A stretch of DNA of 64,000 nt from a virus (IMGVR_UViG_2879998633_000003:32001-96000); one strand, 5' to 3'; positions 1 to 64,000 are shown, counted from the first letter of the stretch. Notes: generated from the letters alone by a model not told the origin. Numbers and translations are program-made.

Positions 1-127
1 GCAGTGGGCGGCCGCCCTGGACATGCTCAAAATGGATGCCATGCACGGCTTCATTCATTCGTGACTGACCATCCGTCTCCAGAACGGTCAAAACGCCATC
101 AACGTATTCAATTTTGAAACTCTTCAT
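1..127 (-). CDS. Phage hypothetical protein, 5' part only (MKSFKIEYVDGVLTVLETDG...), runs off the window
   Basis: ATG overlaps the HNH stop (ATGA); frame open to the window edge. Confidence 0.5.
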   Translation of the reverse strand, partial: MKSFKIEYVDGVLTVLETDGQSRMNEAVHGIHFEHVQGGRPL

Positions 128-486
128 CGGGTTCTCTCTGTTGCTGTTTTCTTGCTGTGGCAGGTCCAGCACAATGACTCCAGATTAAAGTCATCATCGG
201 TACCGCCATGAGCTTTAGGAATGATGTGGTCGACACTTGAGGCTTTCGTGGCAATACCGTCTCGCCTGCAGTTCTGACAAAGGTATTTATCCCTCTTCAT
301 GATACGGGCCCGTTTAATTTCCCACGGTCGACCATAACCACGTTCCTGCCGAGTTTTTCCGGGCTGGTAGTTACGCCAGCCATCACCAGCGTGTTGCTGC
401 CGATGCATCTCACAGTATCCACCGACATCATTGGTCACAGTCGCGCATCCTCTGTGCCGGCAAGGTCGTTTAGCTCGTGGCGGCAT
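124..486 (-). CDS. HNH endonuclease (packaging-associated, HK97 gp74-like)
   Basis: CQNC...VDHIIPKAHGG...NLESLCWTCH motif; located between lysis and packaging genes. Confidence 0.9.
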   Translation of the reverse strand: MPPRAKRPCRHRGCATVTNDVGGYCEMHRQQHAGDGWRNYQPGKTRQERGYGRPWEIKRARIMKRDKYLCQNCRRDGIATKASSVDHIIPKAHGGTDDDFNLESLCWTCHSKKTATERTR

Positions 487-634
487 AAGCATCCTCGAGC
501 ATGAGTTGAGGGAGAAGAGTTAAAGCGGTACTGTCGATGGGAAACTCTGAAACGGGCAGCGATGAGCAGGACAATCCGTCACACTCAATCCCCTCCAGCT
601 TCTCGTCTACGTATGCAATTTTTAAGTTCTTCAT
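470..634 (-). CDS. Small hypothetical protein (54 aa, MKNLKIAYVDEKLEGIECDG...)
   Basis: Manually translated; AAGG RBS; N-terminus resembles the ORF at 1-127. Confidence 0.4.
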   Translation of the reverse strand: MKNLKIAYVDEKLEGIECDGLSCSSLPVSEFPIDSTALTLLPQLMLEDAYAATS

Positions 635-810
635 CGCGTTACCTTTTGCGAATAAAAAAGCCCCGCAGATGCGAGGCTACTGGTTAAATATCAGGGTGTT
701 ACTGTGAAAGCTCAGAGTGTAAGGTTGCGGCTCAGCCTATCTGTGGTGGGACACAGTTAAACATTGTACTTGCAGAGGAATGGCTGATTAGCTCTGCTTA
801 AGGAATAGAT

Positions 811-1011
811 ATGATCAAGAAGCATATACGCCTAGAAATGGAATCAAACGCCCAAACAATCGACGAATTGAACAAGGAAATTGGGCAATTGAAATGTGTC
901 GTTGGTTTTTTGATGACTCAATTAACACCTGATTCCAGGCAGGCTGTCATTGATAACTTGAAAGAATTTGGACTAAATGATTCAGCCAAGGAATTTACTC
1001 AGTTCCTTTAA
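811..1011 (+). CDS. Small hypothetical moron protein
   Basis: AAGGA RBS; AT-rich; opposite strand to the late operon. Confidence 0.5.
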   Translation: MIKKHIRLEMESNAQTIDELNKEIGQLKCVVGFLMTQLTPDSRQAVIDNLKEFGLNDSAKEFTQFL

Positions 1012-1621
1012 AAATTGCCAAACCTACTATATTAATTTTCCAACCTTGTGAATGATTGGGTTGGGTCTCAGGCGTAATAGTGGATTCATCCCTTTCGCCT
1101 GAGACAGATTCAAATCTTGAAAATGTAAGTTTTAGCGTTTTCATGTTGTTGTTCCTCATTTTTATCCCCGACAAGGGATATCGGTTATTTTATCCCTTAT
1201 CGGGGATAGACGTTCGCGCCGATTCGTAAATCCGCTCACAGGTCATTCCTGTTTCCCCTGATTGGTTTTATCAAATATTTTCGTCCAGGATGTCCTCAAA
1301 CCATTAAACCGACTAAAAAAAGGCCGCATAGGTATGCGACCTTTGGTTAGTAACAGTTAGAAACCTAAAATCTCTCAGGAGCCACCCGGGAGAGATTTTC
1401 TGCTTGCTAAATGACCTCTGCCGTTTCGGTGTTGGCTGGCAGTGGTAACGTGAGGATAGCTTCATTTCAGCCATCGATATCATTTAAATGGATGAATAGC
1501 TTATTAGACCAGTAATTCGCGATTCTCAAGAACATTAACCAGAACAACAGACGTCTGTGCTTATTTTTTTAGCGCAATGATCCGTTAGTCACCAGTAACT
1601 AACATATTATTCGATGGTTCC

Positions 1622-1819
1622 TTAGACAGTGACCCATAAATCTAATTGTTTAATGTACCATTGGATGGGCACACAAATAACCACACCATCCCCAAAGTTA
1701 ACAGATTTGATAACACACCCTTGTGGCGGAAAAAATTCCGCACCAGTCTGGGGCCGGATCGAGCGCTCAATGCCGTAACGATAACCGCATGGTAGTTGTG
1801 GTAGTAAGTTTACTGTCAT
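1622..1819 (-). CDS. Phage hypothetical protein
   Basis: ORF in late-operon orientation downstream of the spanins. Confidence 0.45.
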   Translation of the reverse strand: MTVNLLPQLPCGYRYGIERSIRPQTGAEFFPPQGCVIKSVNFGDGVVICVPIQWYIKQLDLWVTV

Positions 1820-1968
1820 GAGTGGCTACTTAGTTAAGAGTGGTTTGAGATCCTATAGTGCATGACATCCCCTGAATTAGATACAAACATTTCGATGCTG
1901 AAAGCTTGAATGTCTTGTTTTCAGATTTTTTGTTCACTTAAGGCCACTTATTTCATGTGCTATGCCTG

Positions 1969-2211
1969 TTACTTACTCACCGCCCGATAGTACGCCTGCC
2001 AGCGATACTTATCCAAACGGAGCTGGCGCAGGCATTGAGCGGTTTCTACATCAGACTGTAAATCTTCATCGCTGTCATTCCCTGCGTCACTTGCTTTGCA
2101 CGGCGGACTCATCAAATCCGGGGATGGAGTTGGCAGCATCGATGGCGCGCTGACGCAACTGCACAGCAGCATCATCAAACCTACACACAGTACGATTCGG
2201 AGACTGAACAT
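1969..2211 (-). CDS. Outer-membrane spanin (Rz1-like lipoprotein)
   Basis: Lipobox-like LLCSC, Pro-rich linker, overlaps the i-spanin 3' end. Confidence 0.75.
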   Translation of the reverse strand: MFSLRIVLCVGLMMLLCSCVSAPSMLPTPSPDLMSPPCKASDAGNDSDEDLQSDVETAQCLRQLRLDKYRWQAYYRAVSK

Positions 2212-2437
2212 ATTTCACCACGTCGCGGGTTATTGTTTTGTAGATGACCTTACCCGCTTCGTTAGCAGTCGCGGCCTTTTCCTCTACAGGCTTAATGGCA
2301 TTCTCGGCCTTCTCTCTCTTCTTCGCAGCCTGAGCATTGATGTGATCAGCGTGGGAACTCCATCCCATACGCCATGAAATGGCACAGGACATTAGCAGGA
2401 TTGCTATTGCGATGATAACGGCGGTTAAGCGACTCAT
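2087..2437 (-). CDS. Inner-membrane spanin (Rz-like)
   Basis: N-terminal TM plus coiled coil, directly after the endolysin. Confidence 0.8.
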
Positions 2438-2931
2438 CTTTGCTCCCATAAACACACTTCACGCTCAATTTCCCTCCGGGTAATAAGTCCTTTCCACTGC
2501 TTACCTTTGGCATAGGTCCAGCGGCGCAGCTGATCACACGCACCTTTCTGGTCACCCTGGTTGATTTTGCGAAGCAGAGTAGAGGTCTGGAAGTTCCCGG
2601 CTCCGACGTTATAGGCGAATGAGTACAGAGCCCCACGCATTGTTTCTGGGATCGGTTTTTTGATGTAAGGGTTGATCTGCCAGGCGACGGTATTCAGGTC
2701 TTTATTTAGTAGCGCCCGACACTCTGCCTCGGTATAGGTTTTGCCGAGCATGATGTCTTTACCTGCGTGGCCGTAGCAAACCGTCCAGACACCTACCACA
2801 TCCTGATAAGGGGAGTATCGCATTCCCTCAAGCCCATCATTACCCATCGGGCCAGTGATGAGTGCAGAGGCAATCGCCAGGGCCCCGCCGCCCACCGCCG
2901 CAAGAACAGTTTTACGTAGTGTCGGAGACAT
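2434..2931 (-). CDS. SAR endolysin (phage 21 R-type lysozyme)
   Basis: Gly/Ala-rich N-terminal SAR helix; E-8aa-D-5aa-T triad ([17 protein letters not shown]). Confidence 0.93.
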
Positions 2932-3146
2932 TATTCACCTCGAGCAGCTTTTCGCCGGTCTTCTTTAATTTTGAAGTACAGATTCGTCAGGTATGTCAGC
3001 AAGCCAAATACCAGACTTCCCAGAACACCAATAGCGGCCCACTGGGATGGGGATACTTTGTCGAGCAATTGCAACATCCAGAACCCCGCGTTACCTGCGG
3101 ACGTTCCGTAGGCAATACCTGTTGTTAGCTTGTCCATTCGATACAT
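2931..3146 (-). CDS. Pinholin (phage 21 S-type, dual start M-Y-R-M)
   Basis: [15 protein letters not shown]...[13 protein letters not shown]...; GGAGG RBS. Confidence 0.93.
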
Positions 3147-3189
3147 ACTCCACCTCCGGATTAACGGGGTGCTTTGTGCGTGTAGGGGG

Positions 3190-3278
3190 TCAGGCCCATC
3201 GGGCTGATTTAACAACGAGCCGTATCGATGATGATTCCCGTGAGCCTGAAACGAAAAAGGCCACGCAAATGCGCAGCC
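3190..3278 (-). repeat. 89-bp terminator + hairpin element upstream of the holin, near-identical to 57514-57602
   Basis: Direct comparison: TCAGGCCCATCGGGCTGATTTAACAACGAGC...CCCGTGAGCCTGAAA...GCGCAGCC. Confidence 0.85.
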
Positions 3279-3368
3279 TCTGAATAGGTGCCGCACAGTG
3301 GCGGCATATTTCCCCTTCTGTTATTGTAGGTTTGCGAAGACTAACAACCAGCAAGAGGAAAATTCTAT

Positions 3369-3476
3369 ATGAATAAAACTCGTCAAGTTGTAGGTGACCA
3401 TATGCCGCCTGGACTTAGACCTAAACCAAAACCTGCGCCTGCAAAGCCACCGGCTGCACCCGCAAAATCTAAATAG
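3369..3476 (+). CDS. 35-aa Pro/Lys/Ala-rich peptide (MNKTRQVVGDHMPPGLRPKPKPAPAKPPAAPAKSK)
   Basis: AAGAGGA RBS; ATG to TAG; manual translation. Confidence 0.45.
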   Translation: MNKTRQVVGDHMPPGLRPKPKPAPAKPPAAPAKSK

Positions 3477-3483
3477 GTGATTT

Positions 3484-3560
3484 ATGTGCCGAGACGACGT
3501 GATTTTTGATCTTCATTACTCTTATTTTCTTGAAAATATGTTTTCTACCCTAATGGGTAG
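3484..3560 (+). pseudogene. 5' stub of a moron gene (MCRDDVIFDLHYSYFLENMFSTLMG...) truncated by IS1
   Basis: AGGTG RBS; frame runs into the IS1 left end; no continuation after the IS. Confidence 0.45.
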
Positions 3561-3615
3561 GGTGATGCTACCAACTTGCTGATTTAGTGTATAATGGTGT
3601 TTTTGAGGTGCTCCC

Positions 3616-3891
3616 GTGGCTTCAGTCTCCGTCTGCTGTCCCTCCTGTTCCGCTACTGAAGGCGTGATGCGTAATGGCAAAAGTACTGCCGGGCATCAAC
3701 GTTATCTCTGCTCTCACTGCCGTAAAACATGGCAGCTCACCTTCACTTATGCCGCTTCTCAGCCCGGTACACACCAGAAAATCATTGATATGGCTATGAA
3801 CGGCGTCGGTTGCCGTGCCACCGCACGACTAATGGGCGTGGGCCTCAACACCATTTTGCGCCATTTAAAAAACTCAGGCCGCAGTCAGTAA
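3616..3891 (+). CDS. insA: IS1 InsA
   Basis: CPSC...[16 protein letters not shown] zinc finger plus HTH. Confidence 0.95.
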
Positions 3892-4313
3892 CCTCCCGGA
3901 TACAGCCGGGCAGTGATGTCATTGTCTGTGCGGAGATGGACGAGCAATGGGGCTACGTCGGTGCAAAATCACGTCAGCGCTGGCTGTTTTACGCGTATGA
4001 CAGGATACGCAGGGCGGTGGTAGCCCACGTTTTCGGTGAACGCACTATGGCCACACTGGAGCGTCTTCTGAGCCTGCTGTCAGTTTTTGACGTGGTGGTA
4101 TGGATGACGGACGGCTGGCCGATGTATGAGTCACGTCTGAAGGGAAAACTGCACGTCATCAGTAAGCGTTACACGCAGCGAATTGAGCGACACAACCTGA
4201 ATCTGAGACAGCATCTGGCAAGGCTGGGCAGGAAGTCCCTGTCGTTCTCAAAATCGGTGGAGCTGCATGACAAAGTCATCGGGCACTATCTGAACATAAA
4301 ACACTATCAGTAA
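3810..4313 (+). CDS. insB: IS1 InsB (DDE transposase, expressed as an InsAB' frameshift fusion)
   Basis: [23 protein letters not shown]...[15 protein letters not shown]. Confidence 0.95.
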
Positions 4314-4460
4314 ATTGGAGTCATTACCCTGCCAGCCAATTATCTCAGAGTGAAAGCCAAAAAATTCCAATTAAGCGGTAAAAAATAAAAATTTTTTCGA
4401 CAAAATCTCATCAAAAGTCACTTTTACAACTTTCACTAAAAGTCACTTTTCAAGCAGAGT

Positions 4461-4522
4461 TCGGCGATATGACAGGGGTACTGATGCAGCGCATCTCGCG
4501 AATACCCCTGTCGTATCGCCGG
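4461..4522. other. Long hairpin (~20-bp stem) downstream of the Q-like gene, next to a terminator-like hairpin at 4528-4553
   Basis: TCGGCGATATGACAGGGGTA / TACCCCTGTCGTATCGCCGG. Confidence 0.7.
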
Positions 4523-4672
4523 AAAGCAAAAACCCCGCATGCGCGGGGTCTTCGTTATATTCAGATTGTCGCTTTTTGCCGCTGCCGAGTGGCGCAGCTC
4601 TGCCAAGCATGAAGGGATTATCTGATTTTCTGGCCCGTTTTCAATACCAAAAAGGGGGAATAGCACTTTTTG

Positions 4673-5275
4673 TTAATCCACATGAATCGCCTTATGAACA
4701 GCCAGGAAAGCTTTTGCTCTGAATATTTCTAGGCACCAGCGCACTCTTTTCCGGGCCTCACTGTCTGTTAACCATGGAGCCACCAGCTGTAATTCCCGTG
4801 TTATGTCTGAGATTTTTTTACGGGTGGTGTAATAGTTAACGCCAACGAGATAAACCGGATCGCCCGTTTCAAATATCGCCAGTACACATCGTTCAACAAA
4901 TTCAACATCATCCTCAGTGATCGCAGCGTCAATGGCGAGCGTTGCAGGCTTCGGCCACAAAATGGCATGCGCCCTGCTTAGTGCCTGCCGCCCGCGATAG
5001 CCTTCACTCCTTGCCTGCTCGATTGCTGCCGTAAAGCGCTCTAATGCTCTATCTGACCAGTGATCACCCTTCATACCTCGCCAGCATGAATGTCCTGATG
5101 GTTTGCGCGGGGCCGCACCTCCTCTCATACCTTCTCCCCATACAGTAAGCAGAGATTTTATCCAGGCGGACTGAATGCCATTAAGGGGAGTGAATCGGCC
5201 CAGCCAGCTTTTGCGCGGGGCGGCGGCCACTGTTTCTAATCCTGCACGGTGTAGACGGCGTTGACGTGGTGTCAT
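4673..5275 (-). CDS. Late antiterminator Q-like protein (DUF1133-like)
   Basis: Position between DUF968 gene and lysis cassette; WIKSLLTVWG motif; C-terminal HTH-like region. Confidence 0.65.
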   Translation of the reverse strand: MTPRQRRLHRAGLETVAAAPRKSWLGRFTPLNGIQSAWIKSLLTVWGEGMRGGAAPRKPSGHSCWRGMKGDHWSDRALERFTAAIEQARSEGYRGRQALSRAHAILWPKPATLAIDAAITEDDVEFVERCVLAIFETGDPVYLVGVNYYTTRKKISDITRELQLVAPWLTDSEARKRVRWCLEIFRAKAFLAVHKAIHVD

Positions 5276-5291
5276 TCTGTTCTTCTCCTTA

Positions 5292-6323
5292 CTACGCCAG
5301 AACGCCGAGCGAGTATGCCCGGTCCAGCAATTTAATAATCAATACCGGCTGGGTGCCGTATTCACGCTCAAAAGCGGCAGGGTCATGGTGCAAAGCACGG
5401 TGGTGCTTGCGGCATAATGGGATCGTAAAAACATCGTGGGCCTTGGTGCCTACGCCGCCCTGCCCCCAGCCAATAAGATGGTGTGCATCATCTGCAGGCT
5501 GCCCGCAGCACATACACGGTTGTGTTTTAACCCATGAGATAAAATCAGCTGATAACCATCGGCTCCGCTTAGGTCTCGCGAATAGTGTCGCCGGAGCAAC
5601 AGGATCGACGTTCACAGGAACCAGAGGTTTGCCCGGCGTTGTTATTGCCGTTGGCTTGATTGTTTTTTCGAGACGGGGAGAAAGAATACTGGTGGCCGGT
5701 ACCGACGGAACAATCTCACTCTCCCTGTAAACCGATTTAATGCCATCGTCTTTAATACGCAGGGATCGGCGCGCCATTTCTTCTGTAATTTCATCGCCAA
5801 TCCCGGCGCCTACCGCCCACCAGCATAGCTCCGCCAGTGACAATGAGCGCTGAGCGTCCAGACCAAGCGCGATGCGGACAGTGTCGATTACCCAGTCAGC
5901 GTTGTTAACACCTACCAGTTGATCGAGGGTTTGTTCCGTTTGGTTTTTCAGCTCATTATCACAGTGCCAGCATGCGATTATTACACCCGTCGAATGGCGA
6001 AACGGGACAAGCTCATGGTGATGGTAATCGGAATGTTTCCACTGACAGTTTTTAACCTGCCTACGCAACCATGACTCGAGGGCACTAACCCCACCAGCTG
6101 CAGTGATAACTGCCTTCTTCATGAAAAAAGGTCTGATCCCCATATCATCCCGCAACGGCTGCCGGGCATCAGGAAGACGTCCGCTGGGTATCTTTTTCAT
6201 GCTTGCCGGCGGCATTTCAACAAGAACCCGGCCGGCACCGAATAACGGCATTAATTCACTACCCGGCTTAAGCAGCACAATTCCAAGATGGCGTGCAATA
6301 TCCACGTTAAGCAAAGCTCGCAT
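5292..6323 (-). CDS. YdfU/DUF968 family protein
   Basis: MRALL start; WVKTQPCMCCG...HHLIGWGQGGVGTKAHD...PLCRKHH. Confidence 0.85.
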   Translation of the reverse strand: MRALLNVDIARHLGIVLLKPGSELMPLFGAGRVLVEMPPASMKKIPSGRLPDARQPLRDDMGIRPFFMKKAVITAAGGVSALESWLRRQVKNCQWKHSDYHHHELVPFRHSTGVIIACWHCDNELKNQTEQTLDQLVGVNNADWVIDTVRIALGLDAQRSLSLAELCWWAVGAGIGDEITEEMARRSLRIKDDGIKSVYRESEIVPSVPATSILSPRLEKTIKPTAITTPGKPLVPVNVDPVAPATLFARPKRSRWLSADFISWVKTQPCMCCGQPADDAHHLIGWGQGGVGTKAHDVFTIPLCRKHHRALHHDPAAFEREYGTQPVLIIKLLDRAYSLGVLA

Positions 6324-6526
6324 CAGTCCCTCCACATCTTCTGTATGTAGGTCCTGTCAATCCGTGGCGGCTTCTTCGATTCCGGCAACAACACGCGGAT
6401 CTCCCACGATGCAAAGTCTCTGGATAAGCTCTTCTCAACCACACAGTTATTTTTACGGTATCGCTCCACCAGCTCTGTAGCCTCAGTCTCTGAAAGCTGC
6501 TCGTGTAAAAACCAACTTTTCTTCAT
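6323..6526 (-). CDS. Phage hypothetical protein (67 aa)
   Basis: Translationally coupled to both neighbours. Confidence 0.7.
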   Translation of the reverse strand: MKKSWFLHEQLSETEATELVERYRKNNCVVEKSLSRDFASWEIRVLLPESKKPPRIDRTYIQKMWRD

Positions 6527-6915
6527 GGCTGATCACCGAACAGTCGCAAAAACTCAATCGCTCTTTCCCGCGCTCCGGGTTCTTCAGCGATCATTTCCTG
6601 CAGCAGCTGCACGGCGAGCATAGGCTCCTTTCGCCCGACGATGGAAATTCCTCTGGAGACACGGCGAGAGAGTTTTATAAAATTTTTTCTCTCTAACGCA
6701 CGCAGATGCAACAGGACAGCATTAGACGAGCTAACGCCGAGCATATCGGCCAGCTCAGATAGCGTAGGTGGGTAGCCATGCTGATTGATGTAGGCCACCA
6801 GCAGATCGAAAACTTCCTGCTGGCGAAAAGTTAGTTTTGAAGACGAAAGCAAACCGGCGCTCGCTGAAGGAGCACCAGTCTGATGGGATTTTGATACTTC
6901 GGGGGTTTGCGTCAT
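6523..6915 (-). CDS. LexA-like DNA-binding-domain protein without peptidase domain
   Basis: LTFRQQEVFDLL...GYPPTLSELADMLGVSSSNAV..HLRALERK...SRGI matches the LexA N-domain; GGAGAG RBS. Confidence 0.85.
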   Translation of the reverse strand: MTQTPEVSKSHQTGAPSASAGLLSSSKLTFRQQEVFDLLVAYINQHGYPPTLSELADMLGVSSSNAVLLHLRALERKNFIKLSRRVSRGISIVGRKEPMLAVQLLQEMIAEEPGARERAIEFLRLFGDQP

Positions 6916-6955
6916 GGTTTCTCTCCGCGACGCAGCAGGTATAGGTTGTTCAGGC

Positions 6956-7246
6956 CTATGACGGGATTGTAACAGAACCAGGCGGAACCTGGTAACCAAC
7001 TCCAGACTTTGCCTTTTCAATCATCTGTGAAAATAGAGAGAGAGTCCCCACGATCTCATCCGGCTGCAAAGGCATAAACGAAACAGTATCGCCGCGCCGG
7101 TACATCAGAGCGCGCTCACACACAGGAAAGGATGTCAGACGAGCAACGATCACCCCATCGTCGCATCTGATAATTGCATAGCCGGTGTTCGGCATTTCTT
7201 GTTTTTTACTCACAGCAAAATCCTCAAAGTAAACCAGGCAAGCCAC
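6956..7246 (-). CDS. Small protein in the dinI operon; candidate SOS-induced antirepressor
   Basis: Directly downstream of dinI under a LexA box; function inferred from synteny with Gifsy dinI-gfoA. Confidence 0.5.
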   Translation of the reverse strand: MACLVYFEDFAVSKKQEMPNTGYAIIRCDDGVIVARLTSFPVCERALMYRRGDTVSFMPLQPDEIVGTLSLFSQMIEKAKSGVGYQVPPGSVTIPS

Positions 7247-7257
7247 TGGACCTCAAC

Positions 7258-7491
7258 TTAACAGAACCAGTCATCAGCGCTTTCCCAGGTGTCCTGCAGG
7301 ATTTCCTCTACACGTTTTTTATCTCCGTCCATTCCACCAAGCACGGTCAACCCATCAGAGTTGGCCCGACGAATCACAAGACTGCAGTTATTAAAGTTTT
7401 GATCCAATCGCCGCAGTAGCTCCTTCTCCAGAGCAGGCACAGCGCCATCTGGCAATTTTTTTTGGCGATCAATTGTGATTTCCACTTTCAT
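7258..7491 (-). CDS. dinI: DinI-like protein
   Basis: MKVEITID...PALEKELLRRL...ILQDTWESADDWF. Confidence 0.9.
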   Translation of the reverse strand: MKVEITIDRQKKLPDGAVPALEKELLRRLDQNFNNCSLVIRRANSDGLTVLGGMDGDKKRVEEILQDTWESADDWFC

Positions 7492-7512
7492 AACTAGCTC
7501 CTCACGCAAGTA

Positions 7513-7528
7513 CTGTATAAATAAACAG
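7513..7528. promoter_or_regulatory. LexA (SOS) box upstream of dinI
   Basis: CTGTATAAATAAACAG matches CTG-N10-CAG. Confidence 0.9.
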
Positions 7529-7942
7529 TATACTTGTTAGGTGAAATGTTCAAGCGTTTAATGCCACTTTTCGCTAACCCATGCTCATGTTTAGATTGAT
7601 CTTTTCTCCACAAAGGACGAAATCCGCTATCACAGGGATACAGTCATTTTTGTAGTGATCAACACCGTTGATAAGAAACGTTGCTACTTCTGGCGTACAC
7701 CCGAATTTATTAAGATGGTCAGTAGACACGTGGCAATGTAAGTATCCCTGCAAAACGAACCATCAATTTTTAAAGGGCCTCTGGCGCTCTAGATTCCGCT
7801 CTTAGCACACAGGGGATGTCCAGGGCTCGGGGGTACTCCCCTGGACGCATGGCCCAGATTGACCATTATGATTTTTTATGGTTTTGTGAAGATAAAAATA
7901 ACGACAGAGCCAAAAAGACTAAAATTGAAGAGGAGCACTACC

Positions 7943-8176
7943 ATGAGCAACCCAGAAATAAAAAATAAGGGCCATGAACCTCCGGATGGTCTTCCTCGTT
8001 ATCGTCTCCTGACAGGTAAGGATGACGCTAAATTTTGTCATCGAGTTTCAGAAGCACTGGCGCTTGGTTATCAACTGTATGGTTCCCCCGCCGCGACGTT
8101 TAATGGGCAGGATGTGATTGTTGCCCAGGCTATCATATGGCCTGAGGTACAGCAGAATCAGGCTTCGTGGCAATGA
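7943..8176 (+). CDS. DUF1737-family protein
   Basis: RYRLLTGKDDAKFCHRVSEALALGYQLYGSP...AQAI; GAGGAG RBS. Confidence 0.75.
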   Translation: MSNPEIKNKGHEPPDGLPRYRLLTGKDDAKFCHRVSEALALGYQLYGSPAATFNGQDVIVAQAIIWPEVQQNQASWQ

Positions 8177-8581
8177 GTGGGCTCACAGCGTCCGGAATCC
8201 GCCCGGTGCCGTAAATCACCGCAAGGTCTGTCATAAGGTAATTTCATCACGCATCGCGACACCTTTTTCTTTACGCAGGCCTTCTCTTTCACTGTTTGTC
8301 AGAACTGTGGACCGCAGTAATCTCCACTCCGTGATTTAATCAATGAGAGTGATGACGGGTGCAAATTAAACTACCTTTCTCAACAGCAAAGGCGGAATAA
8401 CCCTACCCTCGCAGGATTTCTGCGTCTGGTAATATACCCATGACCGTCTCTAAGACCGCTTAGAGCGAAGAGCGGACATTGCCTTTATGGCATCTTTCGG
8501 CTATATAATATTTTATTAATATAAATAAAGCTAAAGCTCTCTAACTTTAGCTTTCCTTTTTACTCGGCATAATTAAATATT

Positions 8582-10432
8582 TTAACCAAGTAGATTTCGT
8601 GCTTTATCTATCAATGCCGATGTAAATCTAGACCTTTTCAGTTGGTCATCTGTCACATCACCATTACTGTCATTAACTACTGCGTCTATAATCTGGTGAC
8701 ATTTAGAGAAATGTGCAATATAAACATCACTTTTAAAGCTTTTGATTATTTTATCGCAGTAGTTATTTATTTTTTTTGAGTTTGGTTCTATTTTTTCGAC
8801 TTTACCGTGAACCACCCAAGGGTACAGCATTGCGATATGCCACCGGTATTTGTTATATCTTTGCGCATTTTCTCTTTTACCGTTAATCATTGTATTATAC
8901 TTATAGCGTATATAAACAGAAGCGAAGTAAGCGCACTCGTTGTCTGAAGGGTTAAATATAACATCTTCTTTTTTTTCAGATACTTGTTGGTCTGCTGCTT
9001 CTTGTTGGTCTGCCGCTTGTTGGTCTGCCACTTCTTGTTGGTCTGCCACTTGTTGGTCAGGGTTTTTTTGTCCAGATGCCTTTTGATTCAAAACTTTCTT
9101 CACATATCTCGCGGCATTATGAGGATCGGCCTTAAATACGGATATAAAACATCTAGCTAATTCTTTGATATCATAAATCCTTGTTGATTGGATATCGTGA
9201 CCACGATATTCATTTTCTCTGCGCTCAAAATATAGACTCTCTAACGTATCGTCCTTACGCTTTAGGTCAAAAAACTTTTGTACCATCCTCGCTTTTTCTT
9301 TAAGCGCTAAAAAAGCTTCTCCCTCAATAGCGGACTGACTATTAGTAGCTTCAATGATTCTACTAGCAACATCTGCATCTTGTGATTCAATAAATTTTAC
9401 TATTAATCTTACATCATCATTGATTTGATTATAGTGATGATGCAACGTATTAGTCGTTTGGCAACCATTTATTATTTGGTAATTAGTAAGGTTTATCACT
9501 TTTGTATTCGGCTGAATAGACAATTCTGGAGAGATAATTGTCACTCCATTATTTAAAACTGGGAATTGCTTAGATTTTATTTCATCGTCTGTTATTGTCT
9601 CTGAGATTTTTTTATTTACTTTATTCTCACCACCAAGAAAAGCCCTTATATTCTCTTCAAAAACAGACTCTTTAATCTTTCCGTCTTCATCCATTGCTAT
9701 TTTTTCAATGAAGTGCTTGGCTTTAACAGTCGCAATATATGATTGAGGAATACCCGGCATGGATTCAATACCGATGTAGTCAATTAACTGCAGTTCCGCT
9801 TCATTTTTTTCTGTGAGCGATATCCATAAGTCCATCAACTCCTTTCTACCTAATGGTTTAACTTCCACCTTGCTGAAATAGTCAGTCTCAATGCAAAAAC
9901 GTTTGATTATATCTAACGTTGCTTCGATCTCTCTCTCTGCATTATATGTCCCACTAGAACAAAAGTTTATCGTTAGCGAAGGTTTTTTATTATGTATTTT
10001 TTTGACATTTTTAAAAATTAACTTAAGAATTTCAATTGCTTGGGTGTTATAAATGCCATTTGGAAGTTTAGGTTCTAAACTTAGAAAGTCTTCTATACCT
10101 ACCTTAAAATTTGATATATCACTCTTTAAGAAACTTTCCCCAGATTTTGCTTGTGTAAGAATTATTTCAACGGGTAATGATGTTTTGTAAGTATTAAATG
10201 CTGCCTCAGCATCGTCAACATTATATATCAATTCCCCATCAACTATAAATATCACACCATCCAATGAGGCATCATCTTCTTGTGTGGTGATGTCGATTGG
10301 ATTGAATCTACCCAAATATTTTTTTGATGCTATGACATAGTTACAAAAATATTCAAATAGCTTCGACTCTTCAGCTTCAATTTCAAATTGAGCAGAGAGA
10401 TCTTGGACATACTGTTGAAGAATTGCGTGCAT
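8582..10432 (-). CDS. AIPR (abortive infection phage resistance) family protein
   Basis: FEENIRAFLG...FPVLNNGVTII...YQIINGCQTT...ATNSQ; AT-rich cargo. Confidence 0.85.
   Translation of the reverse strand: MHAILQQYVQDLSAQFEIEAEESKLFEYFCNYVIASKKYLGRFNPIDITTQEDDASLDGVIFIVDGELIYNVDDAEAAFNTYKTSLPVEIILTQAKSGESFLKSDISNFKVGIEDFLSLEPKLPNGIYNTQAIEILKLIFKNVKKIHNKKPSLTINFCSSGTYNAEREIEATLDIIKRFCIETDYFSKVEVKPLGRKELMDLWISLTEKNEAELQLIDYIGIESMPGIPQSYIATVKAKHFIEKIAMDEDGKIKESVFEENIRAFLGGENKVNKKISETITDDEIKSKQFPVLNNGVTIISPELSIQPNTKVINLTNYQIINGCQTTNTLHHHYNQINDDVRLIVKFIESQDADVASRIIEATNSQSAIEGEAFLALKEKARMVQKFFDLKRKDDTLESLYFERRENEYRGHDIQSTRIYDIKELARCFISVFKADPHNAARYVKKVLNQKASGQKNPDQQVADQQEVADQQAADQQEAADQQVSEKKEDVIFNPSDNECAYFASVYIRYKYNTMINGKRENAQRYNKYRWHIAMLYPWVVHGKVEKIEPNSKKINNYCDKIIKSFKSDVYIAHFSKCHQIIDAVVNDSNGDVTDDQLKRSRFTSALIDKARNLLG
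8984..9059. repeat. In-frame 15/18-bp tandem repeat in the AIPR gene (DQQVA/DQQEVA/DQQAA/DQQEAA)
   Basis: Five TTGTTGGTC cores separated by TGCYRC(TTC). Confidence 0.9.
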
Positions 10433-11043
10433 AATTATAATTCCTAGCTAAGATTAATGATTTTTATGAATCCTGCATTAAAACTAATCAAAGACAATAA
10501 AATTATTACACAATCAATTTGCTCATAATTTCACGGAATTGTCAATGTAAAAATACTGAACCGAATAAGTACATCGACTTGATAGGATATAGTTGTTACC
10601 GCATTACCTAGCTAAAACCTCGGAACTATCGCATTGTACTATGATTCTTATCTAAACATCATAGTCCACCCAGTTTAAACTCTCTTTTCCGTAGAAACGT
10701 CAGGAGGTTTGGAGCTTGTAGCGAACTAAGACGAGCTATTAGTGCTAAACATTTTAGCCATCGAACGTACTCCTGCTGCATTTACCAAACAATAAAAGGT
10801 TACACAATGTCTGATCAAGGACCTTTCCAGGTTAAGCTATCCGCTTATGTCACATAGCAGACAGCTATCTGCTGCTAAAGGTCCACTGTGAGCGAGAAAC
10901 GGAAGTGAGAATTTGTCATGATTACCCGGATGCAGAACTAAAATCGGCCGCTGATAATCAATGAAGAGCAGGTCAGGGTGACCAGCTCCCTTCTTATTTA
11001 TATATTACGGACAGGCGAGCATACGTTTTTACTTAATACTCGT

Positions 11044-12807
11044 TCACTTTAAGGCTTCGTCTCTGCCGTGATACCAGGTTTCAAAAGCATCAGGGGTCAT
11101 CGGTTTGGCAAAAAAATAGCCCTGAACTTCATCGCAGCCCAGCCTTCTTAAAATATCAACGGTCCTGGCGTCCTCGACTCCTTCGGCCAGAACGATATAG
11201 TCGAGCTGCTTGAGGAGTGTGATAACGTTGCGAACAATGATGCGGCTGGCATTGTCGCCAGCAACCTTACTCACAATAGAGCGGTCAAGCTTGATGATGT
11301 CCATCGGGATTTGTCGCAGGTAATTAATGTTGCTGTATCCGGAACCAAAATCATCCAGAGATATTTTAAATCCGCGTTGTTTGAGCATGTCCAGGCCGAT
11401 AAGTGCAGCGGGGCTTTCCAGCATCTTCTCGGTTTCCAGACACTCCACCCCCAGCAGGGCGGGATCCAGACGCGCGTCCAGCATTTTCTGTTCCAGCTCA
11501 TCGCAGAAATCTGGTCTTGAAAAATCACTGGCAGCCAGATTAATCGACACAGGTAAAGAAACTCCACGGCTTTGCCAGGCACTCAGTTGCACAATCGTGT
11601 GATCGATAACCCATGCTGTGAGTTCACGCATCAGGCTGGTCTTTTCGACCAGAGGAATAAACACACCCGGCAACACTTCGCCGTTTTTAGGATGTTGCCA
11701 TCTAAGCAAAGCTTCGGCTCCCGTCACACGCCCTGTCACCAGTGAGATTTTCGGCTGATAAACCAGATATAAGCCCTGGTTTTCTTGTAGCGCTTGTCTA
11801 ACTTCAGTAAGAAGGCTGAAATCAGTCTTCTTACGGCTATCCAGTGCGTCATCATAAACTGTAAACCGGCGCCCCTGACTTATCCCTTCATGCAATGCGC
11901 TGACTGCACGGCGCAGTATTTCATTCGATGTCAGAGATTTATCGCAAAGCCCGGAGTCACCCATGTGAATATCCAGATCAAGGGGAACTTCAGGGGTAAA
12001 CCTGGCCTGGATCCCCTGAAGGCTTTGAGAGATATCTTCTAATGTCCGAGTTTTTTCCTTATGGGTAAAAAAGGCAAATCGTCCAACTGCCACGGCGTAG
12101 AGCGGCCCTTCTAAAGGCAGGCGGATCTGCAGCTCTGCGACCATATTACGAAGTAGATTTTCTACGGCAGTCATACCGAGTGAGCGAGCCATTTCGTAGG
12201 CTAATGGCATATCAATACAATCAATAATGACGAGCCTGAATGCGCCTTCAGTTGAAACCTCTATATCCTTCAGCAGTCGCTGCCGGTTTGGTAATAGCGT
12301 GACTATATCGAGGTAGCCGACGGAGTGCCACGAGGCCAGAAAATCCGATATAAGTCCTGCAATCTTTTCAAAAAGATCGAGCTGCTCGTCTGAAAGTTCC
12401 CTAGGCTGAGTATCGAGGATACACAAGGTACCTATGGGTACTCCATCCTGGGTTTTAAGTGGGCAGCCTGCATAAAAGCGAATGAATGGAGCCTCTTTCA
12501 CCGCGTGATAGTCACGAAAGGTAGGGTGCTGATGAGTGTCATGACAAATGAATGTCTTACTCTGTTCCTGGGTCTGTACGCAAAATGCCTCGCTCAGGCT
12601 GATTTCCGTGACGGCAACATTTTGGGCTGATTTGATGTATTGCTTTTCTTCATCGAGAACAGAAACAAAGCCCATCGGCATGTTCAGCAATTGGCATATT
12701 AGATGAGTATATTTTTTTAACGCATCATCCCGGCCCTTGTCAGGATTTTTCAACAAGTCGATTGCCGCAAGTCTTTTACTTTCATCTCTGCTGAGATCGG
12801 TCAACAT
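11044..12807 (-). CDS. GAF-degenerate GGDEF-EAL c-di-GMP phosphodiesterase
   Basis: GAF (RFYAGCPL...GTLCILD); GGDEF position reads AVGRF; EALLRW, DDFGSGYS and EGVE intact. Confidence 0.9.
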   Translation of the reverse strand: MLTDLSRDESKRLAAIDLLKNPDKGRDDALKKYTHLICQLLNMPMGFVSVLDEEKQYIKSAQNVAVTEISLSEAFCVQTQEQSKTFICHDTHQHPTFRDYHAVKEAPFIRFYAGCPLKTQDGVPIGTLCILDTQPRELSDEQLDLFEKIAGLISDFLASWHSVGYLDIVTLLPNRQRLLKDIEVSTEGAFRLVIIDCIDMPLAYEMARSLGMTAVENLLRNMVAELQIRLPLEGPLYAVAVGRFAFFTHKEKTRTLEDISQSLQGIQARFTPEVPLDLDIHMGDSGLCDKSLTSNEILRRAVSALHEGISQGRRFTVYDDALDSRKKTDFSLLTEVRQALQENQGLYLVYQPKISLVTGRVTGAEALLRWQHPKNGEVLPGVFIPLVEKTSLMRELTAWVIDHTIVQLSAWQSRGVSLPVSINLAASDFSRPDFCDELEQKMLDARLDPALLGVECLETEKMLESPAALIGLDMLKQRGFKISLDDFGSGYSNINYLRQIPMDIIKLDRSIVSKVAGDNASRIIVRNVITLLKQLDYIVLAEGVEDARTVDILRRLGCDEVQGYFFAKPMTPDAFETWYHGRDEALK

Positions 12808-13012
12808 GGCAAGACATCCTCCGGCGCAATAGGCTTCTGGTTATTCCACACTCAAAGGTAGCATGCATCATTCTTCCAATGGCATATGGTAATACATACG
12901 CTGTGACCTGCATAAACTCTCACATTAAAATGTTTCCAGTTGATTGTCTCCCGGAAATGTCGCCCCCGGGCTGCCCGGTAATCCATTTGCTGGTTGTGTT
13001 TGTGTCAGTAAT

Positions 13013-13036
13013 GTCCGCTCCTGGCACTCAGCGGAC
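13013..13036 (+). repeat. Best-conserved copy of the GTCCGCT-N10-AGCGGAC cargo-flanking hairpin family
   Basis: GTCCGCT CCTGGCACTC AGCGGAC; related copies start at 7794, 8454, 10839, 10881, 23066, 24269, 25093, 25624 and 28087. Confidence 0.75.
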
Positions 13037-13120
13037 ATCTCAGCTTTGCCTCACCCCGGGATATTTAAACTTAGCTTTGACATCCCGTACCAGTTGCTGT
13101 TGATTCCATTTTAGGCATAA

Positions 13121-13561
13121 TCAGCACCTCGTCGCTTTGCGCAGGCAGCGGTTACGCATTTTGGCAAGCAACCAGAGTTCGTTTGCTGTTGTAGTCATCC
13201 CAAGCATCGATGTGTAAACAGTCGCAGCCCGGCGCCACAGCTTTTTGTCTTCCAGCGTCTTCGCCAGGGCCAGTGCGTCCTGGACTTTCTTCACATCCTC
13301 TTCAGATAATGGTGTTGCAGTCTGCGGCAGGGCAACATCGGGAACCTCAACGCCTGCAACAACCCGGTAGACATACTGGCAACCGTTATGGGTACGATGG
13401 AGTTTTCCCGCGGCATGGAGTTGCCGCAGCAAGTTACCTGCTGTACTGGCTTGCAAGTCCAGCGCATCGCAGACATCCTGCAGGACGCATTCTGGCGTCC
13501 GGCTAACGATGGCAAGCACCATCTGTGCTTTGGTTACTTTGGTTTTTGATTGTTTGGTCAT
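13121..13561 (-). CDS. wHTH + PerC-like phage protein
   Basis: N-terminal HTH; AKTLEDKKLWRRAA PerC-like motif. Confidence 0.65.
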   Translation of the reverse strand: MTKQSKTKVTKAQMVLAIVSRTPECVLQDVCDALDLQASTAGNLLRQLHAAGKLHRTHNGCQYVYRVVAGVEVPDVALPQTATPLSEEDVKKVQDALALAKTLEDKKLWRRAATVYTSMLGMTTTANELWLLAKMRNRCLRKATRC

Positions 13562-13574
13562 GGTCAAAACTCGT

Positions 13575-14294
13575 TTACTTGGTTAAACCTGCCGCCTTGC
13601 GGCGTTTGTACTCTTCCATCAGAACCTGCGCTGGCGTCGGCCCAGCTGGATGCCTCGGTGCTGCCAACTGCCGACGAATCGGAGGAATCGAAAACCCGTT
13701 AGCCAGGTGTTTAGTCCATTTCGTGAGTAAGTTTTCTGCCAGTTTTTTCAGCTCTCCCTCCGTCAGGTTCCTCTCAACTCCGGTTCTGCGCATCTCAATG
13801 CAAATGTGATACAGAACATCCTGTTTCCATGGATATTTGTCGCTGCCCGAGTATCGATAAGATTCGTTTCTCCAGCGTTTGTACTCCGCCATCACTGCAT
13901 CGGATGTCAGATTGAATGGATTAGCACCGCTGGCTGACACCAGCGCAACGAACTCAGCAAGATCCGGCGGCCATGTGTTTCCCGCCGCACAGCGCTCCAT
14001 ACACTGCCTGCAGACCAGCATAATCTGGGCATCACTCATCGATCCAATCTGGGCAATCCACATATCCGAGGGCGCCGCCCCGTTCTTCTGGGTCCACCGG
14101 TTCGAGAATATCTCCCCCATTACCGTCCATAGCCGCCAAGCCGTATCCGCCGCCAGCAAGTCCGTTTTGCTTTTCCCAGCGCTCTCTGGCTGCCTGAATT
14201 TCCTGAACTGCCCGGGATGCGGTGTTAGCTGGTTGAATTCCTGCATGGCCATTACCTCCGGTTGCTGGTTGTGGTTTAGATTTGGCTCTGGCAC
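13575..14294 (-). CDS. Replication protein P-like (helicase loader); exact start uncertain
   Basis: W...MGEIFSNRW...WPPDLAEF motif; follows the initiator gene. Confidence 0.7.
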   Translation of the reverse strand: MPEPNLNHNQQPEVMAMQEFNQLTPHPGQFRKFRQPESAGKSKTDLLAADTAWRLWTVMGEIFSNRWTQKNGAAPSDMWIAQIGSMSDAQIMLVCRQCMERCAAGNTWPPDLAEFVALVSASGANPFNLTSDAVMAEYKRWRNESYRYSGSDKYPWKQDVLYHICIEMRRTGVERNLTEGELKKLAENLLTKWTKHLANGFSIPPIRRQLAAPRHPAGPTPAQVLMEEYKRRKAAGLTK

Positions 14295-15015
14295 TTATCA
14301 CGCTGCGGGCAAATTTCTGCTCCCACTGAATCTGAGTGAACACTTTCCCCTCGGATTTCCAGTACGCGATGAACTCTGCCAGCTCTGTAGGCAGGTATGC
14401 CGGTTCGGGAAGCGCTATACCCCAGGTAGCAGCCAGTCGCGGCCAGTCCTGTGACGGCAGCCAAAGGTCGTGCATGGTGAATTTTCCGATCGGAATATCC
14501 ACTCCAGGTAGATACTGAGGTTGCTGGGGAAAATTTCTCTCCTGCGCATAGAGAGTGGGGTTTGATCCTTTTCCCTTCCCTTCCCTTCCTTTTCCGTCAG
14601 TGAGTCCTCCATGAGGATTCACTGAGTCCTCACTGAGCCCTCCTTGATTAGGAGCTCTCTTTTCTTCCTTTCCTGCCTTAGACTCAGTGAATTCTGGCGG
14701 AAGAGGTATTTTTGAGGCCGAAGGCCTGTTTATTTTTTGATGCTTAAGGAAACCTTTAATCTGCAAATAGCAGACATCATTCACTGAATACTCAGTGAGT
14801 AATCCATGAGTAATCAGTTCCTGTATTAGTGGTTCGCAATCGAGCGCGTCCGCAGGGAAGATTTGCATCTTCAACCGTTTTGGCGAACGCTCAAGGCATC
14901 CCATATCGTTGGCGAAGTTGAACAACCCGATAAACAGGAGACGCGCTGGAATTGAACATTCCACCACCTTCTCATCTGTCCAGAATTCAGGTTTAACTGT
15001 TCTGATGCGGGCCAT
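14032..15015 (-). CDS. Replication initiator (O-like, DnaT-like C-terminal domain)
   Basis: MARIRTVKPEFWTDEK; ELAEFIAYWKSEG...QWEQKFA. Confidence 0.85.
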   Translation of the reverse strand: MARIRTVKPEFWTDEKVVECSIPARLLFIGLFNFANDMGCLERSPKRLKMQIFPADALDCEPLIQELITHGLLTEYSVNDVCYLQIKGFLKHQKINRPSASKIPLPPEFTESKAGKEEKRAPNQGGLSEDSVNPHGGLTDGKGREGKGKGSNPTLYAQERNFPQQPQYLPGVDIPIGKFTMHDLWLPSQDWPRLAATWGIALPEPAYLPTELAEFIAYWKSEGKVFTQIQWEQKFARSVISARAKSKPQPATGGNGHAGIQPANTASRAVQEIQAARERWEKQNGLAGGGYGLAAMDGNGGDILEPVDPEERGGALGYVDCPDWIDE

Positions 15016-15066
15016 CTGAAACCTCTTATTAACCAGCTGGTGCTGGTGGTCATTGTCAAAACTCGA

Positions 15067-15627
15067 TTAGAAAAACTGCGGCGCTACGGCGCTGATGCTC
15101 GCCAGTAGTGGTCCCGCCGCATCTGCAGGGAGCATGTTAAAAAGTGCAATTGCAGCTTCCCGTATTTCACGCTCTAGTTTCTGCAGTGGTGCGCCAAGTA
15201 ACTTGGCCTGGTGCGCTTCGCTGCATTCTTTGATTGCATTGGCCACCAGCTCAGTTTCAGTTAAGCCATGTTTTAGGCCATGTTTGCGCGCGATCTCTAT
15301 CGGCATTGCATCAGCGATCGCCGCCGAAAGCTGGATGACATAACTGGTGTACTTCTCTGAACCGCCCTCGTTTTTCAGGTAGCGATACAGATTTTGTTTA
15401 TTGACGCTGATACCGCGCCCGTTTTGTTTCTCCCACTGTTCGGCCACCAGCTGCGCGACGTGGTCTTGCGCACGCCCAGGTAATGAGGACTCCCATTCCT
15501 GAACGGCGGCCAAAATGGCTCGGCATTTCTTGCCGTCACGCCGACGGGGCAAATACTGATTTTCCGTTTTCAGTTGCATACTCATCACCGGAGTATGATT
15601 TTCAAAAGAGGTGGTTTGCATGGTCAC
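15067..15627 (-). CDS. CII-like / YdaT family protein
   Basis: Between cro and the initiator; NKQNLYRYL and KECSEAHQAKLLGAP motifs. Confidence 0.75.
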   Translation of the reverse strand: MTMQTTSFENHTPVMSMQLKTENQYLPRRRDGKKCRAILAAVQEWESSLPGRAQDHVAQLVAEQWEKQNGRGISVNKQNLYRYLKNEGGSEKYTSYVIQLSAAIADAMPIEIARKHGLKHGLTETELVANAIKECSEAHQAKLLGAPLQKLEREIREAAIALFNMLPADAAGPLLASISAVAPQFF

Positions 15628-15839
15628 TCCTTAGGTATTCCATCCGTCGGATTCGGATATAGATCAGGACGTAATTCATGAGGCGTAACGCCCGTTGCAT
15701 TAAAAACCTGTAAAACTCGCGATGAAGGCACAATACCTTTTGTTTTCCACTGACTTACTGCCATGCCGCTTACTCCAAGCGTTGATGCTAATTTATTGGC
15801 TGAGCCAGCTACTCGAATTGCGTTATCAAGGGCTGTCAT
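15624..15839 (-). CDS. Cro-like (YdaS) repressor
   Basis: HTH LASTLGVSGMAVSQW; terminal ELRPDLY. Confidence 0.9.
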   Translation of the reverse strand: MTALDNAIRVAGSANKLASTLGVSGMAVSQWKTKGIVPSSRVLQVFNATGVTPHELRPDLYPNPTDGIPKE

Positions 15840-15940
15840 ATCTATCTCCTCGTTAAGTTAGGCATAATAAAGCATAGGTTTATATTCAATGCAAATTTTT
15901 AATTTATTGTGACTATAAACTAAACCTTTACAATGGGCTT

Positions 15941-16330
15941 ATGAAAAACACTGAAGAACTCAACAACCAACTGATTGCTCGTTTGGAAGAAATTACTCAA
16001 AGAGGGATCAGCAAGGCGGATATGGCTCGCATTGCTGGAGTTACACCTCAAGCGGTGAATGGGTGGTTTAAGAAAGGAGTAATCAGTAAAAAGTCCGCAA
16101 TTGCCCTCGCGGAAGCTGCCAATGTGTCTGTAACTTGGTTGCTTGGAGAGAAAGTATCTGAAGATTCAGGCCTCAAGCCAAATGAGAGCAAAATGTTACG
16201 TCTGTTTAGGCAGTTACCTGAGGCTGAACAAGAGAGAATGATTGATACGTTTGAAGTCCGCCTAAAAGAAATCGATGATTATGTTGAGAAATATCTCCGT
16301 GGTCGATTTAAGGCTAGCGACACTAACTAA
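15941..16330 (+). CDS. CI-like repressor, XRE HTH with no S24 peptidase domain
   Basis: SKADMARIAGVTPQAVNGWF; divergent from cro; only 129 aa. Confidence 0.85.
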   Translation: MKNTEELNNQLIARLEEITQRGISKADMARIAGVTPQAVNGWFKKGVISKKSAIALAEAANVSVTWLLGEKVSEDSGLKPNESKMLRLFRQLPEAEQERMIDTFEVRLKEIDDYVEKYLRGRFKASDTN

Positions 16331-16351
16331 CATCTCTGATCTCACCCCATG

Positions 16352-16377
16352 AAACCGGCAAATGCCGGTTTTTTTTT
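16352..16377 (+). terminator. Rho-independent terminator after the repressor
   Basis: AAACCGGC AAAT GCCGGTTTTTTTT. Confidence 0.85.
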
Positions 16378-16457
16378 GCCTGCCGCGCAGCCTCAATCAC
16401 TCCAACAGCTCCCCTGTCTCGATTAAAGCAAAAGTTTGCATCTGTATAAATCCAATA

Positions 16458-16487
16458 TTGACATCAAACATAAACCAATGCTTTAAT
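16458..16487 (+). promoter_or_regulatory. PL-like promoter with an operator-like motif
   Basis: TTGACA-18 bp-TTTAAT; ATAAACCAATGCTT resembles motifs in the cro/cI intergenic region. Confidence 0.55.
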
Positions 16488-16623
16488 CATTCCATCGCAG
16501 CAAGTCATCGAGGCAGGAAGCCCACGAAGTAGCTGCCGGCGGCATACGAAACACCGGATGAGATGACAGCAATATCAATCGCAGCAGGTTCAACGTTCGG
16601 CTGCCCGGCCTTAAGGGAAAGAA

Positions 16624-16752
16624 ATGAGTATGGATAAAGCATATGAAGACTATTTTGAAAGCCTCTCTGAAGGTGAGGAGGCGCTGAGTTTCAGCGAGTT
16701 TACCGCGGCGCTTTCAGGTAAGCCGGCAGACTGCGCCTCTTCTGAAATGTAA
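16624..16752 (+). CDS. ydfB: YdfB-like small protein
   Basis: MDKAYEDYFESLSEGEEALSFSEF resembles Qin prophage YdfB. Confidence 0.7.
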   Translation: MSMDKAYEDYFESLSEGEEALSFSEFTAALSGKPADCASSEM

Positions 16753-16870
16753 TGGAAATCCTGCGCGCTTCGTGGTGGTGAATTGCAGGGTGAAAAAGCT
16801 CAATCGTGAAGATCAGCGTCACGACACCACCGACGAAGCGCGTCGAAGTAGTGAAAATAAAAAATCAGGG

Positions 16871-17018
16871 TTTGCAATGCGGTGAATGCGGCTATGCGCA
16901 CGCGACACAGTTAAAAAAGTAAACATGGCGGTTATTCACACGTTGTGGGGAAAAAGTTGTCGGCGGTAGTTGTTAACTGGCTGCCGTCACCGGGAGGCAC
17001 CCGGCGCCGCATTGCAAA
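16871..17018 (+). ncRNA. Structured RNA element in the PL transcript, paralog of 57828-57942
   Basis: Outer stem TTTGCAATGCGGTG/CGCCGCATTGCAAA; internal CCGGGAGGCACCCGG hairpin. Confidence 0.5.
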
Positions 17019-17053
17019 ACCACATCCTAATACTGAGTTAACTGGAGATAACT

Positions 17054-17176
17054 ATGAAGGATTTTGCCCGAGTACCTACCGGGAACCAGGCGACCCGCCT
17101 GAACTGGTTCGAGGTGAGACTACGCCAGCTGTGTTACTTGCTGGCGCAGAAAGGAAACCCTGAGGCTGAGGCATGA
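17054..17176 (+). CDS. 40-aa early protein at the kil/dicB position (MKDFARVPTGNQATRLNWFEV...)
   Basis: GGAGA RBS; ATGA overlap with ydfD. Confidence 0.6.
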   Translation: MKDFARVPTGNQATRLNWFEVRLRQLCYLLAQKGNPEAEA

Positions 17177-17367
17177 ATACCCTGTTTGCCCTTGTCATCA
17201 GCGTTTGTGCTCTCACTGGTGAATGCTCTGATGTTCTGATCGGTGTTTATCCATCAGAGGCCAGTTGCAACAGCAACGCCGATGAACAAAAAGTACAGGG
17301 CCAGTGCCTCCCCTACCGAAATGCACAAAACATGGCTGACGACCAACAGCCTGCAGCGAGTTTTTGA
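17173..17367 (+). CDS. ydfD: YdfD/DUF1482 family protein
   Basis: LFALVISVC..GEC.DVLIGVY..EASC. Confidence 0.75.
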   Translation: MNTLFALVISVCALTGECSDVLIGVYPSEASCNSNADEQKVQGQCLPYRNAQNMADDQQPAASF

Positions 17368-17409
17368 ATCGAGTTTTGACCAATGGCCGTTACGGCCGGA
17401 GAAGTGATT

Positions 17410-17754
17410 ATGGAATTTGGAATGAAACGCGTTCTGGCATCTGTCCAGGCCGCCGCCACTTTGAATAAGCTCTATGACGGCTCGCCCGTTTCACTGACGG
17501 CCATCAGTAAAGAGTCAAAGCTGTCTACTTCATACCTTGAGCAGATCTTCAAAAAGCTGCGGGCGGGTAACCTGGTAATTTCACAGCGTGGCCCAGGTGG
17601 TGGTTATAGCCCCCGCGGCGATGACATCACCGTTACAGAAGTGATCACTGCGGTATCTAAACTGCCAGCCCATAAAACTTTTGAGCCTATCCTGCGAGCG
17701 CTTGACGACGTTCGCGTATCACAGCTGCTGCGGGCCGATTCGCCAGCCCCATAA
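17410..17754 (+). CDS. Rrf2/IscR-like winged-HTH regulator lacking cysteines
   Basis: SYLEQIFKKLRAGNLVISQRGPGGGY. Confidence 0.85.
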   Translation: MEFGMKRVLASVQAAATLNKLYDGSPVSLTAISKESKLSTSYLEQIFKKLRAGNLVISQRGPGGGYSPRGDDITVTEVITAVSKLPAHKTFEPILRALDDVRVSQLLRADSPAP

Positions 17755-17895
17755 AGCACAAAACCCGCGCAAGGCGGGTTAAGTACCCGGTCAGCCGACC
17801 AAAGCTTTCCGGAATCGAGTTTTGACCAATGACCACCACCAGGGCGGCTGCCATCAGCTGCCGGGTATCTTACAATCCAAAGGAGCCCAAACGCA

Positions 17896-20034
17896 ATGAA
17901 CAACTACCCGTATCTCATTAAAGCTAAGGCAAAAGCAAACGAAGCGAAAAGCCTCTTCTGCTGGTTCTCTGCTAAATCCGATTCTCGCGCCGAGCGCAAA
18001 ATCCTGGACATCCTGGAAGACGCTGAAATTAACGTTGGCCGTGGCGCCAGCCATCAGCTGCCGATCCGCACCAACTGGCTCATCGTTGATGACTTACCGG
18101 AAGAAGGTGTACTGGATGACACCTGGTGCGATCGCTACGAGCTTGGTGGTGAAGACGGGCTGACATGGCAAAAAATCGTTGCGCCGGCGGCTGCTGAACC
18201 ACAGCCCTCTAGTAAACCAGAAAACGATATCTCTCCTGCAAATAGTGATGAAGAAGACTATTCGAACAATGAAGAAGCACTCTTCAACCTGGCGGAAATG
18301 TCATTCCGCACGCAGCTGCTTGCCCAGTATATGGCCGACGAACGTCACGTGTATCACATTAGCATTCCTCATCGTAACCGCCTTTCAGCGATGGAAATGG
18401 ATACGGATAATCACGGTGTGCAGAATCTGCTGCTGACGGCAGAAAATATTCCGGAGCTTAAAAAATATGATATGCCTGGCCTGTGGAAATTTACCAGCGC
18501 ATTTAAGAGCGTATTTCCTGTGGGGAAACGCCATGAGCTCGGCAAGCAAATTCAGTTCGCCAAATTGTGGCTTGAAACGTCGCACATTGACCGCGGGATC
18601 CTTACAAAGGAATGGACTGCTGGAAACTATATCACCTCAATAAACAAAACAGATACCGGCGCCAATGCTGGTGGCGGTAACAAAACTGACCGCAATCCGG
18701 ATTATCAGCATTCGCTGGATACTCTGGACATAGAGATCGCCCTTGCGACGATGCCTATGGATTTTGATATCTATAATTTTCCGGCATCAGTCCACCGCCG
18801 CGCGAAGGAAATAGTACAGAAGAAAGAAAGTCCATTTAAAGAATGGTCTGCAGCATTACGGAGCACACCAGGCATCCTTGATTATTCCCGTGCAGCGATT
18901 TTTGCACTGATCAGGGAAGCATCCAGTGGAATAACTCCTTTTCCAGATCGGTTGCGTGGCTACATCAACGCGAATCTGACTGAACATAAGCATGATACCC
19001 CAAGCGCTGAAACGCTTGCCAAGGCGGGGCATATTCCATCTGCTGCAGTCACTCTGGATGCAATAAACCAAGCAATCGCCGGAGAGGATAGCAGCGCAAA
19101 GCTGGAAACACTCTCCTCCGACTTTAAAGCAGTTGGTACCGAACTGGTAAAAGAGGCTCAAAAGCAACGTCCAGACGCTAATCAGGTTCTGGCCTCCGAG
19201 CGCGGCGAATATGTTGAAGGGATTAGCGACCCTACGGATCCGAAGTGGGTAACCGAAGACCTTACCAAGACCAGGCAGCCTGAAGTTTCAAAAATTGGGG
19301 ACGGAGTATTTTCCATTGACGGTCTTGTTGACGTTACGGGCAAGGTTAACCAAAAAGAAAAAACAGATGAAGTTGTTCATCAAACAGATGCTGTAGATAT
19401 TGAATCCGGTCCTCATAATAAGGAGGAAGATCAGCCAATTGATTATGTTCACGTTATGGTTGATCTGGAAACCATGGGTAAAAAACATAACGCCCCTATC
19501 GTCGCTATTGGTGCGGTTGTTTTTGACCCGGCAACCGGCTCTATTGGAGAAAGTTTCTATAAAGTCGTATGCCTTGAATCCTCTGTGAACTGGGGCGCCG
19601 TAATCGATCCATCTACTGTTATCTGGTGGCTTAAGCAGTCCTCCGAAGCACGCTCTGCAATCGTAAATGATGATGCTATCCCGTTGCTGGATGCATTACT
19701 CCAGTTCAGAGAATTTGTTTCTGATAATGTCGCTGGTGGGAGCAAAAAGGCGCAGGTATGGGGTAACGGTGCGTCATTCGACAACTCTATTCTGCGTTCT
19801 TCTTACGATTGCATTGCTGAAGATTATCCGTGGGAATACTGGAACGATCGGGACGTACGAACAATGGTAGAGATCGGCCAGGCCATTAGCTTCGACCCCA
19901 AAACAACGATCCCGTTTGAAGGGTCTCGTCACAATGCCCTCGCTGATGCTATTCATCAGGCCCGCTATATATCAGCGATCTGGCAGCGAATAATTGCCGG
20001 CAATCAGGTGCTGCAAAAATTGATGCAAAACTGA
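17896..20034 (+). CDS. RecE(ExoVIII)-like N-terminus fused to a DEDDh 3'-5' exonuclease
   Basis: RecE-type N-region (LPEEGVLDDTWCDRYEL); C-terminal VMVDLETMG, GNGASFD, HNALADA. Confidence 0.8.
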   Translation: MNNYPYLIKAKAKANEAKSLFCWFSAKSDSRAERKILDILEDAEINVGRGASHQLPIRTNWLIVDDLPEEGVLDDTWCDRYELGGEDGLTWQKIVAPAAAEPQPSSKPENDISPANSDEEDYSNNEEALFNLAEMSFRTQLLAQYMADERHVYHISIPHRNRLSAMEMDTDNHGVQNLLLTAENIPELKKYDMPGLWKFTSAFKSVFPVGKRHELGKQIQFAKLWLETSHIDRGILTKEWTAGNYITSINKTDTGANAGGGNKTDRNPDYQHSLDTLDIEIALATMPMDFDIYNFPASVHRRAKEIVQKKESPFKEWSAALRSTPGILDYSRAAIFALIREASSGITPFPDRLRGYINANLTEHKHDTPSAETLAKAGHIPSAAVTLDAINQAIAGEDSSAKLETLSSDFKAVGTELVKEAQKQRPDANQVLASERGEYVEGISDPTDPKWVTEDLTKTRQPEVSKIGDGVFSIDGLVDVTGKVNQKEKTDEVVHQTDAVDIESGPHNKEEDQPIDYVHVMVDLETMGKKHNAPIVAIGAVVFDPATGSIGESFYKVVCLESSVNWGAVIDPSTVIWWLKQSSEARSAIVNDDAIPLLDALLQFREFVSDNVAGGSKKAQVWGNGASFDNSILRSSYDCIAEDYPWEYWNDRDVRTMVEIGQAISFDPKTTIPFEGSRHNALADAIHQARYISAIWQRIIAGNQVLQKLMQN

Positions 20035-20086
20035 TTTTTTATTTTCAGATACTGGCCCAGCAATGGGCCATAATGAGGTAAAACAT

Positions 20087-20332
20087 ATGCTCCAGATGTT
20101 AACCCTTGAAGAGTGGGCAAACGAGAAATACAGAAGCAATCCTCCAAGTGTTTCCACTCTCAGGAATTATGCAAAACAGAATATGTTTTCTCCCCCAGCC
20201 AAAAAAGAAGGTCGATTCTGGCGCGTCAGGGAGGATGCTGAGTTGGTCGGTACATTGACCACTCCTGTAGTAAAGAAAAGCGACCCTGTTCTTTTGCAGA
20301 GGATTTTGAACGATGGCTGCCAGACCACGTAA
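20087..20332 (+). CDS. xis: Excisionase
   Basis: LTLEEWA...PPSVSTLR...PAKKEGRFWRV; overlaps int. Confidence 0.88.
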   Translation: MLQMLTLEEWANEKYRSNPPSVSTLRNYAKQNMFSPPAKKEGRFWRVREDAELVGTLTTPVVKKSDPVLLQRILNDGCQTT

Positions 20333-21440
20333 AAATAATATATCTATTCCAAATTTATACCCGCTCTTCAGTAGAAAGGTTAATAAAGTATACTGGCGTT
20401 ATAAGCACCCGATAACTGGTAAGTTTCATAGTCTAGGAACAGACGAAGCAGAGGCCACGGCAATAGCTATTGAAGCAAATAAAAGACTGGCGGAACAACA
20501 AACCCGCCAGATAATGGCAATCACTGACAGAATTTCCACCAGCTCAGGAAAATCAATATCAACTAACACTTGGCTTGAACGTTACTGGAAGATTCAGCAG
20601 GAAAGATTAAAGTCCGGAGATATTAAAGAAAATACTGTCAAACAAAAAGCAAAACCAGTATCTCTGCTTAAGGAACGGGTAGGAATGAAATTAATATCCG
20701 CTGTCAATGTTCGAGATGTTGCGCAAATTCTTGATGAATATTTAGCGGAGGGACAACCCAGAATGGCTCAAGTCATTCGCTCTGTCCTAATAGATGTTTT
20801 TAAAGAAGCTCAGCATGCGGGAGAAGTACCTCCTGGTTATAACCCTGCACTAGCAACTAAACAACCTCGTAGAAAGATCACTCGCCAGCGCCTCACTCTT
20901 GAGGAATGGCAAAAGATTTTTGATATAGCCGATGAAAATCACAAATACATGGGGAACGCCATGCTTTTAGCCATAGTAACAGGGCAGCGACTAGGTGATA
21001 TATCCCGTATGAAATTCTCGGACATCTGGGACGATCATCTACACGTTGAGCAAGAGAAAACCGGAAGCAAAATCGCTATACCATTAGCTCTGCGTTGCAA
21101 CGCAATCAACTGGAGCCTCCGAGATGTAATCAGTCGTTGCCGGGATTATGCAGTAAGCCCTTATTTGGTTCATTTCTTTAGAACCACCTCACAGGCTGAG
21201 CGAGGAGCACAGGTGAAACCCAGAACACTGACCATGAATTTCAGCAAGGCAAGAGACAGTGCAGATATTGACTGGGGACAAGGTACACCGGCAACTTTCC
21301 ATGAACAAAGATCGCTTTCCGAGCGGTTATATAAAGCCCAAGGTATAAACACGAAAGATTTACTTGGACATAAAACTCAACAACAAACGGATAGGTACCA
21401 TGATGATCGTGGGAAGGGGTGGACAACGGTGGCCTTATGA
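20313..21440 (+). CDS. int: Tyrosine integrase (phage 21/lambda family)
   Basis: TGQRLGD, FHEQRSL, LLGH, RY catalytic motifs. Confidence 0.96.
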   Translation: MAARPRKNNISIPNLYPLFSRKVNKVYWRYKHPITGKFHSLGTDEAEATAIAIEANKRLAEQQTRQIMAITDRISTSSGKSISTNTWLERYWKIQQERLKSGDIKENTVKQKAKPVSLLKERVGMKLISAVNVRDVAQILDEYLAEGQPRMAQVIRSVLIDVFKEAQHAGEVPPGYNPALATKQPRRKITRQRLTLEEWQKIFDIADENHKYMGNAMLLAIVTGQRLGDISRMKFSDIWDDHLHVEQEKTGSKIAIPLALRCNAINWSLRDVISRCRDYAVSPYLVHFFRTTSQAERGAQVKPRTLTMNFSKARDSADIDWGQGTPATFHEQRSLSERLYKAQGINTKDLLGHKTQQQTDRYHDDRGKGWTTVAL

Positions 21441-21456
21441 GGTTTTTCGGGAGGGG

Positions 21457-21489
21457 TTTTGATAACTTATTTTGATAAAATTTTGATAA
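21457..21489 (+). repeat. Three TTTTGATAA direct repeats, probable Int arm-type sites
   Basis: Copies at 21457, 21470 and 21481, between int and the icd fragment. Confidence 0.65.
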
Positions 21490-21557
21490 CCGTTCGAAAA
21501 CTAATAATAAAAACGGGAACCACCAGGTTCCCGTTCTGACATAATCTGGGGGCCAGA

Positions 21558-21721
21558 TTACATGTTCGCGATAATCGCGTCGCCAAACTCTGAACATTTC
21601 AGCAGTTTAGCGCCTTCCATCAGACGTTCAAAGTCATAGGTCACGGTCTTGGCGGCGATAGCGCCTTCCATGCCTTTGACGATCAGGTCTGCGGCTTCGA
21701 ACCACTGCATGTGGCGCAGCA
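21558..21721 (-). pseudogene. icd: Displaced 3' fragment of isocitrate dehydrogenase; att junction between the two prophages
   Basis: Translates [53 protein letters not shown]; homology ends at TGCTGCGCCA. Confidence 0.93.
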
Positions 21722-21901
21722 ATACATATTTGAAAATTGGCTAACATGCTGAATTTAAATGCAAATAGAAGCATCAAAGAATAAGTTGCATACAAAAAAT
21801 GCCATGTGGTAACTTATTGAAACTACTATAGTTGCTTTTCGTTTTGGGGAAGGAATATCCTGTTCTATCCCTCAATGAAAATACTTATTTAAGAGTTTTC
21901 T

Positions 21902-22486
21902 ATGGATTGGTTAACGTTTTTCAGTAAATTGATTGAACACTGCACGTGGCCGGGTATTCTCCTTTTCATTGCGATCAGATATCGAAAAACTATCGTTGCA
22001 CTAGCTAGCTCTTTGAGTTCTATTAAAGTTGGAGATTTTGTTGACGCCAACTTTAGTCGCGAGGCAGCAAAGATAGCTACCGTCAGTGAAGTTGAACTAC
22101 CTCCGTCGGGAGTTGATTTTGAACAGCAGGAGGTTGAAAATAAGTTGCTAGAACTCCCCCCAAGGTTAGCGATTTTAGACGCTTGGAAAATTGTTGAAAA
22201 TTCAATTGATGAGTTCATAGTTAACAAAAATGTTGGCAGTACCGCTATGTCAAGTGGATACCCCTCCAAGTTACCACCGATCAGAAAAATTTCAGAGCTA
22301 CGCCGAGCTGAATACATAACCGCTCATCAAGCTGAGATGTTAGATAGTTTAAGAAAGTTAAGGAATGAAGTTGTACATGGCCCATATGGTTTAGAACCAT
22401 CGCAAGTTGATGCAATTAACTATGTAAAATCCGCGCTTGCATTCTCTAACTTATTTAAAATGAACATTAATCTCGACAATAAGTAG
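21902..22486 (+). CDS. Membrane-anchored HEPN-like protein
   Basis: N-terminal hydrophobic helix; C-terminal LRKLRNEVVHG (RxxxxH). Confidence 0.65.
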   Translation: MDWLTFFSKLIEHCTWPGILLFIAIRYRKTIVALASSLSSIKVGDFVDANFSREAAKIATVSEVELPPSGVDFEQQEVENKLLELPPRLAILDAWKIVENSIDEFIVNKNVGSTAMSSGYPSKLPPIRKISELRRAEYITAHQAEMLDSLRKLRNEVVHGPYGLEPSQVDAINYVKSALAFSNLFKMNINLDNK

Positions 22487-22696
22487 AAACGCTGCCATGC
22501 GGGGCAAATCCTCTCGTGCCGTCCAAAAATCCCTGAGAAACCAGCCCTTTAAGACTGGTTTTTATTCTTTTTTTTTGTACGGGGAGAAATGGGGGAGAAT
22601 CCCCCATCAATCGCAACCTTTCCGAGCTCTTTTCCGCTCAAAGAAATGTTCACTTCTCTGTCTTCTATACTTCCCGTATGACTACTGGAGGTAACC

Positions 22697-23011
22697 ATGT
22701 GCGGACGCTTTGCTGAATCACAGTCACGCGAAGAATACCTGGCTTATCTTGCCGAAAAAACTGAGCGGGATATCGCCTATGATCCAGAACTAATCGGCCG
22801 GTACAACGTGGCGCCAGGGACTAAAGTTTTGCTCCTGAGCGAACGCGATGAACAGATGCACCTCGATCCGGTCCACTGGGGTTACGCGCCAGGGTGGTGG
22901 GATAAACCACCGCTGATTAATGCACGAGTTGAGGCCGCTGCGGCCGATCAGGGGGTTGTCGATATTCATGACCGCCGGCCGCTTGTCCTGGCGCCGCCCG
23001 GGAATAGATGA
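22697..23011 (+). pseudogene. SRAP (YedK-like) pseudogene with internal deletion
   Basis: MCGRF start; matches the 24406 copy but jumps from INARVE to AADQG. Confidence 0.85.
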
Positions 23012-23238
23012 TGCAGGATGTCACGGGGGCTGGCAGTTGATAATGAGCACCTGTAAATCCATAACGTCCGCAATGTGGCCGGAGCATACATCATATACAT
23101 CTTTCTGGTTTTACCGAGTTGCAGTGTAGTATCAATCTGCGTGAATAAGTTACCGTCAAAACTACAAAGTTCTGTTAATATACGAAAGAAGTAATAATAA
23201 ATGGTGAAGCCCCAACTTACAGAGAGGATCCTCGCACC

Positions 23239-24216
23239 ATGAAACTTTACATAACTGGAAACGGATTTGATTTACACCATGGCCTTGATACCAGCTATTG
23301 TTCTTTTGCCTATTTTTTGCGATCTCACCAGAGGGATTCGTACAACAACTTAATTGAGTTTGTCGGTTTCACAGAACTCCCTGAAAATATTGACGAACTG
23401 AATGAGGATGAACATCGTCTGTGGTGTGAATTTGAAAGTAATCTGGCAGGGTTAGATTCTCAGGCTGTACTGGATGCATTTACCGATTATCTCCCAAATC
23501 TGGGTGACCCAGATTTTCGTGATAGAGACTGGCATGCATTTGAAATTGAAATGCAGCGAATTCTTGAAAATTTAACTGATGGTATTTTCACCCAGTTTAT
23601 GTCGTTTATTTCTCAAGTTAAATATCCAGAGTTTACCGCCGATAAAATACTGCAACTATGCAACAATGCCCTATTTATAAACTTTAATTACACCAGAACT
23701 ATTGAATACTATTACGGAATAAAAAGAAACCAGATTCTTTACATCCACGGCAATGCATCCTTACCTGGGGATAGGCTTATACTGGGGCATGGGATTGATC
23801 CTGAAAATTTCAAAGAGCCTCCTCAAGAGCCGCCCACGGACGCAACGGATGAGGAGCTAGAACAGTGGTATCAACACATGTCTGATAATTACGATTTTGC
23901 ATATGAAATAGGAAAACAGACTCTGAATCGGTACTTTACCCACTCATTCAAAAATACAGAGGAAGTGATAGATGCAAACCAATCATTTTTCTCTCAACTC
24001 AACGCGGTAAACGAGGTGATCATAATTGGACACTCTTTATCAGCGGTCGACATGCCTTACTTCGCTGCCATTAAGCAACACGTCCAGCCTAATTCGACCT
24101 GGACAGCGACATGGTATCTTGAAAAAGAACGTGATCAACACCTACATGCATTGCAGAGCATAGGCATTGAATATCCCCTAATTGTGCCAGTATGTAGCCT
24201 GCTGGTAAGGTCGTGA
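23239..24216 (+). CDS. AbiH-family abortive infection protein
   Basis: LYITGNGFDLHHGLDTSY; INFNYT; YIHG; IIGHSLSAVDMPYF. Confidence 0.85.
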   Translation: MKLYITGNGFDLHHGLDTSYCSFAYFLRSHQRDSYNNLIEFVGFTELPENIDELNEDEHRLWCEFESNLAGLDSQAVLDAFTDYLPNLGDPDFRDRDWHAFEIEMQRILENLTDGIFTQFMSFISQVKYPEFTADKILQLCNNALFINFNYTRTIEYYYGIKRNQILYIHGNASLPGDRLILGHGIDPENFKEPPQEPPTDATDEELEQWYQHMSDNYDFAYEIGKQTLNRYFTHSFKNTEEVIDANQSFFSQLNAVNEVIIIGHSLSAVDMPYFAAIKQHVQPNSTWTATWYLEKERDQHLHALQSIGIEYPLIVPVCSLLVRS

Positions 24217-24405
24217 CTACAACGAAAGTAGTGCTCGGCTAAATAGGCATGTTAGTAAAAGGGGTAATGTTCGCTATTTTATCATATCGGACATTCGCCA
24301 TCAGTAGGCCAAGCGCGATTGATGACGAATGTCGCTATTCCTAATACAACCCCATCGTCCAGTGTCTCTCCTTCTATACTTTCATTCTGAAGACTGGAGG
24401 TAACC

Positions 24406-25082
24406 ATGTGTGGACGCTTTGCTCAATCACAAACCCGTGAAGAGTACCTGGCTTATTTGGCTGAAGAGGCCGAGCGGGATATCGCTTATGACCCCGAACC
24501 AATCGGCCGGTACAACGTGGCTCCGGGGACTAAAGTTTTGCTCCTGAGCGAACGCGACGAACAGTTGCACCTCGATCCGGTCCACTGGGGTTATGCGCCT
24601 GGGTGGTGGGATAAACCCCCATTGATTAATGCCCGGGTTGAGACTGCTGCCAGTAGCAGGATGTTTAAACCTCTGTGGCAACACGGTCGGGCGATCTGCT
24701 TTGCGGATGGCTGGTTTGAATGGAAAAAAGAAGGCGACAAGAAGCAGCCATACTTTATCCATCGTGCCGATGGCCAGCCGATATTCATGGCGGCAATCGG
24801 GAGTACACCATTTGAACGTGGAGACGAAGCCGAATGCTTTCTGATTGCCACCGCTGCGGCCGATCAGGGGTTGGTCGATATTCATGACCGCCGGCCGCTG
24901 GTTCTTCTGACGCCGGAAGCAGCTCGCGAATAGATGAGCCAGGCTCCAGGATGTCGCAGGCAGTTGAGATTGCCGGAGATGGTGCAGTGTCCACCGACCA
25001 TTTCACATGGCACCCCGTTTCCCGCGCGGTGGGTAATGTGAAAAATCAGGGGCCGAAATTGATTGAGGCTATCAAAGCATAG
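24406..25082 (+). pseudogene. SRAP (YedK-like) with premature TAG at 24931 and a downstream frameshift
   Basis: MCGRF...DGWFEW...IHDRRP; C-terminal WHPVSRAVGNVKNQGPKLIEA follows out of frame. Confidence 0.85.
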
Positions 25083-25293
25083 CTTATAAAACGTCCGAAA
25101 TATGCTGTGAGTTCAACATCTCTTGCACTACTCCATGGAAAACAGATCAAACTAAATAGCCATGCAGATATGCTGGAGTCATGAGGGACGTTTCTCAGGA
25201 TTTGGTCCGAAGCAGTTGCCAGGAACGCCCCACGCTGCAAAAGCGCGCTAAGGTCCTTTCAAGGGAGGCAGGAAAAAGATGTTATGGTAAATA

Positions 25294-25482
25294 TCAAACT
25301 TCAACAGCAATATTTAGGTCACTATCTGTAGTCACTCGATCAATGATCCTGTGAACAATTCTATAGTGTTTGCCATTGTAGCTTTTCATATCACCTGCGG
25401 CGTAATTACGCTGTTCGGTTGTTACTACCGAGGGAAGCTTATCGCCGTTCTTATCAAAGAATGCCCATTCATAAATATACAT
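25294..25482 (-). CDS. Small hypothetical protein (62 aa)
   Basis: AGGTGG RBS; AT-rich cargo between hairpin repeats. Confidence 0.5.
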   Translation of the reverse strand: MYIYEWAFFDKNGDKLPSVVTTEQRNYAAGDMKSYNGKHYRIVHRIIDRVTTDSDLNIAVEV

Positions 25483-26001
25483 AAAACCCCACCTAAGTCA
25501 TTGTTATTTATATACATCACACCATATTTTTGTTACATCTATTTTGATGCAAATTTATGAACGGTTCGCTGCTGGGTTGTTAAGTTTAATTTGGCAGAGT
25601 GTGCCTGCAGCTACTATTTTGACATCCGCTCTACGCTCATAGCGGACTTCGACCATTTACTATGGAGAACGTGGTCTTTAGTGAATGCTAACCTGTTGCA
25701 GTTAGGTTCATTGCGTCTGCCTTACGCCTTCACCTTTAACAACGGAGCCTGTTTTCAAGACATCATAACATGATGTGCACCAATTTCCGCATCTTTCGTG
25801 TGGTTTGTTGTATCTGTATAACCTGCGAAAACATAGATTCGAACAAGTTAAAGCCCCATCAGCCCTTCGCAGGGTTGCTTGTTTCAAGCATCCGAGGAAC
25901 TAATACGCTTTACCCTTCCACGCCCCCTCCCGCAAGGTGGATGTTTTCCGTTTCCTGATACAAACTCGTTATGCTTGAACTGCCAAACACTTTAAGCACT
26001 G

Positions 26002-26029
26002 TTGACATGTCAATACTAACGCGTATACT
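26002..26029 (+). promoter_or_regulatory. Sigma70 promoter with a palindrome over -35
   Basis: TTGACA-16 bp-TATACT; TTGACATGTCAA is a perfect 12-bp palindrome. Confidence 0.75.
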
Positions 26030-26035
26030 TTAGGC

Positions 26036-26250
26036 ACGCTCTTAATTTCAGAGCCATTCTGAGAAAAGCGTTGGGACTATTTACATCCAATCTTCTCAGG
26101 AGCTTAAGCAGCGCCAATGTGTCGTGGGGTGCCGGGTTCTGCCCATTGACCGACGTGGCTTATAGTTAGGAACTCGATGCTAATATTTTGTCGTATCTGG
26201 GGATATTTGTCACACTCCGTGACAGTATGTCCAGATTCATCGCATCGTTT
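26036..26250 (+). ncRNA. Putative structured ncRNA / leader with four consecutive stem-loops
   Basis: Stems 26038-26054, 26059-26099, 26113-26159 and 26175-26247, identified by eye. Confidence 0.55.
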
Positions 26251-26266
26251 ATATTAGAGGAAACCC

Positions 26267-27172
26267 ATGTCGGATCAATCGATTGTTGTATCAGAAATCC
26301 TACCTTCGCTTCTTACTGAACACTCTCCCGAGCTTGGTGCACGTCTAAAACAGCGTATTCAGTCTGAATTTGCTGCTCGCAGATTACCTGAGTTTGATCC
26401 TCAGAAGGAAGGTTGTCGGAAGTTTGCCGTCTATCTCGAAAGATTTCATGGCGATATAGCCCGGGTTGTTCGCGTACCTGACGAAAGCGATGTTCGTATC
26501 TACAAACAGATGCATTCACATTCTCTTAATACCCAACATACTCCACATCCAGTAAATCAGAATGTCATTGTCCGCAATAATGTATGGCAGGCATTCCTTA
26601 ATCCGGATTCTTCAAGAAAACGTTTTTTTAACAAAAAGACAAAAGAGATTATCCATTTTATTCCTTCTCTGGATACTGCCGAGGAAGCTGAGGTTTCTGG
26701 CAACCCGCAAGGATTCATTGAAATCATCCCTATTTCAGGAACAGAGCAGCTTAGCTGGATGCGAGCATTTTTAGCTGGTGCTCCTCTCGGTGATACTGAG
26801 AAAGAAGTTATTTCGTCACAAATTCAGGATAAGTATTCAAGTGCACTGAATGCTACTTTCACAAAATCACTTGGTATTCATGGTTCGCTGTGGCGCAATC
26901 ACCGCCTTCCCCGTGTTATGCAATACATGCGCTCATGGGCCCAAAGAAATGAGGTACCATTCAATGAGTTATGCATTTCTGGTGTAAGTCATTCACTACA
27001 GGAGAAAGACGTAGTGTCTTCCCTGCCTGTTAGTGAGCAATTTACGCCAACCGAAGCTCTACCGCCAAGACAACTAGCTCATAAGCTACTTGACCTCATG
27101 GCTGAAAATGATATTGCACAAATGGTTCTCCCTACAATGATGAATACTCTTCTATTTAAATCTCGTCAGTGA
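26267..27172 (+). CDS. LOTUS/OST-HTH-like N-domain + UPF0158-like domain protein
   Basis: LGARLKQR...FDPQKEGCRKFAVYLE (OST-HTH-like); FFNKKTKEII...IIPIS..EQLSWMRAF...W..HR...W...NEV (UPF0158-like); AGAGGA RBS. Confidence 0.6.
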   Translation: MSDQSIVVSEILPSLLTEHSPELGARLKQRIQSEFAARRLPEFDPQKEGCRKFAVYLERFHGDIARVVRVPDESDVRIYKQMHSHSLNTQHTPHPVNQNVIVRNNVWQAFLNPDSSRKRFFNKKTKEIIHFIPSLDTAEEAEVSGNPQGFIEIIPISGTEQLSWMRAFLAGAPLGDTEKEVISSQIQDKYSSALNATFTKSLGIHGSLWRNHRLPRVMQYMRSWAQRNEVPFNELCISGVSHSLQEKDVVSSLPVSEQFTPTEALPPRQLAHKLLDLMAENDIAQMVLPTMMNTLLFKSRQ

Positions 27173-27189
27173 CTAGATGAGATTTAAAT

Positions 27190-28068
27190 ATGAATACGAT
27201 ATTTGTTATCGGAATGTTTAAATCTCAGGCAAAACGTTTTTCTGCTGAATGTAGCCGGAGGGGGACTCGCTGTCGTCAGGTTTTAGCTGACGTTGGAAAA
27301 CAAGGGGATTTTGTGCTGGTTCCTACCCCCCATGATGCTGTGCGTTCTTTCCAGGACTGGCTGGATAGTGAAGATGATGAAGAGTACGACAATCTCCACA
27401 TTATCTTATTACCTTATTGTAAAATTACTCCCGAGATGGAGATTGAGCTTGAGATAGCAGTTGAGTTGGGTGCAAAACTCATCAAGCCAGAGGCCGGGGT
27501 TGACGGATGGCCTGCATCGCTATCTCGTAAGAACAAAGCAGACACAACCTTTTTAAACACGTTTTTCGGTAAAGTAACCGGCTTGCTGCCTTTAGTATCA
27601 GAGCCAGAAGTAAGTATTTCTGCCTATTACAAACAGCTATCTTTTGAAAATCCACGTTTAGTTTTCTCTCCCCACGTTTATGCCAATTGTGATGGAATAG
27701 CATCACACCGGAAAAGTTTTATGAAGTTTGCTGCTGACTGCTTAGTAGAGCTGTTGTCGCAGCCCCCAGGATGTAGAGTCGACGCCTACTTCCGCGGAAA
27801 GGGGATTGATCATGCGCAAACTGGTGGAATATCAACTCATCTAGAAGTTGTCAGCGAAGACTCAAATGTTACACGTGTAAAATATAGCGCTGAAACACAC
27901 CTTAAAAAAGGTGATAACACAACCAGCACTGCAGCTGTTCGTATCTATTATCATTTTATCCATCATGATGATGTTAGCTATGTAATTGTTATGTATGCTG
28001 GCCCTCATCCTGAGGATGAGGTTCATTGGCAACTACAACTTCCATCCAGATCAACAGAAATGGCGTAG
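27190..28068 (+). CDS. Hypothetical protein with a RelE-like C-terminal ribonuclease fold
   Basis: HLKKG...AVRIYYHF...VIVMYAGPHP terminal motif. Confidence 0.5.
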   Translation: MNTIFVIGMFKSQAKRFSAECSRRGTRCRQVLADVGKQGDFVLVPTPHDAVRSFQDWLDSEDDEEYDNLHIILLPYCKITPEMEIELEIAVELGAKLIKPEAGVDGWPASLSRKNKADTTFLNTFFGKVTGLLPLVSEPEVSISAYYKQLSFENPRLVFSPHVYANCDGIASHRKSFMKFAADCLVELLSQPPGCRVDAYFRGKGIDHAQTGGISTHLEVVSEDSNVTRVKYSAETHLKKGDNTTSTAAVRIYYHFIHHDDVSYVIVMYAGPHPEDEVHWQLQLPSRSTEMA

Positions 28069-28144
28069 GTTCCCAATTAGTGATCAGTCGGCTCTTCACT
28101 CTAATCGGAATATAGAAGCATCGCCACTACTGTTAATGGGCGAA

Positions 28145-29410
28145 TCACCTGACTTTGAGCAGGTCACTGTATCTTGTGGTATACCGAGGCGAAAGCATTT
28201 CTCGCTTCATCTGCCAGGTAGTCTGAATCCCCTGCCCTGCAAAATACAGCGTACCCCTACCATCCTTCGCATTGAGATGATCGAGTACTTCCATGAGCTT
28301 TTCACTGTTCTTCCGTGGCGCGTTGTCGTCGAAGAGGTTGAGCTGCGCTACGCCCTGGCTGTAGAAATCTCCCAGCATTACTCCTGCTTTCTGGTAGCGA
28401 TGCCCGTCTCGCCAGATTGCATCGAGGCATTTTATCGCCGCGGTGATAATGTCCCGGCTATCCTGGGTCGGTGTAAGCAGCTTTACTGATGCACTGTTGC
28501 CGTAATACGGCTCGTTCAGCGCGAAAGGACTCGTTTTGACAAATGCGGAGATAAATCGGCAATACTGGTGCTCACCACGGAGTTTCTCCGCTGCACGTGA
28601 GGCGTAGCTGCAGATCGCCTGCCTCATCTCATGGTATTCAGTGATACGGCCGCCGAACGAACGGCTGCACACGATTTCCTGCTTTACCGGTGCGAACTCC
28701 TCCAGCCCGAGGCATGGCTCTCCGCGCAACTCCCGCACTGTTCTTTCCAGCATGACGTTAAAATGCTTCCTGATAAAGCGAATATCCGTATCGGCTAATT
28801 TAAGCACCGTGTCTATCCCCATGGCCTCCAGTTTTTTACTGATGCGGCGCCCGACGCCCCAGACCTCATGCACCGGAAGCAAAGCCATCAACTTCCTCTG
28901 TCTTTCCTGATTAGACAGATCCACCACTCCTCCGGTCTGCCGCTGCCACTGTTTCGCCGCGTGATTGGCCAGCTTTGCCAGGGTTTTAGTCTGGGCTATG
29001 CCGACGCCGACCGTGAGGTGCGTCCTGCGCAGAACCGTCTCGCGAATTTCCCTGCCAAAATCGGTAAGATCGCGACAGTTACGCACACCAGTAAGATCGC
29101 AAAATGCCTCATCAATACTGTAAATTTCACAGCGTGGAGAGAGTTCCTCCAGCGTTGTCATCACTCGGTTGGACATATCGGCATAAAGCTCATAGTTGCT
29201 GCTAAACGCGATAATACCGTGCCGGCGAAACATGTCCTTTTGCTTGAAATAAGGCTCACCCATTTTGACGAAGGGCTTCGCCTCTGGCGAGCGGGCGATC
29301 ACACAGCCGTCGTTGTTTGACAGAACGACCACCGGACGCCCTTTCAGGTCAGGACGAAATACGGTCTCGCACGATGCATAAAATGAATTCACATCACAAA
29401 GCGCAAACAT
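28145..29410 (-). CDS. umuC: DNA polymerase V subunit UmuC
   Basis: MFALCDVNSFYASCE; YSIDEAF; LSPRYTT. Confidence 0.96.
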   Translation of the reverse strand: MFALCDVNSFYASCETVFRPDLKGRPVVVLSNNDGCVIARSPEAKPFVKMGEPYFKQKDMFRRHGIIAFSSNYELYADMSNRVMTTLEELSPRCEIYSIDEAFCDLTGVRNCRDLTDFGREIRETVLRRTHLTVGVGIAQTKTLAKLANHAAKQWQRQTGGVVDLSNQERQRKLMALLPVHEVWGVGRRISKKLEAMGIDTVLKLADTDIRFIRKHFNVMLERTVRELRGEPCLGLEEFAPVKQEIVCSRSFGGRITEYHEMRQAICSYASRAAEKLRGEHQYCRFISAFVKTSPFALNEPYYGNSASVKLLTPTQDSRDIITAAIKCLDAIWRDGHRYQKAGVMLGDFYSQGVAQLNLFDDNAPRKNSEKLMEVLDHLNAKDGRGTLYFAGQGIQTTWQMKREMLSPRYTTRYSDLLKVR

Positions 29411-29411
29411 C

Positions 29412-29831
29412 TTAGCCAGCTGATTTAATGATGTACGTAACCACCCCGAACACGTCGAGAGAGTCCTCACTACCGACGACTATTGGCGAATATGCAGGGT
29501 TCATTGGGTTAAGCTGAACCCGCGGATGCAGTTGCAGCTTCTTAACGGTGAATTCCCCATCCACAGCAGCAATAACGATATCGCCATGAACTGCTGTTCT
29601 TGAGCTATCCACGACCAGAAGATCACCTTCCCCTATGCCTGCGTCTTTCATGCTGTCGCCGGCGGCTTTGACAAAATACGTCGCACTTGGGTGGTTAACG
29701 AGCAACTCGTTCAGATCAATACGTTGCTCAACATAATCCTGCGCTGGACTAGGAAAGCCGCACTGCACAAGGTCACTGTACAACGGGAGCAGCATGATCT
29801 GGCGTAACTCAACGGGCGTGTAGAACTGCAT
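29412..29831 (-). CDS. umuD: DNA polymerase V subunit UmuD
   Basis: [10 protein letters not shown]; GDSM; FTVK. Confidence 0.96.
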
Positions 29832-29852
29832 AATAAACTCGCTCACAAAACA

Positions 29853-29868
29853 CTGTTTTTATATACAG
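29853..29868. promoter_or_regulatory. LexA (SOS) box upstream of umuD
   Basis: CTGTTTTTATATACAG. Confidence 0.9.
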
Positions 29869-30042
29869 TAGTTTTATTCGCTAATCTGATCAATAGAGGT
29901 TTTAACTATCAATCAGGAACACAGAGGGGGAAATCAATCACCTTTGAGCCCCTGATATTGGTTTCACTTAGTGATTATGTTGTCTATGTGCCTGCTTTGA
30001 ACTATCTTTTCTCAAAACCTGCCACTGCAAAATGGATATAAG

Positions 30043-30168
30043 ATGTCACAGACGGACTTGCTGATTGTTGTTTTTACGCTGGCCATTTTAGCCTTTGGCT
30101 ATTCCATATGGTTCATTTCGAACAGAATACTCTGCTCAATATTTCATAGACTTACAAAGAATGTATGA
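30043..30168 (+). CDS. 41-aa single-pass membrane peptide
   Basis: MSQTDLLIVVFTLAILAFGYSIWFISNRILCSIFHRLTKNV; GGA RBS; manual translation. Confidence 0.45.
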   Translation: MSQTDLLIVVFTLAILAFGYSIWFISNRILCSIFHRLTKNV

Positions 30169-30491
30169 ATTGGGATGGTATAGACTCAAATTCATGATCC
30201 TTGTTCCTCGACATCGGAAGGTACTTACAGACCGTCTTCGCTCTTAACCTATCACATCGGCACCTCCTCCATGATGTAACAACTCAGACCAGAAATATCT
30301 GGAAACTTTAGGCATCTTCTTAGAAGATGGACGAGCGCAAAGACGCACACAGCAATGATGTTATGTAGTATTTTCCCCTTGAGTGTGCCTGCTCAAGGGG
30401 ATTTTTTATCGCCGTATTGTACCGGAAAATATTTGTAAATAGTCTTCACCCCCACGCCTGTCACATCGGCCACACGCTAATGGACAGGCGG

Positions 30492-30914
30492 TTAGTCCGG
30501 TATGTTTCTCGCGCTACTACTGCTTACGTTAACGTCTGGTAATGATCTAGCGGCGCGACGTAAAGCGGCGTTGAAAGCAATTATAGTGACCGGCCGGCGA
30601 TGGTACTTCACACGGTTAGAATGACTCTGAAATAAATAAACATCTTCTGGATAGCGTTCTCTTCTACGAGCAATCATCGCCCCCACTGGAGGGGTTGATT
30701 CAACACGTAGCTCCTTCAGGTGACCCTGTTTTCGTATCAGTATCAAGTCACCATCAATATCATCATATCGAATACTCAGCAGCCTTCCAGCGCTTAAACC
30801 CGTGTGAAAAATTAACGCCCACAAGTCAGCCCATGTATCTGAGATGGAAACAAGATTGCTGTTAATAGTTAAAAATTGCTCAAAACTTATTGTTTTCTTA
30901 CCGTTCACGAACAA
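30492..30914 (-). CDS. Truncated tyrosine-recombinase-like protein
   Basis: LIFHTGLSAGRLLSIRYDDI box I-like; lacks HxxR and catalytic Tyr. Confidence 0.55.
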   Translation of the reverse strand: MFVNGKKTISFEQFLTINSNLVSISDTWADLWALIFHTGLSAGRLLSIRYDDIDGDLILIRKQGHLKELRVESTPPVGAMIARRRERYPEDVYLFQSHSNRVKYHRRPVTIIAFNAALRRAARSLPDVNVSSSSARNIPD

Positions 30915-30964
30915 ACCAAACTGTTTTCAAAACTGAAATAACTTATTATCTCAAATGTTACATA

Positions 30965-31543
30965 TCACGGGAAGGGCAGGAATCCTTGATCACGGACGGC
31001 AGCAGGAAAGTATTTGTAGATCGTCTTCACTCCCACCCCTATCACATCTGCGATCTGGTGCCGGGTTGCGCCGTTCTCCAGCATTCTGCGGCATCTCTCC
31101 ACCACTTCTTCAGTCATTACCCGGCGGCGGCCGCCGACTCTCCCCTGCTCCCTCGCTGCAGCCAACCCGGCTCGGGTGCGCTCCACTATCAGCTCGCGCT
31201 CCATCTCCGCCAGGGCGCTCATGACGTGGAAGAAGAATCGCCCTGCTGGCGTCGAAGTGTCGATCGAGTCGGTCAGGCTGCGAAAATTCACCCCGCGCGC
31301 CTGCAGCTCCGACACCAGAGTGATGAGGTCACGAACACTACGCCCAAGGCGATCCAGCTTCCAGACCACAAGAGAATCACCTGGTTTTAAACGACGCATA
31401 GCACGCCTCAGCCCTGGGCGCCTGGAATTTTTCCCGCTCGCTGTATCTTCGAAAATCTGCTCACATTCTGCGCGGATCAGCGCGTTTCTCTGCAAATCGA
31501 GGTTTTGATCGCCGGTAGACACCCGCGCGTAGCCAATCAGCAT
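30965..31543 (-). CDS. Serine DNA invertase (Pin/Gin/Hin family)
   Basis: MLIGYARVSTGDQ; VVWKLDRLGRS; C-terminal HTH. Confidence 0.95.
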   Translation of the reverse strand: MLIGYARVSTGDQNLDLQRNALIRAECEQIFEDTASGKNSRRPGLRRAMRRLKPGDSLVVWKLDRLGRSVRDLITLVSELQARGVNFRSLTDSIDTSTPAGRFFFHVMSALAEMERELIVERTRAGLAAAREQGRVGGRRRVMTEEVVERCRRMLENGATRHQIADVIGVGVKTIYKYFPAAVRDQGFLPFP

Positions 31544-31586
31544 TATGCAACCCTTTGAAAATGCTGATTGTAAATTGCCTATCTTA

Positions 31587-31612
31587 TTCGCGTAAACCTG
31601 GGTTCAGGCGAA
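31587..31612 (+). other. Invertase crossover site (left), 26 bp
   Basis: TTCGCGTAAACCTGGGTTCAGGCGAA, gix/hix-like; inverted copy at 35802-35827. Confidence 0.9.
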
Positions 31613-33598
31613 GGGTTCAGTTTGGTTGGAAAATGCCCCAACATTTCCACCCTCAGAGCCATCGAACCTTCCTATAACGGGCAGTCCATCATTCTGGAGC
31701 GGGCGGCCGCAGGGGCGGCCACCGTCAATGCCATTCTTACGCATGATCCGACAGACACAACGTCACCGGACGATGGCATTTCAATCTTTGTAACGCCAGG
31801 TGGCGCCCGATGGAAAGCTGATATCAGCCAGGGGTACGATCTGAGACTGGCTGGTATTCTCGTTGATGGTTCAAACTTTAGTCCTGTATTAAAAAAGGCC
31901 AGGGACGCAATCATTAATAAGGTCGTTGCCAGTGGGCGGGTTAACAACGTAGCCAGCATCATTAAAATAGTACCGACTAACTTTATCTGTGAGTTTAAAA
32001 TAACAGAGAAAGTAGACCTGCCGCCTTTTATTAGTTGCGGAACCATCGGCGGCCCATATTTTGAGGCTGGCGATTTTCTTGATGATTATAGCTTCAGGAT
32101 TTCGAATCAGGATTTTCCTCAACTGACAAAGGCTATGTATCAGGCAGAAACAAGCTGGAAGGGTGCTACAAGCAAATACTGGAATCAGGCGGTTGGTAAT
32201 AAGCCATTTTTTGCGATGGACGGGCAGAGGATGACACTGCGTGGACCTGGTTACGCACTGGATTCCGGCGGTAATCCGACGATTGAAACTGTGGGGGTCA
32301 TCTTCGGTAATGATGTTCCGTGTGAGCTTGATGTGCGGAACTTAATGATTTGCGATATGAAAATCACAGGTTTTCATACCAACCATCGCTGGGGAACATA
32401 TTACACCTTCATGTGCGGCTTCAGGGATTGTTATTTCTCACGCTGCTGGAACGGGATGGAGGTGCCAGAAGCATTCTACAATTTCGGCGAAGATATGCGC
32501 TATGAAAACTGCACCTTCGGCAACATTGCGAATGATGCCTTCTGGATTAAGGGTGGAGGGGAGTTCACCCTGGAGGGTGTTAAAACAGATTTTGTTGGTC
32601 GGCATATGCTGCGTATTGGTCCGCTTTCCCCGGTTGAATTTAAATATGTTTCAGGGCACATAGAAGGCATTCAGGGGCGGACTGTCTTCAAAGATGCCCC
32701 GCAAAGCTATTCGCAATCAACGGTTCTCATTGGCAAAGCTGTGAAGAGGGACGTAAGGAGGACGCTTGCTGGCCTGAGCGCTGAGTACTATGGCATCTAT
32801 CAGGAATACGAGTGTCCGAGTTCGGTTTACGGTCAGTCTCTGAAAGTCACCGACGAATCGCATACGTCTGGCCGGGCGGGGATCAAACCCAACACGCCTT
32901 ACCCCACGCTGGCGGGGCCGCCGGGTAACACTGGCGTATATCTAAAAACTCCACGGGGAATCGATCTAAGGACGCCATTTCCCAACAGCTACAGCGATGC
33001 CTGCTCAAACAGGATAAACCGCGTTCTTGGGTTTACTGAGTTAAGTACGGGTGATGTTGGTGGTGATTTGCTCTCTACTGATTACGCATGGGCCGCTCTA
33101 AAAACCGGCAATGCGAAATGCCGCTATGGCACGATGGCAGATGCTGACCCTGACGGCTATATGCCGTTTATCATTGAACTTACTGACCCAACGGAGGTGG
33201 TGCAGCTGTTCTGTACGAATGAAGCAAAAGCAGGTACCAGCCTTGAGTTGATTTGGGGTACTGCATCGATCCGCATAGCTGATGCTGTGGGCGATGTTAT
33301 GGTTTCTTCAGTGATGGCATGTTATCTGCGCAACAGCGTAAGGGTAACTCAGGACGCTGATACGAAGGTGTTTACAGCAACCAGCACCCCTATACGTCGA
33401 ACCTTTTCTGAAAGTGCGGCAATAAACATGACAACTCAACGACAGGGGATGCCGATTACCAGTGCTGATTACCAGGCAATGCTCCCTCAGGCGGCCAGCA
33501 ACTACTGGCAGGGGAATGACTTCATCCAGCCGGGTTTAAAATTCACAGGCTTTACCGGGCGGATTTACGTTACCCGTCCGTTCTGGTACTTACCGTAA
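31595..33598 (+). CDS. Alternative tailspike C-terminal module, silent in the present orientation
   Basis: Frame open from the crossover site (NLGSGEGFSLVGKCP...); no RBS or start of its own; beta-helix-like composition. Confidence 0.85.
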   Translation, partial: NLGSGEGFSLVGKCPNISTLRAIEPSYNGQSIILERAAAGAATVNAILTHDPTDTTSPDDGISIFVTPGGARWKADISQGYDLRLAGILVDGSNFSPVLKKARDAIINKVVASGRVNNVASIIKIVPTNFICEFKITEKVDLPPFISCGTIGGPYFEAGDFLDDYSFRISNQDFPQLTKAMYQAETSWKGATSKYWNQAVGNKPFFAMDGQRMTLRGPGYALDSGGNPTIETVGVIFGNDVPCELDVRNLMICDMKITGFHTNHRWGTYYTFMCGFRDCYFSRCWNGMEVPEAFYNFGEDMRYENCTFGNIANDAFWIKGGGEFTLEGVKTDFVGRHMLRIGPLSPVEFKYVSGHIEGIQGRTVFKDAPQSYSQSTVLIGKAVKRDVRRTLAGLSAEYYGIYQEYECPSSVYGQSLKVTDESHTSGRAGIKPNTPYPTLAGPPGNTGVYLKTPRGIDLRTPFPNSYSDACSNRINRVLGFTELSTGDVGGDLLSTDYAWAALKTGNAKCRYGTMADADPDGYMPFIIELTDPTEVVQLFCTNEAKAGTSLELIWGTASIRIADAVGDVMVSSVMACYLRNSVRVTQDADTKVFTATSTPIRRTFSESAAINMTTQRQGMPITSADYQAMLPQAASNYWQGNDFIQPGLKFTGFTGRIYVTRPFWYLP

Positions 33599-33608
33599 GA
33601 GGTGATAC

Positions 33609-33812
33609 ATGCACTACTTCATTTATCCATCGACTTCCAAAATCGCTGATGGTGAGGCAGTTTTACTGGAGATAACCAGTAAGGAACGGGATGTTCAGTT
33701 ATTCGCAGATTTTGACTGCGAGGATATTCTGGACGTTATCTTAACCGGTCAGGCTGCTCTGTTTAATGCAGGGTTTGATACATCCAGCACCGTTCTGAGC
33801 CTGCTTGATTGA
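33609..33812 (+). CDS. Small accessory protein of the alternative tailspike
   Basis: GAGGTG RBS; directly after the tailspike ORF. Confidence 0.65.
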   Translation: MHYFIYPSTSKIADGEAVLLEITSKERDVQLFADFDCEDILDVILTGQAALFNAGFDTSSTVLSLLD

Positions 33813-33816
33813 ATCA

Positions 33817-33839
33817 TATCCCGCCATAACGGCGGGATA
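33817..33839. terminator. Hairpin between the convergent halves of the invertible segment
   Basis: TATCCCGCC ATAAC GGCGGGATA. Confidence 0.65.
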
Positions 33840-33859
33840 CATTCATAAAATATACCTCC

Positions 33860-34102
33860 TCAACTCTCCGCAAAATCAGATTCGAATAGCTCTTTATCAA
33901 TAAAGCTTTCAAAGCCCTCTCCGTTCAGCATGTAGTAACCTCCCGCTCTCGGCTTCTCACGCAAAACATAATCTGATGAAACCGCCAGTTCCTGCCCGTT
34001 ACTGTCAGTTATGGTGGCGGTGTAATCCGGGTTAATGGCAATGTTTTCAATAAGCATTGCCTGAACCGTTTTGTTTGAACGATACGTAATGAGTGCCATC
34101 AA
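33860..34102 (-). CDS. Small accessory protein of the expressed tailspike
   Basis: GAGG RBS; directly after the 709-aa gene. Confidence 0.7.
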   Translation of the reverse strand: MMALITYRSNKTVQAMLIENIAINPDYTATITDSNGQELAVSSDYVLREKPRAGGYYMLNGEGFESFIDKELFESDFAES

Positions 34103-34106
34103 TACC

Positions 34107-36236
34107 TCAACTGATACCTGAATCGAAACGAATTGCCAGCGTAACTGATGCGCTGCGACGGTTTTCTAAAACGATATACTGTCCACTCTGGTACACGCAG
34201 AGTTTGTTTGTGACTGACGCGTCAGGCTGCGCCTGAGAAAGATTGACTCCATCACCAATAATTCCCGTGGGTTTTGGCGCTTTGTTAGGCACGTTAAAGA
34301 ACGAGCCGAAAAGGGTATTGTCATCTTCCAGGCCCGTAATTTTGTACTCACCACGGCGGTTGTTTACTCCGGCGCCGACGATATGGGTGTAACTCGCACC
34401 TGCCGCTATAGTCACCGTAGGCGACACATAGCCTTTGTTATACAGATACCCTTCGCTATACAACCGCATTATTTCTGTTGGTGCGGTTGACGGGTCTGCA
34501 GTGTTTCCCATTAAGAACTTCAGTACAGTACCAGTATCAGTCGTTCCGGTTATAGAATACTGTTCAGCCAAGGCTGAAACAGTTCTTTGTATGTTAGCCA
34601 TTACAGACAGGCGCATCATGTTTCGGACGCTTGAGAAAGATGTAAACGAACCGACCGGGGCACCATCGAAATATACTTCACGTGATGCGTTGGGGCTGTT
34701 GCTTAAGTCAATACCACCTGCAAAATTCGCAACCGATGCTCTCCCTGTATCAATGTAACCATTGAATCTGATATCTTTTACGATGCCCTCAATCTTGATA
34801 ATCGGAGCCACATCATCCGCTCTTGGCCCAATGTGCGTTATTTGTCCGCCATTGAAATGGACGCCAACGCTGGAAATGATATGAATCGCTGGCGCAATAT
34901 TGGCATTTGCCACAAGCGAATTCCCATTCTCATCAACGAGGCTGTTATTGCGGTTTACGCTAGGCGTATCGACCGTAACTCCAACGCAGTTACTGATATA
35001 GAAATGCTGGCAATTCCAGTTTCTTGGTTCAACATGAGGCTGAATTAAACGAATGCTATGATGTTTATTGTTTGCAGTAGTACCGCCCATACAAACAAAA
35101 CCACGGCAGGTATCTCCTCCGTTGTATTCCGTCGGTTCCAGCTGCAAGTGAATAAAAGTCAGGTTGTTGGAGTTATCATCTGCACGTTCCTGAATATATA
35201 CCGAGTTTCTTCCCCAGTTCTGAATGTGCAAATTCACAAAGGTAGAATCCCAAGCATGGCCTACTACGAATGGGTTACTGAACCAACCTATTTTTACATC
35301 TTCAACATAAGACAAACGCACTGCACTTATTGTGGAAACTTCCCCGAGCTTGACGCCCATATAAGCATTTAAACCAGGACCAGATAATGACCATCCTTTC
35401 CACATAATGCGACACGTGCGAAACTCCATAACCCGGTCATCTGCTGTATCAGAATAGAACCGAGTCTGGTTAGCACCATCACCAACCAGAGCATAAATGC
35501 TCATGCGAGACTCAGCCCCGCTTGTGTCAAGGTTCGTTAAAATCTCATTAATTTTTGAGACGTAATACGGATCATCCAAGCCTGGAGCATAAACCGCCTT
35601 GCGATACCTGGCTCCATCCTTCAACGCTTTTAGCAGTGCCGGCGCCCAGTCCAGCGTTGCTGGATCATCTGCCTTTGGAACACAAAGGTGTTTATATTCC
35701 CAGAGATTGATTTTCTGAGCGGACATAAACACTGCGACGCTTGCTGCAACATCGCAGGAATAGTTCCTGGCCCATGCAACTAAATACCCTCCCTGACCCT
35801 CTTCGCTTGAACCCAGGTTTGAGCGAAGAGCCGCGTCACCGATGTTCGACCATTTCCCTGTGGGGTTTGCAGCCGACCATACACCGCCATCGTTCTCAGG
35901 AGAATCCCCGGCAATGACGTGCTCAAGCTCGCCAAGGTATTTGTACCAGGAGCCATTGTAGTAGACGATTTGCTGGCGATTATCTACAACCAGACCAACA
36001 GCCCAGTTGCCAAGCTCCTGCCAGCCGATAGCTGCAACTGCCTGCTCGCCGCGACCAGTGATGTAGTCTATAAAGTGGCTGAAGATCATCTCCATGCCGT
36101 GCCAGGTTTTGCGCAGTACACCAAAGCGATCAGGTAATGATTCCGATTCCCGGCCATTGACTAACTTATCGAGGTTAGTTGCATTCTTAAGCAATACCTC
36201 TGGTGATGACGAGCCAAGTTTTTCGATGTTGGCCAT
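34107..36236 (-). CDS. Tailspike (constant N-terminus + variable beta-helix domain), expressed orientation
   Basis: Anchor ...WSNIGDAALRSNLGS, then DWAPALLKAL...LVGDGANQT typical of beta-helix starts. Confidence 0.85.
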   Translation of the reverse strand: MANIEKLGSSSPEVLLKNATNLDKLVNGRESESLPDRFGVLRKTWHGMEMIFSHFIDYITGRGEQAVAAIGWQELGNWAVGLVVDNRQQIVYYNGSWYKYLGELEHVIAGDSPENDGGVWSAANPTGKWSNIGDAALRSNLGSSEEGQGGYLVAWARNYSCDVAASVAVFMSAQKINLWEYKHLCVPKADDPATLDWAPALLKALKDGARYRKAVYAPGLDDPYYVSKINEILTNLDTSGAESRMSIYALVGDGANQTRFYSDTADDRVMEFRTCRIMWKGWSLSGPGLNAYMGVKLGEVSTISAVRLSYVEDVKIGWFSNPFVVGHAWDSTFVNLHIQNWGRNSVYIQERADDNSNNLTFIHLQLEPTEYNGGDTCRGFVCMGGTTANNKHHSIRLIQPHVEPRNWNCQHFYISNCVGVTVDTPSVNRNNSLVDENGNSLVANANIAPAIHIISSVGVHFNGGQITHIGPRADDVAPIIKIEGIVKDIRFNGYIDTGRASVANFAGGIDLSNSPNASREVYFDGAPVGSFTSFSSVRNMMRLSVMANIQRTVSALAEQYSITGTTDTGTVLKFLMGNTADPSTAPTEIMRLYSEGYLYNKGYVSPTVTIAAGASYTHIVGAGVNNRRGEYKITGLEDDNTLFGSFFNVPNKAPKPTGIIGDGVNLSQAQPDASVTNKLCVYQSGQYIVLENRRSASVTLAIRFDSGIS
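35802..35827 (-). other. Invertase crossover site (right), within the tailspike gene
   Basis: Minus strand TTCGCTCAAACCTGGGTTCAAGCGAA encodes RSNLGSS. Confidence 0.9.
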
Positions 36237-36297
36237 ACATTGTGCTCCAAAAATGAAAAAACCCGCCGAAGCGGGTGAATTGATTTTTTTGAAATTG

Positions 36298-39200
36298 CTA
36301 AGCTACGTCGCCAGGGTATGTAGCGTCGTCGTATGCGTAAAAGATTTCTTTATATTCCGGGGCTGTGACCTGGCAAGTACAGTCATCAGACGGGACAATT
36401 TCCTGAACGATACCGTGCCGCGCCCCCTTCTCACTGTCACAAAACAACAGGCGAGGTAATTCAACATCCGGATCATCCATTATCCAGTCTTCCGGGTGTA
36501 GGTCGTCGTTGAACGGTATAGTAAGGGTGAAGTCATCGACACGTGTCGGCGTTAGCAAACGAGTCGACGGCCGTCCCCCCTGAAACTGAATCCAGCAGCG
36601 CGGATTAGCATAGCTCCAGTCAAGAAGCTCAGTGACTGTTAACGTGATAACTTCATCATCGAATGTCACGCCTTCTATCAGACAGCTGATTGTTTTACCC
36701 GTCGGAATATCATCAGAAAGAATGATGTGATCGCCAAACTGATAGCACCAGCCAAGAAGCTCAGTTGTGCATTCATAGGTCCTGCGCTGGTGCAGATATT
36801 TCATGAGCCTGCGCATACCTATCCGGTAAGCACGATCTGCAGTCATTACAATGCCCAGAGAGTACGACTCCACTTTGCGTGGCACAGGATTATCAGCAGT
36901 CCGACACTGAACGATTTCTTCTGCCCAGGTAACCGGATTGATATATGTGACGTCAACACCGTCATAGTCATCATCGGAAGGGGCCCTGAATGAGGTCTGC
37001 ATTTCTTCAACCGTATCCTGAGGGGTAATGATCCCGGTCCAGTTTTTGACGCCTTCACGCCCGGCAGACAAGAGCCCGTCTGACAACAAAAAATAACTCA
37101 TGCCTGCTTCAGTGATTTTGTCGAAAATATCTTTTGCTGAAGCACTGTCGCTGCTTGCCTCATAATCAAAATACTCTCCCCTTGACGTCCACCAGGCAGT
37201 TTCAAGAGCATTTATTGCAGAGGTGTCGAGCTGATTAGCATTAAATCCAAGACTATTTGCCACATGACGGAATGCGCCGCTTATAGTTCTGTTACCTCCA
37301 CTGTCATATTCACGGGTAGCGATCACGCTGACGCGCCTGTCAGACTGTGCCGCCAGCTTCCCCCCGGTTTCAACGGTAATTGCCCAGGTTGTTACACCTG
37401 AGTAGGATACCGGTCTTGCCAGAAGCCTCCCTCTCAAAGCCTGCCAGTACATATTGTCGCGCGCGTTATTACTGCCCTGCTCATTGCGTCGACGACAGCG
37501 AACCTCTACCAGCCCCGGAGAACTGAGGGTGATCCGCTCAGTGAAACCTAACCCGTTGATGTTTTTAAGCGCGTACTCTCCCTGGTGACTCACCCACCCC
37601 GATCCGGAACCGTAGACGCGATACTGAATCTCCCACTCAACATGCCGGAGCCGCTTTTTCCCCTTACTGTCGAAGCCACAGATGCCGTTCGGGAAGGAGA
37701 AATTCACCTCGAATGCATCCACCACTTCATTCTCAGGGCATACGAGGAAAGGCCCCAGCCAGCTCAGCGTGTCATTGAGTCCGGTGGCCTCATAGTCGAT
37801 CATCGTCCTGGCGATGAATCCCGGCCATGACTCATCAACGGCACCGGAAACCAGGCGCTCCACTGTCACCGTTGTGCCGTCTGACGAGACGATCTGGTAT
37901 TCGTTGCCACGGTGAGCAAGTGAAAGCCGTTGCACCCCCTCCGGCATGCCGGAGAAAGCCGTTCCCGTAGTGCTGTTATACGCAAGCGTCACGTTTGCCG
38001 TTACCGCCGGGCTGCCGCCGGTTGATGCCGTACCGGAGGTGTAAACCGGGGCATCACCGAAAACGGCTGCAGGCAGCGAGGAGGATGTGATTGCCCCACC
38101 AACGAACGGACTGGCCGCCTCGGCTATCAGTACGGTACCGCCGTTGTCCCGCGCGACCAGACCGGAGCCAGTGAGCCCCTCGGTGATGGCTGCCAGCAGT
38201 CCAGACATCGAGATGTAGTTCGCTACCAGCGATACCGTATAGGTAGTGCCCTGCCATGTGATCATGAAAGTGCTAGAGCTGGTTGAAAAGTCGTAGGTAA
38301 CAGGAGCGGCACTGGCCTGAATTTTTGCCGCGCTACCACCCTCGCCAGGCACCGCCTCCTGACCCGGGGTATAGGACGCAATGACGAGGTCATAATCGAC
38401 ACTGTTGAAACTCAGCGTCACCGGCATACCCGCTACAGGAGCAAGTTCGGTAAGCAACGAGCTGGCAAAGACACTGTAACCAGAAGAAGCGGAGATCAGA
38501 TAATTCGTCGGCGCCTTAATTTCAACTATGGCCCTCGTTACCCAGCTGTCCGGGAGAGAATTATCATCCTCGTCGTCATCGTCGCCATCATCCGTATCAA
38601 GACCTGTAAATGTTACGGATGCACCAGAAACCGTCATGCTGTCAGCGATAATATCATCGGAATCAGGCGAGGTCTGGGCCATATCCAGCCCTGTTCCGCT
38701 TGATGTTCCGCCGACTTCTGTCGAGTTGAACCAGTTTTCACTTCGGGGATCAGAAGATACGTCCTCTCCTGGCTGGTACACCTTATCGCTGAAACCATCA
38801 CCCAGCGAGGCTGCCGGGGTTTCTCCAATCCGTTTATCTCCTCCCGTAAACGAAAATCTCCCCTGCCCGACGCAAAGAAACATTTCGACCGTCATTCGCG
38901 TTGGATCATCGGGGTCAAAACGGGTAACCGGCTGCACCAGATAATCAGGATAGATGCGGCATCGACCAAACACCTCACGTATCGGGTCTCCAAGTTTCGC
39001 TGTGTTAGCTTTTGCAGGGTTTAGCTCCAGCGAACGACCACTACCCGATGAATAACCACCGAGATCGACTTTCGGCCCGAAGAACAACGAGTAGGCTGCG
39101 CTGGCAGCTGAAATCGCAACAGATACCCAGACGGCAATTTCCAGCCCCGTTCCATAAGGAACAGGGTAAATTCTGATATCACTGTCTGGGCTCAACTGGC

Positions 39201-39381
39201 AAAGCGGCCACTCATCGGGAGAAAGTTGGCGACCATTTAATTCAACGGCAATTGGGTGAGATCTTTCCAGGCTATATCCAGGAACATTTCTGACCATCCA
39301 TTGGTGCAGCGTAATATTGCCATGTTCATGAGTTTCAAGCGGTGCTCCGGGTATCCGGGAAGGGTAAATTCTTATCGTCAT
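36298..39381 (-). CDS. Tail tip / host-specificity protein (J-like)
   Basis: AKLGDPIREVFGR..IYPD; 1027 aa; follows NlpC/P60. Confidence 0.8.
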   Translation of the reverse strand: MTIRIYPSRIPGAPLETHEHGNITLHQWMVRNVPGYSLERSHPIAVELNGRQLSPDEWPLCQLSPDSDIRIYPVPYGTGLEIAVWVSVAISAASAAYSLFFGPKVDLGGYSSGSGRSLELNPAKANTAKLGDPIREVFGRCRIYPDYLVQPVTRFDPDDPTRMTVEMFLCVGQGRFSFTGGDKRIGETPAASLGDGFSDKVYQPGEDVSSDPRSENWFNSTEVGGTSSGTGLDMAQTSPDSDDIIADSMTVSGASVTFTGLDTDDGDDDDEDDNSLPDSWVTRAIVEIKAPTNYLISASSGYSVFASSLLTELAPVAGMPVTLSFNSVDYDLVIASYTPGQEAVPGEGGSAAKIQASAAPVTYDFSTSSSTFMITWQGTTYTVSLVANYISMSGLLAAITEGLTGSGLVARDNGGTVLIAEAASPFVGGAITSSSLPAAVFGDAPVYTSGTASTGGSPAVTANVTLAYNSTTGTAFSGMPEGVQRLSLAHRGNEYQIVSSDGTTVTVERLVSGAVDESWPGFIARTMIDYEATGLNDTLSWLGPFLVCPENEVVDAFEVNFSFPNGICGFDSKGKKRLRHVEWEIQYRVYGSGSGWVSHQGEYALKNINGLGFTERITLSSPGLVEVRCRRRNEQGSNNARDNMYWQALRGRLLARPVSYSGVTTWAITVETGGKLAAQSDRRVSVIATREYDSGGNRTISGAFRHVANSLGFNANQLDTSAINALETAWWTSRGEYFDYEASSDSASAKDIFDKITEAGMSYFLLSDGLLSAGREGVKNWTGIITPQDTVEEMQTSFRAPSDDDYDGVDVTYINPVTWAEEIVQCRTADNPVPRKVESYSLGIVMTADRAYRIGMRRLMKYLHQRRTYECTTELLGWCYQFGDHIILSDDIPTGKTISCLIEGVTFDDEVITLTVTELLDWSYANPRCWIQFQGGRPSTRLLTPTRVDDFTLTIPFNDDLHPEDWIMDDPDVELPRLLFCDSEKGARHGIVQEIVPSDDCTCQVTAPEYKEIFYAYDDATYPGDVA

Positions 39382-39758
39382 TGCCAGAACTCCACACGGT
39401 TAAACCGACGGACAAATCGCGGAAGAGGTAGAAAGGTGACATTGGTTCCCGGATTACATTCGGCAACCTGCAACTGGCCATCCAGCAAAACTACGATACC
39501 AACATGCGTCACGGTTGATCCTGAATAACAAGCTACCCCGGCCCCGACACAAGGCTCGCAGCGTGTGAGGGATTTCATAAACTTCCTGGCCTCACGATCG
39601 AGCCCTCCCTCATCTTTCGTCACGCCGGAAAAATCCGGCCATAGCGGGAGAAGGAGATCGCCGCGGATTTCATTGATAATGCCGAAACAGTCGAGCTCAG
39701 GATAAACGCGCCCGCCCTTCAGCCATTTGACCGAAAGGTATTTATCAGAATGGAACAT
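39378..39758 (-). CDS. Tail assembly NlpC/P60 protein
   Basis: GGR...LDCFG...HVGIV. Confidence 0.85.
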   Translation of the reverse strand: MFHSDKYLSVKWLKGGRVYPELDCFGIINEIRGDLLLPLWPDFSGVTKDEGGLDREARKFMKSLTRCEPCVGAGVACYSGSTVTHVGIVVLLDGQLQVAECNPGTNVTFLPLPRFVRRFNRVEFWQ

Positions 39759-39767
39759 GTGAATACC

Positions 39768-40253
39768 TCAGGAAGACATGTAACGAAGACCGGGATGTTC
39801 AGCCAGGTTATAACGGTTACGCGGCCAGGCCGTTTTAAGGATGTTCATATATCCGGCAGTTACCTGCACCGCAGTTGCCGTCCACGATCCGGATTTCACA
39901 TCAAGGGTGTAAGGCGATGCCGCCGGCGCAGATAAATCAGAGGAGATGTACCGCCGAAAAGTCAGTGTTGCCGATTTCATTTCGTCCAGAATTCTGTCAA
40001 TCGCATCGGATACGACACCATCGATGTTACTGATGGAAAATTTCAGATCTTGCGTTCCGTCGGCATTCCTGGCAGGCAATGCTATATCGATAGCACACCC
40101 TTCAAACGTTACCTGCTGTCCGTCTTCTAACGAGACAGTAATATTGTCCCACCCGCGGGTAAGCCAGTAGTTCTGATCACCTGCCGTGATCTGCAGCGTG
40201 TCGTGAATGACTTCAGAGCCGCTGCTTGCATAAAGTTGCTCAAGAATTGTCAT
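39768..40253 (-). CDS. Minor tail protein (DUF1833-like)
   Basis: LYASSGSEV; IALPARNADGTQDL; synteny. Confidence 0.75.
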   Translation of the reverse strand: MTILEQLYASSGSEVIHDTLQITAGDQNYWLTRGWDNITVSLEDGQQVTFEGCAIDIALPARNADGTQDLKFSISNIDGVVSDAIDRILDEMKSATLTFRRYISSDLSAPAASPYTLDVKSGSWTATAVQVTAGYMNILKTAWPRNRYNLAEHPGLRYMSS

Positions 40254-40713
40254 GCTCAGGCCACTCTCTGTTTAGCGCAATATCCAGTAACGACTGACCA
40301 GCCAGCCATTCCGGGAAATTCCCCCATCCTGCAGGCGGTAACGGACGCTCCCATAACTCCAGCGTTGCGCTGTACTGCCAGTATTTTGGCGCTACCAGAG
40401 TCGGTCCTTCGTATATATCAACGAAACGGGCTTTATAGGGCTTTACACCGATGGGGGTCTGTAATCTCAAATAAAACCAGGACTGTCCATCTTTCAGCAC
40501 GTCCCGGAAAAAAGCCTCAAATACCTGCGCCAACCCATCAGTTTTAAAAATCCATTTAACCGAGGCCTGGGTGGGTGTTGAGGTGTATCGCCGCCTTTGC
40601 CTTGCTCGACCGGACGTCATTTCCGTTCGCAGTAACGGTGAGATGGGCTTAAAACCGTACCCGTCCATAAGAGGCATGGGCAGGTACTCATCCGGATAGA
40701 TAATATCCGCCAT
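40240..40713 (-). CDS. Distal tail protein
   Basis: LRTEMTSGRARQRRRY; follows the tape measure gene. Confidence 0.75.
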   Translation of the reverse strand: MADIIYPDEYLPMPLMDGYGFKPISPLLRTEMTSGRARQRRRYTSTPTQASVKWIFKTDGLAQVFEAFFRDVLKDGQSWFYLRLQTPIGVKPYKARFVDIYEGPTLVAPKYWQYSATLELWERPLPPAGWGNFPEWLAGQSLLDIALNREWPEHDNS

Positions 40714-40733
40714 TAACTTTCCCTCCGGGCAGT

Positions 40734-43700
40734 CTAGCGTGGTTTTTTGGGCTGTAGATTGGAGTAGATGGCACGACCGAATTTCTTTTGAGGATTATTT
40801 ACTTCAGCAGTGAGCGTGTTAATTATGCGTCGTTCCAGCGCAGCATTCCTGCGATCTACTGCCAGCATTGTTGCGTCGTCAGGTTGCCCGCTAAACGTGC
40901 TACGGGCATCAACACTGACCGCGATTCGTGGTTGCGCCTCAATCTGCCTTGCAGCATCCTGGACTGCCGGTGACTCACGTCCAACCGCACGAACCCCCAG
41001 CGAACCATCAGCGCCACGGGTCAGGGGCATAATCGCTTCCGGGCCAGCTTCACCGAACACGCCCGCGCCTTTCGCAAAGGCAAAATATTGGGGAGTGCTG
41101 TATACCCCGCCGCTGTATGCGGAAAGTGAAGGCGAATCGTAGACACCACCGAGGGCATTAAAGGCAAAAGACGATCCGAAGCTTTGCAGCGCAGTTCCAC
41201 TACTTGCTGCTCCACTTGCTCCACCAAAAAGACTACCGAACATCCCACCAGCACCACCGCCGAACGACGCCATAATCGCTTTGGTGATTAACGCCTGTGT
41301 TGCCATCTGGATCAGCGTCTTAATCACTGTTTCTCCAAGAGACATAAAAATGTTCGACATACCGTCTTTAAAGCTGGTTGCCCCGGTAAGAAGGTCTGTC
41401 ATATTGGTGGAGATCGAGTTTGTGACATTATTCAGAATCTCGCTGGTCGCCGTCGCTGACATTGAACTCAGGTCAGCAGCCTGATCGGCGTAGTTCATCA
41501 GTGAATCGCTGATCCCCGCCCGCCAGTCTGACTGCTGTTCATCAGTTTTCTTGTAGTAGTCTTCCTGAATCTGGAGCCGTTCAGCAAGCGTCGCCTGCAG
41601 CGCTTCCGTTTGCTGTTTGTACAGGTCCTCAGAAATCTGACCTTTGCTGAAATCCCGCTGCAGGTCCCGCTGCTGTTCGAGAAAATCAGTACGAATATCT
41701 GCCATTTCCTTCATGCGGTCGCGGGCCTTATCCCCCATCCCGGCCCCAAGAAAATCAATACTCCCACGGTCACGCGCAGCAGCATTACTATCAGCCAGCC
41801 CCTCACGGAACGTTTTTAACTGTTCAGCAATTTTTTTCTGATCGATAAGTGCTGCATTGTGCAGAAGCGTTTCTTTTTTATATTGTTCAAGGGTGTGCAG
41901 CTCCCCCTGTGTAACCTGATATTTAATTTTTGCCAGCTCAGTATTCTGGCTTTCCAGGGCTATTTGTTCACGCTGCTGTTTTAGCAAGCGCTTATAAACA
42001 TCCTCTGCTTTTTCTTCATCAGTCTTGGGCCCCTTCCTTTTTGGCTTATTGGCTTCGTTATTTCTCCACTCAGCAATTCCATTATTAATTAATTCTTGCC
42101 TGGCCTTATAGAACTGCGGTTCATTCGTTAACCCTAAATCATCTGCAGCATAGCCAAGCCTGGTGCGCTCTTTGTCTTCACCTTTGCGTTTGGAAAGATC
42201 CAAATCTCGGCGACTTTTCTCAAGGGCATTTGTTTGCTGTGATGTTAAATCAGCCTGAGGCATTCGCATTGGCGCGTTAACCAATCCCTGCCGGGCCATC
42301 AGTAAATTATTTCCTAGCCCAAGGAGACGGTTAAATTCTGTATGCTGACCATTCATCATTATCAAAGATTGATAGGCAGCATTCTGTTCAGCGGCTTGCT
42401 GGCGAATAAGAACGACTCGACGATGCTCAATACCCTCAAGCACCCGTTGAATTTCCTGTGCTTTATCCTGCAGTTGCGTTAAACGCTCCTGCTCTACAGC
42501 CAATGATTCAGTTGCAGAGGCCAATCCTTTCGTTGCCGCCTCTACGCTCGTGAGGTGGTTTATCATAAAACCACCACTCGTAGTTGGCCCCCTGTTGGCG
42601 AGCATATATTGATACCCGGCGATATCTTCTTTTAACGCTTTAACCTTGCTAGATTGTTCCGATATAAGTCGATTTTGCTCTTTTAGTGATTTGCGCGCCT
42701 TATCTTCGTTGTCAGAGGCCTCAGTTAGCGTCATCGTTTTAGATCTGTCGCTAACCTCCTGAATAGTGCTAGCGTACTCCTGAGCTGATTTACGGGCCTG
42801 TTCCTGATTCTGATAAACAGCGTACCATGCACCAGCCCCCAGCATAACTAACCCTGGTATACCACCGATCAGGCCAAGGGCGCCGCTCATCAACCGGGTG
42901 CCGACAGAGGTAACGCTGTTAAGGTTATTTTGGGCAGAGACCCGACCTGCAATATTACGACCAAGAGCGGACTGAGCCGCAGCCAATTTTCTTTCTGCAA
43001 TAGCCTGTGCGTCGGCATTTTTTGCAGCCACAAGCCCAGCCTGAGCCCGCTCCAGAGCTGTTCGTGCTCGTACTTTTTCTGCAGCTGTCCCGGTGGCGAG
43101 GGCTGTAGTCAATCGACTCTGTGCCGCGGTAACCCTTGCTTCTGCGGCCGCGACCCTCTCCTGTTGAGCAGCCTGAACATCTGCACTTTTAGCACTCTGA
43201 AGGGCTTGCTGGGCGCGATAAACGGCGGCGCGGGAAGCGGCAACAGAAGATTGTGCCGCTTTTTCCTGAGCGACTGCAAGAGCCACCTCGGATTTTGCCG
43301 CTGAGATAAGTGCGCCAGTAGCACTGCTTGCGCTGGTAACAATCCCGCCAAGATACCGTGCTAATCCAATCCCAACCAGACCACCTGCAGCGGTGGTAAC
43401 CAGTGACATATTATCTGCTACGTCACTGAGGGCCCCGCTGACAGCGGAAGATGTAAGAGAATCCAGGGTCTTTGCCAACCCATCAAGGCCACCAGAAAGT
43501 GCATCTGTCGCGCCAGTCGCCTGGTTCACCCCACCAATCCAGGCCATAAAGGAGTTAGTGACTTTTTGCATTGAACCGGAAACTGTCGGAGGTAACGCGG
43601 AAAATTCGCCTTGTAACACGCCTAACTGACTGATTAAAGCTGGTACGACTTTATCTATCGTGAGTTTCCCCTGATCAGCCATTGCTTTAAGGTCTTTTCG

Positions 43701-44327
43701 GGCAACCCCCATACCAGCAGCCAGGGCACGGATAACACGATCCCCAGATTCGTTAACTGCATTAAACTCCTCACCACGCAAAACCCCCTGTGCAAGCGCC
43801 TGGCTAAACTGGGTAATAACAGAACTGGATTCTTCTGTGCTTGCACCAGAGAGCTTGAGCCCCGTGGATACAGCCTCAGTTATTTTAAGCACTTCATCAG
43901 AGCTATATCCAAATTCACGCATAGATGCTGCAGCGCGTGAAAATAAATTGGCGTTATCAGTAAAAGCAGTACCCGTACTCTGGCTAATCGCCATTAAACG
44001 AGTCTGAGATAAAGTGAAATCGTTTGAGGAAACCGAAGCCTGTTTAAGTCTTGCGTTTACGGAGTTCCACTGGTCAGCAATTTGAGCTAATTTACCAGTG
44101 GCAAATGCAGCTGCTGCTGCCGTAGCGGCCCGACCAGCAGAAGCAAATCCATCCGTTAACTCGGAAAGAGCCTTTTGGCTTTCCTTTGCTGCGATTGCGG
44201 CCTGACGACCACCATTCTGCATGGTTTTATAATAATCCTGCCCCATGCGTGACGCGCGGGCTATCTCAGTCTGGAATGACTGAGAGTTAGCAGAAACTTT
44301 AATGATAAGTTCACGCAGGGTTGCCAT
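40734..44327 (-). CDS. Tail tape measure protein
   Basis: 1197 aa, Ala-rich helical; QFSQALAQGVLRGEEFNAV; FGEAGPEAIMPL. Confidence 0.95.
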   Translation of the reverse strand: MATLRELIIKVSANSQSFQTEIARASRMGQDYYKTMQNGGRQAAIAAKESQKALSELTDGFASAGRAATAAAAAFATGKLAQIADQWNSVNARLKQASVSSNDFTLSQTRLMAISQSTGTAFTDNANLFSRAAASMREFGYSSDEVLKITEAVSTGLKLSGASTEESSSVITQFSQALAQGVLRGEEFNAVNESGDRVIRALAAGMGVARKDLKAMADQGKLTIDKVVPALISQLGVLQGEFSALPPTVSGSMQKVTNSFMAWIGGVNQATGATDALSGGLDGLAKTLDSLTSSAVSGALSDVADNMSLVTTAAGGLVGIGLARYLGGIVTSASSATGALISAAKSEVALAVAQEKAAQSSVAASRAAVYRAQQALQSAKSADVQAAQQERVAAAEARVTAAQSRLTTALATGTAAEKVRARTALERAQAGLVAAKNADAQAIAERKLAAAQSALGRNIAGRVSAQNNLNSVTSVGTRLMSGALGLIGGIPGLVMLGAGAWYAVYQNQEQARKSAQEYASTIQEVSDRSKTMTLTEASDNEDKARKSLKEQNRLISEQSSKVKALKEDIAGYQYMLANRGPTTSGGFMINHLTSVEAATKGLASATESLAVEQERLTQLQDKAQEIQRVLEGIEHRRVVLIRQQAAEQNAAYQSLIMMNGQHTEFNRLLGLGNNLLMARQGLVNAPMRMPQADLTSQQTNALEKSRRDLDLSKRKGEDKERTRLGYAADDLGLTNEPQFYKARQELINNGIAEWRNNEANKPKRKGPKTDEEKAEDVYKRLLKQQREQIALESQNTELAKIKYQVTQGELHTLEQYKKETLLHNAALIDQKKIAEQLKTFREGLADSNAAARDRGSIDFLGAGMGDKARDRMKEMADIRTDFLEQQRDLQRDFSKGQISEDLYKQQTEALQATLAERLQIQEDYYKKTDEQQSDWRAGISDSLMNYADQAADLSSMSATATSEILNNVTNSISTNMTDLLTGATSFKDGMSNIFMSLGETVIKTLIQMATQALITKAIMASFGGGAGGMFGSLFGGASGAASSGTALQSFGSSFAFNALGGVYDSPSLSAYSGGVYSTPQYFAFAKGAGVFGEAGPEAIMPLTRGADGSLGVRAVGRESPAVQDAARQIEAQPRIAVSVDARSTFSGQPDDATMLAVDRRNAALERRIINTLTAEVNNPQKKFGRAIYSNLQPKKPR

Positions 44328-44387
44328 TTTATTTCCTCAGAAACAAAAAACCCCACATTGTGGGGCTTTTATATGATTTCAATATTA

Positions 44388-44629
44388 TTAAATTAAACCA
44401 GCTTTTTTCCTTGCTTCTTCCAGATAATCTTTTTCTGGTTCCTCTTTTTTATGAGCAAGTGCAATCAGAAGATCAATTTGAGCACTTTGCTTTTCAGATA
44501 TTTCTTTAAGCATAGCGATCTGATCATTAGCTCTTACGCTTCCTCTGTTCAGGAAATACCAGATAACAAGATCAATAAGGCGAGCAAAAAAAAAAAAAAA
44601 AATAATAATATCCAGCCAGTAATAGTCAT
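44388..44629 (-). pseudogene. YebO-like membrane moron, frameshifted in a T17 run
   Basis: GGAG RBS and ATG at 44629; WYFLNRGSVRANDQI motif is in another frame after the A17 tract at 44586-44602. Confidence 0.6.
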
Positions 44630-44701
44630 TTAATGCACTCCGTGTGTCAAAAAAACAACATAACACCTGTAATGAGTGGCATCCACACGAATTATTACTG
44701 G

Positions 44702-45007
44702 CTATGCTGACGCAGTCAGCAGCGCCGCTTCCAGCCCTGCAAATGGATCGCCGCCGTCGTTTACCTCATCCTCTTCTGTGCTCCACTGAAGCTGAGCATC
44801 TTCAATGGTGACTTTACTGCCCTGCGCTCCGTAAACCGCAGATACCAGCTGAGCATTGAGAATATCGCCGCGAATATCGCCGATTGGGCTGATACGGTCG
44901 TATTCAGCCCACATCCTGAATTCGCCGACCGTCATGGTTTGTCGCAGTTCGCCCAGCGTGCGGCCCATCCGGAGCGCCAGCGCCATCAGGAACTGCATGC
45001 CAGGCAT
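44702..45007 (-). CDS. Tail assembly chaperone, gpT-like (-1 frame extension)
   Basis: FLMALALRMGRTLGEL; -1 frame relative to the gpG-like gene. Confidence 0.8.
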   Translation of the reverse strand: MPGMQFLMALALRMGRTLGELRQTMTVGEFRMWAEYDRISPIGDIRGDILNAQLVSAVYGAQGSKVTIEDAQLQWSTEEDEVNDGGDPFAGLEAALLTASA

Positions 45008-45009
45008 TT

Positions 45010-45414
45010 TTACTTTGCTTTAGCATCATCCGCGTCACGAATGAGATCAAGTGCCTGCTTCAACAGCCGGGAATGCACAGGGCCATAGATCGCTTCAACC
45101 TGTTCGGTGTCATCGACAGTAAAGACGGGCTGCAGGTCGGTATCCAGCAAAATATCGATGAAAAGCGTGACATCAGCCCGCATCGTGCGGAACGCTCGTT
45201 CTGCAGGGGTGAGTTCAGGTACCTCTGGTGCTTCCTGCCCTTCCGGTGATTTGGGTAGTTCCGGGCTGGCAATGCCCTGCCAACGAATCCAGGCTTCTGC
45301 CGATGGCTCACGAATGATGACTTTGGCGTTATCCCACTCCGGAACGGTGACTTCTTTTTTACGAAAGCCCGCCATCGGGGCCAGTGCCAGTGCTTTAAGA
45401 CTCAGTTTTGACAT
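45010..45414 (-). CDS. Tail assembly chaperone, gpG-like
   Basis: FRKKEVTVPEW...REPS; between tube and tape measure genes. Confidence 0.8.
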   Translation of the reverse strand: MSKLSLKALALAPMAGFRKKEVTVPEWDNAKVIIREPSAEAWIRWQGIASPELPKSPEGQEAPEVPELTPAERAFRTMRADVTLFIDILLDTDLQPVFTVDDTEQVEAIYGPVHSRLLKQALDLIRDADDAKAK

Positions 45415-45444
45415 TAAGTTTATCGCCGGTTTCCCGGCGCTCCA

Positions 45445-46149
45445 TTAACTGATGGTGACGGTGTGATCAGCAGAGGTGATAACGGTGCCATCGGCATCGG
45501 TAACCACGCAGGAATAAACCCCGGCATCACCGGATACAGCGCTGGCTTTCGTAAACGTTGCGCTGGTCTGGCCGCTGACCGTCGAGGTACCCTTTTTCCA
45601 GACGTAGGTATAAGGTGCCGTACCGCCCTGGACGACCACGCCCATAGTCAGGGCGCTTCCTGCCGCGACCGTTTGGGACGCCGGAAGGTCAGTAGCAAAA
45701 GACAGGACTCCTGGGGCATTAATATTGGTGGGTTTGCCTTTCAGACGTAGCGAGAACGTTGCAGCAACAACACCGTTGGTTTGAGAATCCCAGGTGTGCT
45801 GACGTACCTCAGAGCGCATCAGGAATCCATTACCAGACGGGAAAATAACCTTAAATCCATAAACCCCGTCGTTATCATATGCTGCACGAAGTGCATCCTG
45901 CGCCGGGTTGCGGTAGAAGTTACCGGAAAGTGACATTTCAGACGGAGCAGGAAGGCCGTTGATATTTTCCGTTTCATCCGAACACAGCACTGTTACGTCA
46001 ATATCGTTTTTCTGACCAGCGGTAAAGCTGGCCTGTTTGATAGTGCAACTCAGGTTTAACCAGGTTGCGGTATCCAGCTCTGCCGCGGTGACCGGCACAG
46101 AGGTAATCATTACTACCGTTTTTTGGGCACGTTCAAATAGTGCTGACAT
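45445..46149 (-). CDS. Major tail tube protein with a C-terminal Ig-like domain
   Basis: IDVTVLCS.E.E..NGLP; C-terminal YTYVWKK...DAGVYSCVV. Confidence 0.88.
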   Translation of the reverse strand: MSALFERAQKTVVMITSVPVTAAELDTATWLNLSCTIKQASFTAGQKNDIDVTVLCSDETENINGLPAPSEMSLSGNFYRNPAQDALRAAYDNDGVYGFKVIFPSGNGFLMRSEVRQHTWDSQTNGVVAATFSLRLKGKPTNINAPGVLSFATDLPASQTVAAGSALTMGVVVQGGTAPYTYVWKKGTSTVSGQTSATFTKASAVSGDAGVYSCVVTDADGTVITSADHTVTIS

Positions 46150-46205
46150 CGCAGCCTCCATAAATGAAAAAACCGCCAGCGGCGGTCGGATTGGATTGGT
46201 TTTTG

Positions 46206-46553
46206 TCAGGCAATAACCGTTATTTCGAGGGTTGCCCGATGAAGATGGGTTGTCGTGTCGTAGCCAGGAATTTTTGTCACCTCGACAGGTGAAAGCACCT
46301 GCAGGCGAGCCAGCGCATCCAGGCGTAACGCCCGGGCTTCGTCATTCGTTTCAGCCCATACATCAACCTGAATACGCAGTGTCGACTCTGCCTGGCCGCA
46401 GAAAACATCCCCGGCAACATCAGTCGGTATCGAGAAAATGATGTAAGGCGCGGGAACATCGGGAAGGCCGTCGCTGCCCAGCGATACTACATACGGATAA
46501 ACCCGCCCGTCTGCCAGCGGCGACAGCAGGTCATAGAGATCATCTTCTGTCAT
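46206..46553 (-). CDS. Tail terminator (DUF3168-like)
   Basis: RIQVDVWA motif; synteny. Confidence 0.75.
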   Translation of the reverse strand: MTEDDLYDLLSPLADGRVYPYVVSLGSDGLPDVPAPYIIFSIPTDVAGDVFCGQAESTLRIQVDVWAETNDEARALRLDALARLQVLSPVEVTKIPGYDTTTHLHRATLEITVIA

Positions 46554-46999
46554 TTAGCCAGCACCTCATCAATAGCCTGATTCATCCGCTGCATCGCCAC
46601 CTGCGCAGCCTCTTCCATGCGGGTATCAAAGGCAGGACGAACAAACGGATGTGCTGGCGCCGTAGATGTTCCCAGCTCCACAAAGCGCCAGTAAAACGCA
46701 TTCCGCTTGTTGCTGGCCTTCATGGTGTTGTCGCTGTTCCCCGTTCGGGGGTTAACGCCACGAATATGCACCCCCGATGAAATTTCACCGCGACGGTGGC
46801 TTTTCTGGGTGACAACAACAACGTTTTTCTTCAGTTTGCCGGTTTTCTCCGGAGCGCGATCAATAACCTCCTGGCGGAGCAATTCGGCGCCAGCACGGGT
46901 CGACTCCCGGAGCACTTTATTATTTTCGGCCTTGCTGAGCGTTTGCAGATCGCGGGCGATATCCTGCAGCCCGGAAAAATCCAGATTCACATCAATCAT
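46550..46999 (-). CDS. HK97 gp10-like tail completion protein
   Basis: AP..TGKLKKN; FYWRFVELGT...PAHPFVRPAFD. Confidence 0.85.
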   Translation of the reverse strand: MIDVNLDFSGLQDIARDLQTLSKAENNKVLRESTRAGAELLRQEVIDRAPEKTGKLKKNVVVVTQKSHRRGEISSGVHIRGVNPRTGNSDNTMKASNKRNAFYWRFVELGTSTAPAHPFVRPAFDTRMEEAAQVAMQRMNQAIDEVLAK

Positions 47000-47337
47000 T
47001 TTTCGGTCCCCTTTTTGCAAAGAATTTCCAGCCGGGTACCTTTGCTATCTGGCACCGGAGGCCCGGTGACATTCAATGTCACTCCTTTGTAGGGGCCGTT
47101 CAGGACAAGAAGCCGCGATGATGCCGAAATATCTTTTCGATATCGAACCCAGACACGAACGGTAGCATCCGCCCTTTCTGCTCCTGCAGTCAGGCTCTCT
47201 CGCCCACTGATTCCCTTAACCTCTGCCCAGATAGTGGCGCCGTCAGACCACTCTTCTGTTGGCTGACCACTCGGTGTTCGTGTAGTAATAAAATTACGGA
47301 TGGTGATCCGATGCCGCATTGGTCCAATTTTCATCAT
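46996..47337 (-). CDS. Head closure protein
   Basis: GPMRHRITI...WAEVKGISGRE. Confidence 0.85.
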   Translation of the reverse strand: MMKIGPMRHRITIRNFITTRTPSGQPTEEWSDGATIWAEVKGISGRESLTAGAERADATVRVWVRYRKDISASSRLLVLNGPYKGVTLNVTGPPVPDSKGTRLEILCKKGTEK

Positions 47338-47346
47338 CCCCTCCGG

Positions 47347-47685
47347 CTAAACACCCATTTGAATTCGCCAGGGATTCAGCAACCAGCGTGCGGGTCCTGG
47401 AATATCAGGACTCTGATCATCCCCGCGGTTTTCATACAACCAGCCCACGATAAGAAGAACCGCGCTCTGAATGGAGGGCGTGATGATAAGAGGACGATCG
47501 CCAGCGCTTTCATTCTCAACAGCACTATCCAGAGCAGCCTGGTCAGAGAAAAAGCGTCGGTTGAGAAACTGCATGGCAGCATCCTCCGCAGCGGCAAGAT
47601 ACCCCTCCACCATCGTTTTATCGATTTCATCATCCAGCCTGAGATGTTCCATGGCTGTTTCAGTGTTGATTACCGTCATAACCAT
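47347..47685 (-). CDS. Head-tail connector (gp6-like)
   Basis: HLRLD; AVLLIVGWLYENR. Confidence 0.88.
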   Translation of the reverse strand: MVMTVINTETAMEHLRLDDEIDKTMVEGYLAAAEDAAMQFLNRRFFSDQAALDSAVENESAGDRPLIITPSIQSAVLLIVGWLYENRGDDQSPDIPGPARWLLNPWRIQMGV

Positions 47686-47942
47686 TACCCTTTGGTTTCG
47701 GGGGCGCGGTTCATTTTGTTATCAGGGACTTCACCTACTATGGTCACCAGCCCGTTACCTTTGAGCTCGGCAGCACGTAAGCGAGAGACATGAAACGGAT
47801 CATCAGCTGGCGTCCTGAAAATGTCACCATCCATAAAACGCCGGACAGGCTGAACCTGAATAGTCCCGGACTCTGTGAGTTCTGGCGCCGCATTTACGCC
47901 GTCGGGTACAGACGGTTCAGCCACATTTTTTCTGGCCATCAC
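47685..47942 (-). CDS. Small head-associated protein
   Basis: GGAG RBS; between capsid and connector genes. Confidence 0.65.
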   Translation of the reverse strand: MMARKNVAEPSVPDGVNAAPELTESGTIQVQPVRRFMDGDIFRTPADDPFHVSRLRAAELKGNGLVTIVGEVPDNKMNRAPETKG

Positions 47943-47984
47943 TATCTCCTCAGAAAGAGAGGGCCGCTAAGCGGCCCTGAATTG

Positions 47985-49205
47985 TCAGCCGCCAGAAGCG
48001 GTTACAGTACCGGTGACAAATGCTTCCGGACGATAAACCGCTAACGCCAGACGCTCTTCCGCACGAATGGTGACCATGTTTTTAATAAAGTCATCTTCGT
48101 TCTCAGTGGAGAGCAGCACTTCGATATCCATGCGGTCGAAGATTTGCGCAGCCATGTTGAAGGCACCAGTCAGGAAGTTGTTCTGCGCCATGGCCTGTGT
48201 TTCCACAACAGGGAGACCCCAGATACGAGGAACACCACCATTGACCGGCTGCGCGATGATATAGCGACCTTCGTTATCTTTGGTCAGCTCGATGCCTGCC
48301 CAGTCAATCGGGTTCAGGACAAAACCAGACGCCGGATATTCCGCAAGAACGGCCTGAAGAACAGCCAGGCGAAGACGGTCGATCGGCGTGGCATTGGACA
48401 GGGTTAGGGCTGGCGCAAATTCTGTTGCCTGCGGCAGAATACCGAGGATATTCGCGCCGGTGCCATCGCCGCTCAGCAGTTGCTGCTCTTCTTTGAAACG
48501 AAGACCATACTGAGCGCGGCCATTGATATAGCTGGCCAGACCGGGCGCATCGTCCAGGATCTGACGGGACGCTTTAAAGTAATGCGCAATAGTACGAACC
48601 GGCGCACTTTTCAAATCAAACCGAATGTCAGATTTTGGTTTCAGGGCACCTTCCGCCACAGCTGCAGCATTATTGGTAAACCCCGTTTCCTGAACGAATT
48701 CAATACCGTTAGATGCGGTAGTGCCGGGGATAAGCAGATTACGGATGGTCAGAGTACGTTCCGGCGGGGCGATAATGCCCTGAACACGATCGGAGACCAC
48801 CAGGCTGTTGGTTGGGCTCGCGCCTGTGCCCGTAGTGGCCGGCACGTTCATAATATCTTTCTGTTCCAGTTTGACGCGGATGCTCTTACGGGCCGAACTG
48901 TCCATACCTTTGAACTCTTCACTTTCGACCACCAGCTCACCGAGCGATTTTCGCTGTGCAGGTGCATCGTTCGGGCGGCGTGCACCTTTTTGCTCCAGCT
49001 CAGTGAGACGTTCTTTCAGCTCGTTCATCTGATTAAGGCTTTCGTCCGTTCGTTGTTTCAGTTCCAGCGAAACGGTTTCTCCTGCCTCCATTTTTTTCTT
49101 CACGTCTTCGCCAAAGTTTTTGACCTGATCAATCACCATGGTGAGTTGATTAGAGATTTCGCCAATACTTTGTGGCTGATCATCAGCCGATTTTTTCTGG
49201 TACAT
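47985..49205 (-). CDS. Major capsid protein (HK97 family)
   Basis: Coiled-coil delta domain; AEGALKP; IRAEERLALAVYRPEAF. Confidence 0.95.
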   Translation of the reverse strand: MYQKKSADDQPQSIGEISNQLTMVIDQVKNFGEDVKKKMEAGETVSLELKQRTDESLNQMNELKERLTELEQKGARRPNDAPAQRKSLGELVVESEEFKGMDSSARKSIRVKLEQKDIMNVPATTGTGASPTNSLVVSDRVQGIIAPPERTLTIRNLLIPGTTASNGIEFVQETGFTNNAAAVAEGALKPKSDIRFDLKSAPVRTIAHYFKASRQILDDAPGLASYINGRAQYGLRFKEEQQLLSGDGTGANILGILPQATEFAPALTLSNATPIDRLRLAVLQAVLAEYPASGFVLNPIDWAGIELTKDNEGRYIIAQPVNGGVPRIWGLPVVETQAMAQNNFLTGAFNMAAQIFDRMDIEVLLSTENEDDFIKNMVTIRAEERLALAVYRPEAFVTGTVTASGG

Positions 49206-49214
49206 ATAAATCCC

Positions 49215-49922
49215 TTAGAGAATTTTTGGGAGAGAAAACTGGCTCAGTTGCTGGCGCATCGCCGCAATAGCCGCTTTGGTTTCGCCGTCTTCGCCCCCGG
49301 ACTCACTCCGGTCAAGCAGATAGGACAGTCCGCGGGAGGCGACCGCAGCGGACTGACTTTTCGAGAAACCTGCCTCTCGCAGGAACTTCTCAAATTCAGG
49401 TAAGGAAGGAAGATCACCGTGTGACAATTTCGACTTAATGACGTCGATGCGGGCATCGTCGTTGGCTGGTACGGTAACGATGGAGATTTCAACCAGGTCG
49501 AGCTTCGTTAATGTGCGGATCCGGGTTTTCTCATCGTAATTCGATTCCCGAACGTAATAGCCAATGGAAAGGCCCGTAATGGCACGGGTTTTCATGCCTC
49601 TCCATGCAGTTTTGGCGTAGGCGGCGTCGTCCAGCCACAAAGCGCCTTCACCAAAAAGCCCATGCTTATCTTCTTTCAGGGTTGAGATATCCCAGTTCCC
49701 GATGGGTTCACCAGTGCGATGCTGCCAGAGAACAGGGAACGTCCTCCCCTTAGCCCGCGTTTCCTCGATGCTTTCGAGGAATGCGCCCGGCGCCACGACT
49801 TCGTTGTAGCTATCCACCACATCGAAAACAGAACCGTATCCAGAAAAAAGGCCGTCATCGTTGACAGCCTTAATATCGAAGTCGAATGCCTTTACTTTCA
49901 TGGCTGCGTTTTTCCGGTACAT
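49215..49922 (-). CDS. Prohead protease (HK97 family)
   Basis: FSGYGSVF; LWQH; GLSIGY; EISIVTVPAN. Confidence 0.95.
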   Translation of the reverse strand: MYRKNAAMKVKAFDFDIKAVNDDGLFSGYGSVFDVVDSYNEVVAPGAFLESIEETRAKGRTFPVLWQHRTGEPIGNWDISTLKEDKHGLFGEGALWLDDAAYAKTAWRGMKTRAITGLSIGYYVRESNYDEKTRIRTLTKLDLVEISIVTVPANDDARIDVIKSKLSHGDLPSLPEFEKFLREAGFSKSQSAAVASRGLSYLLDRSESGGEDGETKAAIAAMRQQLSQFSLPKIL

Positions 49923-51217
49923 TCCGGCGTCTCCTCTGATTTAATGCCAAGCCATTCCCGCAGTGCGTTTTTGGCTGATTCACTGTCGCCGGACTTGCCA
50001 AGCTGATCTATCGGCAGCAGGTTGGATTGAACGGTTAGTTGGTCAGCGCCAGGTTTTGGCTGAAGGTTTTCTTTTTGCCGTGCTTCATTGCGGGTCATCA
50101 GACCGTTCTGGGTCATCGTTGAGTAAAAAGCGGCACGGGCGGCGCTGTCAGCACGTAAGAGACCTTCGATGGAAAACTCTGCGAAGTACTTATTTCTTTC
50201 TCCCGGAGCCAGGAGACTTTTACGAATCGCCTGCTCAATACGGGTCAGCCATGGACGAAGTGAAAACGTTAAAAAGCCAATCAGCATCTGTTCGACGCCA
50301 CTTCCCCACATCGTCTGCCCCTGGGCGGTATGTCCAATCAACCCCGGCCATACTCTGAACCACCGACAAATCTCTTCGATATTGAAGGCTCTGGACTGCA
50401 GCATCTGGGCATCTTCCGGGTTGAGGTCAACAGGCTGAAACTTCATTCCCGCTTCAAGAACCATCATTTTCCCGGTATTCATGGAACCGGAAAATTGTTC
50501 AACCATGCTTTCCCGTACTTCATTGCGCTGCTCTTTTTTCAGGATCTGATCCATCGAGAGAACGCCGCTGGGCCGCATACCGTTTTTAAAAACTTTGGCG
50601 CTGGCTTCATCTGTTGCCATTGCCAGACCAAGAGTCTGCCGGGCATAACTGACAGGTGATAGCCCCATCACCCCGTTAGTGCTGAAGGCGCGGATGTGCA
50701 TGATGTCCCGTTCATCAATGTTTCGGGATGTACCTGAAGGCCAGTCACGGTAGGTATAAATGGGCCCTCCGCTCTTGCTTAAATCAACCTTCATCCTTTC
50801 TGGCCTGAGAGGCACCAGCGAGGTAATACGCTTTCCGGTTCGATCGATTTCTGCATAAGCATTCCCCCACAAAAGCAGGCTGGCCATGATCATTTCCCAG
50901 AACTCCACTGCTGTCATATCAGCATTGGGTTGATTATGGAGGAGCTCATAAAGCGGGTGATCATTTGCATTCTGGCGACCGTCAGCCGTTTTTTCGTAAA
51001 AACCAACAGGCAACGTCGCGATGGTTTCGGATAACAGCCTTACACATGACCACACTGCCGATAACTGCAGGGCTTTATCAACCGTAACGGATTTCCCTGC
51101 TGCGGACTGCCCACCAGCATAAGCAGCCCAGAATTCACCGTCGGTAAGGGAGATGGGTACGCCGAGCCACCGGCGAACGGCGCTTTTTATCCGGCCTGGC
51201 TTCTTCTCTTTATTCAT
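49898..51217 (-). CDS. Portal protein (HK97 family)
   Basis: AVWSCVRLLSETIATLP; LLLWGNAY; MTRNEAR. Confidence 0.95.
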   Translation of the reverse strand: MNKEKKPGRIKSAVRRWLGVPISLTDGEFWAAYAGGQSAAGKSVTVDKALQLSAVWSCVRLLSETIATLPVGFYEKTADGRQNANDHPLYELLHNQPNADMTAVEFWEMIMASLLLWGNAYAEIDRTGKRITSLVPLRPERMKVDLSKSGGPIYTYRDWPSGTSRNIDERDIMHIRAFSTNGVMGLSPVSYARQTLGLAMATDEASAKVFKNGMRPSGVLSMDQILKKEQRNEVRESMVEQFSGSMNTGKMMVLEAGMKFQPVDLNPEDAQMLQSRAFNIEEICRWFRVWPGLIGHTAQGQTMWGSGVEQMLIGFLTFSLRPWLTRIEQAIRKSLLAPGERNKYFAEFSIEGLLRADSAARAAFYSTMTQNGLMTRNEARQKENLQPKPGADQLTVQSNLLPIDQLGKSGDSESAKNALREWLGIKSEETPECTGKTQP

Positions 51218-51223
51218 GGTGAC

Positions 51224-52960
51224 TCACACAATGATGGGATTACTGAAAAAGTCGTCGATATCGCCAGAATCATCCTCATAGCCTTCGGAGGCACCGATTG
51301 CCATAGCGCCCGCTACAATGCCGTCGATACGCCCGGTACTTTTTTTCTTGGCAAAAATTCGGTTTTCTTTCTGATCAGCCTCCGTCACTGCTGAAGCCGC
51401 ATTCCAGCGAAGACAAGGGTTCGTCCTGATGATAATGACGCTGTCATCAAGCAACTCTTCAAACAATTCGATGGAGTGAGGCATCCACAGCCCGGAATCT
51501 TTCGCTTTGTAATACCCTTGCCCATGAGGGATTAAGGGAACAGAAACAGATGCTTCCTCAAGCTCCGGCTCAAGATATTTAATGCGATACTGGTCGAAGG
51601 CGATGGCCTTGATATCAAACTTCTCCGTCAGATCGGCAATACGCTGGGCAACAAAGCCGTATTTCACCGCTTTGCCTGGCGTAGTGTGGATGTGACCATC
51701 GCGCTCCCAGGCGTCATAAGGCACCCGGTCCGTTTTAGCCCGTTCGAGCAAGGTATCTTTGGGTGTCCAGAACTCCACCAGCAACTTGCGTTGTTTTGGA
51801 AAAAACAGCGCCAGGGCAGTCAAATCACGGGATCCCGACAAGTCCAGGCCACCGTAGCATTCCTCACCCTCCAGCTCATCTGGATCAAAGTTTTCCTCAC
51901 ATCCCATCCAGACATCACTGCTCATCCACGGGTTCGCCGCGTCAACCCACTGACAGAAGTTGAGACGCCTGACAATACTCTCTTTTGAAGGCATTCCCCG
52001 GGCCTGAGTCACCTGCTCACGAAGATAGCTTTCTTCAAACGTGTGACCCAGCGAGGGGTTAGCCTTTTTCCAGCAGGACTCATCCTTGAAAGGATCGTCA
52101 CCTTCATCCAGTGAACAAATAAAGGCGAAAAAACTGTCATCTTCTATCGAACCGGCAGATACCTTTCTACCGTATTCGTGATAGTCATAGCAGACGCTGG
52201 TTTTATCGTGTCCACTGTTGGTGATCATAAAAATGAGTGCCTGCCGGCGACCTTTAGTGCCGGCGCGCATCATTTCAACAACCTGATTGCTTTTATGCTC
52301 GTGAACTTCATCAATAAGAGCGCAATGTGGTCGTGGACCCGACTGTCCGTCATCTGAACTAATTGGGCGAAAGAATGAACCAGCCTGAAGAAAAGCCAGG
52401 TTCCACTCTTTTCCGGCGCCGCCAGATTTCTGTATGCGTGCGGAAAGAGCCGGAGACTGATCGACCATCGCCACCGCATCACGAAATAGGACCATTGCCT
52501 GGTCTTTTTTCGTAGCAGCAGCATAAACTTCAGCACGAGGTTCTTTATCCGCAGTGAGACAGTAAAGACCTATCCCGGCAGAAAGGGGGGATTTGCCAGA
52601 TCCTTTTCCTGATTCCACGTAAACCATTCGGAACCGGCGAAAACCTCTGGCATTTTTCCAGCCAAAAATCGAACCGACGATGAAACACTGCCATGGAAGC
52701 AGAACAAAAGGCGCACCTTCAAAATCGCCCCCGTTGAGCTTGAGGACTTTCGCAAAATAATCAATGGAGCGCTGTGCTGCCTCAACATCCCAATGGAGCC
52801 CTCGTGCATGGCAAGATTCAAGATCCCTGAGATGTCTCTGGCAGGCATTTCGAATGTCAGGACCGGCCAGTTCTTTTCCAGAGGTTACATCCTTTGCATA
52901 CTGCGTTGCCGGATCAACCGAAGAACTTGTCGAGCGTGTCTTCTTCGGGGGTTTCGCCAT
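51224..52960 (-). CDS. Terminase large subunit
   Basis: GKGSGKS Walker A; LIDEVHEH Walker B; GLDLS nuclease. Confidence 0.95.
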   Translation of the reverse strand: MAKPPKKTRSTSSSVDPATQYAKDVTSGKELAGPDIRNACQRHLRDLESCHARGLHWDVEAAQRSIDYFAKVLKLNGGDFEGAPFVLLPWQCFIVGSIFGWKNARGFRRFRMVYVESGKGSGKSPLSAGIGLYCLTADKEPRAEVYAAATKKDQAMVLFRDAVAMVDQSPALSARIQKSGGAGKEWNLAFLQAGSFFRPISSDDGQSGPRPHCALIDEVHEHKSNQVVEMMRAGTKGRRQALIFMITNSGHDKTSVCYDYHEYGRKVSAGSIEDDSFFAFICSLDEGDDPFKDESCWKKANPSLGHTFEESYLREQVTQARGMPSKESIVRRLNFCQWVDAANPWMSSDVWMGCEENFDPDELEGEECYGGLDLSGSRDLTALALFFPKQRKLLVEFWTPKDTLLERAKTDRVPYDAWERDGHIHTTPGKAVKYGFVAQRIADLTEKFDIKAIAFDQYRIKYLEPELEEASVSVPLIPHGQGYYKAKDSGLWMPHSIELFEELLDDSVIIIRTNPCLRWNAASAVTEADQKENRIFAKKKSTGRIDGIVAGAMAIGASEGYEDDSGDIDDFFSNPIIV

Positions 52961-53378
52961 TCACTTTCACCTTCGTCCTTGCCGCTGGTGTCAGACCGAA
53001 TTCAACCAGGTAACTTTTAAAACGACGGTCGGCATCAGCCAGCATTGAAACTGCCGGGTTGGCCTTTATCAGAAAACCACCCTCGGTCTGGACGGTATAA
53101 GTTCTGCCCTCTACAGCGATGGTGTCGCGCAGTTGCAGGATATCGGCATAAATATCGCAAAGCCTTTCAAGCGCCAAAGTATCTGCAACGGTGAGAACAC
53201 CCATACCATCGAGAAGCACAGTCAGCCGACCCCATGCCACTTTACCCCAGTCGGTAAGATGAGCTGGGGGGCCTGGAATTTCTTTAGCTGGCGTGGGTTC
53301 TTTATCGTTGAGTTTTCGTTTGCCCGGGTTGCCGGTAACCACTTTGAGGTGGGTCGGTTTCGGGCGTCGTCCTGCCAT
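52914..53378 (-). CDS. Terminase small subunit (P27 family)
   Basis: GRRPKPTHLK..GNPGKR; EFGLTPAAR. Confidence 0.93.
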   Translation of the reverse strand: MAGRRPKPTHLKVVTGNPGKRKLNDKEPTPAKEIPGPPAHLTDWGKVAWGRLTVLLDGMGVLTVADTLALERLCDIYADILQLRDTIAVEGRTYTVQTEGGFLIKANPAVSMLADADRRFKSYLVEFGLTPAARTKVKVNGETPEEDTLDKFFG

Positions 53379-53427
53379 CGGAACCTCCCGGAAAAAAACT
53401 TTTCATTTCGCGGTTGTGCACAAAAAG

Positions 53428-53441
53428 GACTGGCGGCGGTC
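53428..53441 (-). other. Probable cos site core
   Basis: GACCGCCGCCAGTC between HNH and terS, similar to HK97-type CGCCGCC cohesive ends. Confidence 0.5.
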
Positions 53442-53548
53442 ATTTGGGTTCGAGGTTCTGAACTTTTGACCCGCCCCTCCCACTCAGATGAGAATCGATA
53501 TCATTTGAATGCTAATGATTTCAAATGACAATCAATTTTGAGATGTAT

Positions 53549-53563
53549 TGATAATGGTTATCA
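53549..53563. promoter_or_regulatory. Fur-box-like site (weaker second site at 53489-53503)
   Basis: TGATAATGGTTATCA, one mismatch to TGATAATnATTATCA. Confidence 0.55.
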
Positions 53564-53902
53564 CTTAAACCAATGAGAAGCCGGGTCCAGTGGCATCCCG
53601 TTTTCATCGCAGCCGATCACGGTGCCACGCTTCTCCATTCGCTGCTTCGTTGAGTCGTGGTGCTGCTTACACATCCCTTGCCAGTTCTTCCGGCTCCAGA
53701 AAAGCTTTTGTGCCTTCGCTATTGCCTGGCTGTCAGCAGAGCGCAGAGCCTCTTTCAGTTTGTGCGGGATGATATGGTCAACCACCGTTGCAGCTGTCAC
53801 CCTGCCTTGCTCCTGGCACATGACGCATAAGGGGTGCGCACGCAGGAAGATAAGACGCTCTCGGTCCCACTTGCTGCCGTAGATGCGGGGCTCTTTGTTC
53901 AC
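53561..53902 (-). CDS. HNH endonuclease (packaging)
   Basis: PLCVMC; VVDHIIPH; NWQGMCKQHH. Confidence 0.9.
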   Translation of the reverse strand: MNKEPRIYGSKWDRERLIFLRAHPLCVMCQEQGRVTAATVVDHIIPHKLKEALRSADSQAIAKAQKLFWSRKNWQGMCKQHHDSTKQRMEKRGTVIGCDENGMPLDPASHWFK

Positions 53903-53957
53903 GTAATCGCTCCTTGAGCATTATCACAGGCGCTCAACGAGTGCCTGCTGTAATGCC

Positions 53958-54203
53958 TTAGCTGGCCTGCTCAGCGCCGGTATCAAAAAGCGCTAACGCT
54001 TCCGTCGACTCCTGAAGCGCTTTGATAGTCCGTGCCACCACTTCAGTTTCAGTTACCACGCGGTTGTACTGCTGGATGAACAGCTGATATTTGAGCGGGC
54101 TATCCTGGACGAACTCAATAGCCTTAGCAGCGGCTGCGGTGTCGTAGTTCAGGATGGAAAGCAGATTCAGTCGAATCTGTTCTGCTGGTGTAATCTCTGA
54201 CAT
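53958..54203 (-). CDS. Phage hypothetical protein
   Basis: AGAGGT RBS; late-operon orientation. Confidence 0.65.
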   Translation of the reverse strand: MSEITPAEQIRLNLLSILNYDTAAAAKAIEFVQDSPLKYQLFIQQYNRVVTETEVVARTIKALQESTEALALFDTGAEQAS

Positions 54204-54269
54204 GTCTTACCTCTGTGCGATGTGGGGAGCATTATTGAAGCCACTCGGCAGAATGGCTCCTGTAATGCC

Positions 54270-54659
54270 TTACTTAACTGTTTCGATGGTCGCGCCGTGG
54301 CTGTTGGTGATGTAAATCTGATCGCCTTTGTAAAGAAACTGGTATCCAACACCACCAAACTCATGTATGTCCGGGAAAGCTGGCGAAGGAATCCCTGAAC
54401 AAATAATGGCAATGCAATCAGCCCGGTTTGCTCCAGTACGCTCGACCGTTAATTGATGCTCATCGCCAACTGGTTTCGTCATATCTTGGTCCTCATAGGA
54501 CATCGGGATATGCTCAATGATGTCAGGCGCCATAACATCCAGTTCATCAGCAAGAGCAAAAGCCTGACGCCATTGCTCAGAGCCAGGGCGAGCAACGGTG
54601 ATTTCTTTTGCCTCATACAATGAGGTGGCGTTGTTAATAATCTGCTTAACGGTAAACAT
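54270..54659 (-). CDS. Phage hypothetical protein
   Basis: AGGAG RBS before MFTVKQ. Confidence 0.65.
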   Translation of the reverse strand: MFTVKQIINNATSLYEAKEITVARPGSEQWRQAFALADELDVMAPDIIEHIPMSYEDQDMTKPVGDEHQLTVERTGANRADCIAIICSGIPSPAFPDIHEFGGVGYQFLYKGDQIYITNSHGATIETVK

Positions 54660-54743
54660 TGTCTTCTCCTGCTTCTTGTAATAAAAAGCCCCGCTATTGC
54701 GAGGCATCGTATTTACTTGTATTTGATATTTATTGCCAACGAA

Positions 54744-55232
54744 TCAACCTGGTAATCCGTCGATGTAGCTAAATATAAAACTGGCATCCATCATATTACT
54801 TTGATTAAAGCGGCTTCTTTTTATTGCCTCAAACCCTTCCTGCTTACTAGGCCAATTATTGCAACAATCATTCATATTGTTGTTTTTTTCAAACCACAGT
54901 TTTTTGAAACTGAACTCTTCAGCAACCTTTTCAAAAGCAACAACTGTTTTCTTCTGAGTTCGTGTAGCAGTGATGATCACGTTGCATCCCATCTCAGCTA
55001 ACTCTTTGGTAGATTTTTCAACCTGAGAGCCCAAATCCCCCAAAGTGGATATCCCAATCTTAAGTCCATCACGCTCAAATACAGCTATAAGATCCTTTTC
55101 TCCACCAGGGTGGGGTTTTGCTGCCATAAAGGATGCATAGCGATCACTTTGCTCAAACAGTTTTATCAGAAATATTAGCGTTTCACTTTTTCCCCTGTTG
55201 CTGGAACCGAATACACCCATCATTAAGTTCAT
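54744..55232 (-). CDS. Small P-loop NTPase/kinase-like moron
   Basis: GVFGSSNRGKS Walker A; AT-rich; AAGGAG RBS. Confidence 0.6.
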   Translation of the reverse strand: MNLMMGVFGSSNRGKSETLIFLIKLFEQSDRYASFMAAKPHPGGEKDLIAVFERDGLKIGISTLGDLGSQVEKSTKELAEMGCNVIITATRTQKKTVVAFEKVAEEFSFKKLWFEKNNNMNDCCNNWPSKQEGFEAIKRSRFNQSNMMDASFIFSYIDGLPG

Positions 55233-55302
55233 CTTGCAGCACTCCTTACTGTGTCGTCTTCCCTGATATAATGCTCATGCTGTGTTGATGCAACAGTTTT
55301 TA

Positions 55303-55536
55303 TTAGCTATTAGTAGCTTTGTCGGTTTGTTGCGGGCAGTTCACCAGCACTGATTTGTTGTGCGCCAGAATGTCGCGCTTGGTCTGACGGTCCATTACGT
55401 CGATATCGTGGTCGATCAGGTAGATAATCCGCACCCAGCTGCACGCGGTATCAACGACTACCGGGGCGGGTAAACTTTCCGCGCAGCTCCCGATCAACAT
55501 CGTCATCAGGCATATGGCTAACAGTCTGCTGTACAT
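55303..55536 (-). CDS. o-spanin lipoprotein
   Basis: LIGSC lipobox; overlaps the i-spanin. Confidence 0.75.
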   Translation of the reverse strand: MYSRLLAICLMTMLIGSCAESLPAPVVVDTACSWVRIIYLIDHDIDVMDRQTKRDILAHNKSVLVNCPQQTDKATNS

Positions 55537-55726
55537 CGCTGGCCTCTTTCGTGACTTCTGCCTTACGTTCTGCCGCGGCGACGGTGGCGGCGGCGTTCTC
55601 TTCGGTGTGCCGCTGATCGGCCTTGGCTTCCGCCTTACTGGTCCCGCGTGCATGGCCGATGCCGAACGCACCGGCGATAGCTCCCAGCATCACAACCACC
55701 AGCCCTGCAATAATTTCGAAACTCAT
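55451..55726 (-). CDS. i-spanin
   Basis: N-terminal TM plus Ala-rich coiled coil. Confidence 0.7.
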   Translation of the reverse strand: MSFEIIAGLVVVMLGAIAGAFGIGHARGTSKAEAKADQRHTEENAAATVAAAERKAEVTKEASDVQQTVSHMPDDDVDRELRGKFTRPGSR

Positions 55727-55823
55727 TGCTGCTGCCCCTTCAGTTCTCGGCCTTATCTTTCAGTGACGGTTGCCTTACGTATTGCGAGAGCACCGCCAGC
55801 ACCACCAGAGCGGGGCTAATCAT
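55727..55823 (-). pseudogene. 3' remnant of a membrane (holin-like) gene
   Basis: Reads ...MISPALVVLAVLSQYVRQPSLKDKAE, truncated at a repeat element. Confidence 0.4.
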
Positions 55824-55897
55824 CGATGTGGGGAGCATTATCGAAGCCACTAACTTAGTGACTTCTGTAATATCCTCACGTGGGGATGCAGGCTGTT

Positions 55898-56197
55898 TTA
55901 TCCCTTAGTGGGGTTAACAGCCAGCATCAGGCCGGGCGACTGCACGGCATGCCACATACAGGCTTCCTGCATTTTGGTACGCGCGATAGCCATGCAGCGC
56001 AAAGCCTCTACTCTCTCGGTTTCGGCCTGACTACCGCGCTCGACAACTTCAGCCGTTGCAACCTCTCGCTCAGTCTCGAGCAGACTGCAAAAATGCCGGC
56101 TGACACCTTTGAGGCGGTTCATGCGCTCAATGTCGCCAGCGGTTAATGTGCGGTAGCCTTTTACAGTGCTGCCGTCCTGCGGTTTTGCTTCACTCAT
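55898..56197 (-). CDS. acb2: Acb2-like cyclic-nucleotide sponge (anti-CBASS) with a C-terminal frameshift
   Basis: VKGYRTLT..DIERMNRLK and LRCMAIART.MQ match Acb2; conserved RAVARP is present one frame over. Confidence 0.75.
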   Translation of the reverse strand: MSEAKPQDGSTVKGYRTLTAGDIERMNRLKGVSRHFCSLLETEREVATAEVVERGSQAETERVEALRCMAIARTKMQEACMWHAVQSPGLMLAVNPTKG

Positions 56198-56282
56198 TTC
56201 GTAGCCCTTTCGGTTGTATCTGATTTGCTTTTACCGGCTCGTAGGTGGATATTGTTGGGAGGGAAAGCGTGGAGATAACCAA

Positions 56283-56465
56283 ATGAAACAGATACTTTTT
56301 ACATGGTTTGCTTTTACAAATACCTATGCCTGCATCACCGCCAGCATTAACGTGAACAACTCACTAATGCTTGATTCAGCTGTGCCGTGGATTGTTGGGA
56401 TTTCTCTTGGAGTAATCACCAATTACTTATTGGTTAAGAAACTAAAGGAAAGCGGGGTTCTGTAG
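56283..56465 (+). CDS. Small membrane moron protein
   Basis: GGAGA RBS; hydrophobic helices; antisense to the late operon. Confidence 0.55.
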   Translation: MKQILFTWFAFTNTYACITASINVNNSLMLDSAVPWIVGISLGVITNYLLVKKLKESGVL

Positions 56466-56477
56466 CCCTGCCGGTTG

Positions 56478-56663
56478 CTAGCCTGCTTGCTTCTTAACGC
56501 TGTCCGGCATCACCGCGCCAACAACGCCAGCCAGCGCTACGCCGCCAGCGATGACGGTTTCCTGAACGCCCGGAGGCATCTGATAGCCGAAGACACCAGC
56601 AATGACCAGGATAATGCCGCGCCAGGTAGACGGCTCTTTAAGTCGGTTAATGAGATAGTTCAT
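56478..56663 (-). CDS. Small 2-TM holin-like protein
   Basis: RLKEPSTWRG followed by two hydrophobic segments. Confidence 0.6.
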   Translation of the reverse strand: MNYLINRLKEPSTWRGIILVIAGVFGYQMPPGVQETVIAGGVALAGVVGAVMPDSVKKQAG

Positions 56664-56678
56664 AATTTACCTTCAGGT

Positions 56679-57164
56679 TCATGATTTAACTTCAGCGACG
56701 AAGCCGCCAGCGGCTTTGAATTTTGCGATGAGGTTGTCGGCTTCGTGCTCAAACTGACCGTAACCAGCTCCGGGGAGAGATGCCCAAATATTGCTGCAAC
56801 GGTCGATAGCCTGACGAATCTGCCCGTTGTCAATAAGCGGCAGAGCGCAACGCTCTTTAATCTGCTGTAGCGCGACCTGGTCCTGTGATGCCGGGGAGAA
56901 GTCCTTCAGGCCGAGCTGCTTGCGGTAAGCATCCCACCACTTCGACAGGAGCTGGTAGCGCCCCGCTGCGGTGGATTTGATACCCAGCTTTGGCAGGTTA
57001 ACCAACTTGCGTGGATGATCGCTGTAGTCAGTAAAGAGTGAACCACCAACAATGACGTCATAGCCTCGGTTCTTTGTCGGCTGCCCCGCTTTGTCTGTAC
57101 CTTCAGACCAAGCGAGCATGTCCAGAAACGCTTTACGTTGTTTATTGATCTCCAGCATCATCAA
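56679..57164 (-). CDS. Endolysin (lambda R-type transglycosylase)
   Basis: [12 protein letters not shown]; STAAGRYQ; [12 protein letters not shown]. Confidence 0.95.
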
Positions 57165-57465
57165 CTCCTGCCTTTCTGGCTGCGATTTTTTTAATCAAGC
57201 TCCCGATCGAGTCAGTACCGATATAGCCAATGAAGACACTGGCGATGTAGGCGAGATTGCTGCTCAGGCCAATGAAGTCGAGAAGGTCACGGACGAACCA
57301 GGCGATCATCGCGCACATGACAGCATCGATCAGCGTCTTCGCCATGGCGCCACCGTTATAGCGGCCACGCAAATACGCCATGATGAAAGCCAGTATTGCG
57401 CCGATACCCTGCTCCTTAGCTGCCAGCAGAGCGGCGATGAAATCTTGTTTGTAGGGCATTCGCAT
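57142..57465 (-). CDS. Holin (lambda S family, M-R-M dual start)
   Basis: [21 protein letters not shown]; [11 protein letters not shown]. Confidence 0.93.
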
Positions 57466-57513
57466 AAGCCTCACCTCCGTTAATGACGGATGGCGCTGTG
57501 TGTTTGAAAAGGT

Positions 57514-57602
57514 TCAGGCCCATCGGGCTGATTTAACAACGAGCTTTATCGATGATGATTCCCGTGAGCCTGAAATGAAAAAGGCCGCGCAATAGCGCAG
57601 CC
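57514..57602 (-). repeat. 89-bp holin-upstream element (copy 2)
   Basis: Near-identical to 3190-3278. Confidence 0.85.
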
Positions 57603-57827
57603 CTTAAATGCTTTTGGTTAGTTGAAGTGCCTTAATCAGGCGAAAAAAAAGCCCGCTCAGAGGAACGGGCAGAAAGGTAGGCATTCTGATTCTGTAACGG
57701 TTCGATACGCACCTAATAGTCCGAGCTACCGATTTACCAGGAGAGTGATCATTATTCCGTTACTGCCTTTTAAACATAGCTGGAGAAGCCGAAACGGCAA
57801 CCCACTACCAAATAGCTTAGTAGCATT

Positions 57828-57942
57828 GCATATGGTGCCGGGTGCCTCCCGGTGGGCATGTCCCAGCCGACATGGCCCGCGCTGCATTTACAGATCACTG
57901 TAAGTGACTGGTCGCCCCTCCGCACAGGGGGATTCACCATGC
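57828..57942 (-). ncRNA. Structured RNA element in the late leader, paralog of 16871-17018
   Basis: GGTGAATCCCCCTGTGCGGAGGGG...CACCGGGAGGCACCCGGCACC. Confidence 0.5.
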
Positions 57943-58023
57943 CGCTAATCTAATTTGTAAACTTTGTGTTAGTCAATATGTAACACTCTGTCAAAGGCAC
58001 CCGAAGATGCCTTTTGCACAGTG

Positions 58024-58176
58024 TCAGGATTTGCTTTTAAATGGCCAGTAACGGCAGGCTGCCAGCGCAGCGAGGATAACCACCAGTGTAACCATATCCA
58101 TCAGCACGCCCGCCAGCCGCCAGGATACGAACAGTAGAACGGCAAACAGCGCCCAAAAACACAGCCTGCGCAGCAT
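58024..58176 (-). CDS. 50-aa 2-TM membrane protein coupled to the TAXI gene
   Basis: MLRRLCFWALFAVLLFVSWRLAGVLMDMVTLVVILAALAACRYWPFKSKS; starts 2 bp after the TAXI stop. Confidence 0.65.
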   Translation of the reverse strand: MLRRLCFWALFAVLLFVSWRLAGVLMDMVTLVVILAALAACRYWPFKSKS

Positions 58177-58178
58177 GA

Positions 58179-59024
58179 TTATTTACCGTTGGTGCCGAGC
58201 ACGCGGCTCAGGTTTTTCAGCAGTACGGTTGAGGCCGTTTCGAGCATGTCATCACCGGCATCGGTATTGGCGACCACCAGCGTTTTGGTGCAGGGGACTT
58301 TGACCTTCGAGTCGCTCAGCCAGCCGGATTCGGTCACCGCCTTTTTCAACTCGTATACCGGTTTCCCGTTAGGCAACTTATCGTCTAGGTGCCAGCCGTT
58401 CATGTCGATCATAGCCAGTCCACTGCCTTCCTGATTTACCGCTTCCAGAAACTTATTCGACCGGTCCGGCGCAGAGACCCAGAGGAATGCGTCATATTCA
58501 CCAGTAGTGACTTTCGCTAGCGAGCGCACGCCGCCTTTCGCGTAGGTCTCGACTTTGGCGTAGTCCTTTTCCAGACCCTGAAGGTATTGCCATGACGCAT
58601 AAGATCCGCTGGTAGGCTCGCCGACCGCGATTTTCACTCCAGCCTTTAAATCCCCTTCATCACTAACCTTCCCGCCCTTCTTCACCGCGACAAAAACACA
58701 CTCATCGGCCAGCTCGCCGATAATGTCCACCTTCTGGGCTTCGTTGACGTGACGGCCACGCCAGTATTGGAAGGCATCAGCCTGGGTGAAACCGATCTGA
58801 GCAGCACCGCTGGCCACCTTATCGAGATTATCCAAAGAGCCTTTACTGGGGATCACTGTCGAACTGTAGCCATACTCACTCAGTGCGCTGGCGAGGTTCA
58901 CGCCATAGACCGCGTTGTAGGTCAAACCCTGTTGACCCGTGGTGATAACGACTTCAGCAGCCGAAGAGGCGTTACTCAGGCACAGCGAAGCGACCGCGAT
59001 TGCGGTCATAATGACTTTTTTCAT
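58179..59024 (-). CDS. TAXI-family periplasmic solute-binding protein
   Basis: Signal peptide; TTG..GLTY; SKGSLDNL..V.SG.AQIGFTQAD; G...SGS. Confidence 0.8.
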   Translation of the reverse strand: MKKVIMTAIAVASLCLSNASSAAEVVITTGQQGLTYNAVYGVNLASALSEYGYSSTVIPSKGSLDNLDKVASGAAQIGFTQADAFQYWRGRHVNEAQKVDIIGELADECVFVAVKKGGKVSDEGDLKAGVKIAVGEPTSGSYASWQYLQGLEKDYAKVETYAKGGVRSLAKVTTGEYDAFLWVSAPDRSNKFLEAVNQEGSGLAMIDMNGWHLDDKLPNGKPVYELKKAVTESGWLSDSKVKVPCTKTLVVANTDAGDDMLETASTVLLKNLSRVLGTNGK

Positions 59025-59217
59025 GTGACGTTCCTTTTGAGGTGAGCCTTCGCCCGGAGTGGCCGCCCTGCAGAACAGTCACACGACCATTCCAAAGGCT
59101 CACCCCGAAAAGCTCTGCAGGTTTTATGCGCCGGGCGTGGCGCAGATATGAAAAAGGCCCGCGGTAGCGAGCCCTGAAATGAAAAATATCCTCCGTAGCG
59201 GCTTGAATCGAAAAGGT

Positions 59218-59475
59218 TTATTTTTTGGCATTCTTCTCCGCCATCTCAATGTATCGAGGGTCAGTAGCGCGCGGGAGCTGGATGCTTTGCTCGCGGTAGT
59301 AACGCACTCTTTCCATGAAATACTCGCGCAAATTTTCCGGCTGCTCTCTCGCCACCTGCTCAGCGATAACCGGCATGTTCAGGCGTTCTTTGTATGCTAC
59401 GCCCGACGCCGCTAGGTCAACGTTAACCTTGTCCTGCTCTTCTTTTGGTTTTGCTGCGATATTATATTTAGACAT
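59218..59475 (-). CDS. holE: DNA polymerase III theta homolog (HolE/Hot)
   Basis: [42 protein letters not shown]. Confidence 0.92.
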
Positions 59476-59477
59476 GT

Positions 59478-59738
59478 TCAGGGCTCGCATTTCCAAATAG
59501 TGTTTTGTACACCACTACCTTTCGGTAAATTCGGATTCATATTCGCGCTATGGAGATAAACAGCTTTCGACTTTCCATATTGCTGACAAGCCTTAATAGC
59601 TGTGCTATGCAAACTATCTAGCCCGTACCAAGCATCGGATTGAATACTAACCTTTTCACCGTCGTTATATTGGACTGCTGCACAACCCGAGAGCGCTCCA
59701 ATAATCGTAATGCCTACAATCAACTTAATGCTATTCAT
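59478..59738 (-). CDS. Small lipoprotein
   Basis: LSGC lipobox. Confidence 0.7.
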
Positions 59739-59789
59739 TGACTTCCCCCACAATTATTGAAGGGGATTATAGATTAAGCAGCTAAACCT

Positions 59790-59877
59790 TTCGAGTGGCA
59801 TATCCAGGCAGATTGGCCCTCATCAGGGCCTCGGCGAACGGTGGCGGCACGGCGTTGCCACAGCGCGCAACTTGCTG
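59790..59877 (-). pseudogene. 3' remnant of a phage C5 cytosine methyltransferase
   Basis: QQVARCGNAVPPPFAEALMRANLP (motif X). Confidence 0.65.
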
Positions 59878-59879
59878 AG

Positions 59880-60929
59880 CTAAACCAGCAAATTACGCAT
59901 TTCAACTACCGTCTGTTCAAATCGCTCCTTCTCCAGCTCAACACCTATACCCTGCCGCCCGAGAAGGGCTGCTTGCTTTAACGTTGACCCGGATCCGAAA
60001 AAGAAATCAGCTACCACCTCCCCTGGCCGACTGCTGGCCGTGATGATCTGCTGCAGCATATCGGCGGGTTTTTCACACGGATGTTTGCCGGGATAAAACT
60101 GAACCGGTTTATGAGTCCAGACGTCGGTGTAAGGAACCGTGACAGACACGCTAAACGGGCGCCGTAACCGGTAATATTCCTGCTGAAGTTCAGAATATTT
60201 TCTGTTCAGCGATTGCCAGGTTGCAACCAGCTGGTGGTGAGGTTTGCCCAGTTCATGGCGCGAATGCTTTTCCATGGCAATTTTTTGAAATAGCGCCTGC
60301 AGCTTCAAATAATCAGCTTCGTTCGGCAGTTGCCACTGACTAAGGCCAAACCAGTGGGAAACCATGTTTTTCTTACCAGTGGCTTCTGCAATCTGCATTG
60401 AAGTCACGCCAAGAGATTCCCTGGCATCCCGGAAGTAAGAAATCAGCGGTGTCATGACATGCTGTTTTAGCTCATTACATTTTGCGGCATATCCATCATT
60501 TTTGGGCTTGTATGGCCCCTGATAATGGTCGGCAAAAATGATACGTTCCGTCGCTGGGAAATATGACCGGAGGCTCTCTTTGTTGCATCCGTTCCAGCGT
60601 CCCGAAGGTTTAGCCCAGATGATATGGTTAAGCAGGTTAAATCGCTCTCTTACCAACAGCTCTATATCCGCTGCCAGGCGGTGCCCACAGAACAGATACA
60701 TGCTGCCGGTAGGTTTTAACACTCGCCAGAACTGTGCAAGACAGCTATCCAGCCAACGTAAATAGTCTTCTTCCCCCCTCCATTGGTTATCCCAGCCGTT
60801 TGGCTTCACCTTAAAGTAAGGCGGATCGGTAACAATCAGATCAATAGAGTTATCGGGTAGCGTTGGGAGGTATTGCAGGCAATCAGCATTGATTAATTCA
60901 ATACTGGATATTTTTACAGTATTTTTCAT
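59880..60929 (-). CDS. DNA N6-adenine/N4-cytosine methyltransferase (beta class)
   Basis: TDPPYF; HPCEKP; DFFFGSGST. Confidence 0.92.
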   Translation of the reverse strand: MKNTVKISSIELINADCLQYLPTLPDNSIDLIVTDPPYFKVKPNGWDNQWRGEEDYLRWLDSCLAQFWRVLKPTGSMYLFCGHRLAADIELLVRERFNLLNHIIWAKPSGRWNGCNKESLRSYFPATERIIFADHYQGPYKPKNDGYAAKCNELKQHVMTPLISYFRDARESLGVTSMQIAEATGKKNMVSHWFGLSQWQLPNEADYLKLQALFQKIAMEKHSRHELGKPHHQLVATWQSLNRKYSELQQEYYRLRRPFSVSVTVPYTDVWTHKPVQFYPGKHPCEKPADMLQQIITASSRPGEVVADFFFGSGSTLKQAALLGRQGIGVELEKERFEQTVVEMRNLLV

Positions 60930-61078
60930 AGATCAGTAAGCGTAACTCTGATAGACTCACTTTGCTTTTGCGCTAAAGCAGTGGGCCGTGGTTAGCTTGT
61001 GACCTGAAAGCATGAGCTGATGGCTGGTCGGGGGCTACAACACCCACCAGCCGCCCATTTTCACAGCAAAAGCCCCCA

Positions 61079-61270
61079 TTACTGGAGGCGCTTATAACAT
61101 CCGAATTGATAATCAGATAACCCCGCCATTACCAGCTGCGTAAGTATGAGCTGGCAGCGTTCGCGGCTCAGGTGAGTATTCTGAGCAATATCCCCAGCCG
61201 TAGCCGGTTTGTCACTTAACTCATCAAAAACAGCCTTGGCTTTTTCCGTCATATCTTGCTGATTTAGCAT
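61079..61270 (-). CDS. Small winged-helix protein
   Basis: ATAGDIAQNTHLSRERCQLILTQL; AAGG RBS. Confidence 0.7.
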   Translation of the reverse strand: MLNQQDMTEKAKAVFDELSDKPATAGDIAQNTHLSRERCQLILTQLVMAGLSDYQFGCYKRLQ

Positions 61271-61394
61271 GTCTTTTACCTTAAAAAAGTGGCGTGACAT
61301 ACAGATAACTCTGGTTAGTAACCACAGCAAGAAACAATCGCGATAACCATAAAAAAACCCGCCAGAGCGAGTTTTTTTATGTTTAAGCTGTGTG

Positions 61395-61445
61395 TCGAAG
61401 TGACCACTCTTAACACATTACACATAAAAATGCGGACCGCGTTAG
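61395..61445 (-). promoter_or_regulatory. Probable late promoter pR'/qut region of prophage 2
   Basis: AACGCGGTCCGCA...GTGTAATGTGTTAAGAGTGGTCACTT, followed by a terminator hairpin at 61351-61378. Confidence 0.5.
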
Positions 61446-61964
61446 TTTTTTTTACATTGGACGGACCTCTTATAGACGATCATATACTTTAAACGTAGGA
61501 GAACCTATTGGTACACAACGAGTCATTTCAGATAACTTGAATGCGCGGTAGTATTTATCAACACTATCATTTAATAAAAAACGCGAAGAATCGACTATAC
61601 TTATTAATTACACATCTGAATATTTTTCTTGCACAGACAAAATAAGCACAAGTTATCGAAACAGAAGACTCTTTTATTAAAGTTATTGTCAGTAACTATT
61701 GAACACCAGCCACCGTCAGTTACCCTACATAATGAAAAGTATTTTTTCATTACGTCAACAGTAGTAATAGTAGGCCACTCCGTCCAGAGTAACCTACAAT
61801 ATTTTTATATCCATAAACAACAGTAACAAATCAGATCTAAATCAACGCATTAAATTGATGAGCGTATTAATATATATTGACACTAATACTTTCCCTATCA
61901 TTAATTATGAAAAAGAATACGGAGCGCAAAGCCACATTCCGCACCATACTAAACTTAGAATTAT

Positions 61965-63014
61965 TTAATCAATTAGTGAGAAATCACAACCAACAATAAT
62001 ATCTTCCAAGTCATTTATTTTACCTGTATCTCTAACAAACTTCGCTATTGCCGAAAAATAGTCAAAATATTCGTATATTCCTTTCGTAAAAAATACAGAA
62101 AAAGTTGGGCCATCAAATTTACTGTTATCTTCATCATAATAGGCCAAGTTTATGAACGACAAAGCGTCAACGGTCTCTTTTACTAACGCCTTCTGATCAT
62201 AGGTCTTTCCATTCATAATCATAGCCTTGGGAATAATGCACGCATCAATATATTTATTATTGTCAGATTCAATTGTATATTTAATAACTAAATAAATAAA
62301 CCATCTCTGCTCTTCATTGAGTAGTGAAAGTTCATCTTTCAAAAGAATCAAATCGCTCCTGATATCTTGCTCGGACACGTTAAAATTAGTATCATTAAGA
62401 TCAATTCCATTTTCTCTTATAAAATTATCGATACTTACACCTGGGTTAATGCTTTCTGCCCGCATTGGCTTCAATATACTAGAATTCGCATTCGGGAAAT
62501 ATACACCAAATTCCTTTTCACACATTAAATATAATTGCTCAAACTCCTCCCCACCCTTATTGCATATAGAATTTGCAACATCTGATAAATTTAACACATG
62601 GATGACAATACCTTTCCTCGAATGATCCTCAAGTGGATCATTCGATATAACCATCATCCATACTTCATTGTAAGTCTCATGTAAATTCCATTTAAAAAAC
62701 TTATCTATTGTTTTTGAAAATTTTGCTTTTGAACCATCTGAGGTAACTTGTATTGCTACTCCACTAGACTGATCACCTAAATCGATAGCAGGATGATTAT
62801 ATTTAATAACATTGAGATTTGTTAATGATAGGTTGTAAACATGGCTTAGCAAGTCTGTCAAGACCAGTTCCATAGTTTTATTAATGTCAAACAAACCTTG
62901 CTTGCTATTAAATGTGATAACAGTACTAAGAAGAGAAAAAGCAAATGTAATATTATTATTTTTTTTCTGCCGAGTTAACACAATAGCCTCCTCATTTAAG
63001 TCATTAAATTTCAT
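61965..63014 (-). CDS. SMEK-domain protein, probable anti-phage moron
   Basis: FDINK..E...L..VY...L.NLN...N.PAIDLGD....AIQVTS...K...T..KF; very AT-rich. Confidence 0.75.
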   Translation of the reverse strand: MKFNDLNEEAIVLTRQKKNNNITFAFSLLSTVITFNSKQGLFDINKTMELVLTDLLSHVYNLSLTNLNVIKYNHPAIDLGDQSSGVAIQVTSDGSKAKFSKTIDKFFKWNLHETYNEVWMMVISNDPLEDHSRKGIVIHVLNLSDVANSICNKGGEEFEQLYLMCEKEFGVYFPNANSSILKPMRAESINPGVSIDNFIRENGIDLNDTNFNVSEQDIRSDLILLKDELSLLNEEQRWFIYLVIKYTIESDNNKYIDACIIPKAMIMNGKTYDQKALVKETVDALSFINLAYYDEDNSKFDGPTFSVFFTKGIYEYFDYFSAIAKFVRDTGKINDLEDIIVGCDFSLID

Positions 63015-63108
63015 TCTTGTGTTACCCTCCTACCGGAACGACAGGAAGGTAAGCAAGATTGTCTTTAAAAAAACAACATCTGTCAAAAACTGAATGAGGA
63101 TAACAATT

Positions 63109-63492
63109 TTATCGTGTTATCGTTACTATTGCATCCATTGTTAAATGTACATCCAACATACTGAGACATCCCTCAATAAAACCTTCAGACATCTGTATCT
63201 CAATCCGGATAAGCTTTTCATCTTTCTTTAGTGCCTTAGCTATCTTCCGCTTCGAGATACCGTACAGGTAATGAGCCACGAGCAAACTGTGTTCATATGG
63301 CTTCTTTTCGCGAAGTCTTGCCAAGCAGCCTTCTATGATTAATGCATCATCATCGGTGCAGCACAAACGTGTTTTGCCGCCCTGCGGAAGAAGCCCCTTA
63401 AAACCTGCTGCAATGTGGGAATAATCAATACCGGAGCTGTCAGCTGCCGCCCAACCGCCCCATAAATCTAAAACCTTTTGCATGTCACGCAT
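63109..63492 (-). CDS. Antitermination protein Q (phage 21/933W type)
   Basis: MRDMQKVLDLWGGWAA; IAAGFKGLLP; EGFIEGCL. Confidence 0.92.
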   Translation of the reverse strand: MRDMQKVLDLWGGWAAADSSGIDYSHIAAGFKGLLPQGGKTRLCCTDDDALIIEGCLARLREKKPYEHSLLVAHYLYGISKRKIAKALKKDEKLIRIEIQMSEGFIEGCLSMLDVHLTMDAIVTITR

Positions 63493-63509
63493 TCATATTC
63501 TCCATACAC

Positions 63510-64000
63510 TTAAGATTTTACAATGACACCGATACCCATTACCCGATCCAGAAAACGGGCCAACAGCTCTAACTGCGTTCCGTATTTCTGTTCGAATGCT
63601 GAGACGTCGGCATGTAATTCATCGTGATGCACTCTGCACAGTGGTATCACGAAGAGATCATGGGCCTTGGTGCCAGTTCCCCCCAGACCATTCCCTATTA
63701 TATGGTGTGGATCGTCAGCTGGTTGCCTACAGCAGGCACATTCCTGTGTTTTTACCCACTGGGTGTATTGAGGGCAAATCCAGCGCCGGCGCTTCGGTCG
63801 CAACATAAATGCTTCAGGGCAGTCCGGATCCACGCCCAACCGGAGAATAGGTCTCCCAGCATCCTGATCACCCGTCTCCAGATCCCCTGTTATGGCATGG
63901 CTTTCCCTCTTATCCAGACGTCTTTTAAGTATGTCGGCCGCGGGTATTGCTGGGATGATGTTGCTGTCCCTGTATACCGAACGGTGCGGCTCTGGAGCTA
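63510..64000 (-). CDS. YdfU/DUF968 family protein, 3' part
   Basis: WVKTQECACC...ADDPHHIIG...TKAHDLFVIPLCR.HH. Confidence 0.85.
   Translation of the reverse strand, partial: APEPHRSVYRDSNIIPAIPAADILKRRLDKRESHAITGDLETGDQDAGRPILRLGVDPDCPEAFMLRPKRRRWICPQYTQWVKTQECACCRQPADDPHHIIGNGLGGTGTKAHDLFVIPLCRVHHDELHADVSAFEQKYGTQLELLARFLDRVMGIGVIVKS

What the first reader, a model, noticed from the sequence alone, without database searches (positions are those of the whole stretch)
7794..28110. GTCCGCT-N10-AGCGGAC hairpins bracket cargo genes like gene-cassette ends
Seen in sequence: about ten 24-bp 7-10-7 imperfect palindromes, noticed only around accessory genes: 7794 TTCCGCT-CTTAGCACAC-AGGGGAT; 8454 GACCGCT-TAGAGCGAAG-AGCGGAC; 10839 ATCCGCT-TATGTCACAT-AGCAGAC; 10881 GTCCACT-GTGAGCGAGA-AACGGAA; 13013 GTCCGCT-CCTGGCACTC-AGCGGAC; 23066; 24269; 25093 (weak); 25624 ATCCGCT-CTACGCTCAT-AGCGGAC; 28087 GTCGGCT-CTTCACTCTA-ATCGGAA. 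There are two loop types (GGCAC and CGCTC). AIPR, GAF-EAL and AbiH each have a GGCAC type upstream and a CGCTC type downstream, both facing outward; the LOTUS operon has the downstream type only. The adjacent AIPR and EAL units abut with an 18-bp spacer (10863-10880). Inference: ends of non-autonomous mobile cassettes stacked in arrays by an enzyme acting in trans (HUH- or tyrosine-recombinase-type), delivering defence and lifestyle genes to prophages. They do not match attC, REP or pdif consensus as I know them.
Basis: partly seen in the sequence, partly recalled or inferred. Interest (0 to 1): 0.75.

Follow-up and report, generated by a model that had tools for sequence, protein, structure and literature searches.

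The report
Two-site gene cassettes in prophage hotspots
The short palindromes are real DNA cut-and-paste sites of two kinds at which phages, plasmids and chromosomes of gut-type bacteria swap accessory and anti-phage genes, most likely with the help of a tiny recombinase encoded elsewhere; the sites were first seen in phage P2, but the two-site layout and the enzyme appear not to have been worked out.

Summary
The 24-bp elements are real and are recombination sites, not mere hairpins: 9-6-9 sites with one of two fixed cores, A (GTGCCA) or B (TCGCTC). In 78 related Klebsiella prophage loci, homology to the window breaks at the 13013 site in 55 and at 10881 in 6. Arrays read A-cargo-B-linker-A. 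Linkers are mostly 16-18 bp, and crossovers map to the core. Natural pairs show both AxA and BxB gains or losses. The GAF-EAL cassette sits on plasmids with the same ends. A 200-aa tyrosine recombinase with an intact catalytic set occupies the B-to-A slot elsewhere (12 of 16 close homologues); it is absent from this record. The sites are the inner ends of the inverted repeats annotated around the P2 Z/fun gene by Nilsson et al. 2004, so the motif is known. I did not find the two-core layout or the enzyme in ten paper searches, but could not read that paper. HUH or hairpin readings are unsupported. Enzyme activity is inferred, not shown. This scan reported the same system before on other DNA.

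The parts
7258..7509 (-). dinI-like gene, fixed flank of hotspot 1
   Evidence: Pfam DinI; homology of relatives resumes at about 7696
7794..7817 (-). Terminal A site (core GTGCTA, 1 mismatch)
   Evidence: 21.1 bits; breakpoint at 7805 in L008, L009, L017, L020, L060; loose ends at 7794 and 7813
7818..8453 (-). B-to-A module of 636 bp carrying a DUF1737 gene (ORF 7859-8176 on +, probable start 7943)
   Evidence: Pfam; same module between other neighbours in L008, L017, L069 and on a plasmid, L555
8454..8477 (-). B site (core TCGCTC)
   Evidence: 33.0 bits; breakpoints 8468-8476; loose end 8465 in three runs plus a joint in the fourth
8478..10838 (-). A-to-B cargo: AIPR/AbiU-like gene (ORF 8582-10432)
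   Evidence: Pfam AIPR, PADLOC AbiU 2.9e-102; missing together with the linker in L008, L009, L017, L020, L555; bounded by A and B in L549
10839..10862 (-). A site (core GTGACA, 1 mismatch)
   Evidence: 24.7 bits; homology of L549 begins at 10854
10863..10880 (-). 18-bp linker, the minimal B-to-A module
   Evidence: 39 of 49 B-to-A modules in the unbiased set are 16 or 18 bp
10881..10904 (-). B site (core TCGCTC)
   Evidence: 30.6 bits; breakpoint 10886-10890 in 6 of 78 loci and in plasmids
10905..13012 (-). A-to-B cargo: GAF-EAL phosphodiesterase gene (ORF 11044-12807)
   Evidence: Pfam GAF and EAL; 98% identical copy on an IncF plasmid with ends at the same sites
13013..13036 (-). First A site of hotspot 1 (perfect consensus)
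   Evidence: 38.3 bits; homology breaks here in 55 of 78 related loci, 33 first-cargo families among 53 scored
13121..13567 (-). PerC-like phage gene, fixed flank of hotspot 1
   Evidence: Pfam PerC; query
22697..23011 (+). SRAP gene remnant with an internal deletion, upstream of a decayed A site
   Evidence: Pfam SRAP profile 1-86 of 214; sequence
23066..23089 (+). Decayed A site (core GTGGCC)
   Evidence: 8.8 bits; homologous position holds an A-like site in L545
23090..24268 (+). A-to-B cargo: AbiH gene (ORF 23239-24216)
   Evidence: Pfam and PADLOC AbiH; homology to L545 spans 23081-24292 only
24269..24292 (+). Decayed B site (core TTTATC)
   Evidence: arms 2 mismatches; intact B at this position in L545 and L546
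24406..25080 (+). Second SRAP gene, interrupted by a stop at 24933; fixed flank of hotspot 2
   Evidence: Pfam SRAP; homology of relatives resumes at 25100-25116 in 20 of 47 loci
25093..25116 (+). Heavily decayed A site after SRAP
   Evidence: below 8 bits; intact A at this position in 23 of 47 relatives
25624..25647 (+). B site (core ACGCTC, 1 mismatch), closing a 507-bp module with no ORF of 80 aa or more
   Evidence: 28.9 bits; ORF list
26267..28068 (+). Two-gene cargo of unknown function (301 and 292 aa); no upstream A site found
   Evidence: no Pfam, NCBIfam or PADLOC hit; no relative in viral contigs
28087..28110 (+). Terminal B site of hotspot 2, beside the umuC stop
   Evidence: 14.1 bits; B site within 90 bp of the umuC stop in 38 of 67 relatives
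28145..29470 (-). umuC-like gene, fixed flank of hotspot 2
   Evidence: Pfam IMS; query

Best explanation
Each element is a tyrosine-recombinase site: two 9-bp half-sites (7 conserved bases plus 2 free ones) around a 6-bp crossover core. There are two non-matching cores, A and B. DNA between sites forms modules of two polarities: A-to-B cargo (defence, signalling, metabolic genes) and B-to-A modules (mostly a 16-18-bp linker, sometimes a gene, including the recombinase itself). Shown by comparison: the breakpoints, the alternation, crossover in the core, gains and losses by both AxA and BxB, and transfer between phage, plasmid and chromosome. Inferred: a 200-aa catalytic-domain-only tyrosine recombinase, supplied in trans from a passing plasmid, island or prophage, recombines only like cores on double-stranded DNA. 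One crossover excises or inserts a cargo-plus-linker circle, and two crossovers (A and B) swap one cargo for another, like engineered cassette exchange with non-matching lox sites. This window holds two orphan arrays without the enzyme; hotspot 2 is partly decayed.
For: Breakpoints: 55 of 78 loci at 13013 and 6 at 10881; 38 of 67 with B after umuC and 23 of 47 with A after SRAP. Order: AB 86, BA 49, AA 11, BB 10, inverted 3 of 159 adjacent pairs. Crossover: in all four comparisons the free bases on the shared side are better kept than those on the other side (A shared left 0.63/0.85 against 0.36/0.57, 30 groups; A shared right 0.82/0.82 against 0.27/0.36, 11 groups; B shared left 0.52/0.67 against 0.35/0.45, 14 groups; B shared right 0.83/0.88 against 0.32/0.35, 33 groups; core 0.96-1.00). 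BxB: L008 and plasmid L555 join the EAL half-site to the DUF1737 half-site, without linker and AIPR. AxA: L008 has an extra cargo-B-linker between the DUF1737 module and the terminal half-site. Fixed polarity: 45 whole-module matches among 197 cargo modules, all on the same strand. Enzyme: in 7 of 80 linker loci; among 16 homologues at 84% identity or more found by protein search, 15 have a B half upstream, 13 an A half downstream, 12 both, against 1 of 70 at 60-83% and 0 of 23 below 60%; R53, K81, H150, R153, H176 and Y185 invariant in 16 aligned proteins; fold nearest XerA (E 3.7e-8, 18% identity). More distant homologues have the same arms with other cores, and sister sites occur across Proteobacteria.
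Against: No recombination was observed and no circle junction was seen in reads; the one raw-read run laid lacks most of the array. The enzyme is not in this record nor in K. pneumoniae ATCC 13883, which has 4 A sites. The predicted single empty A site was not found in viral contigs (0 matches). The recombinase's own half-sites are degenerate (3-5 arm mismatches), and the 16 close homologues are not independent of each other; three lie in contigs already found by the motif. Position 8 follows its neighbour only 52-63% of the time although flanks are 94-97% identical, which a clean core crossover does not explain. 12 of 78 hotspot-1 loci vary without any site, and 5 of 7 AIPR homologues have no site within 1.5 kb, so other routes also move these genes. 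The genome co-occurrence (3 genomes with the enzyme at 96% or more, all among the 6 with three or more A sites, of 251) is confounded by taxonomy.
Confidence: 0.75

Rival explanations
1. Same enzyme, but cargo leaves by joining A to B (non-matching cores) as a copy-out circle and inserts with a 6-bp footprint, as in strand-biased circularizing elements (SEs) and Tn554.
For: 6-bp cores between imperfect inverted arms, as described for SEs (PMC10214605, passages). The same cargo is found with different linkers (14 groups). B differs from the reverse complement of A at only two bases. SRAP genes flank hotspot 2, and a gene named srap is an SE core gene.
Against: It predicts A-linker-A empty sites: 0 of 52 short site pairs are A-A and 49 are B-to-A. 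It does not explain gain of linker plus cargo as a unit (window against L008). SE core genes were not seen beside the recombinase.
Confidence: 0.1
2. The sites are used by a host or phage function (XerCD, another recombinase, or single-strand annealing on 24 bp of microhomology), and the small recombinase is only a passenger cassette.
For: Sites are present in genomes without the enzyme. Exchange is frequent in prophages, yet the enzyme is rare in isolated phage records (2 of 50,697, both below 60% identity) and present in 815 of 5,426 E. coli genomes.
Against: Two strictly kept cores and strict alternation need a site-specific enzyme. The arms do not resemble dif half-sites (recalled). The recombinase sits in the linker slot in Enterobacterales and keeps the same arms with changed cores in Pseudomonas, Halomonas-group and Xanthomonadales loci.
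Confidence: 0.1
3. Folded single-strand hairpins recognised by an HUH transposase or an integron-type integrase (REP/RAYT, IS200/IS605, attC-like).
For: The arms are complementary and could fold.
Against: Watson-Crick pairs in the arms equal the number expected from independent columns, and a C-A mismatch at positions 4/21 is tolerated in 71 of 281 B sites and 29 of 294 A sites. Crossover lies in the would-be loop. No Rfam match. No HUH gene was recognised among the clusters recurring in three or more of 80 linker loci (judged from sequence starts, not a profile scan).
Confidence: 0.04
4. Operators of a transcription regulator, or terminators, that happen to flank horizontally acquired genes.
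For: 7-bp inverted repeats near gene ends; some lie just after stop codons (28087).
Against: Sequence identity switches inside the element between relatives, the central six bases are the most conserved (96-100%), and sites alternate regardless of gene orientation.
Confidence: 0.01

Closest known systems
Inverted repeats of the P2 Z/fun region (Nilsson, Karlsson and Haggard-Ljungquist 2004, Mol Biol Evol 21:1, PMID 12949155; GenBank AJ512676, AJ512679, AJ512683)
   Same: The annotated left repeat (3-115) ends exactly with an A site (92-115) and the right repeat (1942-2032) begins exactly with a B site (1942-1965) in AJ512676; likewise in AJ512683, and the left repeat in AJ512679. P2 fun(Z) itself lies between A and B. 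A review says these repeats enable site-specific exchange of fun (PMC8987985, passage).
   Different: The annotated repeats are 91-113 bp and include outer sequence not present in this window. Here the working unit is the inner 24 bp, with two cores, multi-cassette arrays, linkers and a candidate enzyme, at two lambdoid hotspots. The paper is not held, so I cannot say how much of this it already states.
pdif modules of Acinetobacter plasmids (XerC/XerD; recalled, not read)
   Same: Alternating modules of two polarities between sites with a 6-bp centre; non-autonomous; enzyme in trans.
   Different: pdif sites are 11-6-11 with distinct XerC and XerD arms and use the chromosomal Xer pair. These sites are 9-6-9 with near-symmetric arms and two fixed cores, and the candidate enzyme scores far below XerC/XerD cut-offs (48 against 335 bits, 29 against 330) and is itself a mobile module.
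Integrons (IntI, attI, attC cassettes; recalled)
   Same: Arrays of accessory and anti-phage gene cassettes moved by a tyrosine recombinase; orphan arrays without the enzyme, like CALINs.
   Different: No attC structure or variable length; two site types; cassettes hold one to several genes in either orientation; the enzyme is about 200 aa, with no room for a core-binding domain, and lies inside the array rather than at a fixed platform.
SE / GMT / GInt elements (PMC10214605, passages; bioRxiv 10.1101/2023.03.28.534373, passages)
   Same: Tyrosine recombination at repeat-containing sites with a 6-bp centre (SE); defence cargo in Gammaproteobacteria.
   Different: Those are autonomous islands with three or four core genes and element-specific targets, and SEs leave a variable footprint; here one small enzyme, fixed cores and stackable non-autonomous modules.
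Engineered recombinase-mediated cassette exchange with non-matching loxP or FRT sites (recalled)
   Same: Two sites with identical arms and different spacers allow double-crossover replacement.
   Different: This is a natural system, and exchange is inferred from genomes only.

Membership tests
P2 Z-region inverted repeat (Nilsson 2004) | Inner ends of the annotated left and right repeats match the window's A and B sites | tested here: met
   A at the end of the left repeat in 3 of 3 records, B at the start of the right repeat in 2 of 2 records that have one
P2 Z-region inverted repeat (Nilsson 2004) | Outer 70-90 bp of the long repeat present | tested here: not met
   window flanks are phage-specific; a blastn of window 6500-14300 against phages listed no P2 Z-region record among the 40 of 61 rows shown
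Tyrosine-recombinase site | Inverted arms around a 6-8-bp conserved crossover region, with exchange inside it | tested here: met
Tyrosine recombinase (candidate enzyme) | R-K-H-R-H-Y catalytic set and integrase fold | tested here: met
Tyrosine recombinase (candidate enzyme) | Acts on A and B sites | not testable with these tools
   only genomic association
Integron | attC: R-L-spacer-L-R folded site of 55-141 bp with extrahelical bases | tested here: not met
   fixed 24-bp site, no pair covariation; definition recalled; IntegronFinder not available
Integron | IntI integrase of about 320-340 aa with core-binding domain | tested here: not met
   candidate is about 200 aa, catalytic domain only; no IntI among the 54 window proteins scanned
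pdif modules | 11-6-11 site with XerC and XerD arms | tested here: not met
   consensus compared with the dif consensus from memory; no profile search run
pdif modules | Alternating module polarity | tested here: met
   135 of 159 adjacent pairs are AB or BA
pdif modules | Dependence on XerC and XerD | not testable with these tools
   needs mutants
SE / GMT / GInt | Three or four core genes (two recombinases plus accessory proteins) at one end | tested here: not met
   single small recombinase; none in the window record
SE / GMT / GInt | Variable 6-bp footprint; intact single target site | tested here: not met
   cores fixed (130 of 155 exact); 0 of 52 A-linker-A pairs
REP / RAYT and IS200/IS605 ends | Folded hairpin with covarying stem and an HUH transposase | tested here: not met
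   no HUH cluster recognised
IS or MITE ends | Terminal repeats with target duplication, listed in ISfinder | tested here: inconclusive
   junctions are shared cores, not duplications; ISfinder could not be searched

The most novel reading that the evidence does not exclude
A gene-cassette system independent of integrons and spread across Proteobacteria: a family of about 200-aa recombinases works on 9-6-9 sites with clade-specific pairs of cores and performs natural cassette exchange. It would be a main route by which defence genes are swapped at the P2 Z/fun locus, at lambdoid prophage hotspots, on plasmids and in chromosomal islets, and the enzyme would be among the smallest site-specific recombinases usable for cassette exchange.
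Probability: 0.55. Interest if true: 0.85.

Novelty: new variant of a known kind. Interest (0 to 1): 0.72.

Why it matters
[quoted passage not shown] The sites described here flank one of those hotspots (Z/fun) and two lambdoid ones. They give a named enzyme and defined substrates, so the question becomes a simple reporter experiment. The sites also mark candidate defence genes without homology (166 module families among 197 cargo modules), and they explain how near-identical genes pass between phages and plasmids (the 98% identical GAF-EAL cassette). They do not explain every hotspot: P2's tin/old region has no such site at up to 3 arm mismatches.

Tried and rejected
Rfam at gathering score: nothing at the sites. 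Empty single A site at hotspot 1: 0 matches in viral contigs; L328 has A directly abutting B, which looks like an internal deletion, not an empty site. Reads: no circle or excision joint; three of the four runs were contigs and the raw-read run has zero depth over 8589-12901, so this is no test of activity. Recombinase in the window record: none. PDB sequence search for the recombinase: 0 hits. Atlas: only automatic 'tyrosine recombinase' names. Relatives of the 26267 ORF in viral contigs: none; LOTUS remains a lead only. Order-wide co-occurrence: the GTDB order sample is mostly outside the enteric families, so it is not used as proof. The window's own integrase (20313-21440) and invertase (30965-31543) were rejected as the enzyme: they are a lambda-type integrase and a serine resolvase and neither is tied to the sites in other loci. 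Paper searches without a description of the two-core system or the enzyme: (listings read); passages read. Nilsson 2004 is not held. For the protein alignment 16 of the 20 rows first sent were kept; two were dropped for an internal stop or frameshift and two as a precaution.
Full report
Observation. All ten elements are at the stated places. Five have at most two arm mismatches against 0.24 expected from 200 shuffles. Because the consensus came from the window, I checked 160 sequences fetched by phage protein or accession (the window among them): 155 distinct arm matches at a 10-bp spacer, 0-4 at every other spacer from 6 to 14, and 130 of the 155 with exactly one of two 6-bp cores, 144 within one mismatch. 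A matrix trained without the window finds eight of the ten sites and one stray 9-bit hit in the 114,740-bp record. Sites 24269 and 25093 are decayed; relatives have intact sites at the same positions.

Setting. The window spans parts of two lambdoid prophages whose closest relatives are Klebsiella phages. The sites lie in two accessory hotspots: between a PerC-like gene and dinI (7794-13036) and between SRAP and umuC (23066-28110).

Anatomy. Read on the minus strand, hotspot 1 is A(13013) - GAF-EAL - B(10881) - 18-bp linker - A(10839) - AIPR/AbiU - B(8454) - DUF1737 module - A(7794). A is GTCCGCT-NN-GTGCCA-NN-AGCGGAC and B has the core TCGCTC. Among 159 distinct adjacent pairs in the unbiased set, 86 are A-to-B, 49 B-to-A, 11 AA, 10 BB and 3 inverted; 39 of the 49 B-to-A modules are 16 or 18 bp. 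Of 52 short site pairs in 277 loci not selected by a two-core pattern, 49 are B-to-A and none is A-A. The 45 whole-module matches among 197 cargo modules are all in the same polarity.

Breakpoints. In 78 related loci, homology to the window ends at the 13013 site in 55 (alignment ends 13000-13024, because the conserved arm carries the alignment a few bases on), at the 10881 site in 6, runs through in 1, reaches the end of the locus in 4, and breaks elsewhere with no site in 12. The 53 scored loci at 13013 carry 33 different first cargoes. At hotspot 2, 38 of 67 informative loci (of 80) have a B site next to the umuC stop, 23 of 47 have an A site after SRAP, and none shares the window's cargo. 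Public runs show loose ends at 7794, 7813, 8465, 13011, 13027 and 13037, but no circle joint.

Crossover point. With one vote per group of related flanks, the two free bases on the side of the shared neighbour are kept more often than those on the other side in all four comparisons, while the core is 96-100% identical (figures under Best explanation). The exchange therefore lies in the core. Position 8 is kept less often than its flank (0.52-0.63 against 0.94-0.97), which I cannot explain. Natural pairs show both kinds of event. L008 and the IncF plasmid locus L555 join the EAL half-site to the DUF1737 half-site, lacking linker plus AIPR (BxB). L008 has an extra cargo-B-linker before the terminal half-site (AxA). 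The GAF-EAL cassette is 98% identical on Klebsiella plasmids with ends at 13036 and 10890. Sites also bound low-GC islets in the K. pneumoniae ATCC 13883 chromosome. The arms show no pair covariation and often carry a C-A mismatch, which fits double-stranded binding sites, not folded hairpins; reassortment of half-sites would also erase covariation, so this point is supporting, not decisive.

Candidate enzyme. Seven of those 80 loci hold a roughly 200-aa tyrosine recombinase, which lies in the linker slot: B half, gene, A half. Searching by protein, 12 of 16 homologues at 84% identity or more have both halves, against 1 of 70 at 60-83% and 0 of 23 below 60% when scored for the enteric cores. 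The same layout holds in E. coli and K. pneumoniae records, one of them at the equivalent lambdoid hotspot. The catalytic set is invariant in 16 aligned proteins. The model (pLDDT 86) is a catalytic domain nearest XerA at 18% identity, and the protein is far below XerC/XerD cut-offs. A published classification describes simple tyrosine recombinases as usually having both a core-binding and a catalytic domain (PMC8138268, passages); I did not place this family in it. The gene is in 815 of 5,426 E. coli genomes and 217 plasmid records at E up to 1e-60, 16 of them Klebsiella, but not in this record or in ATCC 13883. More distant homologues in Pseudomonas, Halomonas-group and Xanthomonadales loci have the same arms with other cores (GGGTCG or TGGCCG upstream, CGGCCA downstream).

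Mechanism. Shown by comparison: the sites are crossover points, modules alternate, both AxA and BxB events occur, and cassettes move between phage, plasmid and chromosome. Inferred from established tyrosine-recombinase chemistry and from the enzyme's position: the small recombinase, supplied in trans, recombines like cores on double-stranded DNA, so that single crossovers move cargo-plus-linker circles and double crossovers exchange cargo. I put about 0.93 on the sites being recombination sites, 0.8 on this enzyme and 0.75 on the whole. Against it: no activity seen, no empty single site found, degenerate half-sites at the enzyme gene, site-free variation in 12 of 78 loci, and 5 of 7 AIPR homologues without sites.

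What is known. Phage P2 fun(Z) lies between an A and a B site. In the GenBank records of Nilsson et al. 2004, the annotated left inverted repeat ends with the A site and the right repeat begins with the B site, to the base. The motif is therefore that repeat's inner end. The paper is not held; I know it from these records, from citing passages and from recall of its abstract, and it may say more than I credit. The system works like pdif modules and integrons but fails their defining tests, and it differs from SE/GMT islands (membership table; pdif, attC and REP definitions are recalled). Ten paper searches gave no description of the two cores, the linkers or the enzyme; most subscription papers and bioRxiv supplements are outside the library. 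The 2026 P2/P4 hotspot study leaves the swap mechanism open. Earlier reports of this scan reached the same system from E. coli and other DNA; I saw them only after the analysis above, and they are not counted as support.

Verdict. Observation confirmed; interpretation partly supported. A known repeat, here resolved into a two-core cassette-exchange system with a strong candidate enzyme: new variant of a known kind, interest 0.72.

Noticed in passing
L145:8697-8731 and homologues L210-L221: The recombinase's ribosome-binding site lies in a strong inverted repeat just inside the B half-site, and a G+C hairpin after the stop codon overlaps the left arm of the A site. Probably a brake on translation and a terminator.
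   Followed up: partly
L244, L253, L257, L273, L277 (Pseudomonas-group loci): Here the upstream core is the reverse complement of the downstream core in several loci, so the recombinase module is flanked by matching inverted sites and could invert, unlike in Enterobacterales.
   Followed up: no
all A and B sites, position 8: The first free base follows its neighbour only 52-63% of the time while the flank is 94-97% identical; unexplained hypervariability next to the core.
   Followed up: partly
window 24293-25092: The second SRAP gene lies between a decayed B and a decayed A site, so it may itself be a B-to-A module or mark a tandem duplication of the phage end; both SRAP copies are broken.
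   Followed up: no
window 7697-7793: About 90 bp between the terminal A site and dinI that most relatives lack (homology resumes at 7696); L004, L005, L066 and L067 share it from 7736.
   Followed up: no
window 21555-21724: A piece that reads as the 3' end of icd on the minus strand, next to the integrase; likely the attachment site between the two prophages (identification recalled).
   Followed up: no
window 21902-22486 and 61965-63014: A DUF4145/HEPN gene and a low-GC SMEK-domain gene with a PADLOC hit are accessory, possibly defence, genes with no A or B site beside them.
   Followed up: partly
window 3616-4313: IS1 insertion upstream of the holin gene (Pfam DDE_Tnp_IS1).
   Followed up: no
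window 57797-57969: Rfam STnc100 sRNA match, 75.3 bits.
   Followed up: no
L399:5475-5513 and P2 (L079:15320-15358): An E. coli Nissle 1917 island has nearly the same bases left of its A site as the P2 left repeat, hinting that the long P2 repeat is itself a mobile platform that delivered the sites.
   Followed up: no
L556 (Lelliottia plasmid): A dense array with seven B and two A sites in 8 kb, holding a copy of the GAF-EAL cassette plus linker.
   Followed up: no
L543, L544 (K. pneumoniae ATCC 13883 chromosome): A and B sites bound low-GC islets of regulator and oxidoreductase-like genes among housekeeping-like ORFs; one short B-B pair occurs.
   Followed up: partly
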